Below, piece after piece: positions 1 to 64,000 of a stretch of DNA of 64,000 bases. This stretch comes from Escherichia phage AV112. The translations under genes and the position numbers were made by a program. The stretch lies in sequence record OR352942.1; one strand, 5' to 3'. Under the pieces are notes generated by a model. It had not been told where the DNA came from, made no database searches, and worked only from the letters and a program-made list of their open reading frames with translations. How positions within the stretch are numbered: position 1 is the stretch's first letter; the number at the start of each line of letters is the position of its first letter.

Positions 1-1101
1 TTCACCTGTAATAACTTTTTTGATGAAGTGTGCCCTAGCAAAAGCCAGTTTAAATGCTTTTTCAGATTCAAGGATTTTGTTGTCAATACGTTTCTGAACG
101 TAAGTCTTACGGACTTCAACAAAATCTTTGATTAAGTCCACTACGTTATCGTAGACAGCTAATTTACCCTTTTCATTAATCACTGTGATGTTTTGTGAAC
201 GACGTTCGATGAGACTAAAATCTTTCATGATTTTTTCATGACGTAGCTCTTCATCATCAGGAAGCGAGTACTCTTTACGGAACTTCACCTTAAACCCAAA
301 GCCGTGTTCACCGCAATCATCTTCCCATGAGATTAGACCTTTGTCTTCCAACGGGTCAAGAACCTTACTCACATACGTTTCACGGTCGAATTTATATGGG
401 ATTTCAGTTATCTGCATTTGAGTGCGAGATGTGAACTTATATGTTCCGTGAATCTCATAACGCCCATCAACTTCATGTACTTCACCACGGAATTCCGGAA
501 ATTCAACTTTTGGCTTAGTGACATTTTTACCTTGAAGAGCTTGTAATACAGCCTTTTTGACTGATTTAAAACTATGAGGCAGAATATTTGTTGCGTAACC
601 GGTTGCAATACCAGAGACGCCATTCAAAAGAACTGTCGGAATAATAGGAAGATAGAATTTTGGTGGAATGTGTTCTTTATCTTCATGAGCCGGAGCATAT
701 TCAGTATCTTTATATACGTTATAGAAATTTTTACTTACACGAGCAAAAATATAACGAGATGCTGCAGCTTTTTGGACTGTTCGAGAACCAAAGTTGCCTT
801 GGCCATCTAACAGTGGATAGTTGTTGTTCCATGTGTTAGCCATCAATGCACCTGCATCTTGTGCAGAAGATTCACCATGGTGATAACCTAAATCTGCAAC
901 ACCGCCTGCAATTGACGCAAGTTTATGAAATTTTTCTTTATTACCACGAGCCAAATCTAACGCACGATGAACCACAAAACGTTGAACCGGCTTAAATCCA
1001 TCAATCATGTTTGGGATTGCACGGTTTTCAACGGTGTACATCGCATATGCTAAGGCTTCGTTATCAATAATACTTTTTAGATTACGAGAATTCAATTGCA
1101 T
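1..1101 (-). CDS. 52: DNA topoisomerase II medium subunit (GyrA-like), partial; C-terminus lies beyond the window start
   Basis: Minus-strand ORF with ATG at 1099-1101; N-terminus MQLNSRNLKSIIDNEALAYAMYTVENRAIPNMIDGFKPVQR is the GyrA/ParC-type region and matches T4 gp52 as recalled. Confidence 0.9.
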   Translation of the reverse strand, partial: MQLNSRNLKSIIDNEALAYAMYTVENRAIPNMIDGFKPVQRFVVHRALDLARGNKEKFHKLASIAGGVADLGYHHGESSAQDAGALMANTWNNNYPLLDGQGNFGSRTVQKAAASRYIFARVSKNFYNVYKDTEYAPAHEDKEHIPPKFYLPIIPTVLLNGVSGIATGYATNILPHSFKSVKKAVLQALQGKNVTKPKVEFPEFRGEVHEVDGRYEIHGTYKFTSRTQMQITEIPYKFDRETYVSKVLDPLEDKGLISWEDDCGEHGFGFKVKFRKEYSLPDDEELRHEKIMKDFSLIERRSQNITVINEKGKLAVYDNVVDLIKDFVEVRKTYVQKRIDNKILESEKAFKLAFARAHFIKKVITGE

Positions 1102-1105
1102 ATTT

Positions 1106-1246
1106 TCACCATATTAATGAACGAATAACCATTATAACATCTGAAATGAAAAGCACTACTTGGATTAGCCCAAACATCACACCGTAGTACAGAACCGTAA
1201 GCAACAACAAGAGCCCGAAGGCTCCTGCTAAGATTTTCTTAATCAT
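1106..1246 (-). CDS. small hydrophobic membrane peptide (46 aa), below ORF-track cutoff
   Basis: Hand translation MIKKILAGAFGLLLLLTVLYYGVMFGLIQVVLFISDVIMVIRSLIW; ATGA-type overlap with the next small ORF. Confidence 0.3.
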   Translation of the reverse strand: MIKKILAGAFGLLLLLTVLYYGVMFGLIQVVLFISDVIMVIRSLIW

Positions 1247-1392
1247 TGCTCGCCTTTTAATACGTTAAGAAGAGCTAAGACCGCTAAGGTACCTTGTGAC
1301 ACAGCCTGTTGAAATACTGTTGTTTCGCCTGTAACTAAAGTGTTAACGAATAAAAACGACCAACACAGCAATGCAATAATCCATGCTACCAT
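1243..1392 (-). CDS. small hydrophobic membrane peptide (49 aa), below ORF-track cutoff
   Basis: Hand translation MVAWIIALLCWSFLFVNTLVTGETTVFQQAVSQGTLAVLALLNVLKGEQ; stop overlaps downstream ATG. Confidence 0.3.
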   Translation of the reverse strand: MVAWIIALLCWSFLFVNTLVTGETTVFQQAVSQGTLAVLALLNVLKGEQ

Positions 1393-1404
1393 TTTAATTA
1401 CCTC

Positions 1405-1437
1405 AAAAATAAATTAAAGGCCTAGCTTAATAGGCCC
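1405..1437 (-). terminator. rho-independent terminator-like hairpin after the ndd-like gene
   Basis: Minus strand reads GGGCCTATTAAGCTAGGCC followed by TTTAATTTATTTTT. Confidence 0.45.
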
Positions 1438-1444
1438 GTATAAA

Positions 1445-1891
1445 TTAGTAACTCTGCAGAATGAATTTGAAATTATCGGCCAGAAGACGGTTCATTTCAG
1501 TGAGTGTTTGATATTCTGATGTATGATTACGAGTGAATACCAGAGCCAATTGTCCTTTACCATAACCAGTAGTCAGGGGTTTCATGTTCTTAGCTGCAAC
1601 AAAGATTACATCGTATTCAATATTGTTAGTGCCCATAGTACGGGCTAGTTGCGAACGGCCTTGTCGAATGTGAGAAAGAATTGCATCCAACCCTTGTTTA
1701 GAACGTTGGCGTCCTACAAAGAATCGTGCTGCTACTTGTCGCCAATCAGATGAACCTTTAACAAAGAAGTAAAAACCTTCACGAGAACGAAACTCTTTAG
1801 AAACTTCAGAACCGTATTCGCCATTACGAACTACTGCAACAACTTCACCACCAACTGCCAGAAGGTCTTTACGAGTTAAATATTTGGACAT
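1445..1891 (-). CDS. ndd: Ndd-like protein (nucleoid disruption), 148 aa
   Basis: Length and C-terminal motif [38 protein letters not shown] match my recollection of T4 Ndd; position near rIIB is syntenic. Confidence 0.5.
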
Positions 1892-1924
1892 GCTAATTTC
1901 CTCAATTAATTAATGTTTTTGTAA

Positions 1925-1964
1925 TCCATGAGAGCATTATACTCTGCTCTCAAGAGTTTGTACA
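1925..1964 (-). promoter_or_regulatory. PeSL-like early promoter/stem-loop cassette
   Basis: Minus strand TTGTAC-N18-TATAAT with 8-bp inverted repeat TGAGAGCA/TGCTCTCA flanking the -10; same 38-bp unit recurs at 47231-47268. Confidence 0.5.
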
Positions 1965-1967
1965 ATT

Positions 1968-2168
1968 TTATTCGGTTATATCAGAACGTTCAAAAAGCTC
2001 TTCAACAGTTAAACATTCGGTGTCATCCTCAATAAAGAATCGGGTCCAACACGTTGGGGCGATGCAGTTATGAGTTTGCCCGGCTATAGAAGCTACACGA
2101 ATAAGCTGCTGACCATTATTCAGGACAAATTTTTCACCAATTTCAACATCTTTAAAAAGCTTAGCCAT
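1968..2168 (-). CDS. hypothetical protein (66 aa)
   Basis: ORF between two PeSL-like cassettes; no recognisable motif. Confidence 0.4.
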   Translation of the reverse strand: MAKLFKDVEIGEKFVLNNGQQLIRVASIAGQTHNCIAPTCWTRFFIEDDTECLTVEELFERSDITE

Positions 2169-2226
2169 TTTGTATTCCTCATGTTTTGATAGGACTACTA
2201 TACCATAATCCTACCTTGATGTAAAC
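2169..2226 (-). promoter_or_regulatory. PeSL-like early promoter/stem-loop cassette
   Basis: Minus strand GTTTAC-N18-TATAGT, inverted repeat TAGGA/TCCTA, GAGG Shine-Dalgarno before the ATG. Confidence 0.5.
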
Positions 2227-2418
2227 AATTAAATTACATTAAAATATGTTAAAGCCAACCATGTTCCGGTGAACGAACATGCGATGTAAAAACCTGTATC
2301 ACAAATTGTTCTTAGTACAATAATAAGTGCATTTTTCATAAGTACCTCAATGCAATTGAAAATATTATACAAATCATAGGGATACTAAGCAACCATATTC
2401 CGATCCACATTTTAGAGC

Positions 2419-2682
2419 TCATATCTCAACTTCCGCGAGTTCCATATATCCTTTGTTGATAACCTCTTTAAGGTCTTTAGAAAGAATAACACTAAAATGG
2501 TTGTTCATATGTCCATTAACCAGACGAGTTATTTCGGCTTCAGATGACATATAAGGCACGTCTGAGTCCCAATGAGATAGACCCAAATGGGTATAAATCA
2601 TCCCTTCGTCATCTGCAGTGTTGTACATTGAAACAAATTCGCCTGTTACTTTATGTTTTGCATAGAAAAATTTAAATTTCAT
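2419..2682 (-). CDS. hypothetical protein (87 aa)
   Basis: ORF directly downstream of a PeSL-like cassette. Confidence 0.4.
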   Translation of the reverse strand: MKFKFFYAKHKVTGEFVSMYNTADDEGMIYTHLGLSHWDSDVPYMSSEAEITRLVNGHMNNHFSVILSKDLKEVINKGYMELAEVEI

Positions 2683-2738
2683 GATGTTATCCTCTTTTAG
2701 ATAGGACTACTATATCATAGTCCTACTTAGTTGTAAAC
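2683..2738 (-). promoter_or_regulatory. PeSL-like early promoter/stem-loop cassette
   Basis: Minus strand GTTTAC-N18-TATAGT; perfect 8-bp inverted repeat TAGGACTA/TAGTCCTA. Confidence 0.5.
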
Positions 2739-2750
2739 ACTTTTATGAAA

Positions 2751-3371
2751 TTAAAGTTGAAGATACCACCCGTTGTAGTTGCTCTTGCGGACGATTTTCT
2801 TTAGATCTTCATGGTCTCCCACGAACTTTATAGAATAAGAGAAGACGTCAGGTGAGGTTTCTTTGACATCTAATATAATAATGCAATCTGCGACTCGATG
2901 GTTCAAGAAAGGCCCTATATTGATTCCATTACCACCCGGATAATCACCACTGTATCCTGTGGTAACAGAAATCCATTTAGAATCTATCTGGTGTGTCTTG
3001 ACTTCTACACGAATTCCACAATACTTGGGATGGGCTAACACGTCCCATGCATACGTGTACGGGTCTTCTACGTCTTCAATACCTTTATTAACATATCCGT
3101 CTAGCCAATTTGCTACTACATACTCTGCAAAGACCGCAACCTTACAACGTCGAACTACATCTTCTTTGTTTTGGTCAGGATTTTGGCTCAGGGAATACCG
3201 AGCAGTGTCAGCAATCTTCACCTTCATTTCACTAGTCAAAAACTCATTCGACAGGATAAATGTCGGAAGATTCTTCAGTCTCAACAGTCCCAAGTTCGTC
3301 TTTACCATAGATACCTCTGATGTGTAGTTCGCCAAAATAAATGCGGTCACCTTCTTCAAGATATTCTGCAT
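2751..3371 (-). CDS. hypothetical protein; true start probably internal (ATG at 3227, about 159 aa) because the first ATG overlaps the upstream ORF by about 128 nt
   Basis: ORF-track ORF; sits where T4 has denB but I see no diagnostic motif. Confidence 0.4.
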   Translation of the reverse strand: MQNILKKVTAFILANYTSEVSMVKTNLGLLRLKNLPTFILSNEFLTSEMKVKIADTARYSLSQNPDQNKEDVVRRCKVAVFAEYVVANWLDGYVNKGIEDVEDPYTYAWDVLAHPKYCGIRVEVKTHQIDSKWISVTTGYSGDYPGGNGINIGPFLNHRVADCIIILDVKETSPDVFSYSIKFVGDHEDLKKIVRKSNYNGWYLQL

Positions 3372-3531
3372 CTACCGGTGGGATTTCAATAACAACTTCG
3401 TCGCATTCTAACCAGCCGTAGTGTGCATCACCAGGATGTTTTACCAATTTAGCGCAATAAACTGATTTACACTTATGATGACCACGAAGATTAGCAATTT
3501 TGGATTCTGATACGTCAAATGGATGAATCAT
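3244..3531 (-). CDS. hypothetical Cys/His-containing protein (about 95 aa)
   Basis: ATG at 3531 with AGGGG Shine-Dalgarno immediately after the rIIB terminator; sequence MIHPFDVSESKIANLRGHHKCKSVYCAKL. Confidence 0.4.
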   Translation of the reverse strand: MIHPFDVSESKIANLRGHHKCKSVYCAKLVKHPGDAHYGWLECDEVVIEIPPVDAEYLEEGDRIYFGELHIRGIYGKDELGTVETEESSDIYPVE

Positions 3532-3545
3532 AATTACCCCTAAAG

Positions 3546-3570
3546 AAAAAAAGGGGACCAAAGTCCCCAA
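3546..3570 (-). terminator. rho-independent terminator downstream of rIIB
   Basis: Minus strand GGGGAC-tttg-GTCCCC followed by TTTTTTT. Confidence 0.6.
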
Positions 3571-3573
3571 TTA

Positions 3574-4521
3574 TTATTCTGCAAATAATTCAGTAACGTC
3601 TGAAATTACTTCATAACGACAAGTACGCATCTTAGCATCACCATAGTCAACTGGGATGGACACAACATCACGTGGATGAACTTTAACCTTAACAACTTTA
3701 TCTGAGCTAGAACCAAAGTAACGAATATATGATTTAGCACAAACATGTAGACCACGGGAACAAGTTTGTGTATCGTCATCGTTAACACGAGTACGAGGCA
3801 TTGAAACAACTTTACCAGGCGAGTTATCAAATGTGCCGCTATAGCAATCTAAATAGTCTTTACGAACTACTTTCCATGCATAGAAATGCCCATCTTCAGT
3901 GATTTCAATATCGTTTGCAACCAAGAAGTCGAATAAACGTTGTACAGCTTTTTCGCTTGGGTTTTCTAACAGGTTTTCAAGGAATGGCAGATAGAATTTA
4001 AAGTCTTCGCCTTTTTCCATGGAATCAATAATACGGTTAACCAGTCCTGAACGAATTTCTATACCTTGATAAAATAAACTACCACCTTCAATAGTAACAT
4101 TACCGTCAACAAACTTACTAATAGCTTTCTTGATGTTAATAAGTTCGACAGCTTTACTAAGGTTTCCTGCGACCAAATTAGCTTTAATTTCTTCAAAATT
4201 TGCATGACTTGATGGGGTCGCATTGTATGCTACGCGTCCTTCAATAATTGAAATAAATTTAGATGACGCGTTCCATACGATTTCTGGACGATGACCGCCG
4301 ATAATAGGTTCATCATTTTCTGGAACTTCTTCGATTACATAAGAGGCATCGTTTGCTTCAGGGACAACGCCTTCTGCTTTAAAATTCTTAACAATCTTAC
4401 GAAGAGTATCTGTTGAAATGTCGAAGTAATCGGCAATTTCTTTACGAGTCCATTTGCCTGATTCAACCAGGCCATAAGCTTCTAACTGTTCTTCTTGGGA
4501 CAAGCATTTAATATTGTACAT
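3574..4521 (-). CDS. rIIB: rIIB protein (315 aa)
   Basis: Length and N-terminus MYNIKCL resemble T4 rIIB; immediately downstream of rIIA as in T4. Confidence 0.7.
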   Translation of the reverse strand: MYNIKCLSQEEQLEAYGLVESGKWTRKEIADYFDISTDTLRKIVKNFKAEGVVPEANDASYVIEEVPENDEPIIGGHRPEIVWNASSKFISIIEGRVAYNATPSSHANFEEIKANLVAGNLSKAVELINIKKAISKFVDGNVTIEGGSLFYQGIEIRSGLVNRIIDSMEKGEDFKFYLPFLENLLENPSEKAVQRLFDFLVANDIEITEDGHFYAWKVVRKDYLDCYSGTFDNSPGKVVSMPRTRVNDDDTQTCSRGLHVCAKSYIRYFGSSSDKVVKVKVHPRDVVSIPVDYGDAKMRTCRYEVISDVTELFAE

Positions 4522-4530
4522 AATGTTTCC

Positions 4531-6744
4531 TTATTTGGCCGCTTCCACGGCCTTCATGAATTTAACGATTTGAGCGACTTGTTCTTTAGAAAGAGTACCA
4601 CGTCGTCCCATGTAGTCTGACACAATATGATAATTGGTTTCGAATTCAATAACCATTTTATCATCATTATCGTAAGCATTATCTTTAAGCTTATCGAAAA
4701 TTTTAGCACACAATTCTAACTTCTTATTCAGTTCTGTATTAGTAGCACCTGCGAATCGATTCCATCCCCAACGATTATTTACTGTTGAGAGTTTTGCAAA
4801 ATCTTTACTGATTTCTTTGTTTTTAGAGCTAAAATACTTACTAAGGAAGTTAAGCTCTTCATTACGAGTAATATGATTCAAATAAGGCTGTGCTCTACGA
4901 CTTGGTGATACATACTCATCATAATCCACTTTATCGATTAGCGTAATATAGTCATTAATTGATTTTTCGAACAAGCATTCTACTTCACCAAGTTTACGAA
5001 CTTTCTTAGCAATCTGTGGACGAACTACAGTGAACTCTTTAATACCTGACAAATCAGCAATACGGGTCAAGAAATTGGAGTCATAGTTCAACCAACCTTT
5101 ATCTGCGTCAAGACATTCAGCATTAGAACGATTACGAACTATAGCATAACCTTGGATTTTATCAGCTTCACTCGCTGGAATAAAGAGATCTTCTGATACC
5201 CAAACATCGTTTTCATTCTTAAAGAACCGATGAGCACTTGGGGATTTAGGACGAGGCCCATTAGAACGAGTCTTGACTTCAATCCATGGCTTAACGATTT
5301 GTAAAAGCTCTGAAGTCTTGTACATGTTAATGTTGTCGCCATCAAAGATAACTTTAAGGCGTTCCAGAAGTTTCATTGCATCTTCGTCTGTAGGGTCAAC
5401 GAATAGTACGCTTTTACCAAAACCGCGTGGAACTTTACCGGTTAATTTAACCTCGTCTTTAGACATTTCAATTGAATTAAGAGCTCGCATTAATGGAACA
5501 CGTCCCTTAACGTCGTCAATAACAATTTCAACGTTTTTAATGTTAATACCAATCAGACTGTTAATTGAAATAGTTGCAGATGAGCTACCACTTTCACGAA
5601 TACGACGAAGACGAGGGTCTTCAATGATATCGTATACGACGCCGAGATTACACCATTCAGGTCCCATTTTAAAACGTTTGTACAACTCTGAATAAGTTAG
5701 TTGTTCTTTAGAGTATTTCAGTGATTCAATATTAGACCCAGCCTTTTCCATGTATTTACGAGCAGTATAGCCAAGAGAATCAATTTCACGGAACACATGA
5801 CGCGGGTATTTACAATCAATCCATTTCTTAGAATCTTCAGCGAACAATTTAGCATCGATTTCTGCAACGCGTTTATGGATATTTGCTACTGTACGTTTAT
5901 CAAATGACAATGCTTCACGAGACGGGGCTACATCTAGTTCACCCATAGGGAATTTAATATAAGCTGTAGTGCATCGCGTCATCATCCATGTTTGTTCTTT
6001 AATAACACTTCCGATTGGATATACAATACCACCATAAACAGCCATGATATTACCACGTTCACCCCATGGAGCTTCCTTGGCTAAATAAACATCGTCGAAT
6101 TCCGGGAAGTATTTGATATCTTTAACACCACGAACTTCTGCAATATCACCGAGAGGACGCATAACATATGCAATTTCAGATGCGAACTTTTCAAAATCTT
6201 CTGGGTTAACCGGTACAACTACTTCTACACCAGTACGATCATCAGGACCCATCTTATCTACGAAGGTTGGCTTAATCTGTGGACCACTGTCATCTTGATA
6301 AATTACATAACCACGAACTTCACCGTTGTGATAAGACGTAAGGTTAAACGTATCGGTATATGCTAGTGGAGCTTTAGAGCCGAGACCGAATCCACCAATG
6401 AAATCGTTACTCGATGTTTTAGTTGAAGCAAAATATGAGTTATAGATTCCTGGCTCTTCGTCATTACCTCGAATGGTGAAATCACTCATACCAGGACCAA
6501 AGTCTCGAACTACAAAACGTGGGTCTAAACGACCTGGGGCCTGAACAATAAACTTATCAGTGCAACCATTAAGAATTTGACCATCGATACAGTTTGTGAT
6601 TAATTCACGTACACAAGCCAATTCTTTGTTTGTATAAAGGTCATTAGACAAAATCTTATAAACTTTGCTATTGCCTTGAATAGTAAATGCTGTGCTCTTA
6701 CCGCCTGAACCAATAATCGTTTCTTTAGCCGTTTCAATAATCAT
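4531..6744 (-). CDS. rIIA: rIIA protein (737 aa) with N-terminal GHKL-type ATPase fold
   Basis: GHKL-like motifs ELITNCIDG, VRDFGPGM and GGFGLGSKA; size close to T4 rIIA; synteny with rIIB and 39. Confidence 0.8.
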   Translation of the reverse strand: MIIETAKETIIGSGGKSTAFTIQGNSKVYKILSNDLYTNKELACVRELITNCIDGQILNGCTDKFIVQAPGRLDPRFVVRDFGPGMSDFTIRGNDEEPGIYNSYFASTKTSSNDFIGGFGLGSKAPLAYTDTFNLTSYHNGEVRGYVIYQDDSGPQIKPTFVDKMGPDDRTGVEVVVPVNPEDFEKFASEIAYVMRPLGDIAEVRGVKDIKYFPEFDDVYLAKEAPWGERGNIMAVYGGIVYPIGSVIKEQTWMMTRCTTAYIKFPMGELDVAPSREALSFDKRTVANIHKRVAEIDAKLFAEDSKKWIDCKYPRHVFREIDSLGYTARKYMEKAGSNIESLKYSKEQLTYSELYKRFKMGPEWCNLGVVYDIIEDPRLRRIRESGSSSATISINSLIGINIKNVEIVIDDVKGRVPLMRALNSIEMSKDEVKLTGKVPRGFGKSVLFVDPTDEDAMKLLERLKVIFDGDNINMYKTSELLQIVKPWIEVKTRSNGPRPKSPSAHRFFKNENDVWVSEDLFIPASEADKIQGYAIVRNRSNAECLDADKGWLNYDSNFLTRIADLSGIKEFTVVRPQIAKKVRKLGEVECLFEKSINDYITLIDKVDYDEYVSPSRRAQPYLNHITRNEELNFLSKYFSSKNKEISKDFAKLSTVNNRWGWNRFAGATNTELNKKLELCAKIFDKLKDNAYDNDDKMVIEFETNYHIVSDYMGRRGTLSKEQVAQIVKFMKAVEAAK

Positions 6745-6756
6745 ATTTTTCTCTCA

Positions 6757-6957
6757 TCACAAGTTACGTTTAAAAATTTCTGCTACTTCAAGAAGTTCTT
6801 CTTTAGTAGCTGTATCGGTTTGTATTTTATATCGAATTTCTTTAAAGCGTTCTTTAAAGGACTCTGCTGACTCGATATCAAAAAATCTTTGGATAAGCCG
6901 GAATTCCCGGAGCACCGCTTTATCAAAAAGTTCCAAGTCCACGTTATATGTTCTCAT
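6757..6957 (-). CDS. hypothetical small protein (66 aa), rIIA.1 position
   Basis: ORF upstream of rIIA. Confidence 0.4.
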   Translation of the reverse strand: MRTYNVDLELFDKAVLREFRLIQRFFDIESAESFKERFKEIRYKIQTDTATKEELLEVAEIFKRNL

Positions 6958-7049
6958 AATATTCTCTTCAGTAGATTCCTAGGGCACTATTACTAAAGAC
7001 CATATAATCTATCATCTTATGTGTAATAGTGCCTCAGGCGATTCAGGAT

Positions 7050-8150
7050 TTACGCTGTGAAGATTTTATCCCACATCGCAACAACTGCATCTCGGTTATA
7101 CTTTTTCCATACTGCTTCAGCACGTTTAACTCGAGCTTCGTATGTGTCAGTGAATTCTAATACAGCTTTTGTGTAAAGCGCAACTACTTCTTTCTTAGGA
7201 GTAGAGGAATCAATTTCTACACGCACAGTATCTGGGTCGTATTCGAATGTCGCATGAGGATAATCCTTAAAAACTAACTGGATTACAGGGACACCTTTAG
7301 AGATGGCTTCAATAGAACTATTCTCTACTGTACCTGTGTCAGGACACGTATTAATAAGTGCTTTAGCTGTTTTAAGACGTTCCATGATTTCACTGTGTGG
7401 AGCATCAATAATAACAGGATATTTAGCTGGTGGTGCCCATTTACTAGGACAGTATCCTACACCATTTTCGCCTAGTGCTTTAATTGCTTCAAGAGCAACA
7501 TCGGTGCGGCGCATCTTAGTGTCATAACGTTGTGCACTAATAATCAGATCAGTCGCCGGAAGAACTTCAGGTTTCTCATTCAAACAAATAACCGGGTAAT
7601 CTTCGGCTTCAAACAACGGATTTGCTCGCCAATAATCATAATCAATTTTGTCAGTCAGAGCTGAAGTCATATGGCAATATTTACGTTCAAATTCACGGAA
7701 GGCTTTAGTAGGAGCATAACTCTTACCACCGTTCTTATGAATTTGAATAGTCTGGTCCCAAATTTGAACAATGCCACGAGATACCGGTTCAAATGGTGTT
7801 GCCATAAAATTCTTATGAACTTTAGAGAGACCTGCGTCTTTAATTGCCTGAACGGTTAGTTTAGTCGGTTCCATAGTAACAACAAAATCGTATTCATGGA
7901 TGCCGGCTAGTTCAACAATCTTACGAGCCATAGTATAACTCATACCTAGACTGAATTTAGTCAGATGACCAACAGGATGGTGTGTAACTTTCCAGTCACC
8001 AAACGTGTCATTATCAAAGCCGATATAATCAATATCAGCACCAATAGAAACTAAATATTTCAACACATTTAAATGTACTGCTTCAAGGCCACCTTGTACA
8101 CGGTCAGGATTAAATGGGACTGCACGAGATGGGATAAACATAACTTTCAT
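7050..8150 (-). CDS. putative GT-B glycosyltransferase (366 aa), candidate DNA sugar transferase
   Basis: N-terminus MKVMFIPSRAVPFNPDRVQGGLEAVHLNVLKYL resembles the GT4-family start; lies between rIIA and 39. Confidence 0.55.
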   Translation of the reverse strand: MKVMFIPSRAVPFNPDRVQGGLEAVHLNVLKYLVSIGADIDYIGFDNDTFGDWKVTHHPVGHLTKFSLGMSYTMARKIVELAGIHEYDFVVTMEPTKLTVQAIKDAGLSKVHKNFMATPFEPVSRGIVQIWDQTIQIHKNGGKSYAPTKAFREFERKYCHMTSALTDKIDYDYWRANPLFEAEDYPVICLNEKPEVLPATDLIISAQRYDTKMRRTDVALEAIKALGENGVGYCPSKWAPPAKYPVIIDAPHSEIMERLKTAKALINTCPDTGTVENSSIEAISKGVPVIQLVFKDYPHATFEYDPDTVRVEIDSSTPKKEVVALYTKAVLEFTDTYEARVKRAEAVWKKYNRDAVVAMWDKIFTA

Positions 8151-8192
8151 AATTAAGCCTTATTAAAATTAAAATGAAACTCCCGAAGGAGC

Positions 8193-10010
8193 TTAGGACA
8201 TCCATTCTTTACGAAGTTCTGAATCGTCACCCAACAACATTTCAAAGAGTTCTTTCCAATTTTCAGGAAGTTTAACTACGTCGTACACAGGGTTCTGAAT
8301 CATTTCACGATATTCTGACTTTTCAAGGGAGCCTAATCCCTTGATGTATCGAATACTATGCTTAGGAAGTGTATCTTTAGCTTCTTCATACTCAGCTACA
8401 GTATAAAACCATTTTTGAGTTTTGCCAATTTGTGCAATAATTACAGGCGTTTTAACAAAGCGAATACGTCCTTGTTCAAACAATTCAGGCCAATTACTAA
8501 AGAAAGCAAGCAAAGCCGGATAAATACTTCCAAGACCATCATGATCGGCATCGGTCATAATTGCAATATTACGATAGTTCGTATTCTCTGCCTTTTCACC
8601 AAGAATAAGACCTGTGATAGCACAGATATCAAAGAGCTCTTTGTTCTTCATCATATCGGCATATGACATACCCCAGCTATTCATCACCTTACCACGTAAT
8701 GGGAATCCGCCGTGTAGTTCACGGTCACGAACATCAATGAGATAACCAATTGCCGAATCACCTTCTGTTAAAAACAATGTCGTATCTGCATCTTTACCAC
8801 ATTGGTTAGCTTTAATATGCTTATGAACCTTAGCTTTAGTTGCCTTTTTAGCTGCTTTAGTTTCTGCAGCCTTTTCTGCCGCCAATTTACGAGCTAATGC
8901 TGCTTCAACAATAGGCATAATCAAGGCTTCGTTTTTAAGAAGTGCCTGAGCAATTTTCTTAGCATCTAATTGGATATGATTACGAATATCACCATACGTT
9001 GACGTTAAACGTTCTTTAGTCTGAGAATCAAAACGCATGTTGCTCATGTCTCTAATAAACATCAACATTGTGAGGCATTCTTTAACACGAGCTTTAGTGA
9101 CTTCAATACCCTTATATTTCTTTTTAATGCCAGGCAAAAGATGTTCGCAAATATCATCCATTACACATTCAACATGATGACCACCATTTTTAGTATGGAT
9201 GTTATTCACATAAGTTAAATGACGGAAGCCATCTGGTGATGTTGTGAATGCTATAGAGACTTTATCATTTTCTTGAATGATGTTATCTTCACCAAATTGT
9301 TTAGCAAATCGTTTAAAATTACCATCAACCTTTTTACCATTAAATGTGAACTTGATATCAGGATAAACGACTGCCAATGTTTGAAGACGGTCTAAAGTAA
9401 TATCTAAATAAATTTGAGATAAATTATGCTCTTCAAATGAAGAGAAATCAGGAGTGAAGATTACTTTAGTGCCTTTACCTTTAGATTTCTTAGAAGACCA
9501 TGATTTGTTTTCCATTCCGTTTGAACAGTTAACAGTGATTTCATTTTCGCCATCTGACGTGATGCCTGTAAACAACGTAGAGAAGATATTAGTTAAACTA
9601 CTCCCGACGCCGTTCATACCACCAGTCTTGCGTTCAGAGTCGTCACCAAAGTTACCGCCAGCCTTTGGAATAGTCCAGGCTGCTACAGGCCCAGGAATCT
9701 GTTCACCATTTTGGTCGGTGACCATTGCTTGAGGAATACCACGTCCGTTATCTTCCACTGAGACTTGATTATTTTTAATTTGCACATCAATTTTATTTGC
9801 AAACTTAAATGATGTACGAATAGCTTCATCAACCGAGTTGTCAATAATCTCATCGATTAATTTAACCAGACCAGGAACATATTCAACTTGTTGATATTTA
9901 CCAAACAAAAAACGCTCGTGGGCTTCTTTGGCCGAAGAACCAATATACATGCCACTACGTTTCTTAATATGTTCTACATCTGACAATACCTTAATTTCAT
10001 TTTTAATCAT
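8193..10010 (-). CDS. 39: DNA topoisomerase II large subunit (GyrB-like ATPase), unsplit 605-aa form
   Basis: GyrB-type N-terminus with motifs IDEIIDNSVDEA and EDNGRGIP plus a Toprim-like C-terminal half; no separate gene 60. Confidence 0.9.
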   Translation of the reverse strand: MIKNEIKVLSDVEHIKKRSGMYIGSSAKEAHERFLFGKYQQVEYVPGLVKLIDEIIDNSVDEAIRTSFKFANKIDVQIKNNQVSVEDNGRGIPQAMVTDQNGEQIPGPVAAWTIPKAGGNFGDDSERKTGGMNGVGSSLTNIFSTLFTGITSDGENEITVNCSNGMENKSWSSKKSKGKGTKVIFTPDFSSFEEHNLSQIYLDITLDRLQTLAVVYPDIKFTFNGKKVDGNFKRFAKQFGEDNIIQENDKVSIAFTTSPDGFRHLTYVNNIHTKNGGHHVECVMDDICEHLLPGIKKKYKGIEVTKARVKECLTMLMFIRDMSNMRFDSQTKERLTSTYGDIRNHIQLDAKKIAQALLKNEALIMPIVEAALARKLAAEKAAETKAAKKATKAKVHKHIKANQCGKDADTTLFLTEGDSAIGYLIDVRDRELHGGFPLRGKVMNSWGMSYADMMKNKELFDICAITGLILGEKAENTNYRNIAIMTDADHDGLGSIYPALLAFFSNWPELFEQGRIRFVKTPVIIAQIGKTQKWFYTVAEYEEAKDTLPKHSIRYIKGLGSLEKSEYREMIQNPVYDVVKLPENWKELFEMLLGDDSELRKEWMS

Positions 10011-10032
10011 GTTGTCTCCTCGTTATGAAGGT

Positions 10033-10060
10033 ATTCTATCATCCGAAATCTAAAGCAAAA
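10033..10060 (-). promoter_or_regulatory. MotA-dependent middle promoter for gene 39
   Basis: Minus strand tttTGCTTTA (MotA box) - 12 nt - TAGAAT; the MotA box directly abuts the upstream terminator U-run. Confidence 0.55.
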
Positions 10061-10075
10061 AGGGCCGAAGCCCTT
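10055..10075 (-). terminator. UUCG-tetraloop terminator hairpin
   Basis: Minus strand AGGGC-ttcg-GCCCT followed by TTTTT. Confidence 0.55.
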
Positions 10076-10499
10076 ATTTAAATTTAATTTTCTGAAGTGC
10101 ATCAATTGCAGCCAAACGCCCTTGTTCACTTTTAACTGTAATGACCACATCGCCTGATACGATCACCGAACCATCAACAAATTCTATAGAGCCTTTTTTG
10201 AAATCGACAGCTGTATCTGGTTCCGGAACTTCTTCAAAGAATTTAAATTCTGCACCATAAATCAGAATATCACCTTGCATACTATGAATAGTTCGGCCAT
10301 AATCGCCTACGGCTTCTACAGCAATCACCGAAACGCCGTAACCAATCATCTCTTCCACAATAAAATCTTTGGACAATAAAGTAGTATGCAGATTAGTATT
10401 AAGACGTTTACCAGTCGTATTAAGCATTCTCAAGAAATTATCTTCTTGACCTTTGATAATACGATATTTCTTACCAACTTCAAAACCTTTAAAAGCCAT
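10074..10499 (-). CDS. hypothetical protein (141 aa); possible goF-like by position and length
   Basis: ORF immediately upstream of gene 39; no motif recognised. Confidence 0.4.
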   Translation of the reverse strand: MAFKGFEVGKKYRIIKGQEDNFLRMLNTTGKRLNTNLHTTLLSKDFIVEEMIGYGVSVIAVEAVGDYGRTIHSMQGDILIYGAEFKFFEEVPEPDTAVDFKKGSIEFVDGSVIVSGDVVITVKSEQGRLAAIDALQKIKFK

Positions 10500-10501
10500 A
10501 A

Positions 10502-10681
10502 TTAACCCTTCTTAAGTAAGTCGTAAAAACCACCGTTCACATGTTTAGGAGCAGAAACCCGACGAGTAGACAGACGATGACATTCAGGGCAAACATCGGT
10601 TTCTCGTTCAGAAATCCTTTTAATTTTTTCATATTCATGACCACAATCTTCAGATTGACATTTATAGTCGTATAACGGCAT
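10502..10681 (-). CDS. zinc-ribbon protein (59 aa), below ORF-track cutoff
   Basis: Hand translation MPLYDYKCQSEDCGHEYEKIKRISERETDVCPECHRL with two CxxC pairs. Confidence 0.4.
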   Translation of the reverse strand: MPLYDYKCQSEDCGHEYEKIKRISERETDVCPECHRLSTRRVSAPKHVNGGFYDLLKKG

Positions 10682-10683
10682 TA

Positions 10684-11094
10684 TTATTCCTTAAAATGTG
10701 CTTTCAACATTTGATACAAAGACCATGCCTGGTCGTTATTTTCGATAGTAATCGTCATCACCGGAAATTCAGACAATTCGTCAAGTTCATCAGAATCTTG
10801 CTCTTCGGACGCTTGATATGGATTTTCAACTTCATCAAAGAACTCTGCTTCATTCGTGGAGAGCCAGATAAAGTTTTCATCAAGGATATCACCACCTGTT
10901 GCGTATCCAACCGTGCCAGTAGATGTCACAATTTTAGTAGGACGTCCGAGATGGTCAACATCTAAAATTTTAAAAGGTTCCATGCCAAGACGTCGTGCAT
11001 AAATCCCATTATCAGTGTGGTCTTTAATAAACTCTTCTTGGGCACGTTTATCTATAAATTGGTACCATGAGTTAACTCGGAATTTATTAGCCAT
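10684..11094 (-). CDS. hypothetical acidic protein (about 136 aa; start taken at MANKF)
   Basis: ORF-track ORF 10684..11112; ATG at 11094 overlaps the stop of the upstream ORF. Confidence 0.4.
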
Positions 11095-11321
11095 TAGTAA
11101 GTTTCCTTCCAATAAGTTGTACCATTTTCAGTGATTTCACGGAAGATACCATAGATAGGCATTTCATCACCGAGTTTTTCGTAAACGTAAACCACTTCAG
11201 TGTAGCATAAAAATTCTGTCCAGTTTTTCTGTACAACAACTAAATCAGGATTAAACAGAACATCTTCAAACTCATCGATGTTTGAATCAGTAGTTACGTT
11301 TTTAATGATTTGACGTTTCAT
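11094..11321 (-). CDS. hypothetical protein (about 75 aa; start taken at MKRQ)
   Basis: The ORF-track first ATG (11366) lies inside the PeSL cassette; internal ATG at 11321 has a GAGGAG Shine-Dalgarno. Confidence 0.4.
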
Positions 11322-11378
11322 AATATTCTCCTCTTGTTTTGATAGGTCTATAGTATCATAGGCCATAGTTGTTGTACA
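11322..11378 (-). promoter_or_regulatory. PeSL-like early promoter/stem-loop cassette
   Basis: Minus strand TGTACA -35-like, TACTAT -10-like, GAGGAG before the ATG. Confidence 0.4.
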
Positions 11379-11903
11379 TCATTTTAGCAAAATAAAATCA
11401 ACTTGTTCTGCCAATGAACGTCTGAACATTAATTGACAACTTCCGAGGATGAAATCAGGTGCTTCATAGACCGCGATGTAGTATCCTTTAGCTTTCAAGA
11501 GTTCAACATCCACCTGGTCATCAAACCATGCATAAACCGCGTCAACACTTTCAAATCCAAAATAGAGCCCTTTAGCCCAATCTTCACTCAATTCAAATGT
11601 TTGCTCAATTCTATAGTATCTTAAGATATTTTGTTCAAGGAGTTTGTCTTCATTTACTGTAGGACGATTAGGGACATTATAGTTGTCGCCGTGATGGTAG
11701 AAGTTACCTGAGAGTATTCCATGCTTATCAAGGAACTCCCATGTTTCTTCAGAGTTGTCGGTGCCCGTCCAACCGTATGGCGAACGAGGTTCTTTATTCC
11801 AAGAGGTTTCCCAAATTCTGACGGCTTTACCATCTTCGATAGCAATTCCTGGTAATGATTCACGTTGAGTACAAAAACTACGTTCTACGCGGTAAACTAA
11901 CAT
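11379..11903 (-). CDS. hypothetical protein (174 aa)
   Basis: ORF with its own PeSL cassette; no recognisable motif. Confidence 0.45.
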   Translation of the reverse strand: MLVYRVERSFCTQRESLPGIAIEDGKAVRIWETSWNKEPRSPYGWTGTDNSEETWEFLDKHGILSGNFYHHGDNYNVPNRPTVNEDKLLEQNILRYYRIEQTFELSEDWAKGLYFGFESVDAVYAWFDDQVDVELLKAKGYYIAVYEAPDFILGSCQLMFRRSLAEQVDFILLK

Positions 11904-11958
11904 ATTATTCTCCTCTGGTTGATATGGTTATAATATCAAAACCAGAGGAGAAGTAAAC
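11904..11958 (-). promoter_or_regulatory. PeSL-like early promoter/stem-loop cassette
   Basis: Minus strand GTTTAC-N17-TATTAT; perfect 12-bp inverted repeat TCTCCTCTGGTT (11909-11920) / AACCAGAGGAGA (11940-11951) enclosing the -10 and containing the SD. Confidence 0.55.
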
Positions 11959-11962
11959 AACT

Positions 11963-12382
11963 TTATGCAAAAGATGCTGGACAATATTTTTTGATTTGGA
12001 ACTCAGGAACTACCATGAACTGTCCAGCGAAAACGATGTTATAAAGCTTAACACCATCTTCTACCCATTGGTCCGAAATAAAACCAGCAACTTGATTCGT
12101 TGTCCATGGAGACCCGTCAGTTGCAGAAGCAATAGTAAATTCATGGTCTTTTACAACTAAAACAGACCTGCATAGTTTCCATTTGAACGCTTTTTCTTCT
12201 GATTCAATGAATTGGCTTTTAACATAACCAATGTTACCATCGGCGTCACGAACTTTAACTTCGTTACGTCCAAAAACCGGATCACTCACAGAAAGAACTT
12301 CAACCAACTTCCCGGCAACTTTAGAGCGAGAAGCAACAGATACATATACGTAATCACCTGTAGAGAGATTTACAATATTCAT
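11963..12382 (-). CDS. hypothetical protein, member A of a tandem paralogue triplet (139 aa)
   Basis: Shares VSVASRSKVAGKLVEV and FISDQWVEDGVKLYNIVF motifs with the next ORF. Confidence 0.5.
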   Translation of the reverse strand: MNIVNLSTGDYVYVSVASRSKVAGKLVEVLSVSDPVFGRNEVKVRDADGNIGYVKSQFIESEEKAFKWKLCRSVLVVKDHEFTIASATDGSPWTTNQVAGFISDQWVEDGVKLYNIVFAGQFMVVPEFQIKKYCPASFA

Positions 12383-12391
12383 AATAATTCC

Positions 12392-12847
12392 TTAAGCTTT
12401 AAGAGGAGACACATAGCGAGTGATTTCAGATTCTTTAACAACTCGGAAGTCACCTAAGAATACGATATTGTATAACTTTTCGCCATCTTCAACCCATTGG
12501 TCACTAATGAAGCCACACATAGTATCAGTTTTGCTTGGATAACCGTATTCGTCGATGTAATCAAATTCTTTATCGGTTATAAATTCAACGCCTTTGCAAA
12601 GAGCCCATTTGAACTGTACATTAGGTTCAGTAGAAGCAAAATGAGCGCTCACACGAGTTTCCAGGAATTTAGGACTTACGTAAGCGTACTGAGTATCCTG
12701 ACGTCCAAAACTAGGAATGATTCGAACTTTAACTTCTTTAATGCGTCCCATGCCATTTGTGCGAAGTCCGACAACTTCAACCAGACGACCTGCGGCTTTA
12801 GACCGGGATGCAGTTGATACACGCTTAATTTCACCAATAGTAATCAT
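12392..12847 (-). CDS. hypothetical protein, member B of the paralogue triplet (about 151 aa; start at MITIGE)
   Basis: Motifs VSTASRSKAAGRLVEV and FISDQWVEDGEKLYNIVF; ORF-track start 12910 lies inside the promoter cassette. Confidence 0.5.
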   Translation of the reverse strand: MITIGEIKRVSTASRSKAAGRLVEVVGLRTNGMGRIKEVKVRIIPSFGRQDTQYAYVSPKFLETRVSAHFASTEPNVQFKWALCKGVEFITDKEFDYIDEYGYPSKTDTMCGFISDQWVEDGEKLYNIVFLGDFRVVKESEITRYVSPLKA

Positions 12848-12906
12848 AATTTTTCTCTCTTTGTTTAAGTTGAATTCATTATACTCCATCCGTCCTTGGA
12901 TGTACA
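12848..12906 (-). promoter_or_regulatory. PeSL-like early promoter/stem-loop cassette
   Basis: Minus strand TTGTACA-N-TATAAT; inverted repeat CATCC/GGATG; core ATTATACTCCA shared with 13431-, 55878- and 56871-type copies. Confidence 0.5.
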
Positions 12907-12909
12907 ACA

Positions 12910-13404
12910 TTAATTTAGAATATTAACTACTGCACTACGTGGAACCACACTAAAATCACCGGCATGAACAACGTTCAGAAGTTCAACACCGTCTTCAATC
13001 CACTGGTCAGTTACCCATCCATTTACTGGACCATCGAATGGGCGTCGAATTGAAACATATTTACACAATAAATCAGTAGGCTCAATAGGCTTAATCAGAG
13101 TACCGTACATACAAACGATATCCATATCAAAGTGGAGACCATCTTTAACAGGTGCTTCTTCAATCAACAGTTCAAAGTCAGTGCTTGGAAGGGCAGTAGT
13201 AGAAATTGTACCGTATGAATTTTTAATTTCTAAGAATAACCAAGGGCCTTCAACTTGTTTAATGAAGTTAACAATAGTGAAACTATTACCTTGAGTGGCG
13301 CCTAAAATTTCACAAAACTTTTCATAAGCTCGCACTGAAGCACCGTACCAGTTGATTTGTTTTTCGTCTTTCAGGATGTAAGTAGCCGTAGTATTGATAT
13401 TCAT
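12910..13404 (-). CDS. hypothetical protein, member C of the paralogue triplet (about 164 aa; ATG at 13404)
   Basis: C-terminal motif WVTDQWIEDGVELLNVVHAGDFSVV matches the family; the ORF-track start is a TTG inside the cassette. Confidence 0.45.
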   Translation of the reverse strand: MNINTTATYILKDEKQINWYGASVRAYEKFCEILGATQGNSFTIVNFIKQVEGPWLFLEIKNSYGTISTTALPSTDFELLIEEAPVKDGLHFDMDIVCMYGTLIKPIEPTDLLCKYVSIRRPFDGPVNGWVTDQWIEDGVELLNVVHAGDFSVVPRSAVVNILN

Positions 13405-13464
13405 AATGTTTTCCCGTTTGGTTAAGATAGAAAGATTATACTCCAACCATCCTTGGTTGTAAAC
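13405..13464 (-). promoter_or_regulatory. PeSL-like early promoter/stem-loop cassette; member of a roughly 45-70-bp direct-repeat family
   Basis: Minus strand GTTTAC-N18-TATAAT; GTTAAGATAGAAAGATTATACTCCAACC[A/G]TCCTTGGTTGTAAACTG recurs at 55862-55907. Confidence 0.55.
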
Positions 13465-13468
13465 TGTT

Positions 13469-14161
13469 TTATCGCTGTTTTACACTTAACGGGTCAGGAT
13501 TCTCAGGGACATCTTCAAGGCCAAGCGCATAACGCTGAGCATATTTTAACATCAAAATATCTTTAGCACAATCATGAATACTATCATGGGCAACGAATCC
13601 TTTTAGCGTACCCATCGGTAATGGACACATACTTAATCCTCGTGTCAACGAGTAAGCTTCGATTGCCGTACGAATATCGCGTTGAGCCCAGAATTTAACC
13701 GGTTCTAATTTATCAGTATCAATATCTGGTTCAAGAACACCTTCATCACGATAGAGGTCACGAATCAAATCGACCAATATCGGGAAGTCAAAGCTCATAC
13801 CACGGCACCACATCTGTGATTTCCATTGGTCAACTTTATTAGCTCGGCAATAATCTAAAAAGATTTTAATGCCTTCAAGCGTAGTGACATCGTCTTCAGA
13901 CGGAGCCAAGTTTTTACGTGCTTCAGCCGATTGTTCTTTCCACCATTTCATAGTGGATTTAGCAAAAACTCGCTTCCCTTTCTGAGAAGCCAAATTAAAT
14001 TTAATTCGCTTACCTCGTTGAACAAGTTCTTCAAATGATTCAACAACTTCAGGGTCGGAATTATATGCAATAACCGCAAGGTCAATAACAGCCGCTTTTG
14101 ATGTATTGCCGAATGTTTCAAAATCTATAATAACATCAGTGCTCATAATTTTCTCTCTCAA
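13469..14161 (-). CDS. dexA: exonuclease A (DexA), DEDD-type 3'-5' exonuclease
   Basis: Motif VIIDFETFGN at the N-terminus (DEDD exonuclease motif I); size near T4 DexA; directly downstream of dda. Confidence 0.75.
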   Translation of the reverse strand: MREKIMSTDVIIDFETFGNTSKAAVIDLAVIAYNSDPEVVESFEELVQRGKRIKFNLASQKGKRVFAKSTMKWWKEQSAEARKNLAPSEDDVTTLEGIKIFLDYCRANKVDQWKSQMWCRGMSFDFPILVDLIRDLYRDEGVLEPDIDTDKLEPVKFWAQRDIRTAIEAYSLTRGLSMCPLPMGTLKGFVAHDSIHDCAKDILMLKYAQRYALGLEDVPENPDPLSVKQR

Positions 14162-15471
14162 ATAAAATGGACGTCAAACCGACCACGAGTTGTGCCGACA
14201 TACAATAACTGTTTAGCTAATTCTGAATCGGCATAATGGATACACGGTGTATAAACAAAGGCCGTGTCAACAGACATACCCTGGGCCTTATGGAAGGTCG
14301 ATACTGGTAGTGCCTTCACCTTAGTGAACATACGTTTAGCATCCCAGAATTCGCTCCATGGAGCTTTACCACCTTTATTCCAAAATTTGTATGTTTCTGC
14401 GGTCTTAGCCAAAAACAAATTGAATTTATAAAGCTCTTCTTCAGAAGAAATAACCTTTATATCTTCGCGGATGTATTCTTCGTCGTCCCCATATGTTTCT
14501 ACTGTAAGATTCCAGTATCGTATCATATATTCGCCTGAAACACCACGTGCTTTAACAAATGTAGACGTTTCTACAGCATCTCGAATACGAACGAATTGGC
14601 CGTTATTGAAAAGCATTTCGGTAATATTTTTACCATCTAGCTTATATGTCTTAGTAAATGGCTCCTGTAGAACAATGACTTCGTCTTTAATAAATGGTTT
14701 TTCTGTTTCAAGAAGTTTTCGTCGAATAATTGAATTTAACTTGTCCACTGACTTATTTGTGAATGCCATCATTCGATTTTCGAAAAGGTCTTCAGGAGTT
14801 TTAACGACGTTAAAATAGTTCATCATATACGATTTAAGGTCTGTATATCCATGAACACCGTGCCCATCAACTACTTTATCGTAAATCCATTTGCCGTTAC
14901 GAATATCAGTCGCAACATCAATAATTGGTGCGTTGCTACGTTTAACTTCTGTAAGGTTGCATTGCACGAAGTCTTTGTGAGTGAAGAAAGGACTTAGATA
15001 CGCAGTTGATTCGCCTGGGTCTACCGGACGAATCTGGCATCGGTCGCCGATTCCAATTACTGTACACCATTTAGGGATACTAGCTAACATTATTTTAAAC
15101 AGAGAACGGTCGCACATTGACGCTTCATCAAATAACAGTACACGACACAAGGCTAAGTCGGGAACCTTTTTCTGTTCAAACAATACGTTTTCTTCGTATG
15201 TAGTTGGGTTGATTTTAAGAATGCTATGAATAGTCGATGCTTCTTGACCCGCAAGTTTGCTTAGAACCTTTTTAGCAGCATGTGTAGGGGCTGCTAAAAT
15301 AATACCTGATTCTCCAGAAGAAATAAGGGCTTCAACGATGAATCTAGTAAGGGTTGTTTTACCTGTACCGGCAGGCCCATTAATAGTTACGTGATGTTTC
15401 TTTTCTTTAATAGCGTTCATAACAACGTTGAAGGCGTTTTTCTGGCCTTCGGTCAAATCATCAAATGTCAT
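14158..15471 (-). CDS. dda: Dda DNA helicase (SF1B), 437 aa
   Basis: Walker A GPAGTGKTT, Walker B-like LLFDEASM; size and position as in T4. Confidence 0.9.
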   Translation of the reverse strand: MTFDDLTEGQKNAFNVVMNAIKEKKHHVTINGPAGTGKTTLTRFIVEALISSGESGIILAAPTHAAKKVLSKLAGQEASTIHSILKINPTTYEENVLFEQKKVPDLALCRVLLFDEASMCDRSLFKIMLASIPKWCTVIGIGDRCQIRPVDPGESTAYLSPFFTHKDFVQCNLTEVKRSNAPIIDVATDIRNGKWIYDKVVDGHGVHGYTDLKSYMMNYFNVVKTPEDLFENRMMAFTNKSVDKLNSIIRRKLLETEKPFIKDEVIVLQEPFTKTYKLDGKNITEMLFNNGQFVRIRDAVETSTFVKARGVSGEYMIRYWNLTVETYGDDEEYIREDIKVISSEEELYKFNLFLAKTAETYKFWNKGGKAPWSEFWDAKRMFTKVKALPVSTFHKAQGMSVDTAFVYTPCIHYADSELAKQLLYVGTTRGRFDVHFI

Positions 15472-15779
15472 CGTAAAGTCCCTGCAATTGGAATACTAAC
15501 AATACGGCCTGTGTCCAGGATTCGTTGATATAATTTTTGCGTCTCCGCATCTAGTTTAATGTGTTTCATTTCAAGCTTATTAAACCAGAACTTACGCGGA
15601 GTTTCGACCATTCTTAGAACTCCCATTTTTAAATCTGTTTTATACTGTGTTTTCAAAGTATCGAAAACTTTATCTGCAATATCCTTTCTAAAAAATACTG
15701 CAGGACGATGCTCATCAAGTGGAACCGGAACAGTAAATCCTTCCATATCTCGATAAACTATTGCATATACATAAACCAT
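15468..15779 (-). CDS. hypothetical protein (103 aa), dda.1 position
   Basis: ORF overlapping the dda start by 4 nt. Confidence 0.45.
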   Translation of the reverse strand: MVYVYAIVYRDMEGFTVPVPLDEHRPAVFFRKDIADKVFDTLKTQYKTDLKMGVLRMVETPRKFWFNKLEMKHIKLDAETQKLYQRILDTGRIVSIPIAGTLR

Positions 15780-15781
15780 AA

Positions 15782-16528
15782 TTAACCTTTAATCAGTTGG
15801 AATAATGATGCGCTAAGTGGTAAGCCACGTTTCAATTTTAATTTACCAATTAAACCAATCTTTTCAAAACGTTGCAGACCTTGGATAACTTTATCATATG
15901 TATCGAAAAGCGATTCAGCGTCAGTTAATTTAGTTTTAGTTTTCCAGTCAGAGCCTTTAAGAAGAACGTTGAGTTTAGTAAGTTCATGGCCTTCTGCTTG
16001 ATGTGAGCCATTAATGCGTGCTTTCAAAGCAACAATTCTAAGTTTAGATTCGTTAGATAAAGGTTGATTTTTCATCATGTTCGCCATATGCTTAACACGG
16101 TTTTCACGTTTTGCTCGGATTTTTAAAATAGTACCATAAACCTTTTTAATTTGGGCCCATTTCTTCTCGTCGAGATTAAGTTTCTCTACTTTACGGGCAG
16201 AAGGATTAGCGATACGTCTTGCAATGGCATCACGTTTCTCAATAAGTTCTTCTAATGTTAAATCAGAACGAGCCGTGTTATATTTTTTCTTAACTGGGAT
16301 AACATTACCTTTAATGTAGCCGATATCGTTATTAAAACGTTCTAAGGATAATTTCTCACCTTCAACAGAGTTATTGAAAGATTCACCTGAGTAAGCGCAG
16401 ACCTTTTGATCAAGAATGTTTTTAAGGTAATTAAAGTCTAAGTTAAAATCCTTAGAGCGTCTCTTTGCAGAAGCTCTGGTGTGGTCAAGACGACGATTGA
16501 TTTTGTTAATTTTATTATTTGATAACAT
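15782..16528 (-). CDS. srd: Srd-like protein (248 aa), basic/helical
   Basis: Size and position between dda.1 and modA as in T4; highly basic sequence; assignment from synteny. Confidence 0.5.
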   Translation of the reverse strand: MLSNNKINKINRRLDHTRASAKRRSKDFNLDFNYLKNILDQKVCAYSGESFNNSVEGEKLSLERFNNDIGYIKGNVIPVKKKYNTARSDLTLEELIEKRDAIARRIANPSARKVEKLNLDEKKWAQIKKVYGTILKIRAKRENRVKHMANMMKNQPLSNESKLRIVALKARINGSHQAEGHELTKLNVLLKGSDWKTKTKLTDAESLFDTYDKVIQGLQRFEKIGLIGKLKLKRGLPLSASLFQLIKG

Positions 16529-16606
16529 AATATTTTCCTCTGTCTTACGGACGTTAGGTCATTTAGCTGATAGGGTTATAATATCATGCCCTCAGGTAGT
16601 GTACAC
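16529..16606 (-). promoter_or_regulatory. PeSL-like early promoter cassette upstream of srd
   Basis: Minus strand TGTACA -35-like, TATTAT -10, GGA Shine-Dalgarno. Confidence 0.4.
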
Positions 16607-16616
16607 TCTTTTTTCG

Positions 16617-16647
16617 TAAAATGCTTTAATTTTTTATGTGTTATAAT
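16617..16647 (+). promoter_or_regulatory. plus-strand MotA-box middle-promoter-like sequence antisense to modA
   Basis: Plus strand aaaTGCTTTA (16618-16628) - 13 nt - TATAAT (16642-16647). Confidence 0.3.
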
Positions 16648-16680
16648 GGTTCTGAGTTCCATCCGGTTATTCCAATCCGG

Positions 16681-17289
16681 TCAGTAACCGACAATAGACA
16701 GATTCCAGATTGTATAACGTCCATCTTGAATAATAGAATCTACACGCAGTGTAGTCCCTATAGGGAGCATAAATTCACATTCGTCAGATATAAGTCTAGC
16801 ATTAGACCGTCTTGTCGCTTCAGGGAAAGCTCCATTGAACTCACAAGATGGTGCAGCCAGAATCATATTAAGCATATGTTCACGGAAGTTGAAAGCAAAT
16901 GGTGCATCTTTGATGCAGAACATATTAAATGTTCCATAAAAATTATATGAAGCGAAGTTACGTGCTACACCAAACACCGGACTAAAGCTCATTACTCTGT
17001 CAAATTTAATAATACTACCAATGCCTTTATCATCGAGTGTGGCCATAGTTTTCTTAGAGATTCCACGATACATTGTCTCAGGAACAGAAGACGTCCAATT
17101 TCTACGAACAATTGCACTTAAATCTTGTTGGATGCTGTCTGGCTTGTTTTCCATACATTGCCATAGTACACTTTGTTCAATGTCGCTGAATTGCTCATCG
17201 ATTTTGTACTGAAGCATATCTTGATAATCCGGGCATTGAGCACGTCGAACCATTTCTTCAATTTCACACTCGTTATACGGCATAAACAT
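16681..17289 (-). CDS. modA: ADP-ribosyltransferase (ModA-like), 202 aa
   Basis: ART motifs: YRG (Arg), FSPVFGVAR (STS-like), acidic motif near the C-terminus; paralogous to the next ORF; T4 synteny. Confidence 0.65.
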   Translation of the reverse strand: MFMPYNECEIEEMVRRAQCPDYQDMLQYKIDEQFSDIEQSVLWQCMENKPDSIQQDLSAIVRRNWTSSVPETMYRGISKKTMATLDDKGIGSIIKFDRVMSFSPVFGVARNFASYNFYGTFNMFCIKDAPFAFNFREHMLNMILAAPSCEFNGAFPEATRRSNARLISDECEFMLPIGTTLRVDSIIQDGRYTIWNLSIVGY

Positions 17290-17346
17290 TTAGATTTCTC
17301 CTGTGGTTGATAAAGGTATAGTATCATCATCGGAAGAGTTTGTACA
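17290..17346 (-). promoter_or_regulatory. PeSL-like early promoter cassette upstream of modA
   Basis: Minus strand TGTACA ... TACTAT, GGAGA Shine-Dalgarno. Confidence 0.4.
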
Positions 17347-17928
17347 CTAAAAATTCAACATTTTCAAATGAATGATTTTGTATAATCGAGATAAAGGGTC
17401 ATATTCTAAGTCTTCAATTTTCACAATCTCAAATCTAGAGATACCTGAGACCATGTACTCTTGTTCAGATTCAATCATATCTAGGACATCGATACGAGTT
17501 TCTTCCATAACATGCTTAGGGTTCTTTCCGGCAAGTACAATGTTAACCATGTTTTGGTAGTAATCAAAAATGAATGGAGCATTCCTGAGACTAAGAATAG
17601 TGTACGTCTGATATTCCCAGCTCCCGGAGAATTGACGAGCTGTACTGAAATCAGTTGTGAACGATGTTACTCGTCCAGGAGACCAATGACATCCAACAGA
17701 AAGAAGGGAAAGACGTTCTACTTCTTCTGGAGTTACACCGCGGTAGAGTTCTACTGGTACTGTAGAAGTCATATGCTTACGAACAAGATGGTCTAATTCA
17801 TAGTGGAAATCCGGGTCTTCCTTAGAATCAGTGCAAGCCCAGAGAATGTTTTGTTCTTGGCGGGTGAATTTGCTATCAATCAGATTTGTTAGGTATTCAC
17901 GTTCTTGAAGTTCAGATTGACATGTCAT
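17347..17928 (-). CDS. modB: ADP-ribosyltransferase (ModB-like), 193 aa
   Basis: ART motifs YRGV, SFTTDFSTARQF and EQEYMVSG; paralogue of modA. Confidence 0.65.
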   Translation of the reverse strand: MTCQSELQEREYLTNLIDSKFTRQEQNILWACTDSKEDPDFHYELDHLVRKHMTSTVPVELYRGVTPEEVERLSLLSVGCHWSPGRVTSFTTDFSTARQFSGSWEYQTYTILSLRNAPFIFDYYQNMVNIVLAGKNPKHVMEETRIDVLDMIESEQEYMVSGISRFEIVKIEDLEYDPLSRLYKIIHLKMLNF

Positions 17929-17984
17929 GATAGACCTCCATTTAAAGATAAGCCTATCATAACACGAGAGGAGGGAATGTAAAC
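17929..17984 (-). promoter_or_regulatory. early promoter cassette upstream of modB
   Basis: Minus strand GTTTAC-N17-TATGAT, GGAGG Shine-Dalgarno. Confidence 0.45.
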
Positions 17985-18144
17985 TACTTTTTAAGCTTTC
18001 CTACTAAAGGTCCATCAGGGCCGGGTTGTTCTAACATGAATAAGGATGCTTTAAAAAGCAATGTCAGCCCTTTCACCATTCGATACCATGTCTCAAAGTC
18101 TTTTTCCTTGATTTCTAGTAAGAATTTCTCTTTAAATTTCTCTT

Positions 18145-18333
18145 TCATTTCCAAGGACTCCATGGTGGAGGGTCGTCATAATAAGAGGCAAGGTCTTTCA
18201 GGGCTTCAACAGGTAAACTAAAGCCGTGACGTTGTATAATACTATCTAGTTCATCAACAAGTTCACTACGATGCACTTTAGGAGCCTCAACTTCGGGCTC
18301 ATCAAACATACTCATCAAGTCCATATTATTCAC
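18145..18333 (-). CDS. hypothetical acidic protein (62 aa)
   Basis: ORF-track ORF. Confidence 0.35.
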   Translation of the reverse strand: MNNMDLMSMFDEPEVEAPKVHRSELVDELDSIIQRHGFSLPVEALKDLASYYDDPPPWSPWK

Positions 18334-18790
18334 CGAGATAAAAACTAGCAGGTTCAGAGAATGTTTCTAGTGCTACGCCTTTTGTCTTAAAAAATTTCCA
18401 AATAGCTCGTTGCAAATGGATTAAATCTGCTAATGATGTAATAAAGTATTTTTTAGCAAAATACTTATGGTCTCGTTTTTCAAACAAATCTAAACGCTTT
18501 TCTGGATTCACATAAACGGCATTTTCCGTAGATTCATAACCTAAGTCCTTTATGCCTTCTTCAAGACTAAATGGAGAATTTTTAGAATGAGTAATAGCTC
18601 CAACTCGCTCTACACGAATTTTGTAACCTTTAGGAATCTGCAATTTGCAGAATTCTTCTACGATATATTGCGGATTATTTAGACTTTTGTTAATGAGAAT
18701 AGCTATTTCTAGTGGAGTCTTATCTTCTACTGGTATATGTTTAAACGACTTGGCTTCAAGCAAATACATTTTAAATAACATAGCATCCAT
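18326..18790 (-). CDS. hypothetical protein (154 aa); Mrh position
   Basis: ORF between soc and modB where T4 has mrh; no motif recognised. Confidence 0.4.
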   Translation of the reverse strand: MDAMLFKMYLLEAKSFKHIPVEDKTPLEIAILINKSLNNPQYIVEEFCKLQIPKGYKIRVERVGAITHSKNSPFSLEEGIKDLGYESTENAVYVNPEKRLDLFEKRDHKYFAKKYFITSLADLIHLQRAIWKFFKTKGVALETFSEPASFYLGE

Positions 18791-18996
18791 TATAATTTCC
18801 TCGATGGTTCACCCATATAAAGTTTTACAATACGTTCGCCTTCATCTTCGATGAGCTTCTCTTCGTGTTTCTGGAATTCTTTAGCCATATTCTCTTCAAG
18901 AACATCCAGCCAATCTTCCGGACCGACACCATCGTCCCAGCTTTTAAACCATCTTACCACTCTGTTCATTCGCAGCTCCCTGAGCTTGAACCACAA
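18790..18996 (-). CDS. hypothetical protein (68 aa)
   Basis: ORF-track ORF. Confidence 0.35.
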   Translation of the reverse strand: MWFKLRELRMNRVVRWFKSWDDGVGPEDWLDVLEENMAKEFQKHEEKLIEDEGERIVKLYMGEPSRKL

Positions 18997-19166
18997 TCAG
19001 AATAACTTGTCCCAGAATCACCAGGCCAAGACGATACGTATGAATGATTATAATCGGAAGAGCTTGAAGCATTAACCTGTTTTGTTTTTGGACGAACAAC
19101 TTCTTCCATCATTCCGTCGCCGATATATTCCCAACTTTTTTCGTGTGTATCAGGAATAGGCATCAT
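18966..19166 (-). CDS. hypothetical protein with Ser-rich, Cys-containing C-terminus (about 66 aa; start at MMPIPD)
   Basis: The ORF-track ORF 18966..19289 overlaps the upstream gene; internal ATG at 19166 follows its stop with a GAAGG Shine-Dalgarno. Confidence 0.35.
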   Translation of the reverse strand: MMPIPDTHEKSWEYIGDGMMEEVVRPKTKQVNASSSSDYNHSYVSSWPGDSGTSYSDCGSSSGSCE

Positions 19167-19179
19167 ACCTTCGCCTGGT

Positions 19180-19407
19180 TTAACAGCAAACAACTTCTTC
19201 AGCATCGTAAGCATTAATTGTTCCTCGAACAAAACGAACACCACCATCGTCCCAACGGATTTCGGCGTTAAATTTGACGTCTTCACCATCCATCATGAAT
19301 GAGTGTACGACTACATCATCGTAATATCCAAGACCGTATTTCAACGAAACTTCTTGAGCAATCAAAGCACCTAATGTGTTATTAGGTTTAATCCAACGAT
19401 TTAACAT
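19180..19407 (-). CDS. hypothetical protein (about 75 aa; start at MLNRW)
   Basis: ORF-track start 19476 lies in the promoter/terminator region; ATG at 19407 has a GAGGAG Shine-Dalgarno. Confidence 0.4.
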   Translation of the reverse strand: MLNRWIKPNNTLGALIAQEVSLKYGLGYYDDVVVHSFMMDGEDVKFNAEIRWDDGGVRFVRGTINAYDAEEVVCC

Positions 19408-19465
19408 ATTGTTCTCCTCTTGAGTAAGTAAGAATATCTTAACACAGTTTTTAGTGTTTGTAAAC
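19408..19465 (-). promoter_or_regulatory. early promoter cassette
   Basis: Minus strand GTTTAC-N18-TAAGAT; inverted repeat ACAGTTT/AAACTGT. Confidence 0.4.
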
Positions 19466-19472
19466 TGTAGAA

Positions 19473-19498
19473 ACAAAAAAAGGAATCCCGAAGGATTC
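19473..19498 (-). terminator. rho-independent terminator downstream of soc
   Basis: Minus strand AGGAATCC-ttcg-GGATTCCT followed by TTTTTTTG. Confidence 0.65.
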
Positions 19499-19508
19499 CT
19501 TAAATTAT

Positions 19509-19745
19509 TTAACCACTTACTGGTGTAGGGGTAAACATTGCAGCATTCTTAGTTTTCCAATCAGCTGCATCAGAAACTACAGTAGAATATGCTGCCTTTT
19601 CTGATGGAAAGATTTGGTAATGAGAATCTGCAATCCGATGTTCGTTTGAATAAATCTCAAACGGCACAGAAACTTCCATACCTTTAACTTCTTTGCCTTC
19701 ACCAGCAGGATGCGTAAAGGTTTTGATGTTTACATAACCACCCAT
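19509..19745 (-). CDS. soc: small outer capsid protein Soc (78 aa)
   Basis: Sequence GYVNIKTF...YQIFPSEKAAYSTV matches my recollection of T4 Soc; preceded by a late promoter. Confidence 0.8.
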   Translation of the reverse strand: MGGYVNIKTFTHPAGEGKEVKGMEVSVPFEIYSNEHRIADSHYQIFPSEKAAYSTVVSDAADWKTKNAAMFTPTPVSG

Positions 19746-19776
19746 AATTAACTCCTTTGTTGTTTAATTACAGGTG

Positions 19777-19784
19777 TATTTATA
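19777..19784 (-). promoter_or_regulatory. T4-type late promoter (TATAAATA) for soc
   Basis: Plus strand tatttata is TATAAATA on the minus strand, about 32 nt upstream of the soc ATG; the only exact match I found in the window. Confidence 0.6.
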
Positions 19785-19790
19785 ACTTAA

Positions 19791-20312
19791 TCAGTAACCA
19801 TTATCCTGGCGTTCAAAGTTGTGTTGGTTTTTCAAGTAGTAAAGTTTAAAGATTTCTTCAGCGGAAAGACCCAGACCTTGGAACATGTTCAGGACAAAGT
19901 GGAGGATATCAATCATCTCGAATTTAATTTCAAGCTGGTCTTCAGGAGACAGTTCATCGATACGACGATTTCGATATTCAGCATGTTGAGCTTTCCAAGG
20001 CTTCCATACAGAGCTAGCGGCTTTTTCACCATTGCTCATACCACCAAGTGAAGTCAACAGTTCACGGAATTCATCATCAATATAATCTTTCTGATTACGC
20101 AGCCAATCAACAACATCGCCAGCAGTGGCTAATTCATCAGGATGTTTGTTATGTTCAGGCTTGTCATTTGCCAGACGAACCTGTAAAGATTTCTGCATAT
20201 CAAGCATTACCTGCAGAGGGTCTTTATCTTCGTGAATCAGAGCATTAAAATAAGCTTCTTCTGCTTTATCAACACCAGAAATAAGTTGTGAACATTCGTT
20301 AAAGTGTGCCAT
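19791..20312 (-). CDS. 56: dCTP pyrophosphatase (dCTPase/dUTPase, MazG-like), about 173 aa
   Basis: Position next to soc; size close to T4 gp56; ATG at 20312 (MAHF) with AAGGAA Shine-Dalgarno, the ORF-track start being an upstream TTG. Confidence 0.75.
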   Translation of the reverse strand: MAHFNECSQLISGVDKAEEAYFNALIHEDKDPLQVMLDMQKSLQVRLANDKPEHNKHPDELATAGDVVDWLRNQKDYIDDEFRELLTSLGGMSNGEKAASSVWKPWKAQHAEYRNRRIDELSPEDQLEIKFEMIDILHFVLNMFQGLGLSAEEIFKLYYLKNQHNFERQDNGY

Positions 20313-20402
20313 TATTTTTCCTTTCAATTCAGTATAAGAGAGTTTAATTCTAACATTAATTTTATAAAGCGTAATAAATAATAAGGTAACTAAGGAGATA
20401 TT

Positions 20403-20600
20403 ATGTTTAAACTTCCATCGTTAATCAACGCTATTAAAGGCAATAAAAAGAAAACTGCTATCGCTGCAATAGTTGTAGGTGGCATTATTTCATGGAACTT
20501 CGGGATTGCGCCATTGTTAGTTGCCCATGGTGTTATGGTTCCTTCTGTTCCATTGGATACTGTAGTTGATTTGGCCTTTGCTATTATAGGGCTTGTCTAA
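20403..20600 (+). CDS. small two-helix membrane protein (65 aa); only convincing plus-strand gene in the window
   Basis: Strong TAAGGAG Shine-Dalgarno 5 nt before ATG at 20403; hydrophobic sequence; stop converges on and overlaps the gene 61 stop. Confidence 0.45.
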   Translation: MFKLPSLINAIKGNKKKTAIAAIVVGGIISWNFGIAPLLVAHGVMVPSVPLDTVVDLAFAIIGLV

Positions 20601-21619
20601 ATCTTAGAATAACGAGATAATCTCATTTTAGCATGCAACCCACTTGAAATATTCTGTTTCATATATTCTAAAATTTCTTGTGGTGTTGCATTTTCTTTCA
20701 TTACCATATCATTCACATCCTTTGATCTCCACGGAGCTCGGTCCCAGAACATGACACGTTCGCCTGCATCAACTAATCGCTTCATGCGAGCTATAGTATC
20801 CGGATGCCTAGGTTCATTATCCATTACCCATACCCGACGTTCTTTAAATGGTACAACATCTAAATCTATTGAGCCGCCTGTAATAGCGATTGCATTGGGT
20901 ATGAATAAACTATCAATAGGGCCTTCCATTACCCAGACGTCTCCTTCCTTAACACGTTCAACACCATAAATTTTTGTTGCAGACTCAAACGCTTTAATAG
21001 TGATATATTTCTGAGGAGCATCTTTACGAAGTGCACGTCCTTGGAATGACTCAGCCTTCCCGTCTTTATTAAAAATAGGAATCACTAAACGTGGTTCGGG
21101 AATCTCTTTTTTATATGTACCGGGTTGAATCTTGTTGACCAATTTAGGCCATTCTAATGTGAACCATAATCTGTTCCATGATTCTTTAGGAATGCATCGA
21201 GACTTAACATATTTCACAATAGGATGCTCTTCAGGCAGCTTGTCCAGACGAGAACAAGACGGCAAAGAATTTATAGTCTTTTTCTCTGGTTCTGGTTTAT
21301 GTTCAGGAACCTTTTCAATCTTTGGTTCCATTCTAGCTTTTTCTTTACGAACTTCCATTAGATATTCGCGATAAAGCTCTTCATCATACTCTTTTAAGTA
21401 TCCGGAAATTGTATTGTGGTATTGACAATTATAGCAATGTACATTACCAGGAGTACCGCCATAATACCATCCGCGAGCTTTCATTGCATCTGTCTGGGAG
21501 TCGCCACAAACTGGACATCGAAACGTTAATTTAAATGTGCTTGAATTATTGATTTGTCTAAAACGAGGTAGGTGAGAAAACGCACGATAAGCAAATTCAT
21601 TATCTATCCATTCAGCCAT
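20597..21619 (-). CDS. 61: DNA primase (340 aa)
   Basis: N-terminal zinc ribbon CPVCGDS...CYNC and Toprim-like core; size of T4 gp61. Confidence 0.85.
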   Translation of the reverse strand: MAEWIDNEFAYRAFSHLPRFRQINNSSTFKLTFRCPVCGDSQTDAMKARGWYYGGTPGNVHCYNCQYHNTISGYLKEYDEELYREYLMEVRKEKARMEPKIEKVPEHKPEPEKKTINSLPSCSRLDKLPEEHPIVKYVKSRCIPKESWNRLWFTLEWPKLVNKIQPGTYKKEIPEPRLVIPIFNKDGKAESFQGRALRKDAPQKYITIKAFESATKIYGVERVKEGDVWVMEGPIDSLFIPNAIAITGGSIDLDVVPFKERRVWVMDNEPRHPDTIARMKRLVDAGERVMFWDRAPWRSKDVNDMVMKENATPQEILEYMKQNISSGLHAKMRLSRYSKI

Positions 21620-21658
21620 AGTATTCTCCAGAGGCCTTAAATTAATAAGGCCATCATA

Positions 21659-22153
21659 TCACAACTTATTAATATTTACTTTAATTCGCTTTCTTTTCTT
21701 GGAAGGAATTTGTTCTGGACCTTTATTTACGACTGCACCTGTAGTTGTTCCTGATGCAATAGCTTGAGGACTACCGCCTGAATCACCAGCAACCATATCC
21801 TCAAATAAAGGGAGTTCTTTAAATATTTCTTTCTGTTGTTCTTCCGTAATGTTATAGCGTGAAGCTACAGCACTCCAGGCAGACATCATTGAGGCCATTC
21901 CATTAAGACCTGGAACAGTGCTCATCATTCGCTTCATTGAACGAACTGACGCATGAAAAGGTGTATACGCAGCTTTCTCTTCGGGAGTAGAAGGACGTTT
22001 AAGAACACTTCCACGTTCATCGATGATTTTGGCTTCGTATGCTTTCCATTCGGTAAAAGGTTTTTGCATTAGTCGAATAAACTTATATGCATAAACAGAA
22101 TCTATTGCAGTGTTAATAATACCCATAGGTACCTCCTGAGTATATTTAATCAA
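21659..22153 (-). CDS. hypothetical protein (164 aa), 61.1 position
   Basis: ORF-track ORF. Confidence 0.4.
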   Translation of the reverse strand: MIKYTQEVPMGIINTAIDSVYAYKFIRLMQKPFTEWKAYEAKIIDERGSVLKRPSTPEEKAAYTPFHASVRSMKRMMSTVPGLNGMASMMSAWSAVASRYNITEEQQKEIFKELPLFEDMVAGDSGGSPQAIASGTTTGAVVNKGPEQIPSKKRKRIKVNINKL

Positions 22154-22343
22154 TTACAAAGATTGCTTTGTCACCATTTATATCTGTGACTTCATACGTA
22201 GTGCCTTCATACTGCGGAATATTCCAAATTACACCATCATTAGCTTTTACGCTAATATGGTATTGGTGTTTTGAAACAACTTCATAATCTTCAAAACTTG
22301 TAAAAACACTAATTTTAGAACCAGTGCAAATTGCAGTAGTCAT
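22146..22343 (-). CDS. hypothetical protein (65 aa)
   Basis: ORF-track ORF. Confidence 0.35.
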   Translation of the reverse strand: MTTAICTGSKISVFTSFEDYEVVSKHQYHISVKANDGVIWNIPQYEGTTYEVTDINGDKAIFVID

Positions 22344-22344
22344 T

Positions 22345-23004
22345 TTAACCTCGATTCATAAATGCATTAAATATTTGGTCATCAACAGAAATTTCTAATT
22401 CGACTTCAATTGCTTCAGCCTTTTCTTCAGGTGGTAATTCGTATCCACACACTACAATTTTTTCATCGATATCAAAATATACAGAAGCAATATGATTAAT
22501 GTTATTTTCGGTTAAGTCTAAATCAACATCAACATCTTTTTGACCTACACTTAAAGGATAACTAATACGGGTTATTTTATTATCTTTAACAAAGAGTCCA
22601 CCGACATACTCTGTGCTATGTTTGAAGCTTACACGTTTCCGAAATGAAAGATATGATGCATCTTTACCGTGAGCTCGGCTCATAGGACATAATGAATAGC
22701 TAGAATAAGAGATGTCAAATCCTACACCTTCAATATGAGCCAACGTGTCATGATTAAACCAATTATAATCATATGCCAAATCCATTATATTGTAATACGT
22801 GAAAGGCACCGGATTAACATCATACGTTGTACCTTTAAAATCTGCCCAGGCAACGATTTCGTTATCTTTAACAATTACAAAAATTACACCAATATGGTAT
22901 CCATTATTATTTTCGTTCGGCGTTATATTATAACATTGTGCATTAGGAAATTTACCATATTTAAATGGTGCGTTTTTGTGCATGTAATAAATCATATTAT
23001 TCAC
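22345..23004 (-). CDS. hypothetical protein (219 aa)
   Basis: ORF-track ORF. Confidence 0.4.
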   Translation of the reverse strand: MNNMIYYMHKNAPFKYGKFPNAQCYNITPNENNNGYHIGVIFVIVKDNEIVAWADFKGTTYDVNPVPFTYYNIMDLAYDYNWFNHDTLAHIEGVGFDISYSSYSLCPMSRAHGKDASYLSFRKRVSFKHSTEYVGGLFVKDNKITRISYPLSVGQKDVDVDLDLTENNINHIASVYFDIDEKIVVCGYELPPEEKAEAIEVELEISVDDQIFNAFMNRG

Positions 23005-23290
23005 CTGTGATTTCGGTTACGATATCTTTGTTATCGAAATTAGGGTCACAATACAAAACATAATTGTACTGCATGATACCACCAGACTTAAGTTGTTCAA
23101 CAACTTTATTAACCATATTAGGACGGTCTCGTTTAGTGATGTTCATAATATCAGAGAAGATTTGTTGTTCAACATCTTCTTGATTTGCAGTCATTGACCA
23201 CTCACAGAGGTCTTTATCATAACCTGCCGTAACTGGAGCTGGTGCGCATGATACTGCAAGTAAGATTGCTGCCAATGATAACTTTTTCAT
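22997..23290 (-). CDS. sp: Spackle-like periplasmic protein with signal peptide/lipobox (97 aa)
   Basis: Signal peptide MKKLSLAAILLAVSC; motifs AGYDKDLCEWSMT and QYNYVLYCD as I recall for T4 Sp; 97 aa; position between 61 and 41. Confidence 0.55.
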   Translation of the reverse strand: MKKLSLAAILLAVSCAPAPVTAGYDKDLCEWSMTANQEDVEQQIFSDIMNITKRDRPNMVNKVVEQLKSGGIMQYNYVLYCDPNFDNKDIVTEITGE

Positions 23291-23349
23291 TTTAACTCCT
23301 TAGTTGATTTGATAGGACTACTATACCATAGTCCATCTATAATGTAAAC
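23291..23349 (-). promoter_or_regulatory. PeSL-like early promoter/stem-loop cassette upstream of sp
   Basis: Minus strand GTTTAC-N18-TATAGT; inverted repeat TAGGACTA/TAGTCC; GGAG Shine-Dalgarno. Confidence 0.5.
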
Positions 23350-23353
23350 AACT

Positions 23354-23602
23354 TTATTCTTTTTCGCGAATAATAATTACTTGTTGAGGCTGCTGGGCAG
23401 ATTTCTTTTCGGCAACGATAGACCAAATTAAAGTTCCAATCCAACCAATCATCGTCCAGTTAAAGAGTAAAGATATAAAGAAGATTGCTGTTGTGCTTTT
23501 TGTGCCACGAATAAGTGCGATTACCCAAGGCAACATGTAAATGATGATTGAACCAATACCTGCGATTAAAACTGCTACTGAACTAGCTACGAATAATTCC
23601 AT
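23354..23602 (-). CDS. small membrane protein (82 aa, two or three TM helices)
   Basis: Hydrophobic sequence. Confidence 0.4.
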   Translation of the reverse strand: MELFVASSVAVLIAGIGSIIIYMLPWVIALIRGTKSTTAIFFISLLFNWTMIGWIGTLIWSIVAEKKSAQQPQQVIIIREKE

Positions 23603-23663
23603 GTTAATTTCCTCTTGATTTGTTATGTTTATAATATCTTGTTTTAACTTTGGTGTAAACCAA

Positions 23664-24032
23664 TTAATTAAATTTGTTTAAACGTTCAATACACTGGACG
23701 TAGTTATTTGCGATTTGTTTCTGGGTGGGCTCTTTACCAGTTGTTTCAACATAGCGAATGAATGCGATTTCAGTAGCCTGTAGACAATGTTCTTTAACGC
23801 GTTGTTCTTTTGACAATGCTACAGTATCAGAGTCACGATAACGTTGAGCATGGGCATCAGCTTGAATCATTCGATTACCTACAGTAACCGGGTCTTCCAC
23901 TTCAACTTTAGGTTGGTCATACTGTTTAACATTCGGATTGTAAATCAGTTGGCCAACGTTATTAGGGATAAAGCCATGGGCACCACATCCGGTTAATCCA
24001 AATACCATTGCTAAAGCGATTAATTTTTTCAT
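23664..24032 (-). CDS. putative lipoprotein (122 aa)
   Basis: Signal peptide with lipobox LTGC. Confidence 0.45.
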   Translation of the reverse strand: MKKLIALAMVFGLTGCGAHGFIPNNVGQLIYNPNVKQYDQPKVEVEDPVTVGNRMIQADAHAQRYRDSDTVALSKEQRVKEHCLQATEIAFIRYVETTGKEPTQKQIANNYVQCIERLNKFN

Positions 24033-24090
24033 TTCAATTTCCTCTGTAGTTGATAGAAAGATAGTAACACAGTATGTGGTGCTTGTAAAC
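24033..24090 (-). promoter_or_regulatory. PeSL-like early promoter cassette
   Basis: Minus strand GTTTAC-N18-TACTAT; GAGGA Shine-Dalgarno. Confidence 0.45.
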
Positions 24091-24092
24091 AG

Positions 24093-24350
24093 TTATTTTA
24101 AACTTTTGCGAAATTTGCGTTTTTCTTGACGAATCTGTCGTTTAGTCGGACGTACAGCAAATTTAACGAAGTCCACTTTGCCGTGTGGAAACTTTTCAGA
24201 TGCTTCACAGTCCATCATTAGTTCCCATCCTTCCAGAATAAGAGCTTTCCATTGTGTAGTTGATGCAAATTCGTATGTTGATGGTTTAAACACAGTTGAA
24301 TACATATTATCCTCTGAAATCAGCTTCAAAAACTTTCTCGTCATTAACAA
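24093..24350 (-). CDS. hypothetical protein (85 aa)
   Basis: ORF-track ORF. Confidence 0.35.
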   Translation of the reverse strand: MLMTRKFLKLISEDNMYSTVFKPSTYEFASTTQWKALILEGWELMMDCEASEKFPHGKVDFVKFAVRPTKRQIRQEKRKFRKSLK

Positions 24351-24498
24351 ATGCTTTAACTAATGCGTTGTTCACTTCAGCAAGTTGTACCGTAACCCAC
24401 TCGATTTCTTCGCGATCACCTGATAACATAATATCTTTAGTGAACATCTCGCCGCTTTTAAACCAACCTATAAAAGTAACTTTAGTTAATTTGCTCAT
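24307..24498 (-). CDS. dmd: Dmd antitoxin-like protein (about 63 aa; start at MSKLTK)
   Basis: Sequence FIGWFKSGEMFTKDIM...AEVNNALVKAFVNDEKVFEADFRG closely resembles T4 Dmd as recalled; position upstream of 41. Confidence 0.65.
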   Translation of the reverse strand: MSKLTKVTFIGWFKSGEMFTKDIMLSGDREEIEWVTVQLAEVNNALVKAFVNDEKVFEADFRG

Positions 24499-24812
24499 AT
24501 TTCCTCGCAAAATGCCCATTCAGCGTGATAAACTGTAGCACCTTTAGTATCATTCATTTGAACTACGTCTACCGGAGAAATTACTCGATAGAGACGTGGT
24601 TCACCTCCATAAGAGCGTGCTGCTCGTCCTGCATAAATCTTTGCTAAACCGATATCTTCAGTAAAGAATACACGATCCAAGTTTTTCTTACGTCCAGTTT
24701 CAGACAGAACTCCTGTTTCCTCAGGAGGACAAAGCATGTTTTCGATGTTAGCTGAACTACTTGAACCGTGATAAAAAATCTTAAATTCTGCTTTACAATC
24801 GATGGTTTTCAT
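24495..24812 (-). CDS. hypothetical protein (105 aa)
   Basis: ORF directly downstream of a PeSL cassette. Confidence 0.4.
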   Translation of the reverse strand: MKTIDCKAEFKIFYHGSSSSANIENMLCPPEETGVLSETGRKKNLDRVFFTEDIGLAKIYAGRAARSYGGEPRLYRVISPVDVVQMNDTKGATVYHAEWAFCEEI

Positions 24813-24868
24813 TTTGTTCTCCAGTAGTTGATAGGTCTATAATAACACAACTACTGGAGAAGTAAACT
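24813..24868 (-). promoter_or_regulatory. PeSL-like early promoter/stem-loop cassette
   Basis: Minus strand GTTTAC-N17-TATTAT; perfect 12-bp inverted repeat CTCCAGTAGTTG (24819-24830) / CAACTACTGGAG (24848-24859); 31-bp core identical to 58491-58521. Confidence 0.55.
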
Positions 24869-25242
24869 TAAAAACGTAATTTAGATACGTCTGCGTTGAT
24901 TTCGTTTTGGTTTGCGTCGTATGCAATTAAACGAACCGCTTTAGATTGGTCATTCAATGCATAGAAATGATGGAACATTGCTCGAACGATATCACCATTT
25001 ACGAGTTCTACCTGGATAGGAGAACCTTTTTCGAGTTGGAAATGTTCATAAGCTTTGATGGTTCGCAGATAATCAAGTTTTTGATTTCCGGCTCCAACAA
25101 TTTGTACGATACGTTTGCCCATGTTTTCCATACGAGATACAATAGTTTTAGGAGCAAGAATAACGTAGGTTGCCAGCGGAGAAACTACTTCAACAGTTGT
25201 GTTTTCGGTGATTGCAGTAAAAATTGCTTGAGACATATTCAT
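24868..25242 (-). CDS. hypothetical protein (124 aa)
   Basis: ORF-track ORF. Confidence 0.4.
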   Translation of the reverse strand: MNMSQAIFTAITENTTVEVVSPLATYVILAPKTIVSRMENMGKRIVQIVGAGNQKLDYLRTIKAYEHFQLEKGSPIQVELVNGDIVRAMFHHFYALNDQSKAVRLIAYDANQNEINADVSKLRF

Positions 25243-25301
25243 AATGTTTTCCTCTTGGTTTGTGTAAGTACATCATATCATGCCTAGAGGAAGATGTAAA
25301 C
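25243..25301 (-). promoter_or_regulatory. early promoter cassette
   Basis: Minus strand GTTTAC-N18-TATGAT; GAGGA Shine-Dalgarno. Confidence 0.45.
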
Positions 25302-25305
25302 CCCG

Positions 25306-25330
25306 AAAGGAGACCGAAGTCTCCTTTTTG
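25306..25330 (-). terminator. UUCG-tetraloop hairpin immediately downstream of gene 41
   Basis: Minus strand AAAGGAGAC-ttcg-GTCTCCTTT. Confidence 0.5.
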
Positions 25331-26773
25331 TTAAAATTTTAACTCATTGGCTAAGCTATCTAGGTCAGCACGTGTTGCTTTGGCTTTACCTACGCGTTCC
25401 GTACGATTCGCCTCTGCCTGACGCATCTGAGCACCTGCGTTTTCATTTACTGTGTTAGGTGTGTTCATGCCTTCTTGCTCAATCTCAACCCATTTCTGGT
25501 TGCCTTTGCGTACACCCATCAGGAATTTATTCCACTTATTCTTATCGCCGTATCGTGATTTGATTTGTTTGATAAGTTGTTGTTCAGCTTGTGCAAGTTC
25601 TTCGGTTTCAATTACGGCCAACATGAAATCTGCTGTTGCTGGTAAACCTGCTGATTCTGCAATATCACTCATGTTCATATCCGAAGCATCCCATGCTGCA
25701 CGTCCTACTTGAGCTGCAGTCCATAGAACTGTTTCAGATTCTACTGCTAATGCACGAAGTTCTTCTGCGATAGCTTTAACTAATGTGTAGCTATTTTCAG
25801 TGTAAACTCTGATACGACAAGACCCACAAATACCTAAGTAATCAACCATGATTACAGATGGCACAAAGTTCTTCTTGAGTTTCAATTCATTAAGCAATGC
25901 ACGGAATGTATTAGCATTAGCTCCGCCAGTAGGATACTGTTTAACTACTAAACGTCCTAATGTGGATTTTGAACGCCATTTTTCCATCTTGGCTTTATAT
26001 TCAGCATAAGATACGTTACCATCATCAATATCATCAAGTGATACGTCAAGCATGTTTGCATCTATACGCTTAGCGCAAACTTCTTCGGCCATTTCCATGG
26101 AAATATAAAGAACATTATGACCTGTTTGAAGATAATCTGCAGCAAGTGAACAAAGGCCTAAAGATTTACCAACGTTAACACCAGCCATTAAAACGTTTAG
26201 TGTACCAGTTTCAGCACCACCTTTAGTGATTTTATTCAGAATGTTTAATTTGAACGGGACCTTACGTGCTTTGTTCAGATAAGAAAGCCAGCGTGCTTCA
26301 TAGTCTTCCATCCAGTCATGTCCAACATAACTATCAAACGAAATTGAAAGTGCTTGACGCATAATATCAGGAATAGCTCCTACGTCAGGCATTTTCTTGT
26401 TACGTTGTTCTGGAGGTAGTTCAGCATTAGACTGAATCTCAATGATTTTGGACGTAGCGTTATACATCGCTTTTTGCTGGACGTATTTCTCAGTTTCTTT
26501 AACCAACCATTCGTGGTCTTCAGGAGTATCAGCCAATTTTTCAATTAGGTCTGAAGTTCCTTTATATTCAGCTTCAGTTAAAGAACTGTTATCTAAAGCC
26601 ACCTTTAATGCATTTATAGACGGCATTGCATTATATTCGTTAACGTGGCTCTTTATAATTTTAAAGACATTTTTTGCCGGTCCACGCTCAAAATACTCAG
26701 AATCCATATAAGGCCAGACCTTAGAAAAATAAGCCTGGTCATATACTAGATGAGACAAAATAATTTCTACCAC
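25331..26773 (-). CDS. 41: replicative DNA helicase (DnaB-like), 480 aa
   Basis: RecA-like core with Walker A GVNVGKS; size and position as T4 gp41. Confidence 0.9.
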   Translation of the reverse strand: MVEIILSHLVYDQAYFSKVWPYMDSEYFERGPAKNVFKIIKSHVNEYNAMPSINALKVALDNSSLTEAEYKGTSDLIEKLADTPEDHEWLVKETEKYVQQKAMYNATSKIIEIQSNAELPPEQRNKKMPDVGAIPDIMRQALSISFDSYVGHDWMEDYEARWLSYLNKARKVPFKLNILNKITKGGAETGTLNVLMAGVNVGKSLGLCSLAADYLQTGHNVLYISMEMAEEVCAKRIDANMLDVSLDDIDDGNVSYAEYKAKMEKWRSKSTLGRLVVKQYPTGGANANTFRALLNELKLKKNFVPSVIMVDYLGICGSCRIRVYTENSYTLVKAIAEELRALAVESETVLWTAAQVGRAAWDASDMNMSDIAESAGLPATADFMLAVIETEELAQAEQQLIKQIKSRYGDKNKWNKFLMGVRKGNQKWVEIEQEGMNTPNTVNENAGAQMRQAEANRTERVGKAKATRADLDSLANELKF

Positions 26774-26782
26774 GATAACTCC

Positions 26783-27124
26783 TTAAAAGAATTTAAATTT
26801 TTTCTTGGTCCGTTCATTAAAAGCTTGTTGTACTTGCATTGTAACACATTTTTCAACATGCGGTGCAAGTTCTGCTTTTCTGTCCTGGTCAAGAACTGCA
26901 AAGTCCATTACGATTTTACCATCAACCCAGTCTAGTTTTGTAATATAGACTATATGATGAGAACCATCTTCAAGTGTAATCAGAATCTCTTGAATGACAT
27001 TTTCCATTGCTGAACGGATAATTTTAAGAGATTCATTAAACACTCGTTCTTTGCGAATGTCTTCCCCTTCCGAAGAAGGGGATTCATCAACGATTTCTAG
27101 ATTTAAATCATCGAGATTATTCAT
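26783..27124 (-). CDS. 40: gp40-like protein (about 113 aa; start at MNNLDD overlapping the uvsX stop)
   Basis: Position between uvsX and 41 as in T4; call by synteny only. Confidence 0.45.
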   Translation of the reverse strand: MNNLDDLNLEIVDESPSSEGEDIRKERVFNESLKIIRSAMENVIQEILITLEDGSHHIVYITKLDWVDGKIVMDFAVLDQDRKAELAPHVEKCVTMQVQQAFNERTKKKFKFF

Positions 27125-28289
27125 CGAAATCTTCCATTTCGTCAAGGTCATTTTCTATATCTGCTGCAGACGGAGCATCAGAAGTTTTAACCGGAACTTT
27201 AGTTGTTGCTTTGCAATTAATAAGGTCGTTAACAGCGTCATCAACTTCTTTAATAGAAGAGATAGCACCTAGTTTATATTTAGTTTCAATTGCATCTCGG
27301 AAAGGTTTGTGTTTAAACAACGGTCCCCAGAATTCTACACAATCAGTAGCTTTAGCACGCCATGATTTTTCTTCACGAATCATTTCGCCTGTTTCTTCGT
27401 CAAGGAATTCACGAGCATACCACCCGGCTTTAGGCTTAACTACAAAACCAATTTCAGTTGCCATTTCTAACAAGCCACTGAACGGGTCGATACCACCATC
27501 AAAATTAACTGTGATTGGGAAAGTAGATTTTTCTTTAACGGTGCGAGATTTTTCTGCTTTCAACGTGAAGTCATAACCGGTCAATTCTGTACCTTCTTTA
27601 ACCTGACGTTTAGAGATAAAGAATACAGTGTTAGCAGAGTAAAGAATACCTGTACCACCACCCATAATCTCTTTAGGATACAATCCGCCGATTTCCATTG
27701 CTGTATGGTTAATTGCAACACACGGAATATCTTTAATAGTCAGATAAGGAGTCACAATGCGGAACAGAGATTTAAGTGCCTTAGCACGAGACATATCACC
27801 TACAACTTTCTCGTTCAATGCATCTTCGGTTTCTTTCTTAGATGCAGTATTACCGATTGAATCGATAAAGATAATAACTTTATCACCGCGTTCAATCGCG
27901 TCAAGCTGATTAGTCATATCAACTTTAAGTTGTTCGACAGATTGAATCGGAGTATGAACTACACGGTCTAAATCAACACCCATTGAACGAAAATAAGATT
28001 CTGAAGCACCAAATTCTGAATCATAGAACAAACAAATTGCATCTTTATATTTCTTCATATATGCTGCAACCATGGTCAGTCCAAACAACGTTTTAAAGTG
28101 TTTAGAAGGAGCAGCAAAAATAGTTAAGCCTGATTGCAACCCAGCATTCAGTGCACCACCTAATGCAATATTCAACATCGGAATACGAGTAGGGACTTCA
28201 TCACGATTATTAAACAGCTTAGACTTAGTCAAGTCTGCAGTCATTTTAGAAGTAGAAGCTTTAATCAGACGAGATTTTAAATCAGACAT
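27117..28289 (-). CDS. uvsX: UvsX recombinase (RecA/Rad51-like), 390 aa
   Basis: RecA-like core, Walker A-like SKHFKT region, acidic C-terminal tail; size of T4 UvsX. Confidence 0.9.
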   Translation of the reverse strand: MSDLKSRLIKASTSKMTADLTKSKLFNNRDEVPTRIPMLNIALGGALNAGLQSGLTIFAAPSKHFKTLFGLTMVAAYMKKYKDAICLFYDSEFGASESYFRSMGVDLDRVVHTPIQSVEQLKVDMTNQLDAIERGDKVIIFIDSIGNTASKKETEDALNEKVVGDMSRAKALKSLFRIVTPYLTIKDIPCVAINHTAMEIGGLYPKEIMGGGTGILYSANTVFFISKRQVKEGTELTGYDFTLKAEKSRTVKEKSTFPITVNFDGGIDPFSGLLEMATEIGFVVKPKAGWYAREFLDEETGEMIREEKSWRAKATDCVEFWGPLFKHKPFRDAIETKYKLGAISSIKEVDDAVNDLINCKATTKVPVKTSDAPSAADIENDLDEMEDFDE

Positions 28290-28342
28290 TGTATTTTTCC
28301 ATAGGCATCATTATATTTTACTCATGTTTAAAAGATAAGACG

Positions 28343-28370
28343 ATTATATACTAAGGGTTATACAGCATTT
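28343..28370 (-). promoter_or_regulatory. middle-promoter-like sequence for uvsX
   Basis: Minus strand aaaTGCTGTA (one mismatch to the MotA box) - 12 nt - TATAAT. Confidence 0.35.
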
Positions 28371-28382
28371 AAAACTTTAAAC

Positions 28383-28399
28383 AGGCTCTTAACGAGCCC
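28383..28399 (-). terminator. terminator-like hairpin after the P-loop kinase gene
   Basis: Minus strand GGGCTC-gttaa-GAGCC followed by a T-rich run. Confidence 0.4.
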
Positions 28400-28937
28400 A
28401 TTTGATAATTTCTGTAATCAAATTATTACGTTCGCTTGCATTAAATCCTATAACTTTGTTAGCACCATCATGATTAAGTAATTGATACGTTTGGATTTTG
28501 TTATGAATTGCAAACTCTTCAAAATATGAAATGACTGTATTAAAACCGAATGAAGACAAAGTAATAAGGTCGTCTTCAAAACTTTCAGTCATTTCGTTAC
28601 GTGTTAAAATAATTGTGAACACATCATGGTTTTGGCAAAGACGAACATAATCCTGTTCATAAACGTCAAGAACCGAGTCCACATCTTGTCGAATACGTCC
28701 ATAAACCCAGTTACTAATATATCCACGGTCTAACAGATAAATCTTAGTAGGGTCTAAATAATTCAACATCGTTTCGAAACAGCCAACTTCATTTCGAGAT
28801 TTAACATCGAAACGTCCATCAACTGTTCGTTTAGGGAAATCAATCTTTACATATCTTTCACTAATTTCCATTATGTCATTAATGAAAGTTGTTTTACCAG
28901 CATTATCCGGGCCATCTACTAAAATAATTTTAGCCAT
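28389..28937 (-). CDS. P-loop nucleoside/nucleotide kinase (thymidylate-kinase-like), 182 aa
   Basis: Walker A GPDNAGKTT near the N-terminus and LLDRGYIS (DRY-like) motif. Confidence 0.5.
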   Translation of the reverse strand: MAKIILVDGPDNAGKTTFINDIMEISERYVKIDFPKRTVDGRFDVKSRNEVGCFETMLNYLDPTKIYLLDRGYISNWVYGRIRQDVDSVLDVYEQDYVRLCQNHDVFTIILTRNEMTESFEDDLITLSSFGFNTVISYFEEFAIHNKIQTYQLLNHDGANKVIGFNASERNNLITEIIKWAR

Positions 28938-28938
28938 T

Positions 28939-29838
28939 TTATTCCTCGATTACGACATCTTCATATTTAGGTATATTATACGGTGAAGAAATTAAAGCAT
29001 TAAAGTAGATGAACTCACCAAGACCTGGATGGAATACTTCTTCAGGATTTTCGAAATATTGAATCTTCGGTCTTCCTTTAAGAATTTGATAGTACTCAGT
29101 TTTAGTTGGTTTAAAAATTCGAATCAGTGCTTCTTCAGGATACTTATTTCTGTCGAAGCTACTATTTGGATCGGTTATATAAAGCGGTTGACCTAATTGA
29201 ATTGCACATTCAACCACTTGTTCAAAACGATAACACGGGTCACTAATTCGAAATGGATGAAAAATACCATCTAGATGAATAGGAGCCAAATCACCTACAA
29301 GACGCTGCATGATGGAAGGACGTATAACTTTCTGGGTTACGATAATCTTATTACCATCTGCACCTGCGTTAACCAGCACTTCTTTTTGACGTTCATTCAA
29401 CACAGTAGTTTGAAGTGAACGATTAACCGACAACATGTCGGTTTTTAAGAATTCGTCAATGTAAAAACGTGGTTTATTAGGGTCTGCAGTGATATTGAAA
29501 TTGAATTCTACATCAAAAGCGCCGTCATATCCAGTGATATCTGTGATTAGAAAATCACAATCATAATAAGCAATTAATGAATCAACCACAAATTCATTTT
29601 CAGACCAGAAATATTTACGAGTGTTATACGCGTTATCTTTATACCATAATGGAACAAACTTAAATTCTGGGAAAAGACGTTCGCATTCTTTAATATCAGA
29701 TGCATTACGTGGATATGTAATCACATCACCCGGATTAGCACGGTGCAAATGAAGTTGGAAGTTGCCATCCTTAAGGATAGCATACTGTCCAGTTTCATAA
29801 GACCGCATACTCAAGATAGGTACGCGGAAAATAGCCAT
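28939..29838 (-). CDS. hypothetical protein (299 aa) occupying the T4 beta-glucosyltransferase position
   Basis: ORF between uvsX and 42; no similarity to T4 beta-gt that I can recognise. Confidence 0.45.
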   Translation of the reverse strand: MAIFRVPILSMRSYETGQYAILKDGNFQLHLHRANPGDVITYPRNASDIKECERLFPEFKFVPLWYKDNAYNTRKYFWSENEFVVDSLIAYYDCDFLITDITGYDGAFDVEFNFNITADPNKPRFYIDEFLKTDMLSVNRSLQTTVLNERQKEVLVNAGADGNKIIVTQKVIRPSIMQRLVGDLAPIHLDGIFHPFRISDPCYRFEQVVECAIQLGQPLYITDPNSSFDRNKYPEEALIRIFKPTKTEYYQILKGRPKIQYFENPEEVFHPGLGEFIYFNALISSPYNIPKYEDVVIEE

Positions 29839-30554
29839 TAGTCAAGAAATCCTTTAACATAATCAAAATCACGTTCAAACACATGGGCACTTACCATGGT
29901 ATGAGTATAATCACCAACTTCTACACCACATTCGTTAGCGATATAATGAAGTAATTTTCCTTGGAGATAAAAATCCAACTGCATAACAACAGCACAGTTC
30001 TGAGAACGCATATGACAGTGGGTATAAAGCTTACCATCACGAATATAATAAGTCACTGAGTCGGTACATGGATATTCAAGTGTTTCGTCTGAATCAAGCA
30101 AAGCCTGATCAGAACTTTCTAGAATTTGGAACACAACTCTTCGAGAGTTAGGTTTTTCTTTAAGTTCTTTTAGAAGAGTTGGTAACTGGGCCGCAATGCG
30201 AGGACCATAGAAAGTGTTGAAGTTCGCAGGCAAAGCATCTGATTTTGGTTTAGAAATAAATTTAGCGACGTTAGGATATGCCTTAAATGCTTCTTCTGCA
30301 TCAGTACCACCAGAAATCATAAATTTCCAGAAATCTTCAGCATATTCATAAGAGATGCGATTAATACGTGGGTCGGTCATTTTGAATGATGAAGGGGTAT
30401 CAACAACTACTGTCATAGACCCAATTTCATTACAACGTCCAATACGAGAATCAGTTACGAATTCCGGGTTTTCTAAAATTTCACGATTGACGGCTTTAAA
30501 TGCGGATTGAAAATCTGCGGCTTTAATATATTTCATTGTGTTATGTTTTCCCAT
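29838..30554 (-). CDS. 42: dCMP hydroxymethylase (thymidylate-synthase fold), 238 aa
   Basis: Motifs SRRVVFQI and CTDSVTYYIRDGKLYTHCHMRSQN parallel T4 gp42 SRRGIMIY and CTNTVQYLIRD...NMRSND as recalled. Confidence 0.75.
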   Translation of the reverse strand: MGKHNTMKYIKAADFQSAFKAVNREILENPEFVTDSRIGRCNEIGSMTVVVDTPSSFKMTDPRINRISYEYAEDFWKFMISGGTDAEEAFKAYPNVAKFISKPKSDALPANFNTFYGPRIAAQLPTLLKELKEKPNSRRVVFQILESSDQALLDSDETLEYPCTDSVTYYIRDGKLYTHCHMRSQNCAVVMQLDFYLQGKLLHYIANECGVEVGDYTHTMVSAHVFERDFDYVKGFLD

Positions 30555-30738
30555 GTTTACCTCAATACAGTTATTATATACTCAATTCATAAAGCTTATT
30601 TGAATTTCTTAGCGATGTTGATATAACGTAGAGCTTCGGCATCGATACTTCCAAGGACGCTATGAAGGAACGCGTCGACATAGTATTCTAGTTGAACATG
30701 TTCTCTTTAATCACTTTAGCCGCTTTAGTTTCAAACAG

Positions 30739-30757
30739 GCCCATAAGGGCCTTTTTA
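30739..30757. other. GC-rich hairpin with flanking T/A runs in the 42-to-U32 intergenic region
   Basis: GGCCC-ataa-GGGCC followed by TTTTT on the plus strand and preceded by A-run on the minus strand. Confidence 0.3.
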
Positions 30758-30833
30758 AGAATTTGTTCGTTGTTGTTAATTTTAATAGTCAAAATCTCTT
30801 CGTTAAGTTGGTGGTTAAAAGTTTTTCTAGAAA

Positions 30834-31994
30834 TCATTCTGGGTACCTCAAAGCGTCATCAGAGTTAGTTATATCAATAATAGATATAGAGTTTTCCGAT
30901 AACCCATTTTTAGATAACTGACGTTTATAATATCTTTCACAATATGTACACGTCGTCCCACAGATTTCATTAGCACAATCGAAATCTGGATGTTTGAACC
31001 ACCTTTTTTCTAAAAAGCCATCTAACAAAGAGGTTTCAATATTTACCGTATGTGAAAACTCAGTCTCATTTTCAAGAGTGAAAATGGTCTCTAAAGGCTT
31101 CCACAATTCCAACAAATTACCTTCAAATTTTTCAGAAGCATAAGCTTCAAGAACTTTCAAAATGTAGTCTGTGCTACCTGTACGTCCTGAAACTTTGAAT
31201 TGAGTGATACCAATATCATTATAAAGTTTCAAATCTTGAGGACGAACAAAACGAGTTCTCAACCAGTTAAATGGATCTGTATCACGAGCTTTAATACAGT
31301 GCTGCATTGGATATCCATTTAAGGATTTGGCATCATCTACTGTAACATCAGTGCTATGGAAAATATAGCAAGAGTCACGATAACTACAATGTGTTGTATA
31401 CCCTTTACCAGCATTAGAACAGAACTCATTTACAAGAACTTCAAATATTATATTGTTCTTATTACAAAACTCTGCTGCACGCTTCAGGAAAGAAACTGAA
31501 CGGTTCTTATGAATTCCACAGCAGACCTTTTTGATATTATATTGGTCATGCAAGTATTTGATTTGAGTTACAGCATCGACATGTAGAATTGTTGAAACTT
31601 CAATCTCAATGTCTTTATTGACTTCACGAACAATTTCCATAACAACAGGGTTAGCGATAGTAATACGCCAAACGCCTATTGACCAAAGATACTGAACATA
31701 ATCCTGAATAGCTTTCTTCTTCCACTCAACTAGTTCTCTTTTTGAACCAGGATTTATCGTGTTGAGTGTATAGTTAAAGCAAATACCTAATTCGTTACAA
31801 CGTTTAACGTAATCTTCTAACATCTTTTTGTCAACGTCAGGAAGCCTAAAATCAGGTCTGGCTGCTACAAAAGCCATTTCTCTTGTAGAGCCGTATACTT
31901 CGTTTATCAAGCTATTAGGATAAGTTTTATTGAGCTCTACGATTTTATCAAGAAGAGCTAAATCAAAATTCGTTCCGATTTTAAAGGTATTCAT
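30834..31994 (-). CDS. U32-peptidase-family-like protein with C-terminal Cys cluster (386 aa)
   Basis: N-terminal region VYGSTREMAFVAARPDF resembles the U32 start; central NEFCSNAGKGYTTHCSYRDSC resembles the U32 signature; C-terminal CANEICGTTCTYC. Confidence 0.35.
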   Translation of the reverse strand: MNTFKIGTNFDLALLDKIVELNKTYPNSLINEVYGSTREMAFVAARPDFRLPDVDKKMLEDYVKRCNELGICFNYTLNTINPGSKRELVEWKKKAIQDYVQYLWSIGVWRITIANPVVMEIVREVNKDIEIEVSTILHVDAVTQIKYLHDQYNIKKVCCGIHKNRSVSFLKRAAEFCNKNNIIFEVLVNEFCSNAGKGYTTHCSYRDSCYIFHSTDVTVDDAKSLNGYPMQHCIKARDTDPFNWLRTRFVRPQDLKLYNDIGITQFKVSGRTGSTDYILKVLEAYASEKFEGNLLELWKPLETIFTLENETEFSHTVNIETSLLDGFLEKRWFKHPDFDCANEICGTTCTYCERYYKRQLSKNGLSENSISIIDITNSDDALRYPE

Positions 31995-32048
31995 TTTTGC
32001 ATCTCGCGTTAATTGTTGCGATGGTTTTTGCAGGTCTTACTTAAATTA

Positions 32049-32450
32049 TTATAGATTCGGTTTATATGATTTAAATGTTTCGAATTCGCCTTTATTCATA
32101 AGAGCTTTGAATTCGTCAGGACGCATAGCTTTGTCGTCGATAATCCAATCATATACTGGTTTATGTGTTAGCAAATTATGGTACTTCAATCCAATGTTTG
32201 CCAAGTTCTGAATCAGACTTGGGAGAATGTCAATTGCTATACGACCAGGACCGACTGACTTCATACCACGAGCAGTGTAAAGCGTTATGGTATGCCCTGC
32301 ATCATACAGGGCATTAATGGCAGACACCATTTCGACGTCTGGTTTGAAGTTCACGTAATCACGATTGTTATTCCACTCTGTTATACAATCATCGACATCA
32401 AAACAAAGATTAAGCATGTTTTTTACACGGGGCATTAGATTCGTTCCCAT
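32049..32450 (-). CDS. HAD-superfamily phosphatase-like protein (133 aa)
   Basis: Motif I-like FDVDDCIT, motif II-like TLYTARG, motif III-like DWIIDDK. Confidence 0.45.
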   Translation of the reverse strand: MGTNLMPRVKNMLNLCFDVDDCITEWNNNRDYVNFKPDVEMVSAINALYDAGHTITLYTARGMKSVGPGRIAIDILPSLIQNLANIGLKYHNLLTHKPVYDWIIDDKAMRPDEFKALMNKGEFETFKSYKPNL

Positions 32451-34120
32451 TGATGAGTGATATCGCCACCGATTGGACGATAGGAAACACCAGTTTCTTT
32501 ATCAGTTAGTACCCATTTACCAGGATTTTTTGTAATCAGAGTAGCCGTTACAGGTTCTGCTACGTCATAACTAATAGAGCCGTCCTGAAGTACACGGCCC
32601 ATGTTACGTAATTGCTTAGTCAGAAGTTCCATACCTTTATAATATGCGGCTACCGCTTTAAGTGGATTATTCTTGAAATAACCACCTAATGCAATCCAGA
32701 TAATTGCCACTGCCAAATGATGATACTCGTTAAACGAACTCATCTTTCCATATTTGTAAACTAATGGATTGATGTTAATAGTCACATTACAAGTTGTTTC
32801 ATCAATAGTAAACTGTCCCCAGGTCGGATTAGCGTTGAATTCATCATACCCTGAAACAGCATAAAGCACTTTAGCTTCGTCATACAATTTTGGTCCGTAA
32901 ATCTTGGTTTCGCCAAAATATCCACGAGGGTCGATAAACTTGACTTCGCCGTTATCAGTAATCATAGTATTACTGAAGTTCGGGTCACCATGAATAACAG
33001 AGTACTGTCCCTGAGAACGGTTATGATAACGAATAAGGTGTTCTAAAGCTTGTTTCAACATTGGCTTCAGACGCCCAATCTTAGTGTAGTTCACATGTGT
33101 GATTTTACCAAATGAATCAATCAGTGGTTGAATACTTTCACAACGATCAATAACTTTCGTATAGAATTCTTTAGTGAAATCACGACGAACAGTTTCAGGA
33201 CTTACAAAATAAGTGTCTGTGCTGAATTTCAGTGCGTCTAAAATTGCATCAACAATTTGTGGACGAGCAAGACTCGATTTGGATTTAATATATTCAAATG
33301 CTGGCTTACCTTTAATGCGTTCCATTTCAAAGTTATTTTCATTAACAGAAACTAACTGAGGAACTGAATCTGATTTCACTTTAAGATACCATGAAATCTC
33401 ATCTTTCTGAAGAGCTCGGCCCTGTTCGGTTAATGCGAATTTAGTTACAGTTTCTTCACCAATTTCAACGGCATTAAAACTACGATTAAGTTCACGAACT
33501 TCATGAGCTTTTTCAAGTTTAGGCATATCACCTAAATCAATTAGATTCATAAGCTCTGATTTATTGAATGCACTGCCGTAAAGGAATTCTACGAAATCAC
33601 GTCCTTTGCAGTATTCATGAATTTCCTCATCAGTAGAACCCATATAGAATTCCCAGTCTTTGAACTGATAAATTCCTACAACATTACCACCTGTTGAACC
33701 TACGTTAGTGATATTTTCACCGTCGAAATTATATCGACATTCGTCGCCCTTAACATAGATTGCGTTAACATTCCAAGACCACGAACCAAAATCAGGAATA
33801 ATATCACACCAGTTAACAATTACATTATGGCCGTCTAAATCTTTGTGCAATTTAGCAAGAGCATAAGCAGAACCATATGCTTCATCAACTGTACGAATAG
33901 TCACATTGAACCCTTCTTGCTCACAATAAGCTCGAACAGTTTCAGCAAATTTTGAATGAACTACTACAATAATTTCATCTGCGCCAAGGTCAGAATAAAT
34001 TGTATACAAATTGCTCAGAATAGTGTCTTGTTTATAGTTAACAAGCACCTTAGGAATATGATGCGTTATTGGATACAAACGAGTTGCCAGTCCAGCACCA
34101 AGAATAACAGCTTTTTTCAT
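32435..34120 (-). CDS. bifunctional sugar-1-phosphate nucleotidyltransferase / sugar kinase (561 aa)
   Basis: N-terminus MKKAVILGAGLATRL (G-x-G-T-R nucleotidyltransferase motif); C-terminal kinase motifs HGDPNFSN and FIDPRG. Confidence 0.6.
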   Translation of the reverse strand: MKKAVILGAGLATRLYPITHHIPKVLVNYKQDTILSNLYTIYSDLGADEIIVVVHSKFAETVRAYCEQEGFNVTIRTVDEAYGSAYALAKLHKDLDGHNVIVNWCDIIPDFGSWSWNVNAIYVKGDECRYNFDGENITNVGSTGGNVVGIYQFKDWEFYMGSTDEEIHEYCKGRDFVEFLYGSAFNKSELMNLIDLGDMPKLEKAHEVRELNRSFNAVEIGEETVTKFALTEQGRALQKDEISWYLKVKSDSVPQLVSVNENNFEMERIKGKPAFEYIKSKSSLARPQIVDAILDALKFSTDTYFVSPETVRRDFTKEFYTKVIDRCESIQPLIDSFGKITHVNYTKIGRLKPMLKQALEHLIRYHNRSQGQYSVIHGDPNFSNTMITDNGEVKFIDPRGYFGETKIYGPKLYDEAKVLYAVSGYDEFNANPTWGQFTIDETTCNVTININPLVYKYGKMSSFNEYHHLAVAIIWIALGGYFKNNPLKAVAAYYKGMELLTKQLRNMGRVLQDGSISYDVAEPVTATLITKNPGKWVLTDKETGVSYRPIGGDITHQWERI

Positions 34121-34161
34121 GTTGTGGTCCTCATTGGTAAGTAGGAGTATTGTACACTATT

Positions 34162-34305
34162 CTAGTTAAAGCATTCATACTTTGCTTGTAGTCCAATCAT
34201 AATCCATCCGATTATAAGAGTCGGAATCATTACTGGAGCCGTTAAGCTCCAGTAGATAGTCATGACAAGCATCAATAGTAAAAGTCCTATTGTTATTGCT
34301 TTCAT
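34162..34305 (-). CDS. small membrane peptide (47 aa), below ORF-track cutoff
   Basis: Hand translation MKAITIGLLLLMLVMTIYWSLTAPVMIPTLIIGWIMIGLQAKYECFN; ATGA overlap with the SIS gene stop. Confidence 0.35.
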   Translation of the reverse strand: MKAITIGLLLLMLVMTIYWSLTAPVMIPTLIIGWIMIGLQAKYECFN

Positions 34306-34937
34306 TGTTCGCCTCGTAACATGGCACCTAGTGCACCGCCAGGGTGGAACTTAAGGAAGTCATTAGAGGTAAATCCACGTTCAGACGAAAGGTTGATAGC
34401 AAACGTATCGATAAGCGCTAACAACAATGTAGTGGACATGGTCGGAGCCAGAGAATTCTCATCAACCTCTACTGCGATGCCTGTACAGAACGTATAATCA
34501 AAAAGAGCTTCGTATTCTTGTGGAATGTCCGGGTTACAATGCAACAGAATCTGTTTGACGTTCGGACGAATCATTTTAAGATGCTTAGCCACGCCTATCA
34601 TTTCTTCAGTTTTACCAGAACGACTAATATGAATCAACACATCATTAGGCGCAATGAATCCTGCATCACCGTGAGAATAATGTCCAGTGTTCAAGTACAT
34701 ACTCGGGATACCGAGTGAAGCAAATGTCTCAGAAGCTTTAGTTGCAATATTAGCATTCTTACCAACACCTGTAATAATTACTCGGCTTTCATAATTACTA
34801 AGTCCAGGACGTCGAAGAGTTTCTAGAATAGCATTATAACGAGCAGGGTTTTGACTAATTACTTTGGCCATAGCGGCCAAAGAAGAAGCTTGTTTTATGA
34901 TTGCGTCAATAGCGATAGTAATAGGAGTAGTTTTCAT
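34302..34937 (-). CDS. SIS-domain sugar-phosphate isomerase (arabinose-5-phosphate isomerase / GmhA-like), 211 aa
   Basis: SIS-domain features: ITGVGKNANIATKASETFASLG and HISRSGKTEE. Confidence 0.55.
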   Translation of the reverse strand: MKTTPITIAIDAIIKQASSLAAMAKVISQNPARYNAILETLRRPGLSNYESRVIITGVGKNANIATKASETFASLGIPSMYLNTGHYSHGDAGFIAPNDVLIHISRSGKTEEMIGVAKHLKMIRPNVKQILLHCNPDIPQEYEALFDYTFCTGIAVEVDENSLAPTMSTTLLLALIDTFAINLSSERGFTSNDFLKFHPGGALGAMLRGEQ

Positions 34938-34977
34938 ATTTCTCTCATTTAATTAGTTTGCCGTCCATGTCATTATA

Positions 34978-37689
34978 TCAAAAATCGAACATATCGAACA
35001 GAGATGCTTTCTTCTCGTAATCGAGTTTCGCTGCTGATGTGAATCCTTCAAGTGGTTTAATAAATGTCTTCTCAAGGAGAACAGTGTAGTCCATCCAATG
35101 AAGTACGTCGTCTTTAATTAAATCTGTGATTTCAGTACCAGAAGGCCATGCGATACATTTATCACCGAATGGGTTTCCTTCACGTAAAGGCAGAACATAT
35201 ACTTTTTCACCTTCTACAACTTGTGGTGCATCGATATTACCTTTGATAGCACGGTTATACGTCAGAATTCCACGAATATGGAATGGGCATTTAGGACCAG
35301 GGAATCCACCTACATCATATTTAGCAATGTTATTCGCAGAAGATACTGACGCGATGCTAATATAATTCAATTGACGGAATTCTTTTTCAAACTCTTTAAA
35401 ATATTCTTGTAATGATTCTTCGCCTTCCTGAAGCATACGACGAATACATTCTTTAAGAGCTTTCTGTACTGCTTTAGGAGTCGAAGATTTCTGAGTCTCT
35501 AGACCCATGATTTTGAGTTTAGGCTCAGCGTATCTGGTTCCTTCCATATCCCACACGTTTAATGCATAACGTTTCTTACCAGTCCAGAATCCACCAATAC
35601 CTTTAGAACCGAGTGGAGGCCCAGCGATAGCTTCTCGGTCCATGAACATTAAGTGTTGTTTATTGTTCATGTATTCACACATTTCACGGAAACCTCTATC
35701 AATAGCTGGTTCCATACGTTCACGTGCAAACTTATCTAAGAAGTCTACCCAATGGTTGGTATCACGGAATTTAGATTCACCAACCTTATCGATAATTTTA
35801 TCAGCAGATACGTAAATAGAGTCTGTATCACCATAAAGAACGAAAGCTTCACCTTCTGTGCCACAAACTTCATTCAGATATTCATTAACTTTACGTTCAA
35901 TCCACTGTAAAGCCATTTGCCCGAATGTTGTGATTGCAGTAGCATTACGCAAATCGTAATAACGGAACCAAACGTTGCCAAGTGCACCATAAAGTGAGTT
36001 GATAAGCAATTTACGGTTAATTTGGGCAGTCATACCTGCAACTTCAGTACGTTGAGCTCTAAACAACATTTCATTAAGAGATTTAGCAGACAACTTTTTA
36101 ATCTTTTCTTTAATCTCATCACTGAAGTCGAAACGATAATCAACATCTAATGGTTCGTCAACAGAAAGATTAGGATTATGCAATGCCTCTTTAATTATTT
36201 CACCATTACGTTGAGCTGCAAGCATGTAACCTTTATGTTCTTTACGTTGATTAAAGACCTTAGTGATTTCAGTTGGAACAACACCGTCACGGTCTTTATA
36301 ATACATCATGCCGTTAGGAGAACAACTGTACACATCAGAAGGACGTTCAGCAACAGCGTTAATATAATCATGTAATGGAGCTACTTTAAACGTTCCTGCT
36401 ATTGTTTCTGGGCTAATATTCACTTGGCGAATAATACTTGGATACAGAGATGTAAGGTCGAAACTCATTACATATTTGTATCGATTTGGAATAGGTTCCT
36501 TAACAAAAGCGCCGGGATAAGGTTGAACCGGATGAGAACGACCTTGTGGAATCACCTTGTTCTGCTCTTTAAGGCTATTAAAAATAATAGCATCCCATGT
36601 TTTAATTGGGCTAAACACAGATTGAATCTGTATCTTAGCATAATAACCCATGTCCAAACTCAAGTTGATGAACTGACGTTTAGCATCAATTTGCAATACA
36701 CGATACACGTCGATAATGTTATAAGAAATATATCGTTGGTGATTGCTTTCACGAAGCTTAGAAATAGGGCCGTCATATTTCAGTTTACCAACGTTCAATT
36801 CAAATTCTGAAATGTAATCCAGAGAATACGACGGTTGATTGGTAAAAGAGAATTTTTTGTAAAGGTCAATGTAATCAAGAACAGAGATACCGAACAATGT
36901 AATGATTTCACGAGAACCATACATGTTTTCGATAACTTTAACACGAGTTTTACGATGTGGTGATAAACGTTTCGCAGTAGATTCGCCAAAAATATTCTTG
37001 ATTCGGTTATACACATATGGAATATCAAATGACTCAACGTTCCATCCAGTCAAAATGACAGGAGTTTTCTGTTGCCAGAAGTTGAGATATTCCATCAACA
37101 ATTCTTTTTCGTTATCGAACGGCATATAAATGATTTTATCGATAATTTCGGATGGGACTTCATCACCGCCTTGTTCTTGAAGCTTAGCCGCAATTTCGAT
37201 AGACCATTCTTCCACATTCCCGTATGGAGAATTCAAAAGGTCAAATACGTAGAACCTGTCGTCAATTGAGTCATAATGAGTGATAGCATCAATCGGATGT
37301 TTTGCTTGTGACGGCTCAGGGAACCCGTCTGGAGATGTTACTTCGATGTCGAAGTTAGCCACACGAATTTTTGTATGGTCGTATTTGATTTCATAGTTAT
37401 AAGTGTCAGACAAATACGCCAATTTGAAATCGTCCATGCCAAGTGCTTCAAGTCCGATATCTTCCATGCGTTTAATCCATTGGGAGGCATCACGCATATT
37501 GGCGAACAACTTACGAGTACACGGCTTACCGTAGATATCGAAATATTTCGTAGCCTGACTTTCCGGACAATGAGCAAACAGTGATGGTTTATATTCTACT
37601 TCACGAGTACGTTCACGGCCGTTAGAATCGATGTAACGTTCAAAAATTGAATCACCAATCTGTTCAACCGTTAAGTAAAATTCTTTCAT
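34978..37689 (-). CDS. 43: DNA polymerase (family B) with 3'-5' exonuclease, 903 aa
   Basis: Exo motif FDIEV, polymerase motifs SLYPS and YGDTDS; size of T4 gp43. Confidence 0.95.
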   Translation of the reverse strand: MKEFYLTVEQIGDSIFERYIDSNGRERTREVEYKPSLFAHCPESQATKYFDIYGKPCTRKLFANMRDASQWIKRMEDIGLEALGMDDFKLAYLSDTYNYEIKYDHTKIRVANFDIEVTSPDGFPEPSQAKHPIDAITHYDSIDDRFYVFDLLNSPYGNVEEWSIEIAAKLQEQGGDEVPSEIIDKIIYMPFDNEKELLMEYLNFWQQKTPVILTGWNVESFDIPYVYNRIKNIFGESTAKRLSPHRKTRVKVIENMYGSREIITLFGISVLDYIDLYKKFSFTNQPSYSLDYISEFELNVGKLKYDGPISKLRESNHQRYISYNIIDVYRVLQIDAKRQFINLSLDMGYYAKIQIQSVFSPIKTWDAIIFNSLKEQNKVIPQGRSHPVQPYPGAFVKEPIPNRYKYVMSFDLTSLYPSIIRQVNISPETIAGTFKVAPLHDYINAVAERPSDVYSCSPNGMMYYKDRDGVVPTEITKVFNQRKEHKGYMLAAQRNGEIIKEALHNPNLSVDEPLDVDYRFDFSDEIKEKIKKLSAKSLNEMLFRAQRTEVAGMTAQINRKLLINSLYGALGNVWFRYYDLRNATAITTFGQMALQWIERKVNEYLNEVCGTEGEAFVLYGDTDSIYVSADKIIDKVGESKFRDTNHWVDFLDKFARERMEPAIDRGFREMCEYMNNKQHLMFMDREAIAGPPLGSKGIGGFWTGKKRYALNVWDMEGTRYAEPKLKIMGLETQKSSTPKAVQKALKECIRRMLQEGEESLQEYFKEFEKEFRQLNYISIASVSSANNIAKYDVGGFPGPKCPFHIRGILTYNRAIKGNIDAPQVVEGEKVYVLPLREGNPFGDKCIAWPSGTEITDLIKDDVLHWMDYTVLLEKTFIKPLEGFTSAAKLDYEKKASLFDMFDF

Positions 37690-37720
37690 TTAATTTCCTT
37701 TAGACGAGTTATTGTCTTTT
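37690..37720 (-). promoter_or_regulatory. gene 43 translational operator hairpin plus Shine-Dalgarno
   Basis: Minus strand AGAC-AAUAACUC-GUCU followed by AAAGGAAAUUAAAUG; the 8-nt loop equals the wild-type T4 gp43 operator loop as I recall it from the SELEX literature. Confidence 0.55.
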
Positions 37721-37747
37721 GTTTGTTGATGAACTTATTATACTCCA

Positions 37748-37767
37748 AATGGGACCGAAGTCCCATT
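37748..37767 (-). terminator. UUCG-tetraloop hairpin immediately downstream of regA
   Basis: Minus strand ATGGGAC-ttcg-GTCCCAT; a TATAAT -10 (37737-37742) follows. Confidence 0.45.
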
Positions 37768-37770
37768 GCT

Positions 37771-38139
37771 TTAATTACCAATTGTATATTTTGCTTTCAA
37801 AGTCCAGTCATCTTTCTGTTTAAAAGAGATAACACGGAAGTTATTAGTCAGACCAAACAGATCTTCACGAGCAGAGTCTTCAATAACAATCAATCCCCAG
37901 TCTTCAAGCAACTGAGCAATCGAATCACGTCGCTGATAGTCTTCACCATCAATATCAACCTGACGTCCATCCATACGCAGCATTTCTTTAAAGTGGACGA
38001 TATAGTATTTACCTTGCTTTTGGAGGATATGACAAGACTGGTAAAGGACTTTATCCTTGTTATTAGCGATGCCCATACGGGTCAAAGTCTCTTTGACTTT
38101 CAGAAAATCTTCAGGGTTCTTCAATTTAATTTCAATCAT
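37771..38139 (-). CDS. regA: RegA translational repressor (122 aa)
   Basis: 122 aa, identical length to T4 RegA; syntenic between 62 and 43. Confidence 0.8.
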   Translation of the reverse strand: MIEIKLKNPEDFLKVKETLTRMGIANNKDKVLYQSCHILQKQGKYYIVHFKEMLRMDGRQVDIDGEDYQRRDSIAQLLEDWGLIVIEDSAREDLFGLTNNFRVISFKQKDDWTLKAKYTIGN

Positions 38140-38142
38140 TTT

Positions 38143-38706
38143 TTACCATTCCAATGCTATTTTTTTAAATTGTTTTTGTTCTTTCACATTTTTTGTAACT
38201 TCTTTGAGAAACTCATCAGTGACCATGGCCTTCAGTTCTTTAAGGACTATTGGCAACTTGTTATTTTTTTCAAGGAGCCGCTTATACTCAGTAGCATCAT
38301 TCATGTTTATTGTGTAATGTTTCATCAACAGTTTGATAACTAGTAACTCTGAAGTGTCTTCGACTAGTTTAGCCCATTTAGAGAATCGACGACCACGCGG
38401 AATTGCCGCCATCATATAGTTGAAGTGCGCTTCATCACTTAATTCAGAACCGACTAAGTTCATCATGTAAACAGCTGGCATACATTCTGGGAACTGGGAT
38501 AATGAGTTCTCAACCATAAATTTTGAGTAGTCGACCTGAGCAATTGACATAGATTTCTTTTCATTAATAGCATTAATGATTTTAAAGAATTCGTTCTCAG
38601 GTTTTTCTTTAAACATATCAGCACATTTTTGAATCGCATCAGCGTCATTAGACTTCCATGCAATTTGGTGCTCGTTAAGCCGGACGTCATCATCGAATAA
38701 GTTCAT
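38143..38706 (-). CDS. 62: clamp-loader small subunit (187 aa)
   Basis: Length identical to T4 gp62; follows gene 44 with a 2-nt gap. Confidence 0.75.
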
Positions 38707-38707
38707 A

Positions 38708-39670
38708 TTATTTCCAAGTCAGTTCGCATGTCAGTTGAAGAAGCATATACATAACATGTAATTCAATATTACTTGCTAATCCATGAAACTTATTGTTTTC
38801 GCCTGCAATTTCATAAAGCGAAATAATACTTTTACCAGGTGCAACTTGGTCATAACATTCTGAAACTAATTTATCGATGAACCATGAATAATCTGCGGCA
38901 TATTTTGGAGCTAATGCACGAAGCTGTTTGATATCTTTGTTCTTCATTGCTTCGATAACATCAGAGACTGTGCCACGGTCATTAGTTACGATAGACAAAA
39001 TACCCGCATCAAGAACACCTTTAGACGAGTACTGGTCTAATTGGCCAATTGTGCGACGAAAGTCCGGGAAGTTCTTTTTAACCAGAGCTGCAACAACTTT
39101 CATATCAGCGATTTCGATATTTTCGTTCTTACAAATTTCAACCATACGATGAATCATTTTCTTCATCATCGATATTTTATCTTCTTCGGTTGGACGTCCG
39201 AATTCGATAACTCGACAACGACTACGTAATGGTTCAATAATTCCATCGATGTTGTTAGCAGTAATAATAATAGAGCAGTTACTAGAGAATTCTTCCATAA
39301 ACGTACGAAGGTGACGTTGTGATTCGGCGAGGCCACTACGGTCAAATTCATCAATAACAATAACTTTCGGCTTGCCTTCCATTGAGACTGAACGAGCGAA
39401 TGCGGTTAACGGTCCCCGTACAAAATCAATCTTACAATCAGAACCGTTGACGAACATCATTTCGGCATTGATATCATTACATAATGCTTTTGCTACGGTT
39501 GTTTTACCTGTACCAGGAGAAGGAGAGTGCAAAATAATATGAGGAAGTTTTCCTTTAGATACTAAAGACTTGAATGTTTCATGGTCATACGCAGGCAGAA
39601 TACATTCGTCAATGGAAGAAGGACGATATTTCTGTTCTAGAATGTGTTCTTTGGAATTGATAGTAATCAT
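38708..39670 (-). CDS. 44: clamp-loader ATPase (AAA+), 320 aa
   Basis: Walker [11 protein letters not shown], Walker [12 protein letters not shown]-like motif RSRC. Confidence 0.9.
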
Positions 39671-39745
39671 GTAATTTTCCTCATTAACATTAAACTGGAG
39701 GATTTCTCCTCCATAATCATATCACAATAAACGTAAAGCTTTGAC

Positions 39746-40432
39746 TTAGAAGTCGTGAGTAGAATCGGCTTCCATAGCAATAACATAACTTACTTGAGAG
39801 CTTTCAAACTTGGCTGCAACTTTATCACCAGCTCCCCACAACATTACTTTATAGTTACCTGGCTGGATTTTCATATTAGCCATATTGATTACGAAGTTAA
39901 AATTGTTAGAACCGTCATAATCGGTAAGAGTCAAAGAATACTTAGGACGAGTTAGTCCAGAATCTTCAACTTTATTATAGCCATTGATAACAATTTTACC
40001 ATCTTTATTTGTAATAGCAATTGTATCAATCTGAAGACCACGTGAAACTCGAAGCAATTGTTGAAGGTCTTCAGCTTTAATTTCAGTAATCACAGAAGCC
40101 ACTGGGAATTGAATTGGTTTATTAGGAAAAACAATGGTGCTCTTGTCAGCGGCAGGCCAATAAACCGTGGAACGTGTATCTGCAATTTTAATATTACCAT
40201 CGGTGTGCATTGAAATTTCAGCATCATCAGACACTAGACTCAAAATGCTTAAGAAGCTATTCAAATCATAAAGTGCTACGTCAAAATCAATTTCATCGGA
40301 GATATTTGCTTCCGCATAAGTGGTGCCATTAACTGCACGAGTCATAATAAATTTACCTTGACTCAGCAGAATGCCGGAGTTAATAGAGGCAAAGTTTTTC
40401 AGAATAGCGATAGTATCTTTAGACAGTTTCAT
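39746..40432 (-). CDS. 45: sliding clamp (about 228 aa; start at MKLSKD)
   Basis: Size and N-terminus match T4 gp45 as recalled; TATAAACT late-like element upstream. Confidence 0.8.
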   Translation of the reverse strand: MKLSKDTIAILKNFASINSGILLSQGKFIMTRAVNGTTYAEANISDEIDFDVALYDLNSFLSILSLVSDDAEISMHTDGNIKIADTRSTVYWPAADKSTIVFPNKPIQFPVASVITEIKAEDLQQLLRVSRGLQIDTIAITNKDGKIVINGYNKVEDSGLTRPKYSLTLTDYDGSNNFNFVINMANMKIQPGNYKVMLWGAGDKVAAKFESSQVSYVIAMEADSTHDF

Positions 40433-40474
40433 TTTATTTCCTTTCAAGACAATTCAAAGTTTATAACAAATTTA

Positions 40475-40891
40475 TTACGCAGCAACCATTTGCTTTTTAA
40501 TAGCTTCAGGCAGTGATTCAATATATTCTGGAATTTTAGAAGCAACAATTTCGCCAGCTGCAATTAGTTGTTCGTCGGCATCAACACAGTAGAAATCTTC
40601 CAGACGCTCAGAACCATCTTTATCAAGAACGATTTTTCCGCCGGCTTCAATAGAATCTTTATAGTGCTTACGCATCAGATGAATCCACATATCAGATACA
40701 TCATTATCAATAAAACCATAAATCATAAAACGAGTTTCTTGTGGCAAAGATTGGAGTTTTTTAGCACTTGCGTCATCACAATGCAGGACCCATGCTTTAC
40801 GAACACGATTATGGTTATGTGGGTTAGCGTCAGTACGGATAGAAGTAACTTTCAGATCAGCAGCGGTGAAACCTTTAGCAGTAGTAAACAT
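40475..40891 (-). CDS. hypothetical protein (138 aa); RpbA position
   Basis: ORF between 45 and 45.2-like as in T4; no motif recognised. Confidence 0.4.
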   Translation of the reverse strand: MFTTAKGFTAADLKVTSIRTDANPHNHNRVRKAWVLHCDDASAKKLQSLPQETRFMIYGFIDNDVSDMWIHLMRKHYKDSIEAGGKIVLDKDGSERLEDFYCVDADEQLIAAGEIVASKIPEYIESLPEAIKKQMVAA

Positions 40892-40903
40892 ATTATTTCT
40901 CTC

Positions 40904-41104
40904 TTATTCGTAGAAGTCGGTAACTGTCCATGCGGAATTGCGATTAGACATTATTTTATTATACTCATCTTTAAAAGCAGATTTGAGCATTTGTTCAGTA
41001 ACAATATGTTCTTCACCTGAAAACGTATTGGTCAAAACATATTTTTTAATTTCAGGGACAACGAGAAGATGTTGGCCGGTTGAATACTCCATGTTGTTCT
41101 CCAT
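40904..41104 (-). CDS. hypothetical protein (66 aa), 45.2 position
   Basis: ORF-track ORF. Confidence 0.4.
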   Translation of the reverse strand: MENNMEYSTGQHLLVVPEIKKYVLTNTFSGEEHIVTEQMLKSAFKDEYNKIMSNRNSAWTVTDFYE

Positions 41105-41146
41105 TTAATTTGATGTGGTCATTATAACCACATCTTGTTAAAGCGT

Positions 41147-42835
41147 TTATGAAACAGTCATTACCGTAAATCGTCCAACTTTGCTCATTTGAAGATGTTG
41201 TCCATAACGTTGAGGGTCATGGTCTCGATGAGAGATAATGAACACATTAGTATTTTGTAAACTTCCAAGAATGGTATCTATAGCCTTAACAGCCTCAGAA
41301 TCGACAGCACCATCAAAAACCTCATCAAGAATCAGAGTGTTGATTTTAACACCAGAGACCTTTTCAGCAATATCTCGCCATGTAAACAACAATGCGATAT
41401 CGATACGTGCCTTTTCACCTTGACTAAATGAAGCATAACTAAAATCTTCACGACCACGTGATTTTATAGATTCATTGAATTCTTCGTCAATAGAAAACAC
41501 GTAATCAGCTTCCATGATTTTAAGATAATAGTTAATCTGCTTGTTGAACAGAGGCACATATTTTTTAATGATAGCACCTTTAATACCAGAATCTTTTAAC
41601 ATATCTGTGATAATACCACGATGGTATTTTTCAAGAACGATATCAGATTTTGTTTTAATGATTTTATCAAGTTCTTTTTGAAGCAAAGCTATCTCATCAG
41701 CATGGTCGATAAATTCCGCCGAGGCTTGTTCTATTGCAGCTTTAACTTTCTTAGCTTTATCAATAGTGGCAATCATTGCTTGTTTCTTGGTACGAATATC
41801 AGATGCAAGGTCCTGTTTAGTCTTAACATTAGCTCTATATTCGTCCACTAGGACACTCAGATTATCTCTGTGGCATGTAAGTTGCTCGAATGAGTGATTA
41901 CATTCGTGAAGCTTATCGGTAATCTTAGAGACAATAGGATCACCCTGGTGCAACTGCGATGCACAAGTAGGACATGTACCACCATCATGATACATCTTAA
42001 TAACTTTGTTATATGAGTCGATTTTAGATTTAATCAAGAATGCTTCTTGTCCGATCTTGTTGAATGCCTCAGTAGGGTCTTCGTCAAGAACGATATTAAG
42101 TAGACGCTCATTAGCTTCTTCAATTTCTGCTTTTAATGAACGAGCTTCTTTGGCTAGGTCGTCATACATATTCTGTAGACGCGCTACATTATCACCAGAT
42201 AATTTCTTTTGTCGTTCGATATTCTCGTTATAAATCTTAATTTGTTGGATAACACCATCTTTCTTGGCATCGAGAACTTGTCCCTGGGAATTAAGTTCTC
42301 GAACTTGAGACTTATTGATTTTATCCATTTCAGCGAGTGTGCCGACTTCTAAAAGGTCTTCGACAAGTTTTCTGCGAGCAGGGGTGCTAAGAGCCATGAA
42401 AGGGGTATACCCTGCCGTCCCAAGCACAACGATTTGTTTAAAAGACGCGTATGACATTCCGATGCTGCGTTCAAATTCTTCTTGGAAGTCACGACTGCTG
42501 GCAGATTCATCAAGACGAACACCGTCAACGGAGATTTCGAAAATATTGGGCTTTTGGCCACGTTTAATGAAGTATTTTTTACCATCGAATTCCATCCAAA
42601 GCTCAACTAAGAGCTCTTTCTTGTTCGTGCTATTAATGATTTGCCCTTTCTTAACATCACGAAATGGTTTACCGAAAAGTCCGAAAGTAATGGCTTCTAA
42701 CATCGTAGATTTGCCACCACCATTTTTACCAGTGATTAATGTCTTTTGGACTTTATCTAATTGGATATCGATAAAATTTTGCCCAACAGACATTATATTT
42801 TTATAACGAACACGATTTAATTTAAATGTTTTCAC
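41147..42835 (-). CDS. 46: recombination endonuclease subunit (Rad50/SbcC-like ATPase), 562 aa
   Basis: Walker A GKNGGGKST, long coiled-coil with CPTC zinc hook, Walker B/signature LILDEVFD. Confidence 0.9.
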   Translation of the reverse strand: MKTFKLNRVRYKNIMSVGQNFIDIQLDKVQKTLITGKNGGGKSTMLEAITFGLFGKPFRDVKKGQIINSTNKKELLVELWMEFDGKKYFIKRGQKPNIFEISVDGVRLDESASSRDFQEEFERSIGMSYASFKQIVVLGTAGYTPFMALSTPARRKLVEDLLEVGTLAEMDKINKSQVRELNSQGQVLDAKKDGVIQQIKIYNENIERQKKLSGDNVARLQNMYDDLAKEARSLKAEIEEANERLLNIVLDEDPTEAFNKIGQEAFLIKSKIDSYNKVIKMYHDGGTCPTCASQLHQGDPIVSKITDKLHECNHSFEQLTCHRDNLSVLVDEYRANVKTKQDLASDIRTKKQAMIATIDKAKKVKAAIEQASAEFIDHADEIALLQKELDKIIKTKSDIVLEKYHRGIITDMLKDSGIKGAIIKKYVPLFNKQINYYLKIMEADYVFSIDEEFNESIKSRGREDFSYASFSQGEKARIDIALLFTWRDIAEKVSGVKINTLILDEVFDGAVDSEAVKAIDTILGSLQNTNVFIISHRDHDPQRYGQHLQMSKVGRFTVMTVS

Positions 42836-43697
42836 TTAAATTTTTCCTCATGAATTCAGAAACTAAAGCCTGTAAAGAACTTTGTATAGGATATCCTAAA
42901 TTGACTAAATTTTTAGAAAAAGTCACATATTTAGGTTTGTTCATTTTAACCCATTCATCGTAAAGCATATCAAAATTTTCCCAATGATATCCTTTTCTTC
43001 TAGATTTCAAATGAGTGTCTCTAACTTTAGGATTTTTCCAACTGCGTGAAACTCCAGCCGATAATGATTCTCTATATTCGGCTGTTTTAGATATTTTACG
43101 ACAAGCATCCAAATGTTTTTGTTTATTAATAGGGTCACTAAACCACTTTTGGGTCATAATAGAGACGGTTTCTTTAAATTCCTTTGAACTTGTCATAATT
43201 CTGTGTTTCTTTAAATTTTCCGGATTTTTAAACCATGCTTTTAAAGCTTGACTAATCTTAATTCTATTATCCTGATTGGAATAGTATAATGTCATTTTTA
43301 TAGAATTAACTTTACAAACATTTTCGAATTCTAAAGAATACGCCTCGGCTATATTATTTAGTTCATGCGTTGTACAATTTAAATTAAATCGCCCGGTATA
43401 CATTCTTTGAAGCGCGTTAATCATCTTGTGGTTGCCAGTTTTTGCCAAAATGCTATGTGCAATAAAATGGTTATAATGACTTAAATGACACAAGTTCCAT
43501 TTACATGTTTTAAAATCTGGAAAAATAGATTTTGGTAGTATATGGTGAACCTGAGTCAGTCCTTTTACTTTATTAGTTGAATTAGTTTTTATAAAGTTTA
43601 AATACTCATCAAGTCCTTCCCACGAAGGGAAGGAGGTTTTAAGAATTTTATAAATTTGAGTTTCATAATCAGTCTTCGTCATTATACGCGTCCTCAA
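42822..43697 (-). CDS. freestanding HNH homing endonuclease with C-terminal NUMOD-like repeats (291 aa)
   Basis: HNH motif VHHILPKS...WNLCHLSHYNHFIAHS; three repeats of W(F/K)(K/S)(N/D)P...KH; overlaps the gene 46 start. Confidence 0.65.
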   Translation of the reverse strand: MRTRIMTKTDYETQIYKILKTSFPSWEGLDEYLNFIKTNSTNKVKGLTQVHHILPKSIFPDFKTCKWNLCHLSHYNHFIAHSILAKTGNHKMINALQRMYTGRFNLNCTTHELNNIAEAYSLEFENVCKVNSIKMTLYYSNQDNRIKISQALKAWFKNPENLKKHRIMTSSKEFKETVSIMTQKWFSDPINKQKHLDACRKISKTAEYRESLSAGVSRSWKNPKVRDTHLKSRRKGYHWENFDMLYDEWVKMNKPKYVTFSKNLVNLGYPIQSSLQALVSEFMRKNLSENI

Positions 43698-43926
43698 TAC
43701 ACGCTTCAGCCATTTTAAGAATAGAGCCAGGAGTATCGTTGTCCATTATATTAAAGCTAAATTCAACAGCCCAGTCGGTGCAGACATGAACTGCTTTAAC
43801 TTCATTACCTTCAACGCGTAATGGCTCAATCCAATACTTGATAGTGTTCTCGAATCCATCATCATCTTTAACGTCCATTTCAACTTCAAGCCTGAGTCCA
43901 GCATTGTTAAATTCATCTAAAGTCAT
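43669..43926 (-). CDS. hypothetical acidic protein (85 aa)
   Basis: ORF between gene 47 and the HNH gene. Confidence 0.4.
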   Translation of the reverse strand: MTLDEFNNAGLRLEVEMDVKDDDGFENTIKYWIEPLRVEGNEVKAVHVCTDWAVEFSFNIMDNDTPGSILKMAEACIEDAYNDED

Positions 43927-44942
43927 TGTGTTGCCTCAATATAAAGTTCGTTGGAATATTTGACCAGCGCTTCTCTGTCTTCGTCTGAGATATCTGGAAT
44001 CGCGTCAATATATTCTTTAATGATATCTTGAAGAGATTTAATCTCGATTTCCTGGTCGTCATCAGATTCAACACTGTTATCAACTTTAGAAACCATACGA
44101 AGAGAGTGAACTACTTTTTCAAGTTCAGATTCAAACTTAGTCAACTCTGAATCAATTTCTGATACTATAACACGTACGGCTAGATTAGTATAATCAGAAT
44201 AATTGATTTTGCCTTTAAACGGATAAGTGATTCGTCGATGCCATGTTGTTTCGTTAGGAATAAATTCCATACGTTCAACATCAGTGTCAAATACCCAAAA
44301 TCCGCGCGGGTCGTTCTCATCACCTGCAGTAAGGGTCCATGGTGTCCCAATATATTTGACGTTAGCAGCTTCAGAGATTGTGTGGAAGTGGCCGGACCAG
44401 ACTTGTTTATAGGTCTTTAAGAAATCAGGTTCAAGCCCATGAGACTTCATTCCTTTATAGAAATAAAAACCATTCAGTTCCCAGTGCCCAACACAATACG
44501 CTGCGGAAGAAGTCTTGATGTGCTCTAAGATTTCACCTGTATTTTCTTCGCACATCCATGGAACGATATCAATCAGACATCCGTCAAAATCTACAGTAGT
44601 TGGATGCTCGTAAATAGTAAAGTTTTCAAATTGAGTTAACAATTCAGAAACAGTGTTAGGTGTTATTGTATTCTTAAACGCCATGTCATGGTTTCCTATC
44701 GTGACATGAACGTGAATGCCTGCTTTAGAAATCATATCAACGATTTCACGATTGAATTCCATTGTACGATGTGTTATTGCTTTACGGACGTCAAACCAAT
44801 CACCGTACTGAATCCAAGTTTTAATCCCATGTTTCTTAGAGTATTCAATTGCTTGACGAATACCATCACGTTGAATATCTTGAACCCATGGGTCGTCTTG
44901 TTTGACTCCGATATGGAAGTCGCCTAAGTGCAAAATTTTCAT
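43923..44942 (-). CDS. 47: recombination endonuclease subunit (Mre11/SbcD-like phosphoesterase), 339 aa
   Basis: Calcineurin-like motifs LHLGDFH, GDWFD, GNHD; size equals T4 gp47. Confidence 0.9.
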   Translation of the reverse strand: MKILHLGDFHIGVKQDDPWVQDIQRDGIRQAIEYSKKHGIKTWIQYGDWFDVRKAITHRTMEFNREIVDMISKAGIHVHVTIGNHDMAFKNTITPNTVSELLTQFENFTIYEHPTTVDFDGCLIDIVPWMCEENTGEILEHIKTSSAAYCVGHWELNGFYFYKGMKSHGLEPDFLKTYKQVWSGHFHTISEAANVKYIGTPWTLTAGDENDPRGFWVFDTDVERMEFIPNETTWHRRITYPFKGKINYSDYTNLAVRVIVSEIDSELTKFESELEKVVHSLRMVSKVDNSVESDDDQEIEIKSLQDIIKEYIDAIPDISDEDREALVKYSNELYIEATQ

Positions 44943-44966
44943 ATTATTTCCTCATTAGTTAATTCA

Positions 44967-44993
44967 TTCTATCATCCGCTTATAAAGCAAAAA
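44967..44993 (-). promoter_or_regulatory. MotA-dependent middle promoter for gene 47
   Basis: Minus strand tttTGCTTTA - 11 nt - TAGAAT, immediately after the terminator U-run; same architecture as the gene 39 promoter. Confidence 0.55.
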
Positions 44994-45014
44994 AAGGAAC
45001 TCCGAAGAGTTCCT
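44985..45014 (-). terminator. rho-independent UUCG-tetraloop terminator
   Basis: Minus strand AGGAACTC-ttcg-GAGTTCCT followed by TTTTTTG. Confidence 0.65.
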
Positions 45015-45186
45015 ATCCACATAGTACACCATACAGAGGCTCATTTGAACTTTTAAATCGAATGGGCTTGTATGTAATAGTTCCTTCGGCTTTAGCTTTA
45101 TCATAAGACTCTTTAAAACGCCTCATTCTTTCTGCTTTGCCTTTACGGATTTTATCGAAATTTTCAGAGGTCAGGTCGTTCGTCAT
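45013..45186 (-). CDS. small basic protein (57 aa), below ORF-track cutoff
   Basis: Hand translation MTNDLTSENFDKIRKGKAERMRRFKESYDKAKAEGTITYKPIRFKSSNEPLYGVLCG; GAGGTG Shine-Dalgarno. Confidence 0.35.
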   Translation of the reverse strand: MTNDLTSENFDKIRKGKAERMRRFKESYDKAKAEGTITYKPIRFKSSNEPLYGVLCG

Positions 45187-45225
45187 GCATAATCACCTCT
45201 CAGAAAATACCTAAATCGATTTCTC

Positions 45226-45447
45226 TCATCGTTTCCACCATTTCTTAACTTGAAATGAGTCAACCCACACGAGTTGTTTTGGGTCGGCCCTTACAACAGG
45301 TGGACAAATTTCTGTAATAGAACTGTCGTGATATTCCTTTTCAGAGATTTTAACACAAAGAGGACCTCCCAATTTAAGGGTGAACCCTGCGTTCAGCTTA
45401 AGACGTTTAAACTTTGTTTGAACTAGCGCCATTAATGATGTCCTCAA
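45226..45447 (-). CDS. hypothetical protein (73 aa)
   Basis: ORF-track ORF. Confidence 0.35.
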   Translation of the reverse strand: MRTSLMALVQTKFKRLKLNAGFTLKLGGPLCVKISEKEYHDSSITEICPPVVRADPKQLVWVDSFQVKKWWKR

Positions 45448-45730
45448 TAGCCTGACGAGTAGTAACCCACTGGATTTTAATTAACTTGTCATTATATGGT
45501 TGTCGTAGAATATCCCGAGATTTCTTAATAGCATATTCGTAAGCTTCGAAGTTGTTTTGAATTGCTGCTTCTTGAGCATGAGCATAAAGACGGTTTAGTT
45601 CAAAACGATTCTTTTTAAGAATCTTTTCGGATTTTTTACGTGCTTCAGCTTCATTTTTCTTTTGGATTTCTTGTAGCATTTTAGCTACTGCATCTTCTGC
45701 TTCTTTATTTTCAATAATCTCGGTAGTCAT
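45407..45730 (-). CDS. hypothetical helical protein (107 aa)
   Basis: ORF-track ORF. Confidence 0.4.
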   Translation of the reverse strand: MTTEIIENKEAEDAVAKMLQEIQKKNEAEARKKSEKILKKNRFELNRLYAHAQEAAIQNNFEAYEYAIKKSRDILRQPYNDKLIKIQWVTTRQAIEDIINGASSNKV

Positions 45731-45731
45731 A

Positions 45732-45941
45732 TTATCTCATTAAATTAAAATAAAAACGTCCATCCTCTTCAATACGGAACTCATACTCAACCGGAGTCCC
45801 ATTTATCGAAAATGACACGTCATGTGGGTTCAAAGGGTCGATGTCAAAATTAATTTTAAATTCACGACCCAACAGTTTTACCAAATAAGGGATTGCTTCG
45901 TCAAAAGGTTCTTCTAAGTAGTTAGAGATGTCAATTGTCAT
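45732..45941 (-). CDS. hypothetical protein (about 69 aa; start at MTIDIS)
   Basis: The ORF-track ORF 45732..46025 overlaps gene 55; an internal start removes most of the overlap. Confidence 0.35.
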
Positions 45942-46488
45942 CCTCATATAAAAAATCCAAACTAGGCGAATCGCTAACAACTTCCTTCTTTTCAGCCCCA
46001 GGAGCTTTATAAGCGGATTCTTCATAATGCGTCATTTTATCGTAGATGTCTTGAATAAACGTTTCATCTACCAACGCTACCATATCATCGTCATGACTGT
46101 CGTAGACGTTATGAACGAAGTAACTATATTTCTTTGCAACTTCCTTACGTTCTTTTTTGATACGTTGGACAAAAGCATTAAAACAAGCTCGAGTTATGTA
46201 TGCATGTGGGTTATTGTACTTAGTTTCGTCGAAATTATGAAGTCCCTTAATAGAGGCTTCAATCCCATCTGCAATCATCTCCTGCTTCCAAGACTGGGTA
46301 TATCCTGAAAAGTTGAAACGTTTGGACAGGCCTTCGGCGATAAGCATAATTGCTAAACCGATGGTATCATTCTGACGAATAATTTTGTTTGGGTCTTTAT
46401 TATTTAAGAGCTCCTTTTTCCACTCGATTATAGCGGCGAGAAGCTCTTTATTATTCACATAGTTATTTTTAGGTTTTTGTTCAGTCAT
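45931..46488 (-). CDS. 55: late-transcription sigma factor (185 aa)
   Basis: 185 aa, identical length to T4 gp55; helical sigma-like protein; located upstream of gene 47 as in T4. Confidence 0.85.
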
Positions 46489-46552
46489 AAGTACCTCTTA
46501 GCTCAATTCATAGGTCTATTATATCATAATATTTAGAGACCTATCTTAAAGC
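46489..46552 (-). promoter_or_regulatory. promoter/stem-loop cassette upstream of gene 55
   Basis: TATAAT flanked by 8-bp inverted repeat ATAGGTCT/AGACCTAT; TGCTTTA MotA-box-like sequence further upstream. Confidence 0.4.
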
Positions 46553-46643
46553 ACGAGATACTACCAAAGATACGTAACTTTCATAAAGTTGTCGACTTAA
46601 AATTCACCAAACTTTTATTCGGTTATAGTAATTCGAGATAGTT

Positions 46644-46871
46644 TCATTCTATTTCCTTTGCTGCAAATAAGGCAGCATCCAACGAATCAAATTGGTCAAC
46701 GAAATCAATATTCAATGCATCGTCATCCGTAGCATATAACCACCATTGTTTGAATTCGTATTCTAGAATAAATCCAGGACCTTCAATCTGAGGAAGACCT
46801 AGACTATTTGTACTAACTTCATAACCAGCTAGACGCAGGTCATTAATCAAAGTTTCTGTTAATACGTTCAT
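46644..46871 (-). CDS. hypothetical acidic protein (75 aa)
   Basis: ORF-track ORF. Confidence 0.4.
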   Translation of the reverse strand: MNVLTETLINDLRLAGYEVSTNSLGLPQIEGPGFILEYEFKQWWLYATDDDALNIDFVDQFDSLDAALFAAKEIE

Positions 46872-47200
46872 TTTACCGCCTTAACAATTTTCAGGTCAAC
46901 GAATTTTTTCTTACGTTGATTTTTCATACGACGGATAGTCTTTTCAGAGATTTCATGTTTCTGATAAGCTTTAGATTCAACACCAAATGCAGCAACGTCA
47001 AATTCAGAAAGAATATATTGTACTAGAATTTCACGAATAGAATTACGTCCAATTTTCTGGTCGTGTTTTTGCATGATTTCATAAAGACGGAATTCCCACG
47101 CGTCAAGAACTTGAGGAGTAACAATATTGCCGGATTCAAGAAGAGCAACAACTTTATCGAAAGCGAAAGAATTAACTACGTTTTTGATTTTAGTAGACAT
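46868..47200 (-). CDS. hypothetical protein (about 110 aa; start at MSTKIK)
   Basis: ORF-track first ATG (47239) lies in the PeSL cassette; internal ATG has a GAGGAA Shine-Dalgarno. Confidence 0.4.
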   Translation of the reverse strand: MSTKIKNVVNSFAFDKVVALLESGNIVTPQVLDAWEFRLYEIMQKHDQKIGRNSIREILVQYILSEFDVAAFGVESKAYQKHEISEKTIRRMKNQRKKKFVDLKIVKAVK

Positions 47201-47266
47201 ATTATTTTCCTCGGTTATTTTATTATCCAATGAGAGCATTATACTCTGCTCTCAAGAGTTTGTAAA
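47201..47266 (-). promoter_or_regulatory. PeSL-like early promoter/stem-loop cassette; near-identical copy of 1929-1964
   Basis: TGAGAGCATTATACTCTGCTCTCAAGAGTTTGTA shared between the two loci. Confidence 0.5.
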
Positions 47267-47269
47267 TCG

Positions 47270-47482
47270 TTATCCGAACTTTTTAGCGCCTTTCCAGCCT
47301 TCGTACATAACTGCACAAGTCAGTAATACAGCGTGCTGGCATTCTTTGTATTTGTAAATCCAGAACCAGCGTAAAAAGTCTTCATCCTCAACACCGTTGA
47401 GTTTCATGTTGGCAAAGAATTCGGCACGTTCTTCACGAAGTTGCCATGACACAATATTTTCAGGATTCATTTTGTGTTCCAA
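47270..47482 (-). CDS. hypothetical protein (70 aa)
   Basis: ORF-track ORF. Confidence 0.35.
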   Translation of the reverse strand: MEHKMNPENIVSWQLREERAEFFANMKLNGVEDEDFLRWFWIYKYKECQHAVLLTCAVMYEGWKGAKKFG

Positions 47483-47601
47483 GCCCCGTTTTCGTCGATG
47501 AACTTAATCCAGTCATTTACAGACCATTTAGTTGTATCACCCTTTAGATTAACATTTAAAGTATATAATCCCTGCTTAAAAAGCATTCGTTTGATATTCA
47601 T
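47467..47601 (-). CDS. hypothetical small protein (about 44 aa)
   Basis: Internal ATG with GAGGAA Shine-Dalgarno just after the stop of the upstream ORF. Confidence 0.3.
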   Translation of the reverse strand: MNIKRMLFKQGLYTLNVNLKGDTTKWSVNDWIKFIDENGAWNTK

Positions 47602-47608
47602 AATTTCC

Positions 47609-47902
47609 TCAACTGTAACGATAACATTCGTTAGCTTTACGTTTGGCTTCAGTATGAGAAGTATTATAATCATAATCTTCTTTACTGTAAACATCTTTTT
47701 TCAACTTACGAACTTCTTTGCGGAGTTGTCGATTCATTTCGTTCTTGACTTCAGAATCAACGCCTTTCATACGTTTCCATTTATCCGAGCGGAAAATGTT
47801 TTCAACCATGTCTTTGTGGCTAACACCGTCAGGAGCTTTACGTTTACCAAAATAGTCGTAATCACGAACTTTCAAATCTTTACGACGATACGTTTTACCC
47901 AT
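47609..47902 (-). CDS. hypothetical basic protein (about 97 aa; start at MGKTYRR)
   Basis: GAGGT Shine-Dalgarno before the ATG at 47902; Lys/Arg-rich. Confidence 0.4.
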   Translation of the reverse strand: MGKTYRRKDLKVRDYDYFGKRKAPDGVSHKDMVENIFRSDKWKRMKGVDSEVKNEMNRQLRKEVRKLKKDVYSKEDYDYNTSHTEAKRKANECYRYS

Positions 47903-47909
47903 AAGTACC

Positions 47910-48158
47910 TCAGAGGTTGATTGATACAATGCGTTTGATAAAATTCACTTCACTTACTGAAAGGTCTTTAAGACCGATTGATTCTAAACGCTGAGTAAGC
48001 GTCAACATCGGGATATAGTCCCAATGTGTTTTAGACGTTTGATAAGTACGGGCGCCATTAGCAATTTCAACGTTCAAATCAGAAATGGTAATGAATACCA
48101 GACGTTCGTTGTTTACATTAAGAGTTAGAACAACTTTCTTCGAATTCAGACTAATCAT
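47910..48158 (-). CDS. hypothetical protein (about 82 aa; start at MISLNSKK)
   Basis: GAGGAA Shine-Dalgarno before the ATG at 48158; GTTTAC-N17-TAAGAT promoter upstream (48159-48216). Confidence 0.4.
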   Translation of the reverse strand: MISLNSKKVVLTLNVNNERLVFITISDLNVEIANGARTYQTSKTHWDYIPMLTLTQRLESIGLKDLSVSEVNFIKRIVSINL

Positions 48159-48306
48159 TTTGTTTTCCTCTATAGTAGATGGTTTAATCTTAACACATCT
48201 ATTGAGGATGTAAACTGTTTTATGAAAATATTTTCGATTTGAGAGGGGCACAAGGAGATAGTGAAGTGAAGATTCCAATGGATTATATTAGAAATGAGAT
48301 AAAGAA

Positions 48307-48325
48307 GACCAGGCGGCACCTGGTC
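48307..48325 (-). terminator. terminator-like hairpin at the 3' end of the nrdH-like gene
   Basis: Minus strand GACCAGG-tgccg-CCTGGTC followed by a T-rich run. Confidence 0.4.
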
Positions 48326-48647
48326 AATCTTCTATGATATCAGAGTCATATCCTAATGAAATCAAGGACTTTTTAAACTCTGCAATATTCTTTTGTTTCT
48401 TATCATTTAAAAATATGACAGGATAACGAATATTAAGTGAAGTGAATCCTGCACGTTTAGCAAGAGATACGATTAAAGGACGGTCATATTCAATCTTACC
48501 ATTATTAGTGAGGACTTTATAAAATGTATAAGGAGCATTGAGCTCCTTTAAAAGTTTTGTAACAGTATAACATCCTGGACAACGTCCTACTTCTTCAGGG
48601 ATGCCATAGATTTCAATCTTGTTCTTTAAGTTCGAGTTTTGTTCCAC
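48324..48647 (-). CDS. nrdH: glutaredoxin-like redoxin (NrdH position), about 107 aa with putative GTG start
   Basis: C-terminal part of ORF 48324..48776 has KIEIYGIPEEVGRCPGCY (CxxC redox motif); the N-terminal 40 codons overlap another ORF, so a downstream GTG start is proposed. Confidence 0.45.
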   Translation of the reverse strand: MEQNSNLKNKIEIYGIPEEVGRCPGCYTVTKLLKELNAPYTFYKVLTNNGKIEYDRPLIVSLAKRAGFTSLNIRYPVIFLNDKKQKNIAEFKKSLISLGYDSDIIED

Positions 48648-48930
48648 GAGAAATAATTCCTTGGTAAGCCCAATAAGGAGGATTAACAGAATCCTCGCCA
48701 GAGTTTTCTTCAGGAAAATAAACCTGGATAACAAATCCAGATTCATCAAAGGTAAAATAAACTGTAGGTAATTCACCTAACAATTCAGCACGATTATTAA
48801 TTTCTTCGAGTTCTCGTTCGCATCCAGCCCAAAAACTAGGATTTAGACTACATTCATAGAAATAATAGTCATTACCGAACATATCAAAACCATTCCAACT
48901 CTCAACCACATACCGCTCAAAACTAATCAT
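48613..48930 (-). CDS. hypothetical acidic protein (105 aa)
   Basis: ORF-track ORF. Confidence 0.4.
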   Translation of the reverse strand: MISFERYVVESWNGFDMFGNDYYFYECSLNPSFWAGCERELEEINNRAELLGELPTVYFTFDESGFVIQVYFPEENSGEDSVNPPYWAYQGIISRGTKLELKEQD

Positions 48931-48932
48931 AA

Positions 48933-49172
48933 TTAAGCCTTTTTATCAAGAACAGAATTCAGTTTATTAGTAATTTTGTCCAAACGTTCATTGAATTCGC
49001 TGGAAGATAAACCCTTTTCAGGAGAAATTAAACTAATCACGAAAAATACAACAGTAAAAGGAATAAGAAAAATAGCTCCAACTGCCATAAACAAAAAGAA
49101 CGTTACAGTTGTAAGAAAATCAGCTAAACCTTTACGAAATTTATACATATTTACCCTTAATTGATTAACCAA
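48933..49172 (-). CDS. small membrane protein (79 aa)
   Basis: Hydrophobic core FLTTVTFFLFMAVGAIFLIPFTVVFFVISLI. Confidence 0.4.
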   Translation of the reverse strand: MVNQLRVNMYKFRKGLADFLTTVTFFLFMAVGAIFLIPFTVVFFVISLISPEKGLSSSEFNERLDKITNKLNSVLDKKA

Positions 49173-49262
49173 ACATTGATAAACACTAAACTATATTGCG
49201 AATAAAATTCTGGACCAAAACGAAAAATCATATCATTTATAGTATCCATAGTGTAATTCAAT

Positions 49263-49733
49263 TTAATCATGTTTCCACACCCCGTCGGTATTTGTCCAAA
49301 GTCGCTGATTATCTGATCCTCGCCACAGTTTTTTGGTCGGAAGATTTTTCTCATACTTCCCATCAATAATAACATCAACATATTTAAGCATTTCTAGTTG
49401 TTTAATATCTTCAAACTTATATCCTGTCCACAACCAAATGCTTTTATTGGGATAAAGTTTTTTTACTGTTTGAACAATGCAATGAACAACATCTTGGTTA
49501 TCAGGATAGAGAGGGTCTCCTCCAGTTATAGTTAATCCTTCTATATAATCATTATTCAAACATTCAATTAATTGTTCCAGCGTTTCACCGGTGAATGGGA
49601 TACCATTTCTAGCGTTCCATGTTGATTTATTATAACACCCCTCGCATTTATGCAAACAACCTGTAACGAAAAGAACGACCCTGCAACCGGGGCCATTCAC
49701 AAAATCGCAAGGATAAAATCTATCATAATTCAT
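49263..49733 (-). CDS. nrdG: anaerobic ribonucleotide reductase activating protein (radical SAM), 156 aa
   Basis: Cys cluster CLHKCEGC; 156 aa; directly downstream of nrdD. Confidence 0.85.
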   Translation of the reverse strand: MNYDRFYPCDFVNGPGCRVVLFVTGCLHKCEGCYNKSTWNARNGIPFTGETLEQLIECLNNDYIEGLTITGGDPLYPDNQDVVHCIVQTVKKLYPNKSIWLWTGYKFEDIKQLEMLKYVDVIIDGKYEKNLPTKKLWRGSDNQRLWTNTDGVWKHD

Positions 49734-51547
49734 TGGTGTTTAACCCTATGCATGATTTCTTTATTTTTGCCGAGATTAAATCCGCGTTCGTTCGGATTTC
49801 CAAGATAACCGCATGTTCTTCTTATTGTGTTCATCTTTTTAGGATCAGTTTCTCCGCAAACTGAACAAACAAATCCGGTTTCAGTAGGAGTCATTTCATG
49901 AGTACTTCCACATGTAAAACATTTATCTACTGGCATATTAACACCAAAATAATCTAAATGTTGTGCAGCATAATCCCATACAGCCTCAAGACCTTTTAGG
50001 TTATTTTTCATATCAGGAAGTTCAACATAAGAAATGTGACCACCAGTCGCAATGAAATGATATGGCGCTTCACGAGAAATCTTTTCAAACGGAGTAATAT
50101 TTTCTTCTACTGAAACATGGAAACTATTAGTGTACCAGCCTTTATCAGTAACATCTTTTACACTTCCATATTTTTCTGTATCAAGTTTACAGAAGCGATA
50201 ACAAAGGTTTTCAGCAGGAGTAGAATACAAGCTAAAAGCAAAACCGGTTCTTTCAGTCCACTGCTTAAGACGAGCATTCATTTTAGTTAAAATTTCTTGC
50301 CCAATATCACGTCCGGCAAGAATATTCAATTCGTGAATACCAATGTATCCTAAAGACACTGAACTTCTACCGTTTTTAAATAACTCAATTATATCGTCAT
50401 CAGGTTTAAGACGAACCCCGAATGCACCTTCTTGGTAAAGAATAGGAGCAACAGTAGCTTTAACTCCTTTTAAGGAACTAATTCTACACATCAAAGCTTC
50501 AAAACACAAATCCATTCGCTCATTGAACAATTCGATAAATTTCTGTTCATTGAACTGTGTTCCAATATAAGAATCTAACGCAATGCGAGGAAGATTCAGT
50601 GTTACAACACCGAGATTATTACGTCCATCAAGAATTTCATTACCAGTCGAATCTTTCCATACGCTCAAGAAACTACGGCAACCCATTGGAGAAACAGGAA
50701 TAGACGAACCAGTGATAGCTTTATTGTTCTTAACTGAAATAATATCAGGATACATTCTTTTGCTTGCGCATTCTAAAGCAAGCTGTTTAATATCATAGTT
50801 CGGGTCGTCTTTATAAAGATTAACACCCTCTTCAACGAACATAACAAGTTTAGGGAAAATAGGAGTTATTCCATCACGACCAAGGCCTTTAATACGATTT
50901 TTCAGAATTGCTTTCTGAATCATTCGTTCAGTCCAGTCAGTTCCAGTACCAAATGTAATTGTTACAAAAGGCGTTTGTCCGTTTGAACTAAAGAGAGTAT
51001 TTACTTCGTATTCATACGCTTGGAATGCATCATATACGTCTTTTTCTGTTTTAGATTGAGCATAATTCAACGCATCAGCGATTTGCCATTTTTCTGCATC
51101 TTCAATATGTTTTGCATAGGTGCGTTTAACATAAGGAGAAAGAACTTTATCGACATTCGCAAATGTAGTTCCACCATACTGATGCGAAGCAACCTGTGCG
51201 GTAATTTGTGCCATAATTGCAGTAGCAACACCAATCGATTTAGGCGTTTCAATTTGAGCATTGCCTAATTTAAATCCATTCTCAAGCATTCCTTTTAAAT
51301 CTACTAAACAGCAATTAGTAAAAGGCAATGATATACTGTAATCTAAATCATGAAAATGAATTAATCCAACATTATGTGCATTTACAATATGACTTGGAAG
51401 AATACGACAAGCGATATGTTTAGAAACAATACCGGCCATTAAATCTCTTTTTGTTGGAAAGACACGAGAATCTTTGTTGGCGTTTTCGGTATTTAATTCT
51501 TTATCTTTATTTGAAATAAAATTTAAAACATCTTTCTCTAAAGACAT
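49730..51547 (-). CDS. nrdD: anaerobic ribonucleoside-triphosphate reductase (class III), 605 aa
   Basis: C-terminal Cys-rich zinc ribbon CFTCGS...CSVCG and glycyl-radical-type tail RTCGYLG; 605 aa as in T4. Confidence 0.9.
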   Translation of the reverse strand: MSLEKDVLNFISNKDKELNTENANKDSRVFPTKRDLMAGIVSKHIACRILPSHIVNAHNVGLIHFHDLDYSISLPFTNCCLVDLKGMLENGFKLGNAQIETPKSIGVATAIMAQITAQVASHQYGGTTFANVDKVLSPYVKRTYAKHIEDAEKWQIADALNYAQSKTEKDVYDAFQAYEYEVNTLFSSNGQTPFVTITFGTGTDWTERMIQKAILKNRIKGLGRDGITPIFPKLVMFVEEGVNLYKDDPNYDIKQLALECASKRMYPDIISVKNNKAITGSSIPVSPMGCRSFLSVWKDSTGNEILDGRNNLGVVTLNLPRIALDSYIGTQFNEQKFIELFNERMDLCFEALMCRISSLKGVKATVAPILYQEGAFGVRLKPDDDIIELFKNGRSSVSLGYIGIHELNILAGRDIGQEILTKMNARLKQWTERTGFAFSLYSTPAENLCYRFCKLDTEKYGSVKDVTDKGWYTNSFHVSVEENITPFEKISREAPYHFIATGGHISYVELPDMKNNLKGLEAVWDYAAQHLDYFGVNMPVDKCFTCGSTHEMTPTETGFVCSVCGETDPKKMNTIRRTCGYLGNPNERGFNLGKNKEIMHRVKHQ

Positions 51548-52359
51548 AATTCTAATTTATCCTTTTGAAATTCTTCGTCTAAATATGGGTTCCAACCCAT
51601 TTTAAACCTTTTGATGAAATTATCAATTCTAAATTTCGGTAAGTTTAAATCCGCAAAAATAGATGATTTACTTTTAAAATCTGGACCTAAATAATCATAT
51701 AAAATTTCTGCGTATTTTAACCATAATATACAAGTACCAGATTTAATTGCGTTCGGAGTTTTCCAAGGTTTTACACCATACATCGGATTTCCACTTCCTT
51801 TATGCCTGATAGAAGATGAAATTCCAATTTTAATTTTAGCTTCCTTTGTATGCGAAAATCCACGATGCGGATTTTCTTTCCAGTATTTTTTAGAAGCTTC
51901 TGATATTTTCTTTCTGGCTAAATTAGTATGATGCTTTCCATAAAATCCATGATTTTTGCCTTTATTACGATTTCTTTTAATCATGGTTATTGATTGCTTT
52001 TCTCTAGTTTCTTTAGAAGGAGAAATACCATATGTCGTAAATTTGCCATCAGCATATGCTAAATTAAAATACTCTTTATTCCATACATCTTTTTCTATAT
52101 TCTTTTGAAATTCAGCTTCAATGCTAGTTATTTGTTCATCTCCGACTAATTGAAAATATAATATTTCAACTTTCGGCGTTTCTTTCAATAAGGCTTTTTG
52201 AAATTCGGAAGATGACGAAGACGAATAATAAAATTTACCATTTTTATCAATAATATTCGTTCCATCAAAAGTGCAATTGGTTTTACTTCCAATGTAATAA
52301 TATGGTGGGGTTTTAGCATTAATTCTATTAATAAATGATAGTTTATATACTACATTCAT
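51538..52359 (-). CDS. freestanding GIY-YIG homing endonuclease (Seg-like), 273 aa
   Basis: N-terminal VVYKLSF...YYYIGSKTN (GIY-YIG); repeated KNHGFYGKHHT and NPMYGVKPW motifs typical of Seg/I-TevI-type linkers. Confidence 0.65.
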   Translation of the reverse strand: MNVVYKLSFINRINAKTPPYYYIGSKTNCTFDGTNIIDKNGKFYYSSSSSSEFQKALLKETPKVEILYFQLVGDEQITSIEAEFQKNIEKDVWNKEYFNLAYADGKFTTYGISPSKETREKQSITMIKRNRNKGKNHGFYGKHHTNLARKKISEASKKYWKENPHRGFSHTKEAKIKIGISSSIRHKGSGNPMYGVKPWKTPNAIKSGTCILWLKYAEILYDYLGPDFKSKSSIFADLNLPKFRIDNFIKRFKMGWNPYLDEEFQKDKLELCL

Positions 52360-52829
52360 TTTAAACTCTTTCTAAGCTGCTTTTTGAATGAAGCTATTAA
52401 TTGTGTTTTGGTATCAGATTCATTATATTCAAATCCTCTTTGAAGCATCTCGGCCATCATTTCCTCTTTACCTAGTCTTGAGAACTCTTTAGTTTTGTCT
52501 GGAACAAAATTAGGATGGATATTATTATCAGAATAATCTTGTTTCAAATAAGCGAGAAGAGCTTCAAGCCATTCGAGGTAGTCGACATCACGTCCTTTAA
52601 GACCGGAACGGTTGAACTTATGCTTCATTTGACCTTCTGCTGCGTTGCACAGATTACAGAGTAATCCACGAACTCTACCGGCTTTTGGCCCGTTTAATTC
52701 ATGGTCGTGGTCAAGATGGTTACCTTGAACATCAGGGTCTAATTCACGGTGGCAAATAGGACACTTACCGTTCTGTGCATCATAAAATTTTTGTTTTTCT
52801 TCTTTATATTTTGCGCCTGATAATAACAT
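52356..52829 (-). CDS. 49: endonuclease VII (Holliday junction resolvase), 157 aa
   Basis: Zinc motif CPICHRE...HLDHDH...CNLCN; 157 aa as T4 gp49. Confidence 0.85.
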   Translation of the reverse strand: MLLSGAKYKEEKQKFYDAQNGKCPICHRELDPDVQGNHLDHDHELNGPKAGRVRGLLCNLCNAAEGQMKHKFNRSGLKGRDVDYLEWLEALLAYLKQDYSDNNIHPNFVPDKTKEFSRLGKEEMMAEMLQRGFEYNESDTKTQLIASFKKQLRKSLK

Positions 52830-52864
52830 GATAAACCCTTACCTTAAATAGATAAGGGTATTTA

Positions 52865-53290
52865 TTAACTTAAACGTCTTTCTAAATATTCAATGTATTC
52901 TGCGGCTGCTTGCATCAGGTTACCTTCATAGCCGTCGTTATTTTCTTGTCCAGCTAATTTAGCTAATGCATAAGAAATTCGTTCACCTTCGAATTCACCA
53001 AGTTTACTACCTAGCACATCCGCAATATCAGCCGAATCAATTTCTTCGAGTTCATCTATTGAATGGGATTCCCAGAAGCACCAAAGAGAAGTATCACGGT
53101 CATAGATGCAAAGTTTCTCACCTGTGTTCAACATCACTTCGATAATGCCATGGCCGCCATAACCATCTTCGGTAGTAGTACCAATTACCTTGATGATTGT
53201 TCCTTTCTTTAATTCAGGAAACTTGTCTTGTAGTTCTTCATCTTCTTTAACAATCTTGAACCATTTACCGCGAGTTTCAGAAATATTCAT
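52865..53290 (-). CDS. hypothetical acidic protein (141 aa)
   Basis: ORF-track ORF. Confidence 0.4.
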   Translation of the reverse strand: MNISETRGKWFKIVKEDEELQDKFPELKKGTIIKVIGTTTEDGYGGHGIIEVMLNTGEKLCIYDRDTSLWCFWESHSIDELEEIDSADIADVLGSKLGEFEGERISYALAKLAGQENNDGYEGNLMQAAAEYIEYLERRLS

Positions 53291-53291
53291 A

Positions 53292-53489
53292 TCAATATCC
53301 TCTATAAAAGTTGCGATGCGTGCGTTTCGCTTTGCGAAGCTGACGTTTAGTTGGTCGAACCGTAAATGGTCGTCCGGAGAAAAAATTTGGTTCAGTTTTA
53401 ATCAACACATACCAATCGTGTTCGCCACTTTTTAATAAACGGTACAATAATTTAACTTGCATAATAATCTCTTCCCATTTCCAAATCAA
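53292..53489 (-). CDS. hypothetical basic protein (65 aa)
   Basis: ORF-track ORF. Confidence 0.35.
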   Translation of the reverse strand: MIWKWEEIIMQVKLLYRLLKSGEHDWYVLIKTEPNFFSGRPFTVRPTKRQLRKAKRTHRNFYRGY

Positions 53490-53590
53490 TCATATCGTTT
53501 ACTGTAGGTTCATCATAACACGTTTCTTTGTCGTTGTAAACTGTTTCGACGTCTGGCTCGACAGTTTCCCATCGAGCCGAATACCATGGT

Positions 53591-53926
53591 TTAACCCCGG
53601 AGTTTATTGAGCTCTTCATAATCAATCCAGGATTCTAGCCCTGACGGCAGGTCACATTCAATGTTCCACAGAAGCTCTTCGATGGCTTGTAGGCGATTAT
53701 ATTCTTCAACAGTAATAGTAACCATTGTTTCAGGCTTTTTAACCATCATGTCATTCATCAGAATGTACAGGTCTTCACAAACAGCCGGGTCGTCCCATGT
53801 CCATATTTCAGCATCTCGAACTAATGAAGTCGGAATCGAATTTAAAACTTCAAGCTTAGTAGGAGCGTCAGGGCCGAGAAGAGTTGCTACAAATTTATAC
53901 GCTCTGGCGAAATCAATATCATTCAT
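53591..53926 (-). CDS. hypothetical protein (111 aa)
   Basis: ORF-track ORF. Confidence 0.4.
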   Translation of the reverse strand: MNDIDFARAYKFVATLLGPDAPTKLEVLNSIPTSLVRDAEIWTWDDPAVCEDLYILMNDMMVKKPETMVTITVEEYNRLQAIEELLWNIECDLPSGLESWIDYEELNKLRG

Positions 53927-54186
53927 TTAAAATATTCTCGCAGTTGGTCGAATCCACCAATGTGACTTCCGTCAGGAGCAAACACTTGAGGCATAGTCAA
54001 TCCGACTTGTGATTCACGTCCAAGCTTAACCAGAAGCTCAGCAATTTTCTCATCATCAAAAACACCTTTTTCTGGCATAACATTAATGAATTCGAATGGC
54101 TGTTTCTTAACAGTCAGTAATCGTTTCGCATTATCGCAATAAATGCATTTATGAATAGTAGAGTCATACCCGTACACTTTAAACAT
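53923..54186 (-). CDS. nrdC: thioredoxin/glutaredoxin-like protein NrdC (about 87 aa; start at MFKVYG)
   Basis: MFKVYGYDSTIHKCIYCDNAKRLL ... MPQVFAPDGSHIGGFDQLREYFK, near-identical to T4 NrdC as recalled; CxxC motif. Confidence 0.85.
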   Translation of the reverse strand: MFKVYGYDSTIHKCIYCDNAKRLLTVKKQPFEFINVMPEKGVFDDEKIAELLVKLGRESQVGLTMPQVFAPDGSHIGGFDQLREYFK

Positions 54187-54592
54187 TATTTTTCCTTTCA
54201 TCGATTAAATATGCAACGCCAAATACAATACATGTAATAAAACCTGTGATACAGATAGAAACCAACAACACTGTACCAAAGAACCAAATCAAGTTATCTT
54301 TAGTAGTTTGTTTGATATCCATCTCACGAATTTCTATAGCTATTGTATCACCTTTATTCAGAAGCGTATAAAACGACGGTGATACATGCCTGTCAAAAAC
54401 TCGACCTTGTTCATCTTTATAAACTGCAATAAATTCCAGTTTAGAATATTTTCCTGTAGATTGACCTGAAATTAATTCCACTACCTCCACAGGAATTACT
54501 TTAGTTTCCATGTAAGTATTCTGGCTGTTCCAAATGAATGGAATGATGGCAAAAACTAAAGCTACAATAAAACAACGAAGGCTATATCTCAT
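54179..54592 (-). CDS. membrane protein (137 aa)
   Basis: N- and C-terminal hydrophobic helices. Confidence 0.4.
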   Translation of the reverse strand: MRYSLRCFIVALVFAIIPFIWNSQNTYMETKVIPVEVVELISGQSTGKYSKLEFIAVYKDEQGRVFDRHVSPSFYTLLNKGDTIAIEIREMDIKQTTKDNLIWFFGTVLLVSICITGFITCIVFGVAYLIDERKNNV

Positions 54593-54897
54593 TATAATGT
54601 TCTCTCAAATTTGTGGAAGCATTTACGGCATTTCAATTTCAAGTTATCAGTGGTCCAGTTAACCAGTTGGACTTGGATAGTTCCACATTCCGGGCATGGA
54701 TGTTTTGCTGCCGATTTGGCAGCATTTTCACGTCGTTCAACCATTTTCATTATTTCGTTCCATGCCGGAGGAACGAACTCTTCTTCACCGTGGATTTTAT
54801 CTCGCTGAACAAATTCAATCTTTGAACTATCGTCAATAAACTTAACCAAGCTGTGATTAGTGCTCATGTCAATATCCTCTAAAAGACGTAGTTTCAT
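54592..54897 (-). CDS. zinc-ribbon protein (101 aa)
   Basis: CPECG ... CRKC pairs near the C-terminus. Confidence 0.4.
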   Translation of the reverse strand: MKLRLLEDIDMSTNHSLVKFIDDSSKIEFVQRDKIHGEEEFVPPAWNEIMKMVERRENAAKSAAKHPCPECGTIQVQLVNWTTDNLKLKCRKCFHKFERTL

Positions 54898-55847
54898 TAT
54901 AAAACCTCAATGGCATTTCGTAAACCATCCGCTTTTGCATTCAGAGCTTTTAATGATTTAGTTTGTTCTGCAATCTGGGCTTCAACTTCTTTCAGACGAG
55001 ATTTGAGGTATTCGCGTTCTTCTCTTAAGTTATCAACTTTTTCTGCTTTAGGCTCTTTAATAGGCTTAGGTTTATACGTATTAGGGTTCTTCAGTTTAAT
55101 TAGAATGCGTGAACTGTACAGCATTGAACCATTATCTTCGGTTTCGTCATACATTTCCACTACGTCCATCATCTCCACCATCGTGCAGAGTTTATAAGAC
55201 AACGAACGAATAGTTTTGTTGTGCTTATTAATTTCTTTAGAGTTCATGGTGCCTAGATTACGCGAGTAGTAATAAGGAACCTGGATATCAACTGACAATG
55301 ATGCGTTACCATTGCCAGTTGGTTTGAATACTGCAGTAACCCAATCTTTAACATGAACTTTATTTGTACGGCCATCACCGCCAGTGAATAATTTACGAGA
55401 ATGTTTAAAAAGCATATTCACTTGGTTATTGAATTCACAAGCAAATTTATCAGCAAATTTAGTTTCAGGAATGGTAGATAACCAATCAGCTAAATGAGTC
55501 TTTTTAACATCGTTAATAATAGTAAATTCAACCAAATCAGTTTTAGATGTCACAGATTTAATAAAGCTCGGCTTCATAAAGTTTTTAATGTTATCGCGAG
55601 CTACAGTAGAAGATAATAAACGAGAACGTTTGAACCATTGAAGCAGTGTCCCTAATGAATGAGAATACGCATTCTGAGTATCTTTACAGATATGATTTTC
55701 TTGGCCTGTGTATGTACCAAAATCGCGAAGAATACCGCTTACTACAACTCGGTGTGGAACATCAAATCCTAATGAACCAGAAGCACGTTGGGCATGAACG
55801 TTAGCGATAAGACCTGCAAAATAATCAATGTAATGTGAACGTGTCAT
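54897..55847 (-). CDS. hypothetical protein with C-terminal coiled coil (316 aa)
   Basis: C-terminal heptad-rich stretch KVDNLREEREYLKSRLKEVEAQIAEQTKSLKALNAKADGLRNAIEVL. Confidence 0.45.
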   Translation of the reverse strand: MTRSHYIDYFAGLIANVHAQRASGSLGFDVPHRVVVSGILRDFGTYTGQENHICKDTQNAYSHSLGTLLQWFKRSRLLSSTVARDNIKNFMKPSFIKSVTSKTDLVEFTIINDVKKTHLADWLSTIPETKFADKFACEFNNQVNMLFKHSRKLFTGGDGRTNKVHVKDWVTAVFKPTGNGNASLSVDIQVPYYYSRNLGTMNSKEINKHNKTIRSLSYKLCTMVEMMDVVEMYDETEDNGSMLYSSRILIKLKNPNTYKPKPIKEPKAEKVDNLREEREYLKSRLKEVEAQIAEQTKSLKALNAKADGLRNAIEVL

Positions 55848-55905
55848 AATATTTTCCTCTCGTTAAGATAGAAAGATTATACTCCAACCGTCCTTGGTTG
55901 TAAAC
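55848..55905 (-). promoter_or_regulatory. PeSL-like early promoter cassette; direct repeat of 13405-13464
   Basis: GTTAAGATAGAAAGATTATACTCCAACCGTCCTTGGTTGTAAACTG: 45 bp with 1 mismatch to the copy at 13421. Confidence 0.55.
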
Positions 55906-55909
55906 TGAT

Positions 55910-56842
55910 TTATGATTTTAATGCATTCATTGCGTTAAAAAGTTTAGAGTACTGCAACTGGAGCTTGGTAACTACTTGTTGAGCATCACGAAGCTTAGCT
56001 TGTGCTTTGTCAAGTTCAACAGACAGTTGATCCACAGTGCCTTTGATTTGATTATAATAGTAATCTTCGGCAGGAAGAAGGCCGTTAGAGATTTCCAGTT
56101 TAGTCGTCGGTGTGCCGTTAAACATAACAGGTTGTGCTGAAGCTGCATTAATCTTACCGATAGTCGGGGCGACAATAATTGACGCTTCGAACGTTGCATT
56201 TTCCTTTTTAAGATTTTGATAGTATTCAGAGTCTTTGTGCCACCATGGCGCAGGAACCTTTTTACCAATAGATACACGAGCCTGGATAGCGATATGGCCC
56301 TTATTCTTGATAACGTCGATAATATTAAGCTCACGAGAATAAATTGCTTTAATCTGGTGAATATTATCACCTAACACTTCCAACGCTTGGTGGAATACAC
56401 GAGCAACGTTATCATTCTTAGGTTTATACGTAAGAGTGAACTCGTTCTCACTGATAACCATGATTTCTAACTTATCGTAAGTATATTTCAAATGTTTCAT
56501 GTTAATTGCTTGAGGACGAATACGAGAAGCAATGGCCATCAGATTGTTAAGGTTATTCCGGAACTGCTTAGCGAAATATTGTCCTTCACCACCAATACAA
56601 AAATTACGAAGTTTCTGTTTGGCTAATAAACGGCTGAACTCACCGTTTTTAATGAACTCTTTAACGGGTGTGTTAGTAACGCATTCAAATTGAGTAAACT
56701 TACGAGAAGTAATCCCATAATATGAACAGATTTCCTCAATCTCTTCAGGAGTCTTTACAGGCATACGGATAGGATTAGGACCTGGGGTATATGCGTTCGA
56801 GGTAAATTCTTTGATAAGTTCTCTACGTGTAATAGAAGCCAT
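55910..56842 (-). CDS. hypothetical protein with C-terminal coiled coil (310 aa)
   Basis: C-terminal DQLSVELDKAQAKLRDAQQVVTKLQLQYSKLFNAMNALKS. Confidence 0.45.
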   Translation of the reverse strand: MASITRRELIKEFTSNAYTPGPNPIRMPVKTPEEIEEICSYYGITSRKFTQFECVTNTPVKEFIKNGEFSRLLAKQKLRNFCIGGEGQYFAKQFRNNLNNLMAIASRIRPQAINMKHLKYTYDKLEIMVISENEFTLTYKPKNDNVARVFHQALEVLGDNIHQIKAIYSRELNIIDVIKNKGHIAIQARVSIGKKVPAPWWHKDSEYYQNLKKENATFEASIIVAPTIGKINAASAQPVMFNGTPTTKLEISNGLLPAEDYYYNQIKGTVDQLSVELDKAQAKLRDAQQVVTKLQLQYSKLFNAMNALKS

Positions 56843-56897
56843 TTTATATTCCTCATGTTGAAAAATTTATTATACTCCAACCATCCTTGGTTGTACA
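56843..56897 (-). promoter_or_regulatory. PeSL-like early promoter cassette (same repeat family)
   Basis: TATTATACTCCAACCATCCTTGGTTGTACA. Confidence 0.5.
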
Positions 56898-57893
56898 TCA
56901 TTCCTTAAGAAGTTTTACTACTTGAATAAGATTAGCTCGTTCTGTTTTATTTTTACCGTTTAAGCCTGCTAATCGTGAGATTTCATCGTCAGTCTGTTGA
57001 ATAGTTACATTAAGTTCGTTAATCAAAGCTTCAAAGTATTTGATTTGCTCAGCATGTTTTGATTCAAATTTCTGAACCGGAATAACGTCTTGGTTTAGTT
57101 CATCAATAAGGTCTTTAAGAGCATCTTCTTGATTGATATCATATTCAACTTCTTTTATTTCTTCAACGAGCTCGTCTTTATATCTAACGTCTTTTAGTCC
57201 TGGTGCTGGTCCTGAAATCTCTTCTTTAAGAGTACAAACATATCCAATACGGTATCCAATGCCGTCTCGCTTGATATCAACTTCGTCAATAAATCCACAA
57301 TGTTTAAGACCAGAGCCGATTAAGTCAAAATATCCTTGACGACGTCCTTCAAACGTTACACGAACTACTAAGACAGTTTTACCTGCAACCTTTTGAAGCT
57401 CACATTTATAAAAGTTTGTTGAACCTGAATAACGTGGATGAGTTTTAAAGTTCATCTGACGATCTAGGCCCATTTGTAAGCGTGCTGATACGGCCATAAA
57501 ACGTGTTTGGTTCTCGTTAAGATGAGCAACAATCCATTTCAAAGGCATTTTACACTGTTCACGACCGAACAAATCAGTACGTCCTAGATTACGCAGGATG
57601 TTGTTAGAGTTAATCATCGACAGAACATTAAGTTTATTCAGCGCGCTGAAGATTCCATCAGCCATTGATTTTCCGTAACCTTTACACGCTTTAATAAGCG
57701 CTCGCGGTAGATTAGCATAGATTTCAGACGGCATATGAAAATCAAATTTACTAGTCAGTAATTGATGAACTTGGATAGCAATTTGCTCATAATTAAGTGC
57801 TCTGCGATCATTATGATCTTTAAACCACACTTTAATCTGTGAAGCACATAAACCGTTAATTTCATGTTTTACCGCATCAGATGTAATGCTCAT
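56898..57893 (-). CDS. hypothetical protein with C-terminal coiled coil (331 aa)
   Basis: C-terminal EQIKYFEALINELNVTIQQTDDEISRLAGL... Confidence 0.45.
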   Translation of the reverse strand: MSITSDAVKHEINGLCASQIKVWFKDHNDRRALNYEQIAIQVHQLLTSKFDFHMPSEIYANLPRALIKACKGYGKSMADGIFSALNKLNVLSMINSNNILRNLGRTDLFGREQCKMPLKWIVAHLNENQTRFMAVSARLQMGLDRQMNFKTHPRYSGSTNFYKCELQKVAGKTVLVVRVTFEGRRQGYFDLIGSGLKHCGFIDEVDIKRDGIGYRIGYVCTLKEEISGPAPGLKDVRYKDELVEEIKEVEYDINQEDALKDLIDELNQDVIPVQKFESKHAEQIKYFEALINELNVTIQQTDDEISRLAGLNGKNKTERANLIQVVKLLKE

Positions 57894-57955
57894 ATCTATT
57901 TCCTCAGATTGAATTGGAACTCAAAACCATTATAACCCGTCCTTGGGTAAAGCGT
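57894..57955 (-). promoter_or_regulatory. degenerate promoter cassette (MotA-box-like aaaCGCTTTA - 13 nt - TATAAT)
   Basis: Minus strand CGCTTTACCCAAGGACGGGTTATAAT; related to the repeat family. Confidence 0.35.
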
Positions 57956-58483
57956 TTATGCGTGAACCGTCTTTAAACGTTCTTCAAATTTCCGAAGAGT
58001 ACTAATACGTTCTGCTTTCTGTTTTGTATAGTTTGCAATACGTTCTGAAGTGAGAGCGTATCGTTCGTTTACTGTTTCTTTCATGAAGTCAGGGATTTCA
58101 CGAGAAGCTTTAATTTCATCAAACTTATCGAGTACTGCCTGGTCTTCAGCGATTAAATTTTCGTACATCTCGATATCTTTCTTGATGAAGTCGATATCTT
58201 CCTGGGTTACTTTGGATAAACGAGATGCTTTATCCTTTTTGTATTGCTCGTTAGTTTCACGAGACCAGAATAATGTACGTTTTTTGTTAGTGTTTTTGTA
58301 GACTTCCACAATTCCAACTGAATCGATGATAGCAATCCAATTCCAGCGAGATTTGAAAATCTGACCTCCGTCCACGGTAATCTCGTTACCATAAGCAACA
58401 TCATTAAAGAACTTGCTTTGTGCTTCAGATTTAAATTTACCGTCGTTATAATTTACCAGGTTGAAAATATCTTTAGCGTTCAT
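57956..58483 (-). CDS. hypothetical protein (175 aa)
   Basis: ORF-track ORF downstream of a PeSL cassette. Confidence 0.4.
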   Translation of the reverse strand: MNAKDIFNLVNYNDGKFKSEAQSKFFNDVAYGNEITVDGGQIFKSRWNWIAIIDSVGIVEVYKNTNKKRTLFWSRETNEQYKKDKASRLSKVTQEDIDFIKKDIEMYENLIAEDQAVLDKFDEIKASREIPDFMKETVNERYALTSERIANYTKQKAERISTLRKFEERLKTVHA

Positions 58484-58540
58484 GTTTTACCTCCAGTAGT
58501 TGATAGGTCTATAATAACACAACCATAGACCTTGTAAACA
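58484..58540 (-). promoter_or_regulatory. PeSL-like early promoter/stem-loop cassette
   Basis: Minus strand GTTTAC-N17-TATTAT; shares a 31-bp core with 24819-24849 but the downstream stem arm is replaced by ATAGACC, which pairs with GGTCTAT. Confidence 0.55.
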
Positions 58541-58541
58541 A

Positions 58542-58829
58542 CTAAAAGAAACTTTTTTCGGTATTTTTTCCACTGAACCAAACCGACTTCGGGACTTTCT
58601 GTAATTTTTCGGATTTAAGTTTCTCTTCCTGTTCTTTCTTATATGCATCCTTGTCGTACTGGAACAATTCTAAGGCATTCTTTTGTAGACGGTCTAAGGT
58701 AATTAAGGCTTTAGTTTTTCCTTTCAAGGAAGAGTCCTGGCGAACCTCCTCGCTATATTGCATCGTAGAACTAACCATACGATGAGCATACAGTTCGACT
58801 GCGGCTTTAATTTTTTGCATAAAATCCAT
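58542..58829 (-). CDS. hypothetical protein (95 aa)
   Basis: AGAGGA Shine-Dalgarno before the ATG. Confidence 0.4.
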   Translation of the reverse strand: MDFMQKIKAAVELYAHRMVSSTMQYSEEVRQDSSLKGKTKALITLDRLQKNALELFQYDKDAYKKEQEEKLKSEKLQKVPKSVWFSGKNTEKSFF

Positions 58830-58967
58830 AACATATCCTCTTTGATTTGTACACCATTATTTTTAAATATTTCTATGCCCTCAGTAGGTTCCTGGTGTCC
58901 TTCTTTGAGGTAAGCCATATGATTATTCATCTTTATGGCTTTTGTTACCTCAGAACTTCCTATAAGC

Positions 58968-59948
58968 TTATTTCAGTAAAGTAACTTCAGAGATTTCCTC
59001 CCAACCATCTTTATCAGTTGAAATAAAATCTGCTACATAAAGAGCCGTACGTAATGATACATTGCGAAGACGAGATACATTAGCCTTCATCCAGGACAAT
59101 GCTTTATACGTTTCTGCATCTGTCAGACCACGTTTCTGCATCATGTCAGTAGATAATATTACATCTTCAACTCGAACCATAATCTCTTCATTAGAGTGTA
59201 CTCCAAGGTCGAGATACACTGAACGAGATACTAAAGCTTGAAGGTGTGGGGCAAGTTTCGAACCGCGTTCTAACTCTTTATCGATATCAACGTTTGTAAT
59301 GAAAACGATAGTACCTTCAAACTCAAATTCTTTATCAATACCCTTATCATCGAGATAAGATGACGCAGTGCTCCAACAAACTTTGCGTTTATCTCCAGTA
59401 TCTAATGCTGCTTTAAGAAGGTTCAAGATGTCCATATCTGAGAATACGTCAACGTCGTCGATTAAGAGAACGCTGTCTGCATCACGGTTGAGCCAAAGTT
59501 GTTCGTAAAGGCCAATACCGGAGATTTTACCATTAATGCTTTTGTATTTGATGAAACCATTATCATTAGCGTTATTAAGTGCTTTATCCAGAGAATACGT
59601 CTTACCAATACCGGCTGCACCTGAAATAATGAGTGAACGAATTTTGCCATCGATAATGCCATTCGTCATCATGTTCATTACTTTAAAGCGTTTGTTGATA
59701 CGAGTTTTCATATCTTCAGTGCTTTCAACAACTGCAACTGGTGACGTCTCAACTCCTTCCATTACGATGTCTGATTTGAAGACCCATACTCCACGTTCAG
59801 ACCCATCAATCATAACGAAAATTTTACCATCACCTAAGTGGGAACATTCAGGATTAAGCTTTGCTGGGAACCATGTCTTTGTGGCAACATAAGAACCAGA
59901 GATTTCGTTATTACGATAAATACCTTTTTTGATTTGAACGTTGAACAT
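58968..59948 (-). CDS. P-loop (AAA-like) ATPase, about 326 aa (start at MFNVQ)
   Basis: Walker A GAAGIGKT, Walker B LLIDDVD; the second ATG has a GGAG Shine-Dalgarno. Confidence 0.5.
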   Translation of the reverse strand: MFNVQIKKGIYRNNEISGSYVATKTWFPAKLNPECSHLGDGKIFVMIDGSERGVWVFKSDIVMEGVETSPVAVVESTEDMKTRINKRFKVMNMMTNGIIDGKIRSLIISGAAGIGKTYSLDKALNNANDNGFIKYKSINGKISGIGLYEQLWLNRDADSVLLIDDVDVFSDMDILNLLKAALDTGDKRKVCWSTASSYLDDKGIDKEFEFEGTIVFITNVDIDKELERGSKLAPHLQALVSRSVYLDLGVHSNEEIMVRVEDVILSTDMMQKRGLTDAETYKALSWMKANVSRLRNVSLRTALYVADFISTDKDGWEEISEVTLLK

Positions 59949-60015
59949 TTTATTCTCCAATTTACTCATTTCGTTTCGATAGGTCTATAATAACATGTTT
60001 AAAGCAAAAGTAAAC
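59949..60015 (-). promoter_or_regulatory. PeSL-like early promoter cassette
   Basis: Minus strand GTTTAC-N17-TATTAT with GATAGGTCTATAATAAC core. Confidence 0.45.
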
Positions 60016-60017
60016 AA

Positions 60018-60236
60018 TTATTTGCGACGAGATTTTTTGGTAAGAGGTTGAAAGAACACTGCTTTACCTGCTGGGGTTAAGGTGACTCGTAATGCATTAC
60101 CGATTCCTAAGGATGCTTTAACTAGACCTTTAGCTTTCAGTTCACCGAATGCTTGACGTTGGTCTGCATCACGAGTGTTAACCATAAGACCTTTATCACC
60201 TGCTTCACGAATCATTTCTAACATTTTGGTTTTCAT
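60018..60236 (-). CDS. hypothetical basic protein (about 72 aa; start at MKTKM)
   Basis: ORF-track first ATG lies in the PeSL cassette; GAGGAG Shine-Dalgarno before the internal ATG. Confidence 0.4.
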   Translation of the reverse strand: MKTKMLEMIREAGDKGLMVNTRDADQRQAFGELKAKGLVKASLGIGNALRVTLTPAGKAVFFQPLTKKSRRK

Positions 60237-60292
60237 TTTGTTCTCCTCTTGTTTTGATAGGTCTATAATAACATATCCTAAAAGCATGTACA
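60237..60292 (-). promoter_or_regulatory. PeSL-like early promoter cassette
   Basis: TGTACA -35-like, TATTAT -10, GATAGGTCTATAATAAC core. Confidence 0.45.
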
Positions 60293-60314
60293 CTACTTTT
60301 TAAAAATATTTTAA

Positions 60315-60340
60315 CCCCCTAAAGGGACCCGAAGGTCCCC
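60315..60340 (-). terminator. UUCG-tetraloop terminator hairpin
   Basis: Minus strand GGGGACC-ttcg-GGTCCC followed by TTTAGGGGGTT. Confidence 0.5.
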
Positions 60341-60344
60341 ACAT

Positions 60345-60626
60345 TTACTTATCGCACTTAGCAACATAATTAGGCATATCACAGAATACGGAGCGAGTAA
60401 CTACTCGGCCCTTTGACCATGCTTCAGTTGCTTGTCCGGCTGTGCTATTAATATAGCTTGATCTAATGTTCTCAATACCCTGAGAATGTGATGCATTTAC
60501 CGAACCATTAGAAGACCCAGAAGACTGGTTACCACCAGCTCCTGCGCTACCGCTGGCTGCACCCGTGGTAGCACCAACAGAGAATGCCATCATTACTGCG
60601 AATAAACCAATTACTATTTTTTTCAT
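60345..60626 (-). CDS. secreted Gly/Ser-rich protein with signal peptide (93 aa)
   Basis: MKKIVIGLFAVMMAFSVGA signal peptide; low-complexity G/S region; two C-terminal Cys. Confidence 0.45.
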   Translation of the reverse strand: MKKIVIGLFAVMMAFSVGATTGAASGSAGAGGNQSSGSSNGSVNASHSQGIENIRSSYINSTAGQATEAWSKGRVVTRSVFCDMPNYVAKCDK

Positions 60627-60657
60627 ATTTACCTCAAGTTAATGGTTATTTATCTAC

Positions 60658-61647
60658 TTATTTATAGTAAGAATTATGATTTTCGAGATAGACTTGTTCA
60701 AGGAAGTCATCCCAGAAACTCATATCTACTTTTTGTTGCATACCGTTCTTGGCAGCTTGTTCTGATGCATGTTCAACTTGGTCAACGATATCTTCTAGGA
60801 ATTCTTGTACAGTTTTAAACGTATGTTTACCAAGCTTAACATCGAGAATAAATGGAGCATCCTGAAGTGGGTAAACCAGGTCGCCGGTTTTATAAATTTC
60901 TAATAGTTGAAGTCCACCACGACATGCATGACTCAATGCTTTCCAGTCAATACCTTCGTTAGCTTCTGCCTTACGAGCACGTTCACCATAGTTCTCTTCC
61001 AGTTTAACCAGGATGGCATTGAACTCTTTATTGGTTAACGTGTCTTGGAATTTACGGTCTAACAGATTATAGAATGTTTGCTTACCTGTTTTCTCGTTTT
61101 CAGTTTCAACCCACGAAGCAAATTCACCTACAGGCAGAACATTCTTCATATGTGATAAACGAATTACTGCACCATTATCAAAGTATTGTCCCCATTCATT
61201 AGAACGTTTAAGGGCTTGACGAAGAACAGCCAGTCGAGAACCCTTGACACCGTATTTAGAAGCTTGTTTACGGACATACCCTAAATAAGATTTCATGTTA
61301 GTGGTATAGAAACGAGACCTGTTATCTTGAATATACTTCCATACATCAGGCAAATCGGATTTAACTACTAAACTTGGTGGAGTGTGAAGCATATCTAATG
61401 CGACGGTTTCGCCATCTGCAGCTAGTTTAAAGAAATATTTGAGACTATACAACTCATGGTCCACGTCGTCTTTTGTGTTCTTAGAAGATGTGTTATTTGT
61501 GTTCTTGCTCATATGTTCTTTAACGTTACCGGTCAAGATATCACGAGCATGAGGGACATAAATTTCTTTAAAATCGACGTCAGATTCAGGAGTAGACGTT
61601 CCATAAAGGTGGCTACCAAAGTAGCCTTTCATAATTGTTTTCATCAT
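60658..61647 (-). CDS. nucleotidyltransferase-fold (pol-beta superfamily, MNT-like) protein, 329 aa
   Basis: N-terminal GSHLYGTSTPESDVD matches the G-S-x(9-13)-D-x-D NTase motif. Confidence 0.45.
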   Translation of the reverse strand: MMKTIMKGYFGSHLYGTSTPESDVDFKEIYVPHARDILTGNVKEHMSKNTNNTSSKNTKDDVDHELYSLKYFFKLAADGETVALDMLHTPPSLVVKSDLPDVWKYIQDNRSRFYTTNMKSYLGYVRKQASKYGVKGSRLAVLRQALKRSNEWGQYFDNGAVIRLSHMKNVLPVGEFASWVETENEKTGKQTFYNLLDRKFQDTLTNKEFNAILVKLEENYGERARKAEANEGIDWKALSHACRGGLQLLEIYKTGDLVYPLQDAPFILDVKLGKHTFKTVQEFLEDIVDQVEHASEQAAKNGMQQKVDMSFWDDFLEQVYLENHNSYYK

Positions 61648-62117
61648 TTGGCCTTATATTCGAGAGTAGGACAGATTTTTTCTTTACGAGCTTTAAGGTA
61701 TTCACCTATTAATGATTTCTTACGTTCAATAGGCTCAAGACCATTTTTAATTCGTTCTTGGTTTTGTGCAATGAGCTCAATTTCTTTATAATATTTTCTG
61801 TCGTTATATTTGTCTAACAACCAAGACGGACCAATTACCAACCCGGTAGCAATAAAAGCCATGACTGCTACCATTAAAATGCCTACACCAATTGAGGCCG
61901 GAACTAATGTCCATAGACTGCTAAAAACAAAGAATCTAGTTAAAATTTCCTGGCCAATGATTACTACTGCTGCTAAAATAGCAAATCCAATAATTGAAAC
62001 AGACAATACTGGGATTAACGTTTTCCAAAAATAAGCACACAACGTTTTCGGGCGATTCCATGTACTATTGAACGCGGCATAAATTTTAAAGTGCCAAGAG
62101 TTTTCATTGATAATCAT
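61644..62117 (-). CDS. membrane protein (157 aa, about three TM helices)
   Basis: Hydrophobic segments; overlaps the start of the NTase-fold gene by 4 nt. Confidence 0.45.
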   Translation of the reverse strand: MIINENSWHFKIYAAFNSTWNRPKTLCAYFWKTLIPVLSVSIIGFAILAAVVIIGQEILTRFFVFSSLWTLVPASIGVGILMVAVMAFIATGLVIGPSWLLDKYNDRKYYKEIELIAQNQERIKNGLEPIERKKSLIGEYLKARKEKICPTLEYKAK

Positions 62118-62126
62118 AATAATTCC

Positions 62127-62657
62127 TTATTTCAAAGTCGGGATAATAGAATCAAGATAAGCTTTAAGAGCAACTGCTTCATCTTTGTCTAATGTAATGA
62201 TATGTTGACGAAGGTCATCAATTTGACGAATAACTACGACATCGCCATCTTCATAAGAAGGATTAACGCCTAAGACCGTTGTAGAGTCAGGGTTGGCCGG
62301 ATTTGTAATAAAAGCATTACGGCATTTAGCCCATTGAAGTTTGGCCTTTTTGGCTGTTTCAGATTCCACGAATTCTTTCACCTTAGTGACGAATGTTTTC
62401 CAATTATTAATAGAAAAACATTCGTCTTCAGTTTCGATATTAACCCCACTATAAAGTCCATGATAAAAACGAACTTGAAGGTCTTCGTCAATGTTAATTA
62501 CAGATGCATGGCCCGGTGGATTGAGTTTCAAAATCTTGTCCAGTTCCATAGGAAGAATAGTAGCAGCATCATCTTCTTGTGTCAGAACATACACATAACC
62601 ACGTTTTTCGATACATAAATCACCAAACAACTCGGTTGTTTCAATTACAGTTTTCAT
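62127..62657 (-). CDS. hypothetical protein (about 176 aa; start at MKTVIE)
   Basis: ORF-track ORF; the first codon in the track is TTG. Confidence 0.4.
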   Translation of the reverse strand: MKTVIETTELFGDLCIEKRGYVYVLTQEDDAATILPMELDKILKLNPPGHASVINIDEDLQVRFYHGLYSGVNIETEDECFSINNWKTFVTKVKEFVESETAKKAKLQWAKCRNAFITNPANPDSTTVLGVNPSYEDGDVVVIRQIDDLRQHIITLDKDEAVALKAYLDSIIPTLK

Positions 62658-62658
62658 A

Positions 62659-62837
62659 TTATTCACCAATTAAAGTTTCAACAAAATTCACCAAAGCATT
62701 CTGGCAAGCATCAACCTGATTTTCATAAAAGTCTCCGTTATCATTTACCGCATGATAAGCTACATCATTCAAATCTGAATCGGCTTCACGTAAGTCACGG
62801 ATAAGGTCCATCAATTTATTAGCTTGTTCACGGGTCA
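62659..62837 (-). CDS. small acidic protein (about 58 aa), below ORF-track cutoff
   Basis: Hand translation MTREQANKLMDLIRDLREADSDLNDVAYHAVNDNGDFYENQVDACQNALVNFVETLIGE. Confidence 0.3.
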
Positions 62838-62945
62838 TTTTACCATACTCGTTTCAATAAGATTCACTATGCCGTTTACCATGTTATAAGTAAACATCGG
62901 ATAATTGTATTGTACTACAACATAAGCGATAAGCAAAAGTTTCAT

Positions 62946-63003
62946 TTTGTTCTCCATTTGTTTTGGTAGGATTACTATATCATAGTCCTACCAAGACGTA
63001 AAC
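62946..63003 (-). promoter_or_regulatory. PeSL-like early promoter/stem-loop cassette
   Basis: Minus strand GTTTAC-N18-TATAGT; inverted repeat GGTAGGA/TCCTACC; GGAG Shine-Dalgarno. Confidence 0.5.
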
Positions 63004-63236
63004 TACCGATTGTGTTTTAAATGTTGATAAAGTTCTTCAACTTGTTTAGGGTCCAAAACAATTAAGTCATTTTCTTGGCGAAGATAAATCCATCCCTTAT
63101 CCCCAGGGCCATTTTTACAAAACATCACCACCGTATCATCATCTTCAGCGCTTTCAGGTAAAAGTTCAAGTACACCGTCTTCAGATTTTCCAGTATAATC
63201 GTAAAGCATAATGTCCTCACATAATCTCGTTAACAT
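63003..63236 (-). CDS. hypothetical acidic protein (77 aa)
   Basis: ORF-track ORF. Confidence 0.4.
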   Translation of the reverse strand: MLTRLCEDIMLYDYTGKSEDGVLELLPESAEDDDTVVMFCKNGPGDKGWIYLRQENDLIVLDPKQVEELYQHLKHNR

Positions 63237-63396
63237 ACATTTGTAATTCGGTGTGGGCTTCGGCCATCTTTTTCATAGCTTTGTTAATGTCGATGTCTCC
63301 ATCTTCGCATCCATGAGCATTTTCCCAATCAGATACCGCATTAGCGTACTCTTCAATCAAAAACATTAACTTAGAAATTTTTTCTTTACGTGTCAT
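63217..63396 (-). CDS. hypothetical protein (about 59 aa; start at MTRKEK)
   Basis: ORF-track first ATG lies in the PeSL cassette; GGAG Shine-Dalgarno before the internal ATG. Confidence 0.35.
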   Translation of the reverse strand: MTRKEKISKLMFLIEEYANAVSDWENAHGCEDGDIDINKAMKKMAEAHTELQMYVNEIM

Positions 63397-63452
63397 AACG
63401 TTCTCCTCTAGTAAGTAAAGACTACTATAACACAACCTGAGGAGAAGTAAAC
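63397..63452 (-). promoter_or_regulatory. PeSL-like early promoter cassette
   Basis: Minus strand GTTTAC-N17-TATAGT; inverted repeat TCTCCTC/GAGGAGA. Confidence 0.5.
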
Positions 63453-63457
63453 TGCTA

Positions 63458-63492
63458 AACGCAAAAAAGCCCCAACCATAAGGAAGGGGCTA
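63458..63492 (-). terminator. rho-independent terminator-like hairpin
   Basis: Minus strand AGCCCC...GGGGCT followed by TTTTTTG. Confidence 0.45.
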
Positions 63493-63497
63493 GTAAA

Positions 63498-63800
63498 TTA
63501 GATAGATGTAGGCTCTAATTTTATTTTCATGAACTCGGCAAATTGTCTGGCAGTTTTTATGCCTTGTTCATGACATTCAAATGCATCATCACAGGGGCTA
63601 TTTTTGTAATGCTTTGCCATATACTTATAGAATTTTTCAGAATTCTCGACATTTTGAATTTCAAACAAAGTATATACGTTTTTAATCCCTGATTCCATAA
63701 AGTTATCAAAATATGGGTCGGTATACGCAGTACCAACGTTAGGAGTTGTTGCTGCAAAAAACCCCAGCATCGCCATGACAGCTATCGCTCTTAAGGCCAT
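63498..63800 (-). CDS. secreted protein with signal peptide (100 aa)
   Basis: MALRAIAVMAMLGFFAATT signal peptide; strong AGGAGG Shine-Dalgarno. Confidence 0.45.
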   Translation of the reverse strand: MALRAIAVMAMLGFFAATTPNVGTAYTDPYFDNFMESGIKNVYTLFEIQNVENSEKFYKYMAKHYKNSPCDDAFECHEQGIKTARQFAEFMKIKLEPTSI

Positions 63801-63812
63801 ATAGGCCTCCTG

Positions 63813-64000
63813 TTAATTTTGGCCAGTATTTATTTTTCGCCTTTGGACGGCCTTAACATCTGTGAGGTATTTTTCCAGCTTGCGCTTGCGTGTATAATCA
63901 GCTTTAGAACCAGTTTGACGGATATCCTCGTTTAAATGAGAAATAGAATGTCCTAATTCTCTTCGGATTTCATCCAATTGGGTTACAGTAAGATTACGAA
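63813..64000 (-). CDS. hypothetical protein, C-terminal fragment (N-terminus beyond window end)
   Basis: Open minus-strand frame running to the window edge, ending ...[20 protein letters not shown]. Confidence 0.35.

Follow-up and report, generated by a model that had tools for sequence, protein, structure and literature searches.

The intergenic units that recur throughout the window, the whole 64,000-nt stretch of Escherichia phage AV112 analysed here (OR352942.1), are very probably early-promoter cassettes: sigma-70-type early promoters belonging to a T4-type phage, in the Mosigvirus form of the PeSL (promoter-early stem-loop) cassettes already published. In our folding models, sequestration of the ribosome-binding site (RBS) is limited to a subset of 6-9 cassettes rather than being a class-wide property. 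Phage AV113, a Mosigvirus among the RB69-like T4-type coliphages, is 100% identical to the window, whose minus strand carries almost all genes.

The original prediction of more than 25 recurrent units of about 55 bp over positions 1925-63452 is borne out. A strict pattern (T[TG]TACN, 16-17 nt, TAnnnT, a Shine-Dalgarno (SD) sequence and ATG) matches 27 minus-strand sites against 0.4 +/- 0.6 in shuffled sequence and none on the plus strand, while its promoter part alone gives 33 minus-strand and 8 plus-strand matches, where 200 dinucleotide shuffles average 6.7 +/- 2.5. The curated set comprises 26 cassettes, all on the minus strand and named by their -35 start (Table 1). Their geometry is rigid, with a spacer of 16-17 nt, 26-30 nt between the end of the -10 and the ATG in 21 of 26, a unit of ~57 bp and the consensus aaA..GTTTACa..N..taTGnTATnATa..CCTATCaa..AGAGGAaAAtAa.ATG. 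In the proposed layout, the upstream stop codon would be followed by an A-rich UP-like region, a GTTTAC or TGTACA -35, the spacer, TGnTAnnnT as the extended -10, CCTATCAA as the start region and a ~20-nt leader with a GAGG or GGAG SD before the ATG. As anticipated for the core replication operons, the interval between cassettes 25300 and 47266 is free of strict cassettes; this is the replication core from gene 41 to gene 55, which is served by MotA-box middle promoters. The expectation of small accessory ORFs is only partly borne out: the cassettes lie beside non-core genes, and the downstream genes span 36 to 326 aa, among them ndd, srd, modA, modB, imm, sp and members of the motB family.

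Table 1. Predicted early-promoter cassettes of the window and MotA-box variants, with folding z and dG where given; Pe, counterpart among predicted RB69 early promoters.
Cassette	Position	Strand	RB69	Class	Details
63451	63394..63451	-	Pe:58138	type B	TCTCCTC just past -35 pairs with SD GAGGAGA; canonical terminator upstream
63002	62943..63002	-	Pe:57689	type A	9-bp repeat TTGGTAGGA/TCCTACCAA around -10; z=-4.1
60292	60234..60292	-	Pe:55296	weak hairpin	cassette-cassette recombination partner in phage LF82-33
60014	59946..60014	-	Pe:55018	no significant hairpin	other LF82-33 recombination partner
58538	58481..58538	-	Pe:53683	type A	8-bp repeat AGGTCTAT/ATAGACCT around -10
56897	56840..56897	-	Pe:52042	spacer-internal hairpin	AACCAAGGATGGTT; z=-2.2
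55904	55845..55904	-	Pe:51019	spacer-hairpin family	CAACCAAGGACGGTTG
53540	53460..53540	-	Pe:48639	no hairpin	long leader (49 nt)
48214	48156..48214	-	Pe:43945	type B	composite stem TCCTC..TAGATG / CATCTA..GAGGA pairs SD; SD unpaired 0.01; z=-3.4
47266	47198..47266	-	Pe:42515	type A	8-bp repeat TGAGAGCA/TGCTCTCA around -10; z=-3.5
25300	25240..25300	-	Pe:20971	type B	TTCCTCT/AGAGGAA; canonical terminator upstream; partner in LF82-33 deletion
24866	24810..24866	-	Pe:20537	type B	13-bp repeat TCTCCAGTAGTTG/CAACTACTGGAGA, -10 in loop, SD in 3' arm; read-through fold dG -21.9, SD unpaired 0.00, z=-5.3
24089	24030..24089	-	Pe:19761	no significant hairpin	
23659	23600..23659	-	Pe:19331	no hairpin	dG 0
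23348	23288..23348	-	Pe:19020	type A	upstream of sp; GGACTA/TAGTCC around -10
19464	19405..19464	-	Pe:14950		past canonical terminator; drives unannotated 75-aa ORF, probably an mrh.2 homolog
17983	17926..17983	-	Pe:13466	modB	-10/discriminator TGATAGGC pairs with SD-AUG GTCTATCA; dG -22.5
17346	17287..17346	-	Pe:12829	modA, weak hairpin	
16605	16526..16605	-	Pe:12088	srd	long leader
13463	13402..13463	-	Pe:8947	spacer-hairpin family	CAACC..GGTTG
12906	12845..12906	-	Pe:8387	motB, spacer-hairpin family	compensatory variant stem CATCC..GGATG; inside start of annotated CDS
11957	11901..11957	-	Pe:7443	motB.2, type B	12-bp repeat TCTCCTCTGGTT/AACCAGAGGAGA over SD; dG -23.9; z=-8.2
11378	11319..11378	-	Pe:6863	cef, type A	stem with one mismatch in AV113, perfect in relatives
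2737	2680..2737	-		type A	TAGGACTA/TAGTCCTA, 8 bp; z=-2.4
2225	2166..2225	-		type A	TAGGATTAT/ATAGTAGTCCTA; z=-3.1; one compensatory pair in phiC120
1964	1889..1964	-		ndd, type A	TGAGAGCA/TGCTCTCA; paralog of cassette 47266
	41093..41146	-		middle-promoter variant (MotA-box GCTTTA), PmSL-like	8-bp repeat GATGTGGT/ACCACATC around -10
	57894..57955	-		MotA-box variant	spacer-hairpin core CCAAGGACGG in common with 13463 family

All 23 cassettes with a counterpart in RB69 1-61000 coincide one-to-one with early promoters predicted by Nolan et al. 2006 (PMC1524935, additional file 3), sharing the -35 GTTTAC, the -10 and a C-rich region at -3 to -1; inverted repeats, hairpins and RBS pairing did not turn up in a text search of that paper, which lists promoters only. 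The predicted likeness to PeSL is supported, the units agreeing in architecture, copy number, non-core placement and indel involvement with the cassettes described for RB49/phi1, T4/PST and KVP40/nt-1 (PMC2839356, PMC4122927). Both combine a strong sigma-70-like early promoter and its A/T-rich upstream region with a stem-loop between -35 and -10 or over the -10, end in an SD and start codon, are numerous outside the conserved core, and contain indel junctions between close relatives. The window cassettes belong instead to an RB69-like phage, and whereas RB49 stems pair a G-run with a C-run and were assayed as terminators, those of the window are AT-rich, lack U-tracts and are in a subset built on SD and AUG.

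Because they are repeated and similar, the cassettes may serve as homologous recombination sites at which the genes in between would be added, removed or swapped. In relatives, cassettes contain the junctions of three indels: RB69 carries an extra module of a cassette plus ORF075 joined at the -35 of cassette 47266, and in LF82-33 both ends of two deletions fall within cassettes (25300 x 24866 and 60292 x 60014). These junctions are as predicted by the PeSL shuffling model; overall, with about 5 of 11 events in cassettes, junctions are not enriched relative to intergenic DNA in general, ~37% of whose bases are cassette.

The -10 was expected to lie inside a 5-12-bp inverted repeat, and a perfect repeat of at least 5 bp does span it in 20 of 26 cassettes (at least 6 bp in 11/26, at least 7 bp in 9/26, 13 bp at most), although 5-bp cases are partly inherent in the consensus (TGATA...TATCA). 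Folding z averages -1.70 for cassettes, with 10/26 below -2, against -0.10 and 5/84 for other gene starts (Mann-Whitney p=4.5e-5), and folding energies are -10.6 kcal/mol for native pairs of 5' and 3' halves compared with -8.1 for chimeras (permutation p=2e-4). By the same z, a hairpin beyond chance is absent from about 7-9 of the 26, including 23659, 24089, 60014, 53540, 16605, 11378 and 60292. Hairpin position and register differ among cassettes, such that no single structural model covers all. This diversity bears on a further proposal, in which the palindromes serve a dimeric DNA-binding regulator as operators for shutting off early promoters. The overlap of the repeats with the -10 would suit it, as would the fact that the mechanism of T4 early-promoter shut-off is still unknown (PMC2988021, PMC3014915). 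We disfavour it as extremely improbable: the stem sequences are of at least seven unrelated kinds and differ in register relative to the -10, which rules against a common operator sequence, and many cassettes have no repeat at all.

The SD had been placed in or next to the downstream arm, with the hairpin sequestering the RBS in read-through RNA; both statements fit only part of the set. The SD lies within the 3' arm in 5-6 cassettes, the arm elsewhere stopping 11-39 nt ahead of the ATG, and a perfect repeat covers the SD in five (63451, 25300, 24866, 17983 and 11957). Read-through models put the unpaired probability of the SD below 0.3 in 9/26 cassettes and at 0.06 or less in 63451, 56897, 48214, 24866, 17983 and 11957, but class-wide accessibility is not lowered in them (0.43 versus 0.45 for 74 ordinary window genes, p=0.43), and the gain in SD accessibility in short transcripts is largely a trivial effect of the shorter leader. 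Anti-SD CTCC or CCTC motifs occur in 6/26 spacers against a 3.7% background (p=3e-4). The case for the subset is good, and we put slightly better than even chances on its hairpins blocking translation of read-through RNA.

As to whether the inverted repeats are kept in related phages, the modB cassette says yes: a hairpin between its -10 region and the SD and AUG is retained, with compensatory changes, across T-even phages, in a minimum of five inferred lineages that include T4. In this hairpin 93.9% of cells are paired (12 distinct sequences) versus 31-56% in slid registers, and its covariation score of 0.27 versus 0.155 is matched by none of 500 shuffles. The T4 modB, motB.2 and dmd cassettes share the architectures of the window with different stems, and for motB.2 the stem sequences of T4 and AV113 are wholly different while the architecture is equal. 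Compensated change is also seen between cassette 47266 of AV113 and RB69 (two pairs, T-A to C-G and C-G to A-T), between spacer-hairpin paralogs (CAACC/GGTTG versus CATCC/GGATG) and among type B paralogs (CCAGTAG/CTACTGG, CCTCTAG/CTAGAGG, CCTCTGG/CCAGAGG). Orthologs, mixed with some best-hit paralogs, are more stable than random mutants (-9.2 versus -8.0, p=0.03, 43 comparisons). Within Mosigvirus, by contrast, substitution does not spare predicted paired positions (5.0%, against 4.6% at unpaired positions), and pair-breaking substitutions outnumber pair-preserving ones (32 against 17), although many of the pairs stem from weak folds.

This equal rate is what one would expect if the repeats had no RNA function, being DNA-level by-products of templated (quasi-palindrome) mutation or cassette recombination, or recombination hot spots. 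Quasi-palindrome-templated mutation was first described in T4, cassette-cassette recombination is demonstrable, hairpin position and register vary with about a third of cassettes lacking one, and the chimeric LF82-33 cassette has lost the 13-bp stem of 24866 without apparent harm. We nevertheless find this account unlikely, as the modB hairpin always pairs SD and AUG despite differing stem sequences, motB.2 keeps its architecture across unlike sequences, anti-SD motifs are enriched in spacers, and orthologs are more stable than mutants.

The reading of the PeSL authors, extended to all cassettes, takes the stem-loops as terminators or attenuators stopping transcripts from upstream cassettes, with any RBS effect incidental. 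In RB49/phi1, a PeSL stem-loop between promoter and lacZ cut expression as strongly as the rrnB T1 terminator (PMC2839356). The -35 starts 0-5 nt past the upstream stop codon in 17/26 cassettes, so that a hairpin acting on the upstream message must sit inside the promoter, and spacer-only and type A hairpins are out of reach of the SD. Although cassette hairpins, like canonical intrinsic terminators, lie directly behind a gene, their stems are short, AT-rich and less GC-rich than those of terminators, and no U-tract follows (the 8 nt behind them hold 0-4 T, mostly 1-2). Distinct from these are the canonical terminators of the window (GC-rich stem, UUCG loop, T-run); four lie directly upstream of cassettes, two of which (63451 and 25300) still have SD-pairing stems. 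Moreover, SD and AUG are the specific pairing targets of the long type B and modB stems, which co-vary with both. As a class-wide explanation, termination or attenuation is doubtful in our view.

In the type B cassettes 24866 and 11957, where about 10 nt at most separate the upstream stop from the 5' arm, the hairpin could alternatively be a translational-coupling device: a ribosome finishing the upstream gene would open the outer TTCTCC/GGAGAA pairs and expose the SD, so that read-through RNA would not be silent but translated only if the upstream gene is. The SD indeed pairs with the outermost, stop-proximal portion of the 5' arm, and the stop codon lies 1 nt (24866) or 5 nt (11957) ahead of the -35 hexamer. 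The arm thus starts ~7-11 nt past the stop, within reach of a terminating ribosome by general footprint size. The modB arm, however, starts ~26 nt past the stop, and 63451, 25300 and 48214 follow terminators or long gaps; coupling seems quite unlikely.

We favour, with moderate confidence, a composite explanation that joins PeSL identity, an RBS block in the subset and a separate role for the other hairpins. About two-thirds of cassettes have an inverted repeat, and every 5' arm is upstream of the expected start site. The geometry thus implies that transcripts from the predicted start sites would lack this arm, and the hairpin would therefore form only in read-through RNA from an upstream promoter. 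In 6-9 of the 26 (modB, motB.2, ORF040/dmd, 63451, 48214 and 25300), the 3' arm would be the SD or SD plus AUG. In the other hairpin-bearing cassettes, the predicted stem lies within the spacer or surrounds the -10, leaving the SD free; we suggest only tentatively that these hairpins affect the upstream transcript, either by attenuation or as structures protecting its 3' end.

Promoter-inside-hairpin translational control is established for the T4 genes e, soc, 49 and I-TevI (reviewed in PMC3014915), where long transcripts hide the SD and/or AUG in a helix, while shorter ones, started from a promoter in or ahead of the 5' arm, lack this arm and are translatable, as proposed here. Those promoters are late (TATAAATA) and the control is temporal, early silent and late active, whereas the window cassettes embed an early sigma-70 promoter, so that both transcript forms would be made simultaneously. 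A modestly new point is the proposed second role of early promoters, as anti-RBS arms. As the two forms would be concurrent, the hairpin would protect dosage against read-through rather than control timing: genes with an SD-containing arm would be translated mainly from transcripts of their own promoter, an insulation of dosage that is plausibly important for toxic ModB.

The recurring units in this region are repeated promoter and leader cassettes. A 10-kb probe of the window is 100% identical to phage AV113 (OR352943.1; Mosigvirus, RB69-like, T4 family), in whose record the window occupies positions 64000-127999. The repeated unit is directly visible in the intergenic regions when these are read in gene orientation. 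A strict promoter pattern (T[TG]TACN-N16-17-TAnnnT) gave 33 minus-strand sites against 6.7 +/- 2.5 in dinucleotide shuffles, and 8 on the plus strand. When a downstream Shine-Dalgarno sequence (SD) and ATG were also required, 27 minus-strand sites were found against 0.4 +/- 0.6 in shuffles, and none on the plus strand. The 26 cassettes curated from the window, each named here by the position of its -35 start on the minus strand, all combine a sigma-70-like early promoter and an A/T-rich upstream region (aaA, a 16-17-nt spacer and an extended -10 TG) with an SD and downstream start codon at the 3' end. The consensus reads aaA..GTTTACa..taTGnTATnATa..CCTATCaa..AGAGGAaAAtAa.ATG, and the end of the -10 lies 26-30 nt from the ATG in 21 of the 26. 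The resulting unit of about 57 bp and its number agree with the original prediction of roughly 55-bp units in more than 25 copies. In 17 of the 26 the -35 begins 0-5 nt past the stop codon of the upstream gene, so that the cassette is essentially the intergenic region.

The window covers an early and middle region that passes from topoisomerase, ndd, denB and rIIB/A to motB, dexA, dda, srd and modA/B, continues with genes 61, 41, uvsX, 43, 45, 46, 47 and 55, and ends with nrdG/D, 49, pin, the nrdC.x genes and rI. Every annotated gene is on the minus strand except one small plus-strand ORF; this corresponds to RB69 ORF029w, a predicted membrane protein, and sits in the 284 nt that separate genes 56 and 61, convergent with gene 61. 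Cassettes cluster at 1.9-2.7 kb, 11-25 kb and 47-63 kb. Their absence from the core replication operons, also part of the original prediction, holds: no strict cassette occurs between 25300 and 47266, the stretch from gene 41 to gene 55. Intergenic MotA-box middle-promoter motifs instead precede genes 39, 56, uvsX, 45, 45.2 and 47.

Much of this is already known, as the promoters have been predicted in RB69, and the PeSL papers have set out the idea of the cassette, where it occurs and what part it plays in gene shuffling. All 23 AV113 cassettes with a counterpart in RB69 1-61000 correspond to early promoters predicted for that phage (Nolan et al. 2006, PMC1524935). The same survey notes a C-rich region at -3 to -1, and neither hairpins nor inverted repeats turned up when its text was searched. 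PeSLs were defined in RB49 and phi1 as a stop codon, an AT-rich region, a sigma-70 promoter, a stem-loop, an SD and a start codon, with the stem-loop mostly between the -35 and -10 or overlapping the -10 (Arbiol et al. 2010, PMC2839356); the main text of that paper does not contain "RB69". PeSLs were later described in T4/PST and KVP40/nt-1 and are expected throughout T4-like phages (Comeau et al. 2014, PMC4122927). The AV113 cassettes have the architecture defined by Arbiol et al., and the proposed label "PeSL-like" suits their promoters, their SD and start codons, their distribution (many copies, in variable regions by non-core ORFs and rare in the core) and the recombination junctions described below. 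About two thirds of them can form a stem-loop that sits between the -35 and -10, overlaps the -10 or borders the promoter. Three degenerate or half cassettes, one type A-like (see below) with the -10 lost and two with TGTACA and an SD but without a -10, are similar to the "degraded PeSLs" of PST and nt-1.

In many cassettes there are matched inverted repeats, with promoter DNA as the 5' arm. Relative to shuffles, the 26 cassettes have a mean folding z of -1.70, with 10 below -2, compared with -0.10 and 5 of 84 for the 60 nt upstream of the other window genes (Mann-Whitney p=4.5e-5). Moreover, chimeras made of 5' and 3' halves from different cassettes, which keep composition and conserved motifs, average -8.1 kcal/mol against -10.6 kcal/mol for native halves (permutation p=2e-4), indicating that the two arms of each cassette are matched to each other. 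Perfect Watson-Crick repeats across the -10 span at least 6 bp in 11 cassettes and at least 7 bp in nine, with a maximum of 13 bp. The predicted inverted repeats are thus borne out for the cassettes as a group, but not for some 7-9 of the 26, which have no stem beyond chance.

The stems fall into three placements. In cassettes 13463, 12906, 55904 and 56897 the stem lies within the spacer, as CAACC..GGTTG in three and CATCC..GGATG in 12906, a compensatory pair. The spacer-hairpin core of the other three, CCAAGGACGG, recurs at a further site that has GCTTTAC and a 12-nt spacing to the -10, a MotA-box middle layout; the site resembles an early promoter that a short deletion in the spacer has turned into a middle one. 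Type A stems surround the -10 (e.g. TAGGACTA/TAGTCCTA, TGAGAGCA/TGCTCTCA and AGGTCTAT/ATAGACCT). Much of their 3' arm is supplied by a conserved block, CCTATCAA, which lies 7-14 nt 3' of each -10 and spans the expected transcription start; cassette-like sites of distant T4-like contigs have the variants GGTCCTATCAAATC and GGTCCCATCAAATC. Type B stems are long-range, with the 5' arm directly after the -35 and the SD as the 3' arm. A single consensus structure for all cassettes was rejected, as the register of the stem varies: some stems stay within the spacer, some surround the -10, and some reach from the part of the spacer next to the -35 as far as the SD. The formal covariation run was for this reason made on the modB family alone.

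Two other readings of the repeats were considered. A canonical intrinsic terminator would combine a GC-rich stem with a U-tract, and the absence of U-tracts after the cassette hairpins (0-4 T within the next 8 nt) argues against it. A terminator scan of the gene strand did not flag the cassettes, and true terminators, with a GC stem, UUCG loop and T-run, occur separately in the window; the terminator reading was rejected. Reading the repeats as operators was likewise rejected because the stems are too diverse. Rfam gave no matches at gathering score across the whole window.

Cassettes, proposed gene starts and other features, by window position
Feature	Position	Strand	Detail
Type B cassette	24866	-	TCTCCAGTAGTTG/CAACTACTGGAGA
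Type B cassette (motB.2)	11957	-	TCTCCTCTGGTT/AACCAGAGGAGA
Other type B cassettes	63451, 25300, 48214	-	
modB cassette	17983	-	-10 and discriminator region paired with SD-AUG region
Annotated start	12910	-	cassette SD/ATG points to 12847
Annotated start	11366	-	cassette SD/ATG points to 11321
Annotated start	60287	-	cassette SD/ATG points to 60236
Annotated start	47239	-	cassette SD/ATG points to 47200
Annotated start	62957	-	cassette SD/ATG points to 62945
CCTATCAA block, examples	2700-2708, 24825-24833		
Degenerate or half cassettes	2340-2418, 34121-34161, 58830-58967	-	
Site with middle-promoter layout	57894-57955	-	
Late promoter upstream of soc	19784 (region 19746-19790)	-	TATAAATA
Hairpin upstream of gene 49	52830-52864	-	ACCCTTA..TAAGGGT
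ORF029w homologue	20403-20600	+	
ORF of cassette 19464	19180-19407	-	75 aa
a-gt.3 match	45187-45406		220 nt
Homing-endonuclease gene	51538-52359	-	nrdD/gene 49 gap
Replacement of gene 46.1	42822-43682	-	861-nt gene
LF82-33 insertion	63464-63491		595 bp

The original prediction further held that the hairpin hides the ribosome-binding site (RBS) in read-through RNA, that is, in transcripts from an upstream promoter that cross the cassette. In partition-function models of such RNA, mean SD accessibility is 0.43 for the cassettes and 0.45 for 74 ordinary genes modelled alike (p=0.43). RBS sequestration is therefore not a property of the class, and class-wide sequestration was rejected; in the models it appears as a real feature of a subset, and for that part the claim survives. 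The SD is strongly paired (unpaired probability <0.3) in 9 of the 26 modelled read-through RNAs, with a modelled unpaired probability of <=0.06 for 63451, 56897, 48214, 24866, 17983 and 11957. A subset of cassettes pairs the SD and AUG: a helix over the SD and/or AUG, as in T4 promoter-in-hairpin control, is found in 63451, 48214, 25300, 24866, 17983 and 11957 and not in the remaining cassettes. In short, cassette-initiated RNA the SD accessibility is 0.67, which is largely what any shorter leader gives. Additionally, the anti-SD motifs CTCC/CCTC occur in 6 of 26 spacers compared with 3.7% of random 17-mers (p=3e-4), and type B stems co-vary among paralogs. The 5' arm, in spacer or -10, lies upstream of the expected +1 in all cases, a geometry that fits a transcript starting, at the predicted site, inside the hairpin.

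A lack of conservation of the repeats in related phages had been named as a result that would refute the prediction. Conservation is clear for modB; a blunt count of substitutions gives no signal. The cassettes are nearly identical across Mosigvirus. Over 43 comparisons, in which orthologs are mixed with some best-hit paralogs, ortholog stability is -9.2 kcal/mol, against -9.3 for AV113 and -8.0 for random mutants with the same number of changes (Wilcoxon p=0.03). Compensatory pairs number two in cassette 47266 (AV113 versus RB69) and one in cassette 2225 (phiC120). Across all minimum-free-energy (MFE) pairs in RB69, phiC120, LF82-33 and two IMG/VR contigs, substitutions affect 5.0% of paired and 4.6% of unpaired positions, with 32 breaks against 17 preserved pairs, a test made uninformative by the 94-99% identity of these relatives and the weakness of many MFE pairs; the count is evidence against strong constraint on the weaker stems. 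Further afield, 62 cassette-like sites at 14 loci of other T4-like contigs have a mean z of -1.61, with 35% below -2. T4, whose RefSeq record has no promoter features, carries a 15-bp type A stem at dmd, the modB stem, and a type B stem at motB.2 that is unrelated in sequence to that of AV113. A search for relatives with MotB.2 returned three near-identical contigs only, and the cross-genus comparison for that cassette consists of T4 alone.

The modB cassette clearly passes the conservation test. Its set, collected by pattern search, comprises 12 distinct sequences, drawn from Mosigvirus, from T4 and from 162-178 kb contigs of IMG/VR, the last judged from their roughly 70% identity to be other T-even lineages, JS98-like among them. 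The helix of the -10/discriminator with GGAGG and AUG is formed in 93.9% of alignment cells compared with 31-56% when the partner is slid, and at two of its pairs both partners have changed (7 cells). Covariation scores 0.27 compared with 0.155 in shuffles, and none of 500 shuffles attains the observed value. Over-expression of ModB kills the cell (PMC3014915), which would give a reason to keep read-through copies silent.

Recombination between cassettes sets the relatives apart, as seen in alignments of the window with RB69, phiC120 (partial) and LF82-33. Exactly at cassette 47266, the three relatives carry an extra 296-298 bp; in RB69 this segment comprises a further cassette (Pe:42816 of Nolan et al., which has a stem of its own, GATAGGGAAGA/TCTTCCTATC) and ORF075, and the junction falls in the -35 box. 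LF82-33 is missing the gene that separates cassettes 25300 and 24866, with a chimeric cassette in its place, and also the ORF between 60292 and 60014, with the junction within a shared GTTATTATAGACCTATC block. These three events (RB69 ORF075, 25300 x 24866 and 60292 x 60014) are the indels with cassette junctions expected of PeSLs. An enrichment of junctions in cassettes was rejected: as about 37% of intergenic DNA is cassette sequence, a share of about 5 of 11 events is no enrichment in itself, and only events with both junctions inside cassettes are diagnostic.

The other indels are insertions of homing endonucleases, a deletion within modB in phiC120, and events located at terminators or where start and stop codons overlap. 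LF82-33 has an insertion that contains a 558-nt gene preceded by TATAAATA and has directly duplicated copies of the terminator AGCCCCTTCC..GGTTGGGGCTTTTT at its flanks, suggesting that terminators, besides cassettes, seem to be recombination sites. The AV113 homing-endonuclease gene is absent from RB69 and LF82-33, and in phiC120 a different one stands between ORF003 and gene 39 (L055 8258-9055). A longer AV113 gene replaces the 240-nt gene 46.1 of RB69, phiC120 and LF82-33 (about 826 bp for about 215 bp), with neither junction at a cassette.

In T4, genes e, soc, 49 and I-TevI are textbook cases of a promoter that frees the RBS from within a hairpin. Those promoters are late (TATAAATA) and give temporal control, whereas the ones in the AV113 cassettes are early and sigma-70-type. 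The only intergenic TATAAATA of the window is the late promoter upstream of soc, and the hairpin upstream of gene 49 adjoins a late-promoter-like AATAAATA; both sites are positions of known T4 transcript-length RBS control. An early promoter encoding the anti-RBS arm was not found in the PeSL papers, two T4 reviews or the RB69 survey, and older T4 literature may mention one.

If transcription starts 6-8 nt past the -10, as expected, the cassette's own RNA would lack the 5' arm, and the hairpin would form in read-through RNA from an upstream cassette. Within arrays such as 25300, 24866, 24089, 23659 and 23348, no terminators separate the members. At type B and modB cassettes the read-through hairpin would block 30S binding, in which case the gene would be expressed only from its own promoter. 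At type A and spacer cassettes the stem may act on the upstream message, as an attenuator or in 3'-end protection. We tentatively propose, at somewhat less than even confidence, that in a conserved subset of T-even early promoters, T4 included, the spacer or -10/discriminator doubles as an anti-RBS arm, forming a promoter-coupled translational insulator. Such an insulator would restrict translation of modB, which encodes a toxic ADP-ribosyltransferase, and motB.2 to own-promoter transcripts, leaving read-through RNA from neighbouring strong promoters translationally silent. It would act within the early class, whereas the known T4 cases form an early/late switch.

In practical terms, the gain is better annotation, as cassettes mark real gene starts. 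Five annotated AV113 starts are likely wrong: each falls within the -10 or the SD of a cassette or precedes its -35. RB69 annotation agrees with the cassette-based starts for cef, motB and gp55.2. Cassette 19464 drives an ORF missing from the AV113 annotation, in a 294-nt "intergenic" stretch at the RB69 mrh.2 position; another "intergenic" stretch matches RB69 a-gt.3. Furthermore, the cassettes account for sites of gene gain and loss among RB69-like therapeutic coliphages and extend PeSLs to a fourth T4-type lineage. Their hairpins are not of one kind, and some look like upstream-message elements. In a conserved subset, most clearly modB, the promoter itself would, if confirmed, become the anti-RBS arm. 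This would explain how, with very strong promoters packed so densely, downstream early genes, some of which are toxic, escape being cumulatively over-expressed, and would offer compact promoter-insulator parts for phage engineering.

Follow-up and report, generated by a model that had tools for sequence, protein, structure and literature searches.

A probable chain-extending DNA arabinosyltransferase beside the unsplit gene 39 of an RB69-like phage

In the 64,000-nucleotide stretch of Escherichia phage AV112 DNA analysed here (OR352942.1; the whole stretch is hereafter referred to as the window), the minus-strand gene at 7050-8150 encodes a 366-amino acid (aa) GT-B glycosyltransferase that is orthologous to RB69 ORF003c/gp3 and to the phage HY126 glycosyltransferase (PDB 9IQZ/9IR0). 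This soluble enzyme is likely to transfer arabinofuranose from UDP-arabinofuranose (UDP-Araf) onto the first arabinose of 5-hydroxycytosine (5hoC) DNA, thereby adding a second sugar, and we hold with high confidence the narrower claim that it is a UDP-sugar-dependent DNA arabinosyltransferase of the 5hoC pathway. For this enzyme, we infer the UDP-Araf donor, the DNA acceptor and the second-sugar role from the literature together with the phyletic pattern. The gene is already known as the second DNA sugar-transferase of RB69-like phages, with a putative role; an arabinosyltransferase annotation has been in use for BASEL phages since 2021, and nothing in Escherichia phage AV113 materially differs from published descriptions. 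What remains of value here is re-annotation, along with the modest observation that the location of the chain-extending transferase varies by lineage. Many restriction enzymes, DNA glycosylases and some CRISPR systems are blocked by arabinosylated 5hoC, a phage DNA hypermodification clarified in 2025-2026, and the set of defences that a phage evades seems to depend on how many sugars each base carries. The second sugar of RB69-like phages, a group with several phage-therapy candidates, is probably determined by the 366-aa gene.

A conserved gene between rIIA.1 and an unsplit gene 39

An open reading frame (ORF) of 366 codons with an ATG start fills positions 7050-8150 of the minus strand exactly and is preceded by an AAGG ribosome-binding site 8 nt upstream of the ATG. 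Its product matches PHROG 8302 ("unknown function") over residues 1-366 of 366 (E = 2.5e-222), is kept at 96-100% protein identity in approximately 155 Escherichia/Shigella phage records, and belongs to a family found at about 42% identity in 55 Acinetobacter phage records. These data clearly mark the ORF as a genuine gene. At the nucleotide level, the region 6700-10100 is 100% identical to that of AV113 (OR352943.1; Mosigvirus, Tevenvirinae, from Danish wastewater) and 98-99% identical to approximately 145 further RB69-like phages, HY126 among them. The AV113 record annotates the transferase gene only as "hypothetical protein", a label that can be replaced on the basis of the crystallised, near-identical orthologue.

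Downstream of the transferase gene lie rIIA.1 (66 aa; 6757-6957, minus strand; Pfam PF24210 T4_RIIA1, E = 2.1e-30) and rIIA (737 aa; 4531-6744, minus strand; PHROG 612, E = 4e-226). Between the stop codon of the transferase gene and the start of rIIA.1, a 92-nt spacer holds a stable minus-strand hairpin at 6978-7038, formed by an inverted repeat (6978-6993/7023-7038) with an RNA minimum free energy of -28.5 kcal/mol (z = -4.24), and the RB69 spacer is identical at 90 of the 92 nt. A weak terminator-like hairpin was also seen 3' of gene 39 (8177-8194). A sigma-70 promoter scan of 6600-10400 returned 8 sites against 12.2 expected from shuffles, and scanning the whole window for tRNAs and Rfam families yielded no matches.

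On the other side, gene 39 (8193-10010, minus strand) encodes an unsplit, 605-aa large subunit of DNA topoisomerase II with GyrB, HATPase and Toprim domains (Pfam) and a match to PHROG 543. BLASTP aligned residues 1-474 of its product with residues 1-473 of T4 gp39 (79% identity) and residues 473-605 with residues 27-159 of T4 gp60 (87% identity); the gene is thus one continuous ORF that is colinear with T4 gp39 plus gp60, without the mobA/60.1 insertion or the bypass element. This colinearity bears out an earlier reading of the same DNA made from the sequence alone (the sequence-only reading), which had described gene 39 as unsplit and had placed gene 60 and mobA in the corresponding T4 interval. 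T4 indeed carries 60, 60.1 and mobA there, whereas the interval here carries the 366-aa transferase instead. The same reading had proposed a comparison with RB69-type genomes, and RB69 proved to have the transferase between rIIA.1 and an unsplit gene 39, in an identical layout (rIIA, rIIA.1, ORF003c, gene 39) and annotated as unsplit in the RB69 record. RB69 and JS98 share the same unsplit gene 39 of 605-606 aa, which is an already known RB69-type trait. ORF003c/gp3 itself has the same length as our protein and is identical at 361 of 366 residues (98.6%; five differences), and the RB69 genome has the same arabinosylation cluster 21 kb away; we found no substantive difference between the two genes.

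A GT-B fold visible through structure

The 366-aa protein matched no Pfam family even at E ≤ 1, Glycos_transf_1 and Glyco_trans_4 included, and its relatives showed only sub-threshold Pfam matches, to GT4-conflict or Glyco_trans_1_4. Word-indexed homologue searches recovered 5 and then 10 clusters, and an exhaustive profile search recovered 11 family proteins from among 1.84 billion cluster representatives, with the nearest outgroup at E = 4.6e-4. Neither the word-indexed nor the exhaustive profile search gave a deep alignment or a link to bacterial glycosyltransferases (GTs). The family is therefore very small, and nearly all of its members are T4-like phage sequences.

A single-sequence AlphaFold model (pLDDT 38) was replaced by a model built from a 10-sequence family alignment (pLDDT 90.8, pTM 0.86), in which a cleft separates two Rossmann-like beta/alpha/beta domains. 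The best Foldseek matches in the PDB were 9IR0 ("phage HY126 glycosyltransferase with UDP") and its apo form 9IQZ (TM 0.95-0.96), both released on 2025-07-16 and attributed to He et al. (Nat Chem Biol 2026) through PMC13326640. They were followed by GT4-type GT-B enzymes at E values of 1e-10 to 1e-12 (tetrahydrobiopterin glucosyltransferase, BshA, PimA and MshA), with WaaG matching somewhat below BshA, PimA and MshA. The crystallised HY126 chain is identical to our protein at 365 of 366 residues, the one substitution being Ser314 here and Phe in the crystal, and we found no functional difference between the two proteins. Because the Foldseek neighbours of the model are GT4 enzymes and a crystallised GT is identical at all but one residue, the predicted GT-B fold is confirmed, and, given this residue identity, the protein effectively has an experimentally determined structure. 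The same identity to the UDP-complexed 9IR0 argues, indirectly, that the protein would bind a nucleotide-diphospho-sugar donor. The sequence-only reading had called the protein a GT-B, GT4-like transferase, which the AlphaFold model, Foldseek and the near-identity to 9IQZ/9IR0 uphold; the Pfam Glycos_transf_1 match it had suggested looking for did not materialise, and the protein is GT4-like by structure only.

Residues G20, G21, R208, R214, E276 and E281 do not vary within the family, and the E-x7-E motif usual in GT4 enzymes is shortened here to E276-x4-E281, reading E276-NSSI-E281 in the sequence. Thomas et al. (PMC6024577) aligned Gly-20, an Arg numbered 207 and Glu-281 with residues of the T4 alpha-glucosyltransferase that contact the nucleotide sugar (phosphate/ribose). 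Identity to the retaining GT4 enzymes of the GT-B fold is 10-15% (BshA, 3MBO; PimA, 2GEJ; MshA, 3C4Q; WaaG; sucrose-phosphate synthase, 6KIH), and these enzymes use a lipid or small-molecule acceptor, whereas DNA is the presumed acceptor of the 366-aa protein. We also note that the close structural relatives are all retaining GT4 enzymes, and that Lee et al. (PMC13326640) label gp3 a beta-transferase.

A hypermodification cluster and sugar module 21-27 kb away

The genome that carries the 366-aa gene also encodes a 5-hydroxy-dCMP synthase and the genes of a UDP-arabinofuranose pathway, all on the minus strand. A P-loop nucleotide-kinase-like ORF (182 aa; 28389-28937), equivalent to RB69 gp45, gave a faint Pfam match (Thymidylate_kin, E = 0.14), and its function follows Table 1 of PMC13326640. 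By coordinate, it is followed by the candidate first, base-proximal arabinosyltransferase (299 aa; 28939-29838), equivalent to RB69 gp46:47 and 99% identical to RB69 ORF046c plus ORF047c; this protein has no Pfam match and no BLASTP similarity to the 366-aa protein. Next come the putative 5-hydroxy-dCMP synthase, a thymidylate synthase-family protein (ThyA homologue; 29838-30554; Pfam Thymidylat_synt; PDB 9IQC/9IR2, E = 6e-162), and, within the cluster, a Peptidase-U32-family ORF (30834-31994; Pfam PF01136, E = 6e-11) equivalent to RB69 gp50 (PMC13326640, Table 1).

The sugar-activation genes, which have these four ORFs directly downstream of them on the minus strand, begin by coordinate with a 133-aa ORF (32049-32450) without a Pfam match, which by position and by PMC13326640 corresponds to RB69 gp51/HY126 AfhF, a putative phosphatase. 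They continue with a 561-aa bifunctional sugar kinase/UDP-sugar pyrophosphorylase (32435-34120), equivalent to RB69 gp52:53/HY126 AfhE (PMC6024577, PMC13326640), in which Pfam placed NTP_transferase at the N-terminus and kinase-like matches at the C-terminus, and end with a SIS-domain arabinose-5-phosphate isomerase (34302-34937; Pfam SIS; PDB 3ETN, 5UQI and 2XHZ, E = 1e-19 to 1e-25) equivalent to RB69 gp55. In the published assignment (PMC13326640), the isomerase, the arabinose-5-phosphate kinase/UDP-arabinose pyrophosphorylase AfhE and the phosphatase AfhF together lead to UDP-D-arabinofuranose, and gp51/AfhF is assigned the conversion of Araf-1,5-P2 to Araf-1-P. The sugar-nucleotide module at 32-35 kb that had been proposed from the sequence does exist, with an isomerase, a nucleotidyltransferase-kinase fusion and a small phosphatase-like ORF. 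From the 366-aa gene it is 20.8 kb to the closest modification-cluster gene (at 28939), and the sugar-activation genes (32049-34937) lie 23.9-26.8 kb away; the separation of about 25 kb given earlier is therefore correct. Of the earlier proposal that the 366-aa gene is the likely transferase for the sugar of this module, the link to the module stands; its place as the sole transferase does not, given the second GT candidate at 28939-29838.

More copies of the 366-aa family go with more arabinoses

We compared the distribution of the two transferase types among phage records. The 299-aa GT had tblastn matches in 348 phage records, including Mosigvirus, Dhakavirus, Klebsiella, Enterobacter, Serratia, Proteus, Yersinia, Shewanella (Thanatos) and Acinetobacter phages. 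The 366-aa family matched only 211 records, with one copy in Mosigvirus and two tandem copies in Acinetobacter phages. Among the records with the 299-aa GT, those from Shewanella, Serratia and Klebsiella phages and from Dhakavirus gave no match to the 366-aa family (tblastn, E ≤ 1e-5). JS98 has the first GT only, and its 588-nt interval between gene 39 and rIIA.1 holds two unrelated small ORFs and no transferase remnant. A candidate exception to this pattern, "Tegunavirus sp. BRC001" (OZ038340.1), has two copies at Acinetobacter-phage identity and is probably a mislabelled Acinetobacter phage.

The literature gives one arabinose per cytosine for Thanatos and LC53, two for RB69, NP, Bas46 and Bas47, and three for DLP3. 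Family copy numbers of 0, 1 and 2 thus track 1, 2 and 3 arabinoses, in a comparison of collection-level tblastn counts with sugar numbers published for a few phages; among these few chemically characterised phages, the family is found only where the DNA carries at least two arabinoses per cytosine. In DLP3, two places match a family protein (P0009), and its gp76/gp77 are the equivalents of Maestro 077/078, which share 56% identity with one another and 41-43% with the 366-aa protein over its full length. Mosigvirus differs from DLP3 in having one copy, outside the cluster, and two sugars, whereas DLP3 has two tandem paralogues in the cluster, both of which were needed for the third sugar (PMC13326640).

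The position of the family varies as well, with at least four locations: the gap that separates the ThyA homologue from the first GT (metagenome contig L008, where stop and start codons overlap), a tandem arrangement within the cluster directly after the kinase gene (Acinetobacter phages, as for Maestro 078 and 077), a site after a DsbA-like gene (contig L007), and the interval between gene 39 and rIIA.1 (Mosigvirus). Tentatively, one might see the 366-aa transferase as a portable add-on, a single gene that brings chain extension to a conserved core cassette for mono-arabinosylation of 5hoC; we give this proposal rather less than even credence. If it is true, gain, loss or duplication of this gene would tune the chain length to one, two or three arabinoses, and such tuning would alter the profile of a phage against host defences.

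A second-sugar role and its alternatives

In the proposed pathway, the ThyA homologue would make 5-hydroxy-dCMP, so that 5-hydroxycytosine replaces cytosine during replication, and the isomerase, the kinase/uridylyltransferase fusion and the phosphatase (32049-34937) would convert ribulose-5-phosphate into UDP-D-arabinofuranose. The 299-aa protein (28939-29838) most likely attaches the first arabinose to the 5-hydroxyl, after which the 366-aa GT-B enzyme would transfer a second Araf onto this first sugar in duplex, replicated phage DNA, with the UDP-sugar held in the cleft between its two Rossmann-like domains (UDP-Araf presumably by the C-terminal domain). The outcome would be di-arabinosyl-5-hydroxycytosine, as in Mosigvirus DNA, which restriction, CRISPR and glycosylase defences would attack less easily.

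This assignment draws on the literature. Thomas et al. 2018 (PMC6024577) predicted RB69 ORF003c to be a GT-B arabinosyltransferase and the best GT candidate in RB69. Lee et al. 2026 (PMC13326640) describe RB69 gp3 as a putative, chain-extending "beta-arabinosyltransferase 2" and gp46:47 as the first transferase, the split in the RB69 record being a sequencing error; PMC13326640 and PMC13390438 likewise treat the 299-aa type as base-proximal and the 366-aa type as chain-extending, in keeping with the placement of these enzymes in the 5hoC pathway in 2025-2026. DLP3 gp76 and gp77, which belong to the same family and pathway and use UDP-Araf on arabinosylated DNA in vitro, together added a third arabinose onto RB69 DNA (PMC13326640). 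In the same work, none of the DLP3 GTs was active on bare 5hoC DNA by itself, and gp76/gp77 worked only as a pair; because the paralogues were active only together, it is an assumption that the lone Mosigvirus copy acts alone. A Bas46 mutant without an arabinosyltransferase ("Aat", one of the two genes) is reportedly viable and sensitised to a defence system.

The 366-aa protein might instead be the first, base-proximal transferase, placing arabinose directly onto the modified cytosine in DNA. We regard this as improbable, although it was the original proposal for RB69 ORF003c in 2018, when that gene was the best GT candidate (Thomas et al., PMC6024577), and BASEL records (Bas47, Bas56-type) annotate a "putative hmC-arabinosyltransferase". 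There is also dispute over what the 299-aa protein does in vitro, its Thanatos homologue having a reported UDP-xylose pyrophosphorylase activity in vitro, and if the 299-aa protein were not a transferase, the phyletic argument for the role of the 366-aa protein would be weaker. However, the mono-arabinosylated Thanatos and LC53-type Serratia phages possess the cluster and the 299-aa protein and lack the 366-aa family at the tblastn threshold given above, the copy number of the family rises with the number of additional sugars, and the Acinetobacter paralogues lengthen an existing sugar chain in vitro (PMC13326640).

A non-DNA target, such as a host envelope glycolipid, LPS or a phage protein, is very improbable for the 366-aa protein. 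Its best non-self structural matches are indeed GT4 enzymes that act on lipids, LPS or small molecules (PimA, WaaG and BshA), and one record annotates a phosphatidylinositol mannosyltransferase. Against this stand the almost exclusive occurrence of the family in T4-like phages, the presence of its genes within the DNA-arabinosylation cluster itself on contig L008 and in Acinetobacter phages, and the action of its paralogues on DNA (PMC13326640).

The acceptor base

Our preferred reading, a chain-extending arabinosyltransferase, supposes 5hoC as the modified base, whereas the sequence-only reading had supposed 5-hydroxymethylcytosine (hmC) DNA. The ThyA homologue is only 25% identical to the T4 dCMP hydroxymethylase gp42, is essentially identical to PDB 9IQC, and reads RSQN (Asn) where T4 gp42 has RSND (Asp), an Asp-to-Asn change that Lee et al. 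regard as the signature of 5-hydroxy-dCMP synthases (PMC13326640). A HY126 homologue of this ThyA-type enzyme has been crystallised with a flavin cofactor. By this marker, the T4-type hmC route is absent: the sole ThyA-family gene examined carries the 5-hydroxy-dCMP synthase signature. LC-MS and NMR of RB69, DLP3 and Mosigvirus NP DNA placed arabinose in ether linkage directly on cytosine C5, without a methylene bridge, and the arabinosyl-hmC assignment of 2018 was later called erroneous. Judged by these residues and relatives, the acceptor base of this phage is predicted to be 5hoC and not hmC, and the hmC part of the sequence-only reading did not hold. That reading would also have given up the glycosyltransferase if it proved unable to glycosylate hmC DNA, and because the acceptor is not hmC, such a failure would wrongly discard a correct assignment. 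That the 366-aa protein glycosylates hmC DNA in the manner of the T4 alpha- or beta-glucosyltransferase, the chemistry that the sequence-only reading had assumed, is hardly credible given the 5-hydroxy-dCMP synthase type of the ThyA homologue, the direct ether linkage in RB69 and NP DNA, and an hhalign comparison with the T4 beta-glucosyltransferase that gave no similarity (probability 0.2%).

The T4 alpha-glucosyltransferase (GT72, 1Y6F) and beta-glucosyltransferase (GT63) have no detectable sequence relationship to the 366-aa protein. They use UDP-Glc as donor and hmC as acceptor, whereas UDP-Araf and arabinosyl-5hoC are predicted here, and their genome location differs. For annotation, the "thymidylate synthase"-type labels in the AV113 record conceal a probable 5-hydroxy-dCMP synthase. 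The codes of the matching entries 9IQC and 9IR2 fall in the same accession range as those of the HY126 transferase.

Genomic position of the transferase family

The genome position of the 366-aa transferase family, to which the GT-B glycosyltransferase of the window belongs, varies among T4-like phages. In the RB69-like Mosigvirus phages, the gene lies 21 kb away from the arabinosylation cluster. A member on one metagenome contig (L008, locus 376-3019) separates the ThyA homologue from the 299-aa gene, another on a second contig (L007, locus 3040-4224) follows a DsbA-like gene, and a tandem pair is located downstream of the kinase in Acinetobacter phage Maestro (locus 5815-10300). In JS98 (NC_010105.1), we also inspected the 588 nt that separate gene 39 from rIIA.1 (2437-3024). 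This stretch carries no annotation, and its minus strand holds two plausible ORFs, one of about 53 aa and one of about 100 aa, both with a GGAG/GAGG-type ribosome-binding site upstream; neither ORF is related to the 366-aa transferase.

Hairpins flanking the transferase gene

The transferase stop and the rIIA.1 start are separated by a 92-nt spacer (6958-7049), which folds on the minus strand into a strong hairpin whose arms lie at 6978-6993 and 7023-7038 (RNA MFE = -28.5 kcal/mol, z = -4.24). As this hairpin (6978-7038) is not followed by a U-run, it does not qualify as a canonical intrinsic terminator. The RB69 spacer is identical at 90 of 92 nt, and one of the two differences disrupts a stem pair. 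On the other side of the transferase gene, a terminator scan flagged a short GC hairpin with a T-rich tail (GCTCC-TTCG-GGAGT; 8177-8194, minus strand). This hairpin directly follows the stop codon of gene 39, lies 27 nt ahead of the transferase start, and may attenuate read-through out of gene 39.

Candidate functions within the arabinosylation cluster

Within the cluster, a peptidase-U32-family ORF (30834-31994, minus strand) has the ThyA homologue on one side and the phosphatase-like ORF on the other. U32-family proteins (RlhA, TrhP) are required for pyrimidines in rRNA and tRNA to be hydroxylated at C5. The only role listed for the phage ORF in PMC13326640 is "sugar or heterocycle reductase?". 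The same study assigned a transferase role to the 299-aa protein (28939-29838, minus strand), the candidate first arabinosyltransferase, for which we detected no match in a Pfam search and found no homologue of solved structure. For its homologue in the Shewanella phage Thanatos, TH1_063, in vitro activity as a UDP-xylose pyrophosphorylase has been reported (PMC12838424), which conflicts with the transferase assignment.

Labels in public records

The only Tegunavirus-labelled record with the 366-aa family was OZ038340.1 ("Tegunavirus sp. BRC001"; 144099-145217). It encodes two copies of the family with identity equal to that of the Acinetobacter phages, and its accession number sits next to those of Acinetobacter phages; the record probably names the wrong organism. 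Gene labels also differed among records, with the transferase (7050-8150) annotated as "hypothetical protein" and rIIA.1 (6757-6957) as "rIIA lysis inhibitor" in the AV113 record OR352943.1, and the transferase gene labelled as phosphatidylinositol mannosyltransferase or DNA alpha-glucosyltransferase in other records.

Follow-up and report, generated by a model that had tools for sequence, protein, structure and literature searches.

Stem-loops abutting predicted MotA-dependent middle promoters upstream of genes 39 and 47 in Escherichia phage AV112

Two short gaps between genes in Escherichia phage AV112 raise the question of whether a terminator-like hairpin and a middle promoter can share the same bases, and of what such an arrangement would do for the genes on either side. 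We addressed this question in a window of 64,000 nucleotides (OR352942.1), in which coordinate 1 corresponds to position 64000 of phage AV113 and nearly all genes are borne by the minus strand. Escherichia phages AV113 and vB_EcoM-RPN187 match the region around the first gap (site 1) with 100% identity, and most other records matching this stretch are 95 to 99% identical. The annotated matches that were checked (AV113 and RB69) belong to the genus Mosigvirus, the RB69 group. A preliminary description had placed the two composite modules upstream of genes 39 and 47, and gene comparison confirmed the identity of both downstream genes. The features that the argument needs are as follows.

10076-10074, minus strand: TAA stop of the upstream 141-aa ORF (from the sequence)
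10060-10075, minus strand: site 1 hairpin AAGGGC-UUCG-GCCCUU, ΔG of -7.9 kcal/mol (folding and terminator scan)
10061-10057, minus strand: site 1 T-run, continuing into the MotA box
10060-10051, minus strand: site 1 10-bp MotA box TTTTGCTTTA, 10/10 match to the consensus
10033-10041, minus strand: site 1 extended -10 element TGaTAGAAT, with TG at 10041-10040 and TAGAAT at 10038-10033 (from the sequence)
10008-10021, minus strand: Shine-Dalgarno sequence GAGGAG at 10021-10016 and gene 39 ATG at 10010-10008 (from the sequence)
8193-10010, minus strand: gene 39, fused 39+60 topoisomerase large subunit, 3' of site 1
45015-45013, minus strand: TAG stop of the a-gt.2-like ORF (from the sequence)
44995-45014, minus strand: site 2 hairpin AGGAACTC-TTCG-GAGTTCCT, ΔG of -10.3 kcal/mol (folding and terminator scan)
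44995-44989, minus strand: site 2 T-run (seven T), leading into the MotA box
44992-44983, minus strand: site 2 MotA box TTTTGCTTTA, 10/10 match to the consensus
44966-44974, minus strand: site 2 extended -10 element TGaTAGAAT, with TG at 44974-44973 and TAGAAT at 44971-44966 (from the sequence)
44940-44953, minus strand: Shine-Dalgarno sequence GAGG at 44953-44950 and gene 47 ATG at 44942-44940 (from the sequence)
43923-44942, minus strand: gene 47, SbcD/Mre11-like nuclease subunit, 3' of site 2
11925-11960, minus strand: T4-type early promoter GTTTAC-N17-TGaTATTAT upstream of motB (promoter scan and gene order)

At each site the gap from stop codon to ATG holds, in this order, a hairpin, a MotA box, a -10 element, and a Shine-Dalgarno sequence. 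The gap measures 63 bp at site 1 (minus-strand reading, TAAATAAGGGCTTCGGCCCTTTTTGCTTTAGATTTCGGATGATAGAATACCTTCATAACGAGGAGACAACATG) and 70 bp at site 2 (GGATAGGAACTCTTCGGAGTTCCTTTTTTTGCTTTATAAGCGGATGATAGAATGAATTAACTAATGAGGAAATAATATG). The layout first described, a hairpin and U-run leading into TGCTTTA, 11 to 12 nt, and TAGAAT, was recovered with all of its elements at both sites on the minus strand; the range given for the second site (44967-45014), however, was one base short and missed the last T of the -10 hexamer. The spacer between the MotA box and the -10 hexamer is 12 nt at site 1 and 11 nt at site 2. Both stems are G+C-rich, carry a C(UUCG)G loop, and overlap the stop codon of the upstream ORF: the TAA stop contributes its last two bases as the first two A residues of the site 1 hairpin, and the site 2 hairpin, which reads AGGAACUC-UUCG-GAGUUCCU as RNA, overlaps the TAG stop. 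Uninterrupted U residues follow both hairpins (five at site 1 and seven at site 2), and the terminator scan accepted the U-rich tracts just 3' of the stems (UUUUUGCUUUA and UUUUUUUGCUUUA, respectively). At site 1, T10061 and T10060 pair with the AA of the stem base. That the terminator U-tract doubles as the A/T-rich 5' part of the MotA box, as had been proposed, is literally true of the sequence, and the elements predicted in RB69 overlap likewise. Both hairpins were detected by a general terminator scan. Their folding z-scores were modest (-3.5 at site 2) and weak for site 1 (-1.5), where the stem has only four G-C pairs. We did not rely on these scores; the comparative data are the stronger evidence.

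The promoter half of each site conforms to what is known of middle promoters in T4, for which the consensus is (a/t)(a/t)(a/t)TGCTTtA, a spacer of 12 ± 1 bp, and TAtaaT, with TGn present in about half of cases (Hinton 2010, PMC2988021). The box, the spacing of 12 or 11 bp, the TAnnnT hexamer, and the preceding TGa all fall within this consensus at both sites. The genes for the two regulators are located just outside the window, and their products score above the Pfam cut-offs: MotA at AV113 62957-63589 (MotA_activ, 132.7 bits; MotCF, 34 bits) and AsiA at AV113 60808-61080 (111.4 bits). Among the identified middle promoters of T4 are P39 (start at 5349), P47 (36576), and PmobB (38682) (Hinton 2010, PMC2988021; Guild et al. 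1988 tabulated there). T4 has AAAGGCCTTCGGGCCTTTAGCTTTA-N12-TATAAT upstream of gene 39 and AAAGGGCTTCGGCCCTTTAGCTTTA-N12-TATAAT upstream of 47.1/47, and when we checked the T4 sequence, the listed starts of P39 and P47 lay exactly 7 nt after these -10 hexamers. Because the starts fall at that distance, the mapped T4 promoters share the architecture of sites 1 and 2. The GenBank and RefSeq records of T4 carry no promoter or terminator features. With consensus matches, MotA and AsiA both encoded, and T4 counterparts mapped, the earlier suggestion of MotA-type middle promoters stands, and sites 1 and 2 are well supported as predicted MotA-dependent promoters. Transcription is predicted to start near A10026 at site 1, by analogy with T4 P39, and near A44959 at site 2.

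Within the window, the pattern TGCTTNA-N11-13-TANNNT occurred 16 times where 3.7 were expected, and a hairpin with its end within 8 nt upstream of a MotA-type promoter occurred three times where 0.08 was expected. None of 300 dinucleotide shuffles reached three hairpin-promoter composites, and 2 of 300 reached two. This custom test replaced a search for TTCG-N4-12-TGCTTTA, which missed site 2 by one base and returned two irrelevant matches. The third composite match, TGCTTTA-N13-TATTTT at 37767-37792 on the plus strand, adjoins the palindromic hairpin between regA and gene 43 and lies antisense to regA, where it may be either coincidental or an antisense promoter. No Rfam family reached its gathering score anywhere in the window.

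Comparison with T-even-type relatives extended these results beyond a single genome. The composite was kept in all 12 distinct gene-39 upstream regions (gp39 N-terminus 74 to 99% identical), always in the order stop codon, hairpin, T-run, TGCTTT(A/T), 12 nt, and -10 element. Where genomes with both loci were compared, it was present at gene 39 in 14 of 14 and upstream of gene 47 in 12 of 14. The stems themselves varied among relatives (GGGC/GCCC, GGCC/GGCC, GGAGC/GCTCC, GGAGCC/GGCUCC with a UACG loop, and AGAGCC/GGCUCU). Across 12 tetraloop hairpins, double-sided changes were seen at five of the six pairs and 100% of cells could pair; the covariation score was reached in 0 of 500 shuffles and no slid register came close, with the caveat that the hairpins had been selected for folding and aligned on the loop, which favors structure. 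Loop-centered 16-mers were used for this comparison in place of MAFFT alignments of whole modules, which put the nonhomologous stems out of register. Because the stems vary with compensation while the order of elements stays the same, these alignments indicate that the stem-loop structure is under selection. Distant relatives (≤61% identity) are without the module and have sigma70-type promoters instead. Separately, in two relatives (L077 and L085 in our set), the 110-nt region upstream of gene 47 contains a hairpin followed by an early-type promoter, GTTTAC-N17-TATAAT, with no MotA box. There, the class of promoter appears to have been swapped behind a conserved stem-loop.

The idea that the two sites are copies of a reusable unit fared less evenly: the layout does recur, though sparsely, whereas a co-evolving repeat family is contradicted by MotA-box variants that do not co-vary within genomes. 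Among the 29 middle promoters mapped within the first 50 kb of T4, a hairpin abuts only three (P39, P47, and PmobB), so the fusion is not a general rule for middle promoters. Besides the two fused sites, the 64-kb window contains a weak third one (48325-48282) and a pair of sites that combine a hairpin with an early promoter (19501 and 25327). Sites 1 and 2 stand at borders between variable ORFs and core genes, not within hyperplastic regions. They share TTTTTGCTTTA, and about 25 bp are common to them in all. The 13-mer CGGATGATAGAAT occurs on the minus strand at 10033-10045 and 44966-44978 and nowhere else in the window. RB69 is 100% identical to the window at site 1 and has three differences at site 2, where the -10 of its P47 is TAAAAT; the exact identity of the 13-mer is therefore specific to the strain lineage, and a small conversion event or constraints common to both promoters might account for it. 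As a firm claim, we rejected concerted evolution or gene conversion between the modules. The TAAAAT of RB69 P47 speaks against it, as do P47 orthologues of other genera that already have CGGATGA, P39 orthologues that have GGGA before the -10, and box variants (TGCTTTA versus TGCTAT) that do not co-vary within genomes. Since the variants do not co-vary, there is no sign of frequent exchange, and the modules are best read from these sequences as two old, independent orthologous series and not as a homogenized repeat. On the upstream side of the gene-39 module, at least four unrelated ORF families were found among relatives (up to six if two short singleton calls are included), and because these unrelated families abut the module, homology breaks at the hairpin.

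Other hairpins in the window vary in what follows them. CTTCGG was counted 32 times, against a shuffle expectation of 16. On the minus strand, nine copies cap stems of 6 to 11 bp (1230, 8194, 10075, 19501, 25327, 37767, 45014, 60340, and 27082); these are mostly intergenic, with the copy at 27082 lying within an ORF. Four intergenic minus-strand hairpins stand without a promoter, at 1418-1437 (after ndd), 3553-3568 (after rIIB), 8177-8194 (after gene 39), and 39696-39713 (between 45 and 44), and in these cases the next Shine-Dalgarno sequence or ATG is within about 15 to 35 nt. The weak composite at 48282-48325 (minus strand) follows a glutaredoxin (nrdC-like) gene and consists of GACCAGGT-GCC-GCCTGGTC and then TTCTTTA-N12-TATAAT; a good early promoter lies about 90 nt beyond it (about 48215-48185). 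The region upstream of uvsX was considered as a third fused site and rejected, the hairpin there being about 13 nt from a weaker box. Two minus-strand sites are of the type called PeSL, a term applied to "composite terminator/promoter sequences," of which the form with a Mot box has been named PmSL (Comeau et al. 2014, PMC4122927). One, at 19436-19501 after soc, has a UUCG hairpin and T-run (19501-19480) followed by TTTACA-N17-TAAGAT, and the other, at 25250-25327 after gene 41, has a UUCG hairpin and T-run (25327-25306) followed by TTTACA-N17-TATGAT. Finally, in the gap between regA and gene 43 (37737-37767, minus strand), the hairpin AATGGGAC-TTCG-GTCCCATT occupies the position expected for the MotA box of gene 43. 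The gene-43 promoter reads gACTTcg, 13 nt, and TATAAT (37742-37737, minus strand), with a core ACTT as in T4 P46. In the mapped P43 of T4, a hairpin (GGGGC-TTCG-GCCCC) also overlies the box, so that the GCTT core is made up of a stem G-C and two loop T residues.

What would arrive at these hairpins can be read from the order of genes. No obvious terminator lies between the early promoter upstream of motB and position 10075, so an early RNA covering motB-cef-goF-39.2-ORF would reach the site 1 hairpin, and the motB promoter is the likely source of such transcripts. Their arrival would fit the known dual route to middle-gene expression: in T4, RNA for these genes comes both from early transcripts that are extended into them and from MotA promoters (Hinton 2010, PMC2988021). 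We consider it likely that both sites are compact control cassettes of the PeSL/PmSL type, lying between genes and each combining two jobs, within 63 bp at site 1 and 70 bp at site 2. In the early RNA, the C(UUCG)G hairpin and U-run would form right past the stop codon of the last early ORF, where it would serve for intrinsic termination or attenuation and would leave a stable 3' end either way. In the DNA, the same T-run would supply the A/T positions of the MotA box (-35 to -33), with the core GCTTTA about 30 bp upstream of the start. RNA polymerase carrying AsiA-remodeled sigma70, together with MotA (sigma appropriation), would use this box with TGnTAGAAT, and transcription of gene 39 or 47 would restart about 7 nt past the -10 with a leader of about 16 nt. 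Read-through would then make up the "delayed-early" share of expression, and the promoter the MotA-dependent "middle" share. For this phage, we infer termination at both hairpins, along with its efficiency, the start sites, and the timing.

Could a palindrome and a promoter-like string have come together by chance, with no function for the combination? The strings are short, A/T-rich phage DNA is rich in -10-like and T-rich matches, and sigma70-like matches occurred at background level. Yet the excess of composites in the window, the conservation across genera with compensated stems, and the mapped promoters at the T4 orthologous positions make this extremely improbable, and for practical purposes the comparative data refute it. 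A different account accepts the promoter and assigns the hairpin another task, that of a 3'-end protector or processing stop against 3'-to-5' exonucleases, with most polymerases reading through; the contact between hairpin and MotA box would then merely follow from the lack of room for both elements in about 65 bp between genes. Such a role would agree with the view that mapped 3' ends of T4 prereplicative transcripts are ends of stable RNAs and not termination sites (Patterson-West et al. 2018), with the expression of middle genes by early-transcript extension, and with the short stem of site 1. It would also agree with the T4 orthologues, where the U-tract is poor, short, and interrupted (UUUAGCUUUA) and termination may therefore be weak. 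We found no 3'-end or termination data for these sites and no genome-wide T4 3'-end map in the accessible literature. Against this account, the present phage has five and seven uninterrupted U residues, the RB69 copies received a TransTerm score of 100, PeSL stem-loops placed in reporter fusions were reported to stop transcription efficiently (Arbiol et al. 2010, PMC2839356; Comeau et al. 2014, PMC4122927), and about 30% of transcripts end at a comparable hairpin in T4 mobE (Edgell et al. 2010, PMC2988022). Moreover, terminator and protector roles are not exclusive. We regard protection with general read-through as an unlikely explanation of the hairpin.

The modules might instead matter mainly in evolution, as short conserved PmSL linkers that are preferred recombination points for gene swaps beside genes 39 and 47, swaps that would leave expression undisturbed, in line with what has been proposed for PeSLs. 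The unrelated ORF families that abut the hairpin-promoter-gene 39 unit are what one would expect from such swaps, as are the T4 block of mobB and a-gt located between two modules and the early promoter that follows the hairpin at the gene-47 position in the two relatives above; the PeSL model and its mini-circles have been published (Arbiol et al. 2010, PMC2839356; Comeau et al. 2014, PMC4122927). However, the homing endonuclease mobB could have inserted independently, the modules have only their 25 or so bp in common, breakpoints at gene ends are expected anyway, and the box variants do not co-vary within genomes. A role in recombination would also add to the transcriptional role and not replace it, and we find it doubtful as the main function. 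A further proposal concerns regulation and is compatible with PmSLs as recombination joints at which cassettes such as a-gt/mobB came or went beside core genes. Since one stretch of base pairs serves as both U-tract and MotA box, binding of MotA and AsiA-modified polymerase to the box could alter the fate of incoming polymerases. If this were true, a roadblock at the point of pausing and release would make termination time dependent, and the gene would switch from early read-through to purely promoter-driven expression as MotA accumulates. Such MotA-dependent termination would bear on the old question of how "delayed-early" and "middle" expression are separated in T4, but we judge it improbable.

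We return to the proposed two-job control cassette, which is ordinary regulatory architecture of the T4 family. Our additions to it are modest: one set of bases explicitly serves as U-tract and as the A/T part of the MotA box, the stems are compensated across genera at both loci, and the RB69-type gene-47 module corresponds on its 5' side to the PmobB module of T4. The case also illustrates that real regulatory architecture is recoverable from raw sequence.

Three T4 promoters, P39, PmobB (P-alpha-gt.1), and P47, have the same order of stop codon, UUCG hairpin, T-run, GCTTTA, 11 to 12 bp, and -10, at the 39.1/39, a-gt.2/mobB, and a-gt/47.1 junctions. T4 differs from the present phage in having A for T before GCTT (TTTAGCTTTA), a shorter U-run, and TATAAT for TAGAAT. 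It also has mobB, a-gt, and 47.1 inserted, and a second copy of the module there serves gene 47. The 3' end of a-gt.2, the hairpin, the T-run, and GCTTTATAA at site 2 align with the a-gt.2/PmobB junction of T4, after which T4 continues with mobB, a-gt, a second hairpin with P47, 47.1, and then gene 47. By this alignment, the 5' half of site 2 is orthologous to T4 PmobB and not to T4 P47. The mobB gene encodes a free-standing HNH homing endonuclease and is transcribed from PmobB, the promoter upstream of it (Edgell et al. 2010, PMC2988022). As a side observation, the -10 hexamer of P47 contains the ATG annotated for T4 ORF 47.1 (T4 36583-36588; L006 4583-4589), so an RNA started at P47 cannot encode 47.1 and only read-through could.

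For RB69, the parts of Nolan et al. (2006, PMC1524935) that we consulted, including additional files 4 and 6, list both halves at both loci: the TransTerm terminators "60plus39<--ORF005c" (5535-5546) and "47<--a-gt.2" (40044-40061), each with a score of 100, and the predicted middle promoters Pm:5538 (5498-5538) and Pm:40046 (40007-40046). The promoter and terminator coordinates in these lists overlap by 3 to 4 nt at both loci. The two types of element stand in separate tables, and in the parts consulted their fusion passes without comment.

The resemblance to PeSLs and PmSLs lies in the plan of the whole cassette, an intergenic unit from stop codon to ATG with a stem-loop, then a promoter, a Shine-Dalgarno sequence, and a start codon, flanked by variable ORFs. 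The role suggested for PeSLs is to halt transcription that arrives from upstream and start it afresh (Arbiol et al. 2010, PMC2839356; Comeau et al. 2014, PMC4122927). They carry early promoters with sigma70 -35 and -10 elements and are numerous in hyperplastic regions. In PmSLs, which were reported in Vibrio phage nt-1, a TGCTT Mot box and a -10 replace the -35/-10 pair, and both of our sites conform to this form. Unlike PeSLs, the present sites stand at the borders of core replication and recombination genes, number two to three per genome region, and show no homogenization within genomes. With C(UUCG)G intrinsic terminators they have in common the G+C-rich stem, the UUCG loop closed by C-G, and the immediate 3' U-run, but here the run is broken by GC after five to seven U because it enters the MotA box. 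The nrdA-mobE-nrdB region of T4 offers a functional parallel, in which read-through is limited by a partial terminator and the essential gene that follows is transcribed again from a middle promoter downstream (Edgell et al. 2010, PMC2988022). In that region the terminator is within the mobE coding sequence, apart from the promoter, whereas at sites 1 and 2 the two share bases. Both sites thus belong to an already known kind of element, the PeSL/PmSL type, which has been cataloged as a class, with the T4 promoters mapped and both halves predicted in RB69.
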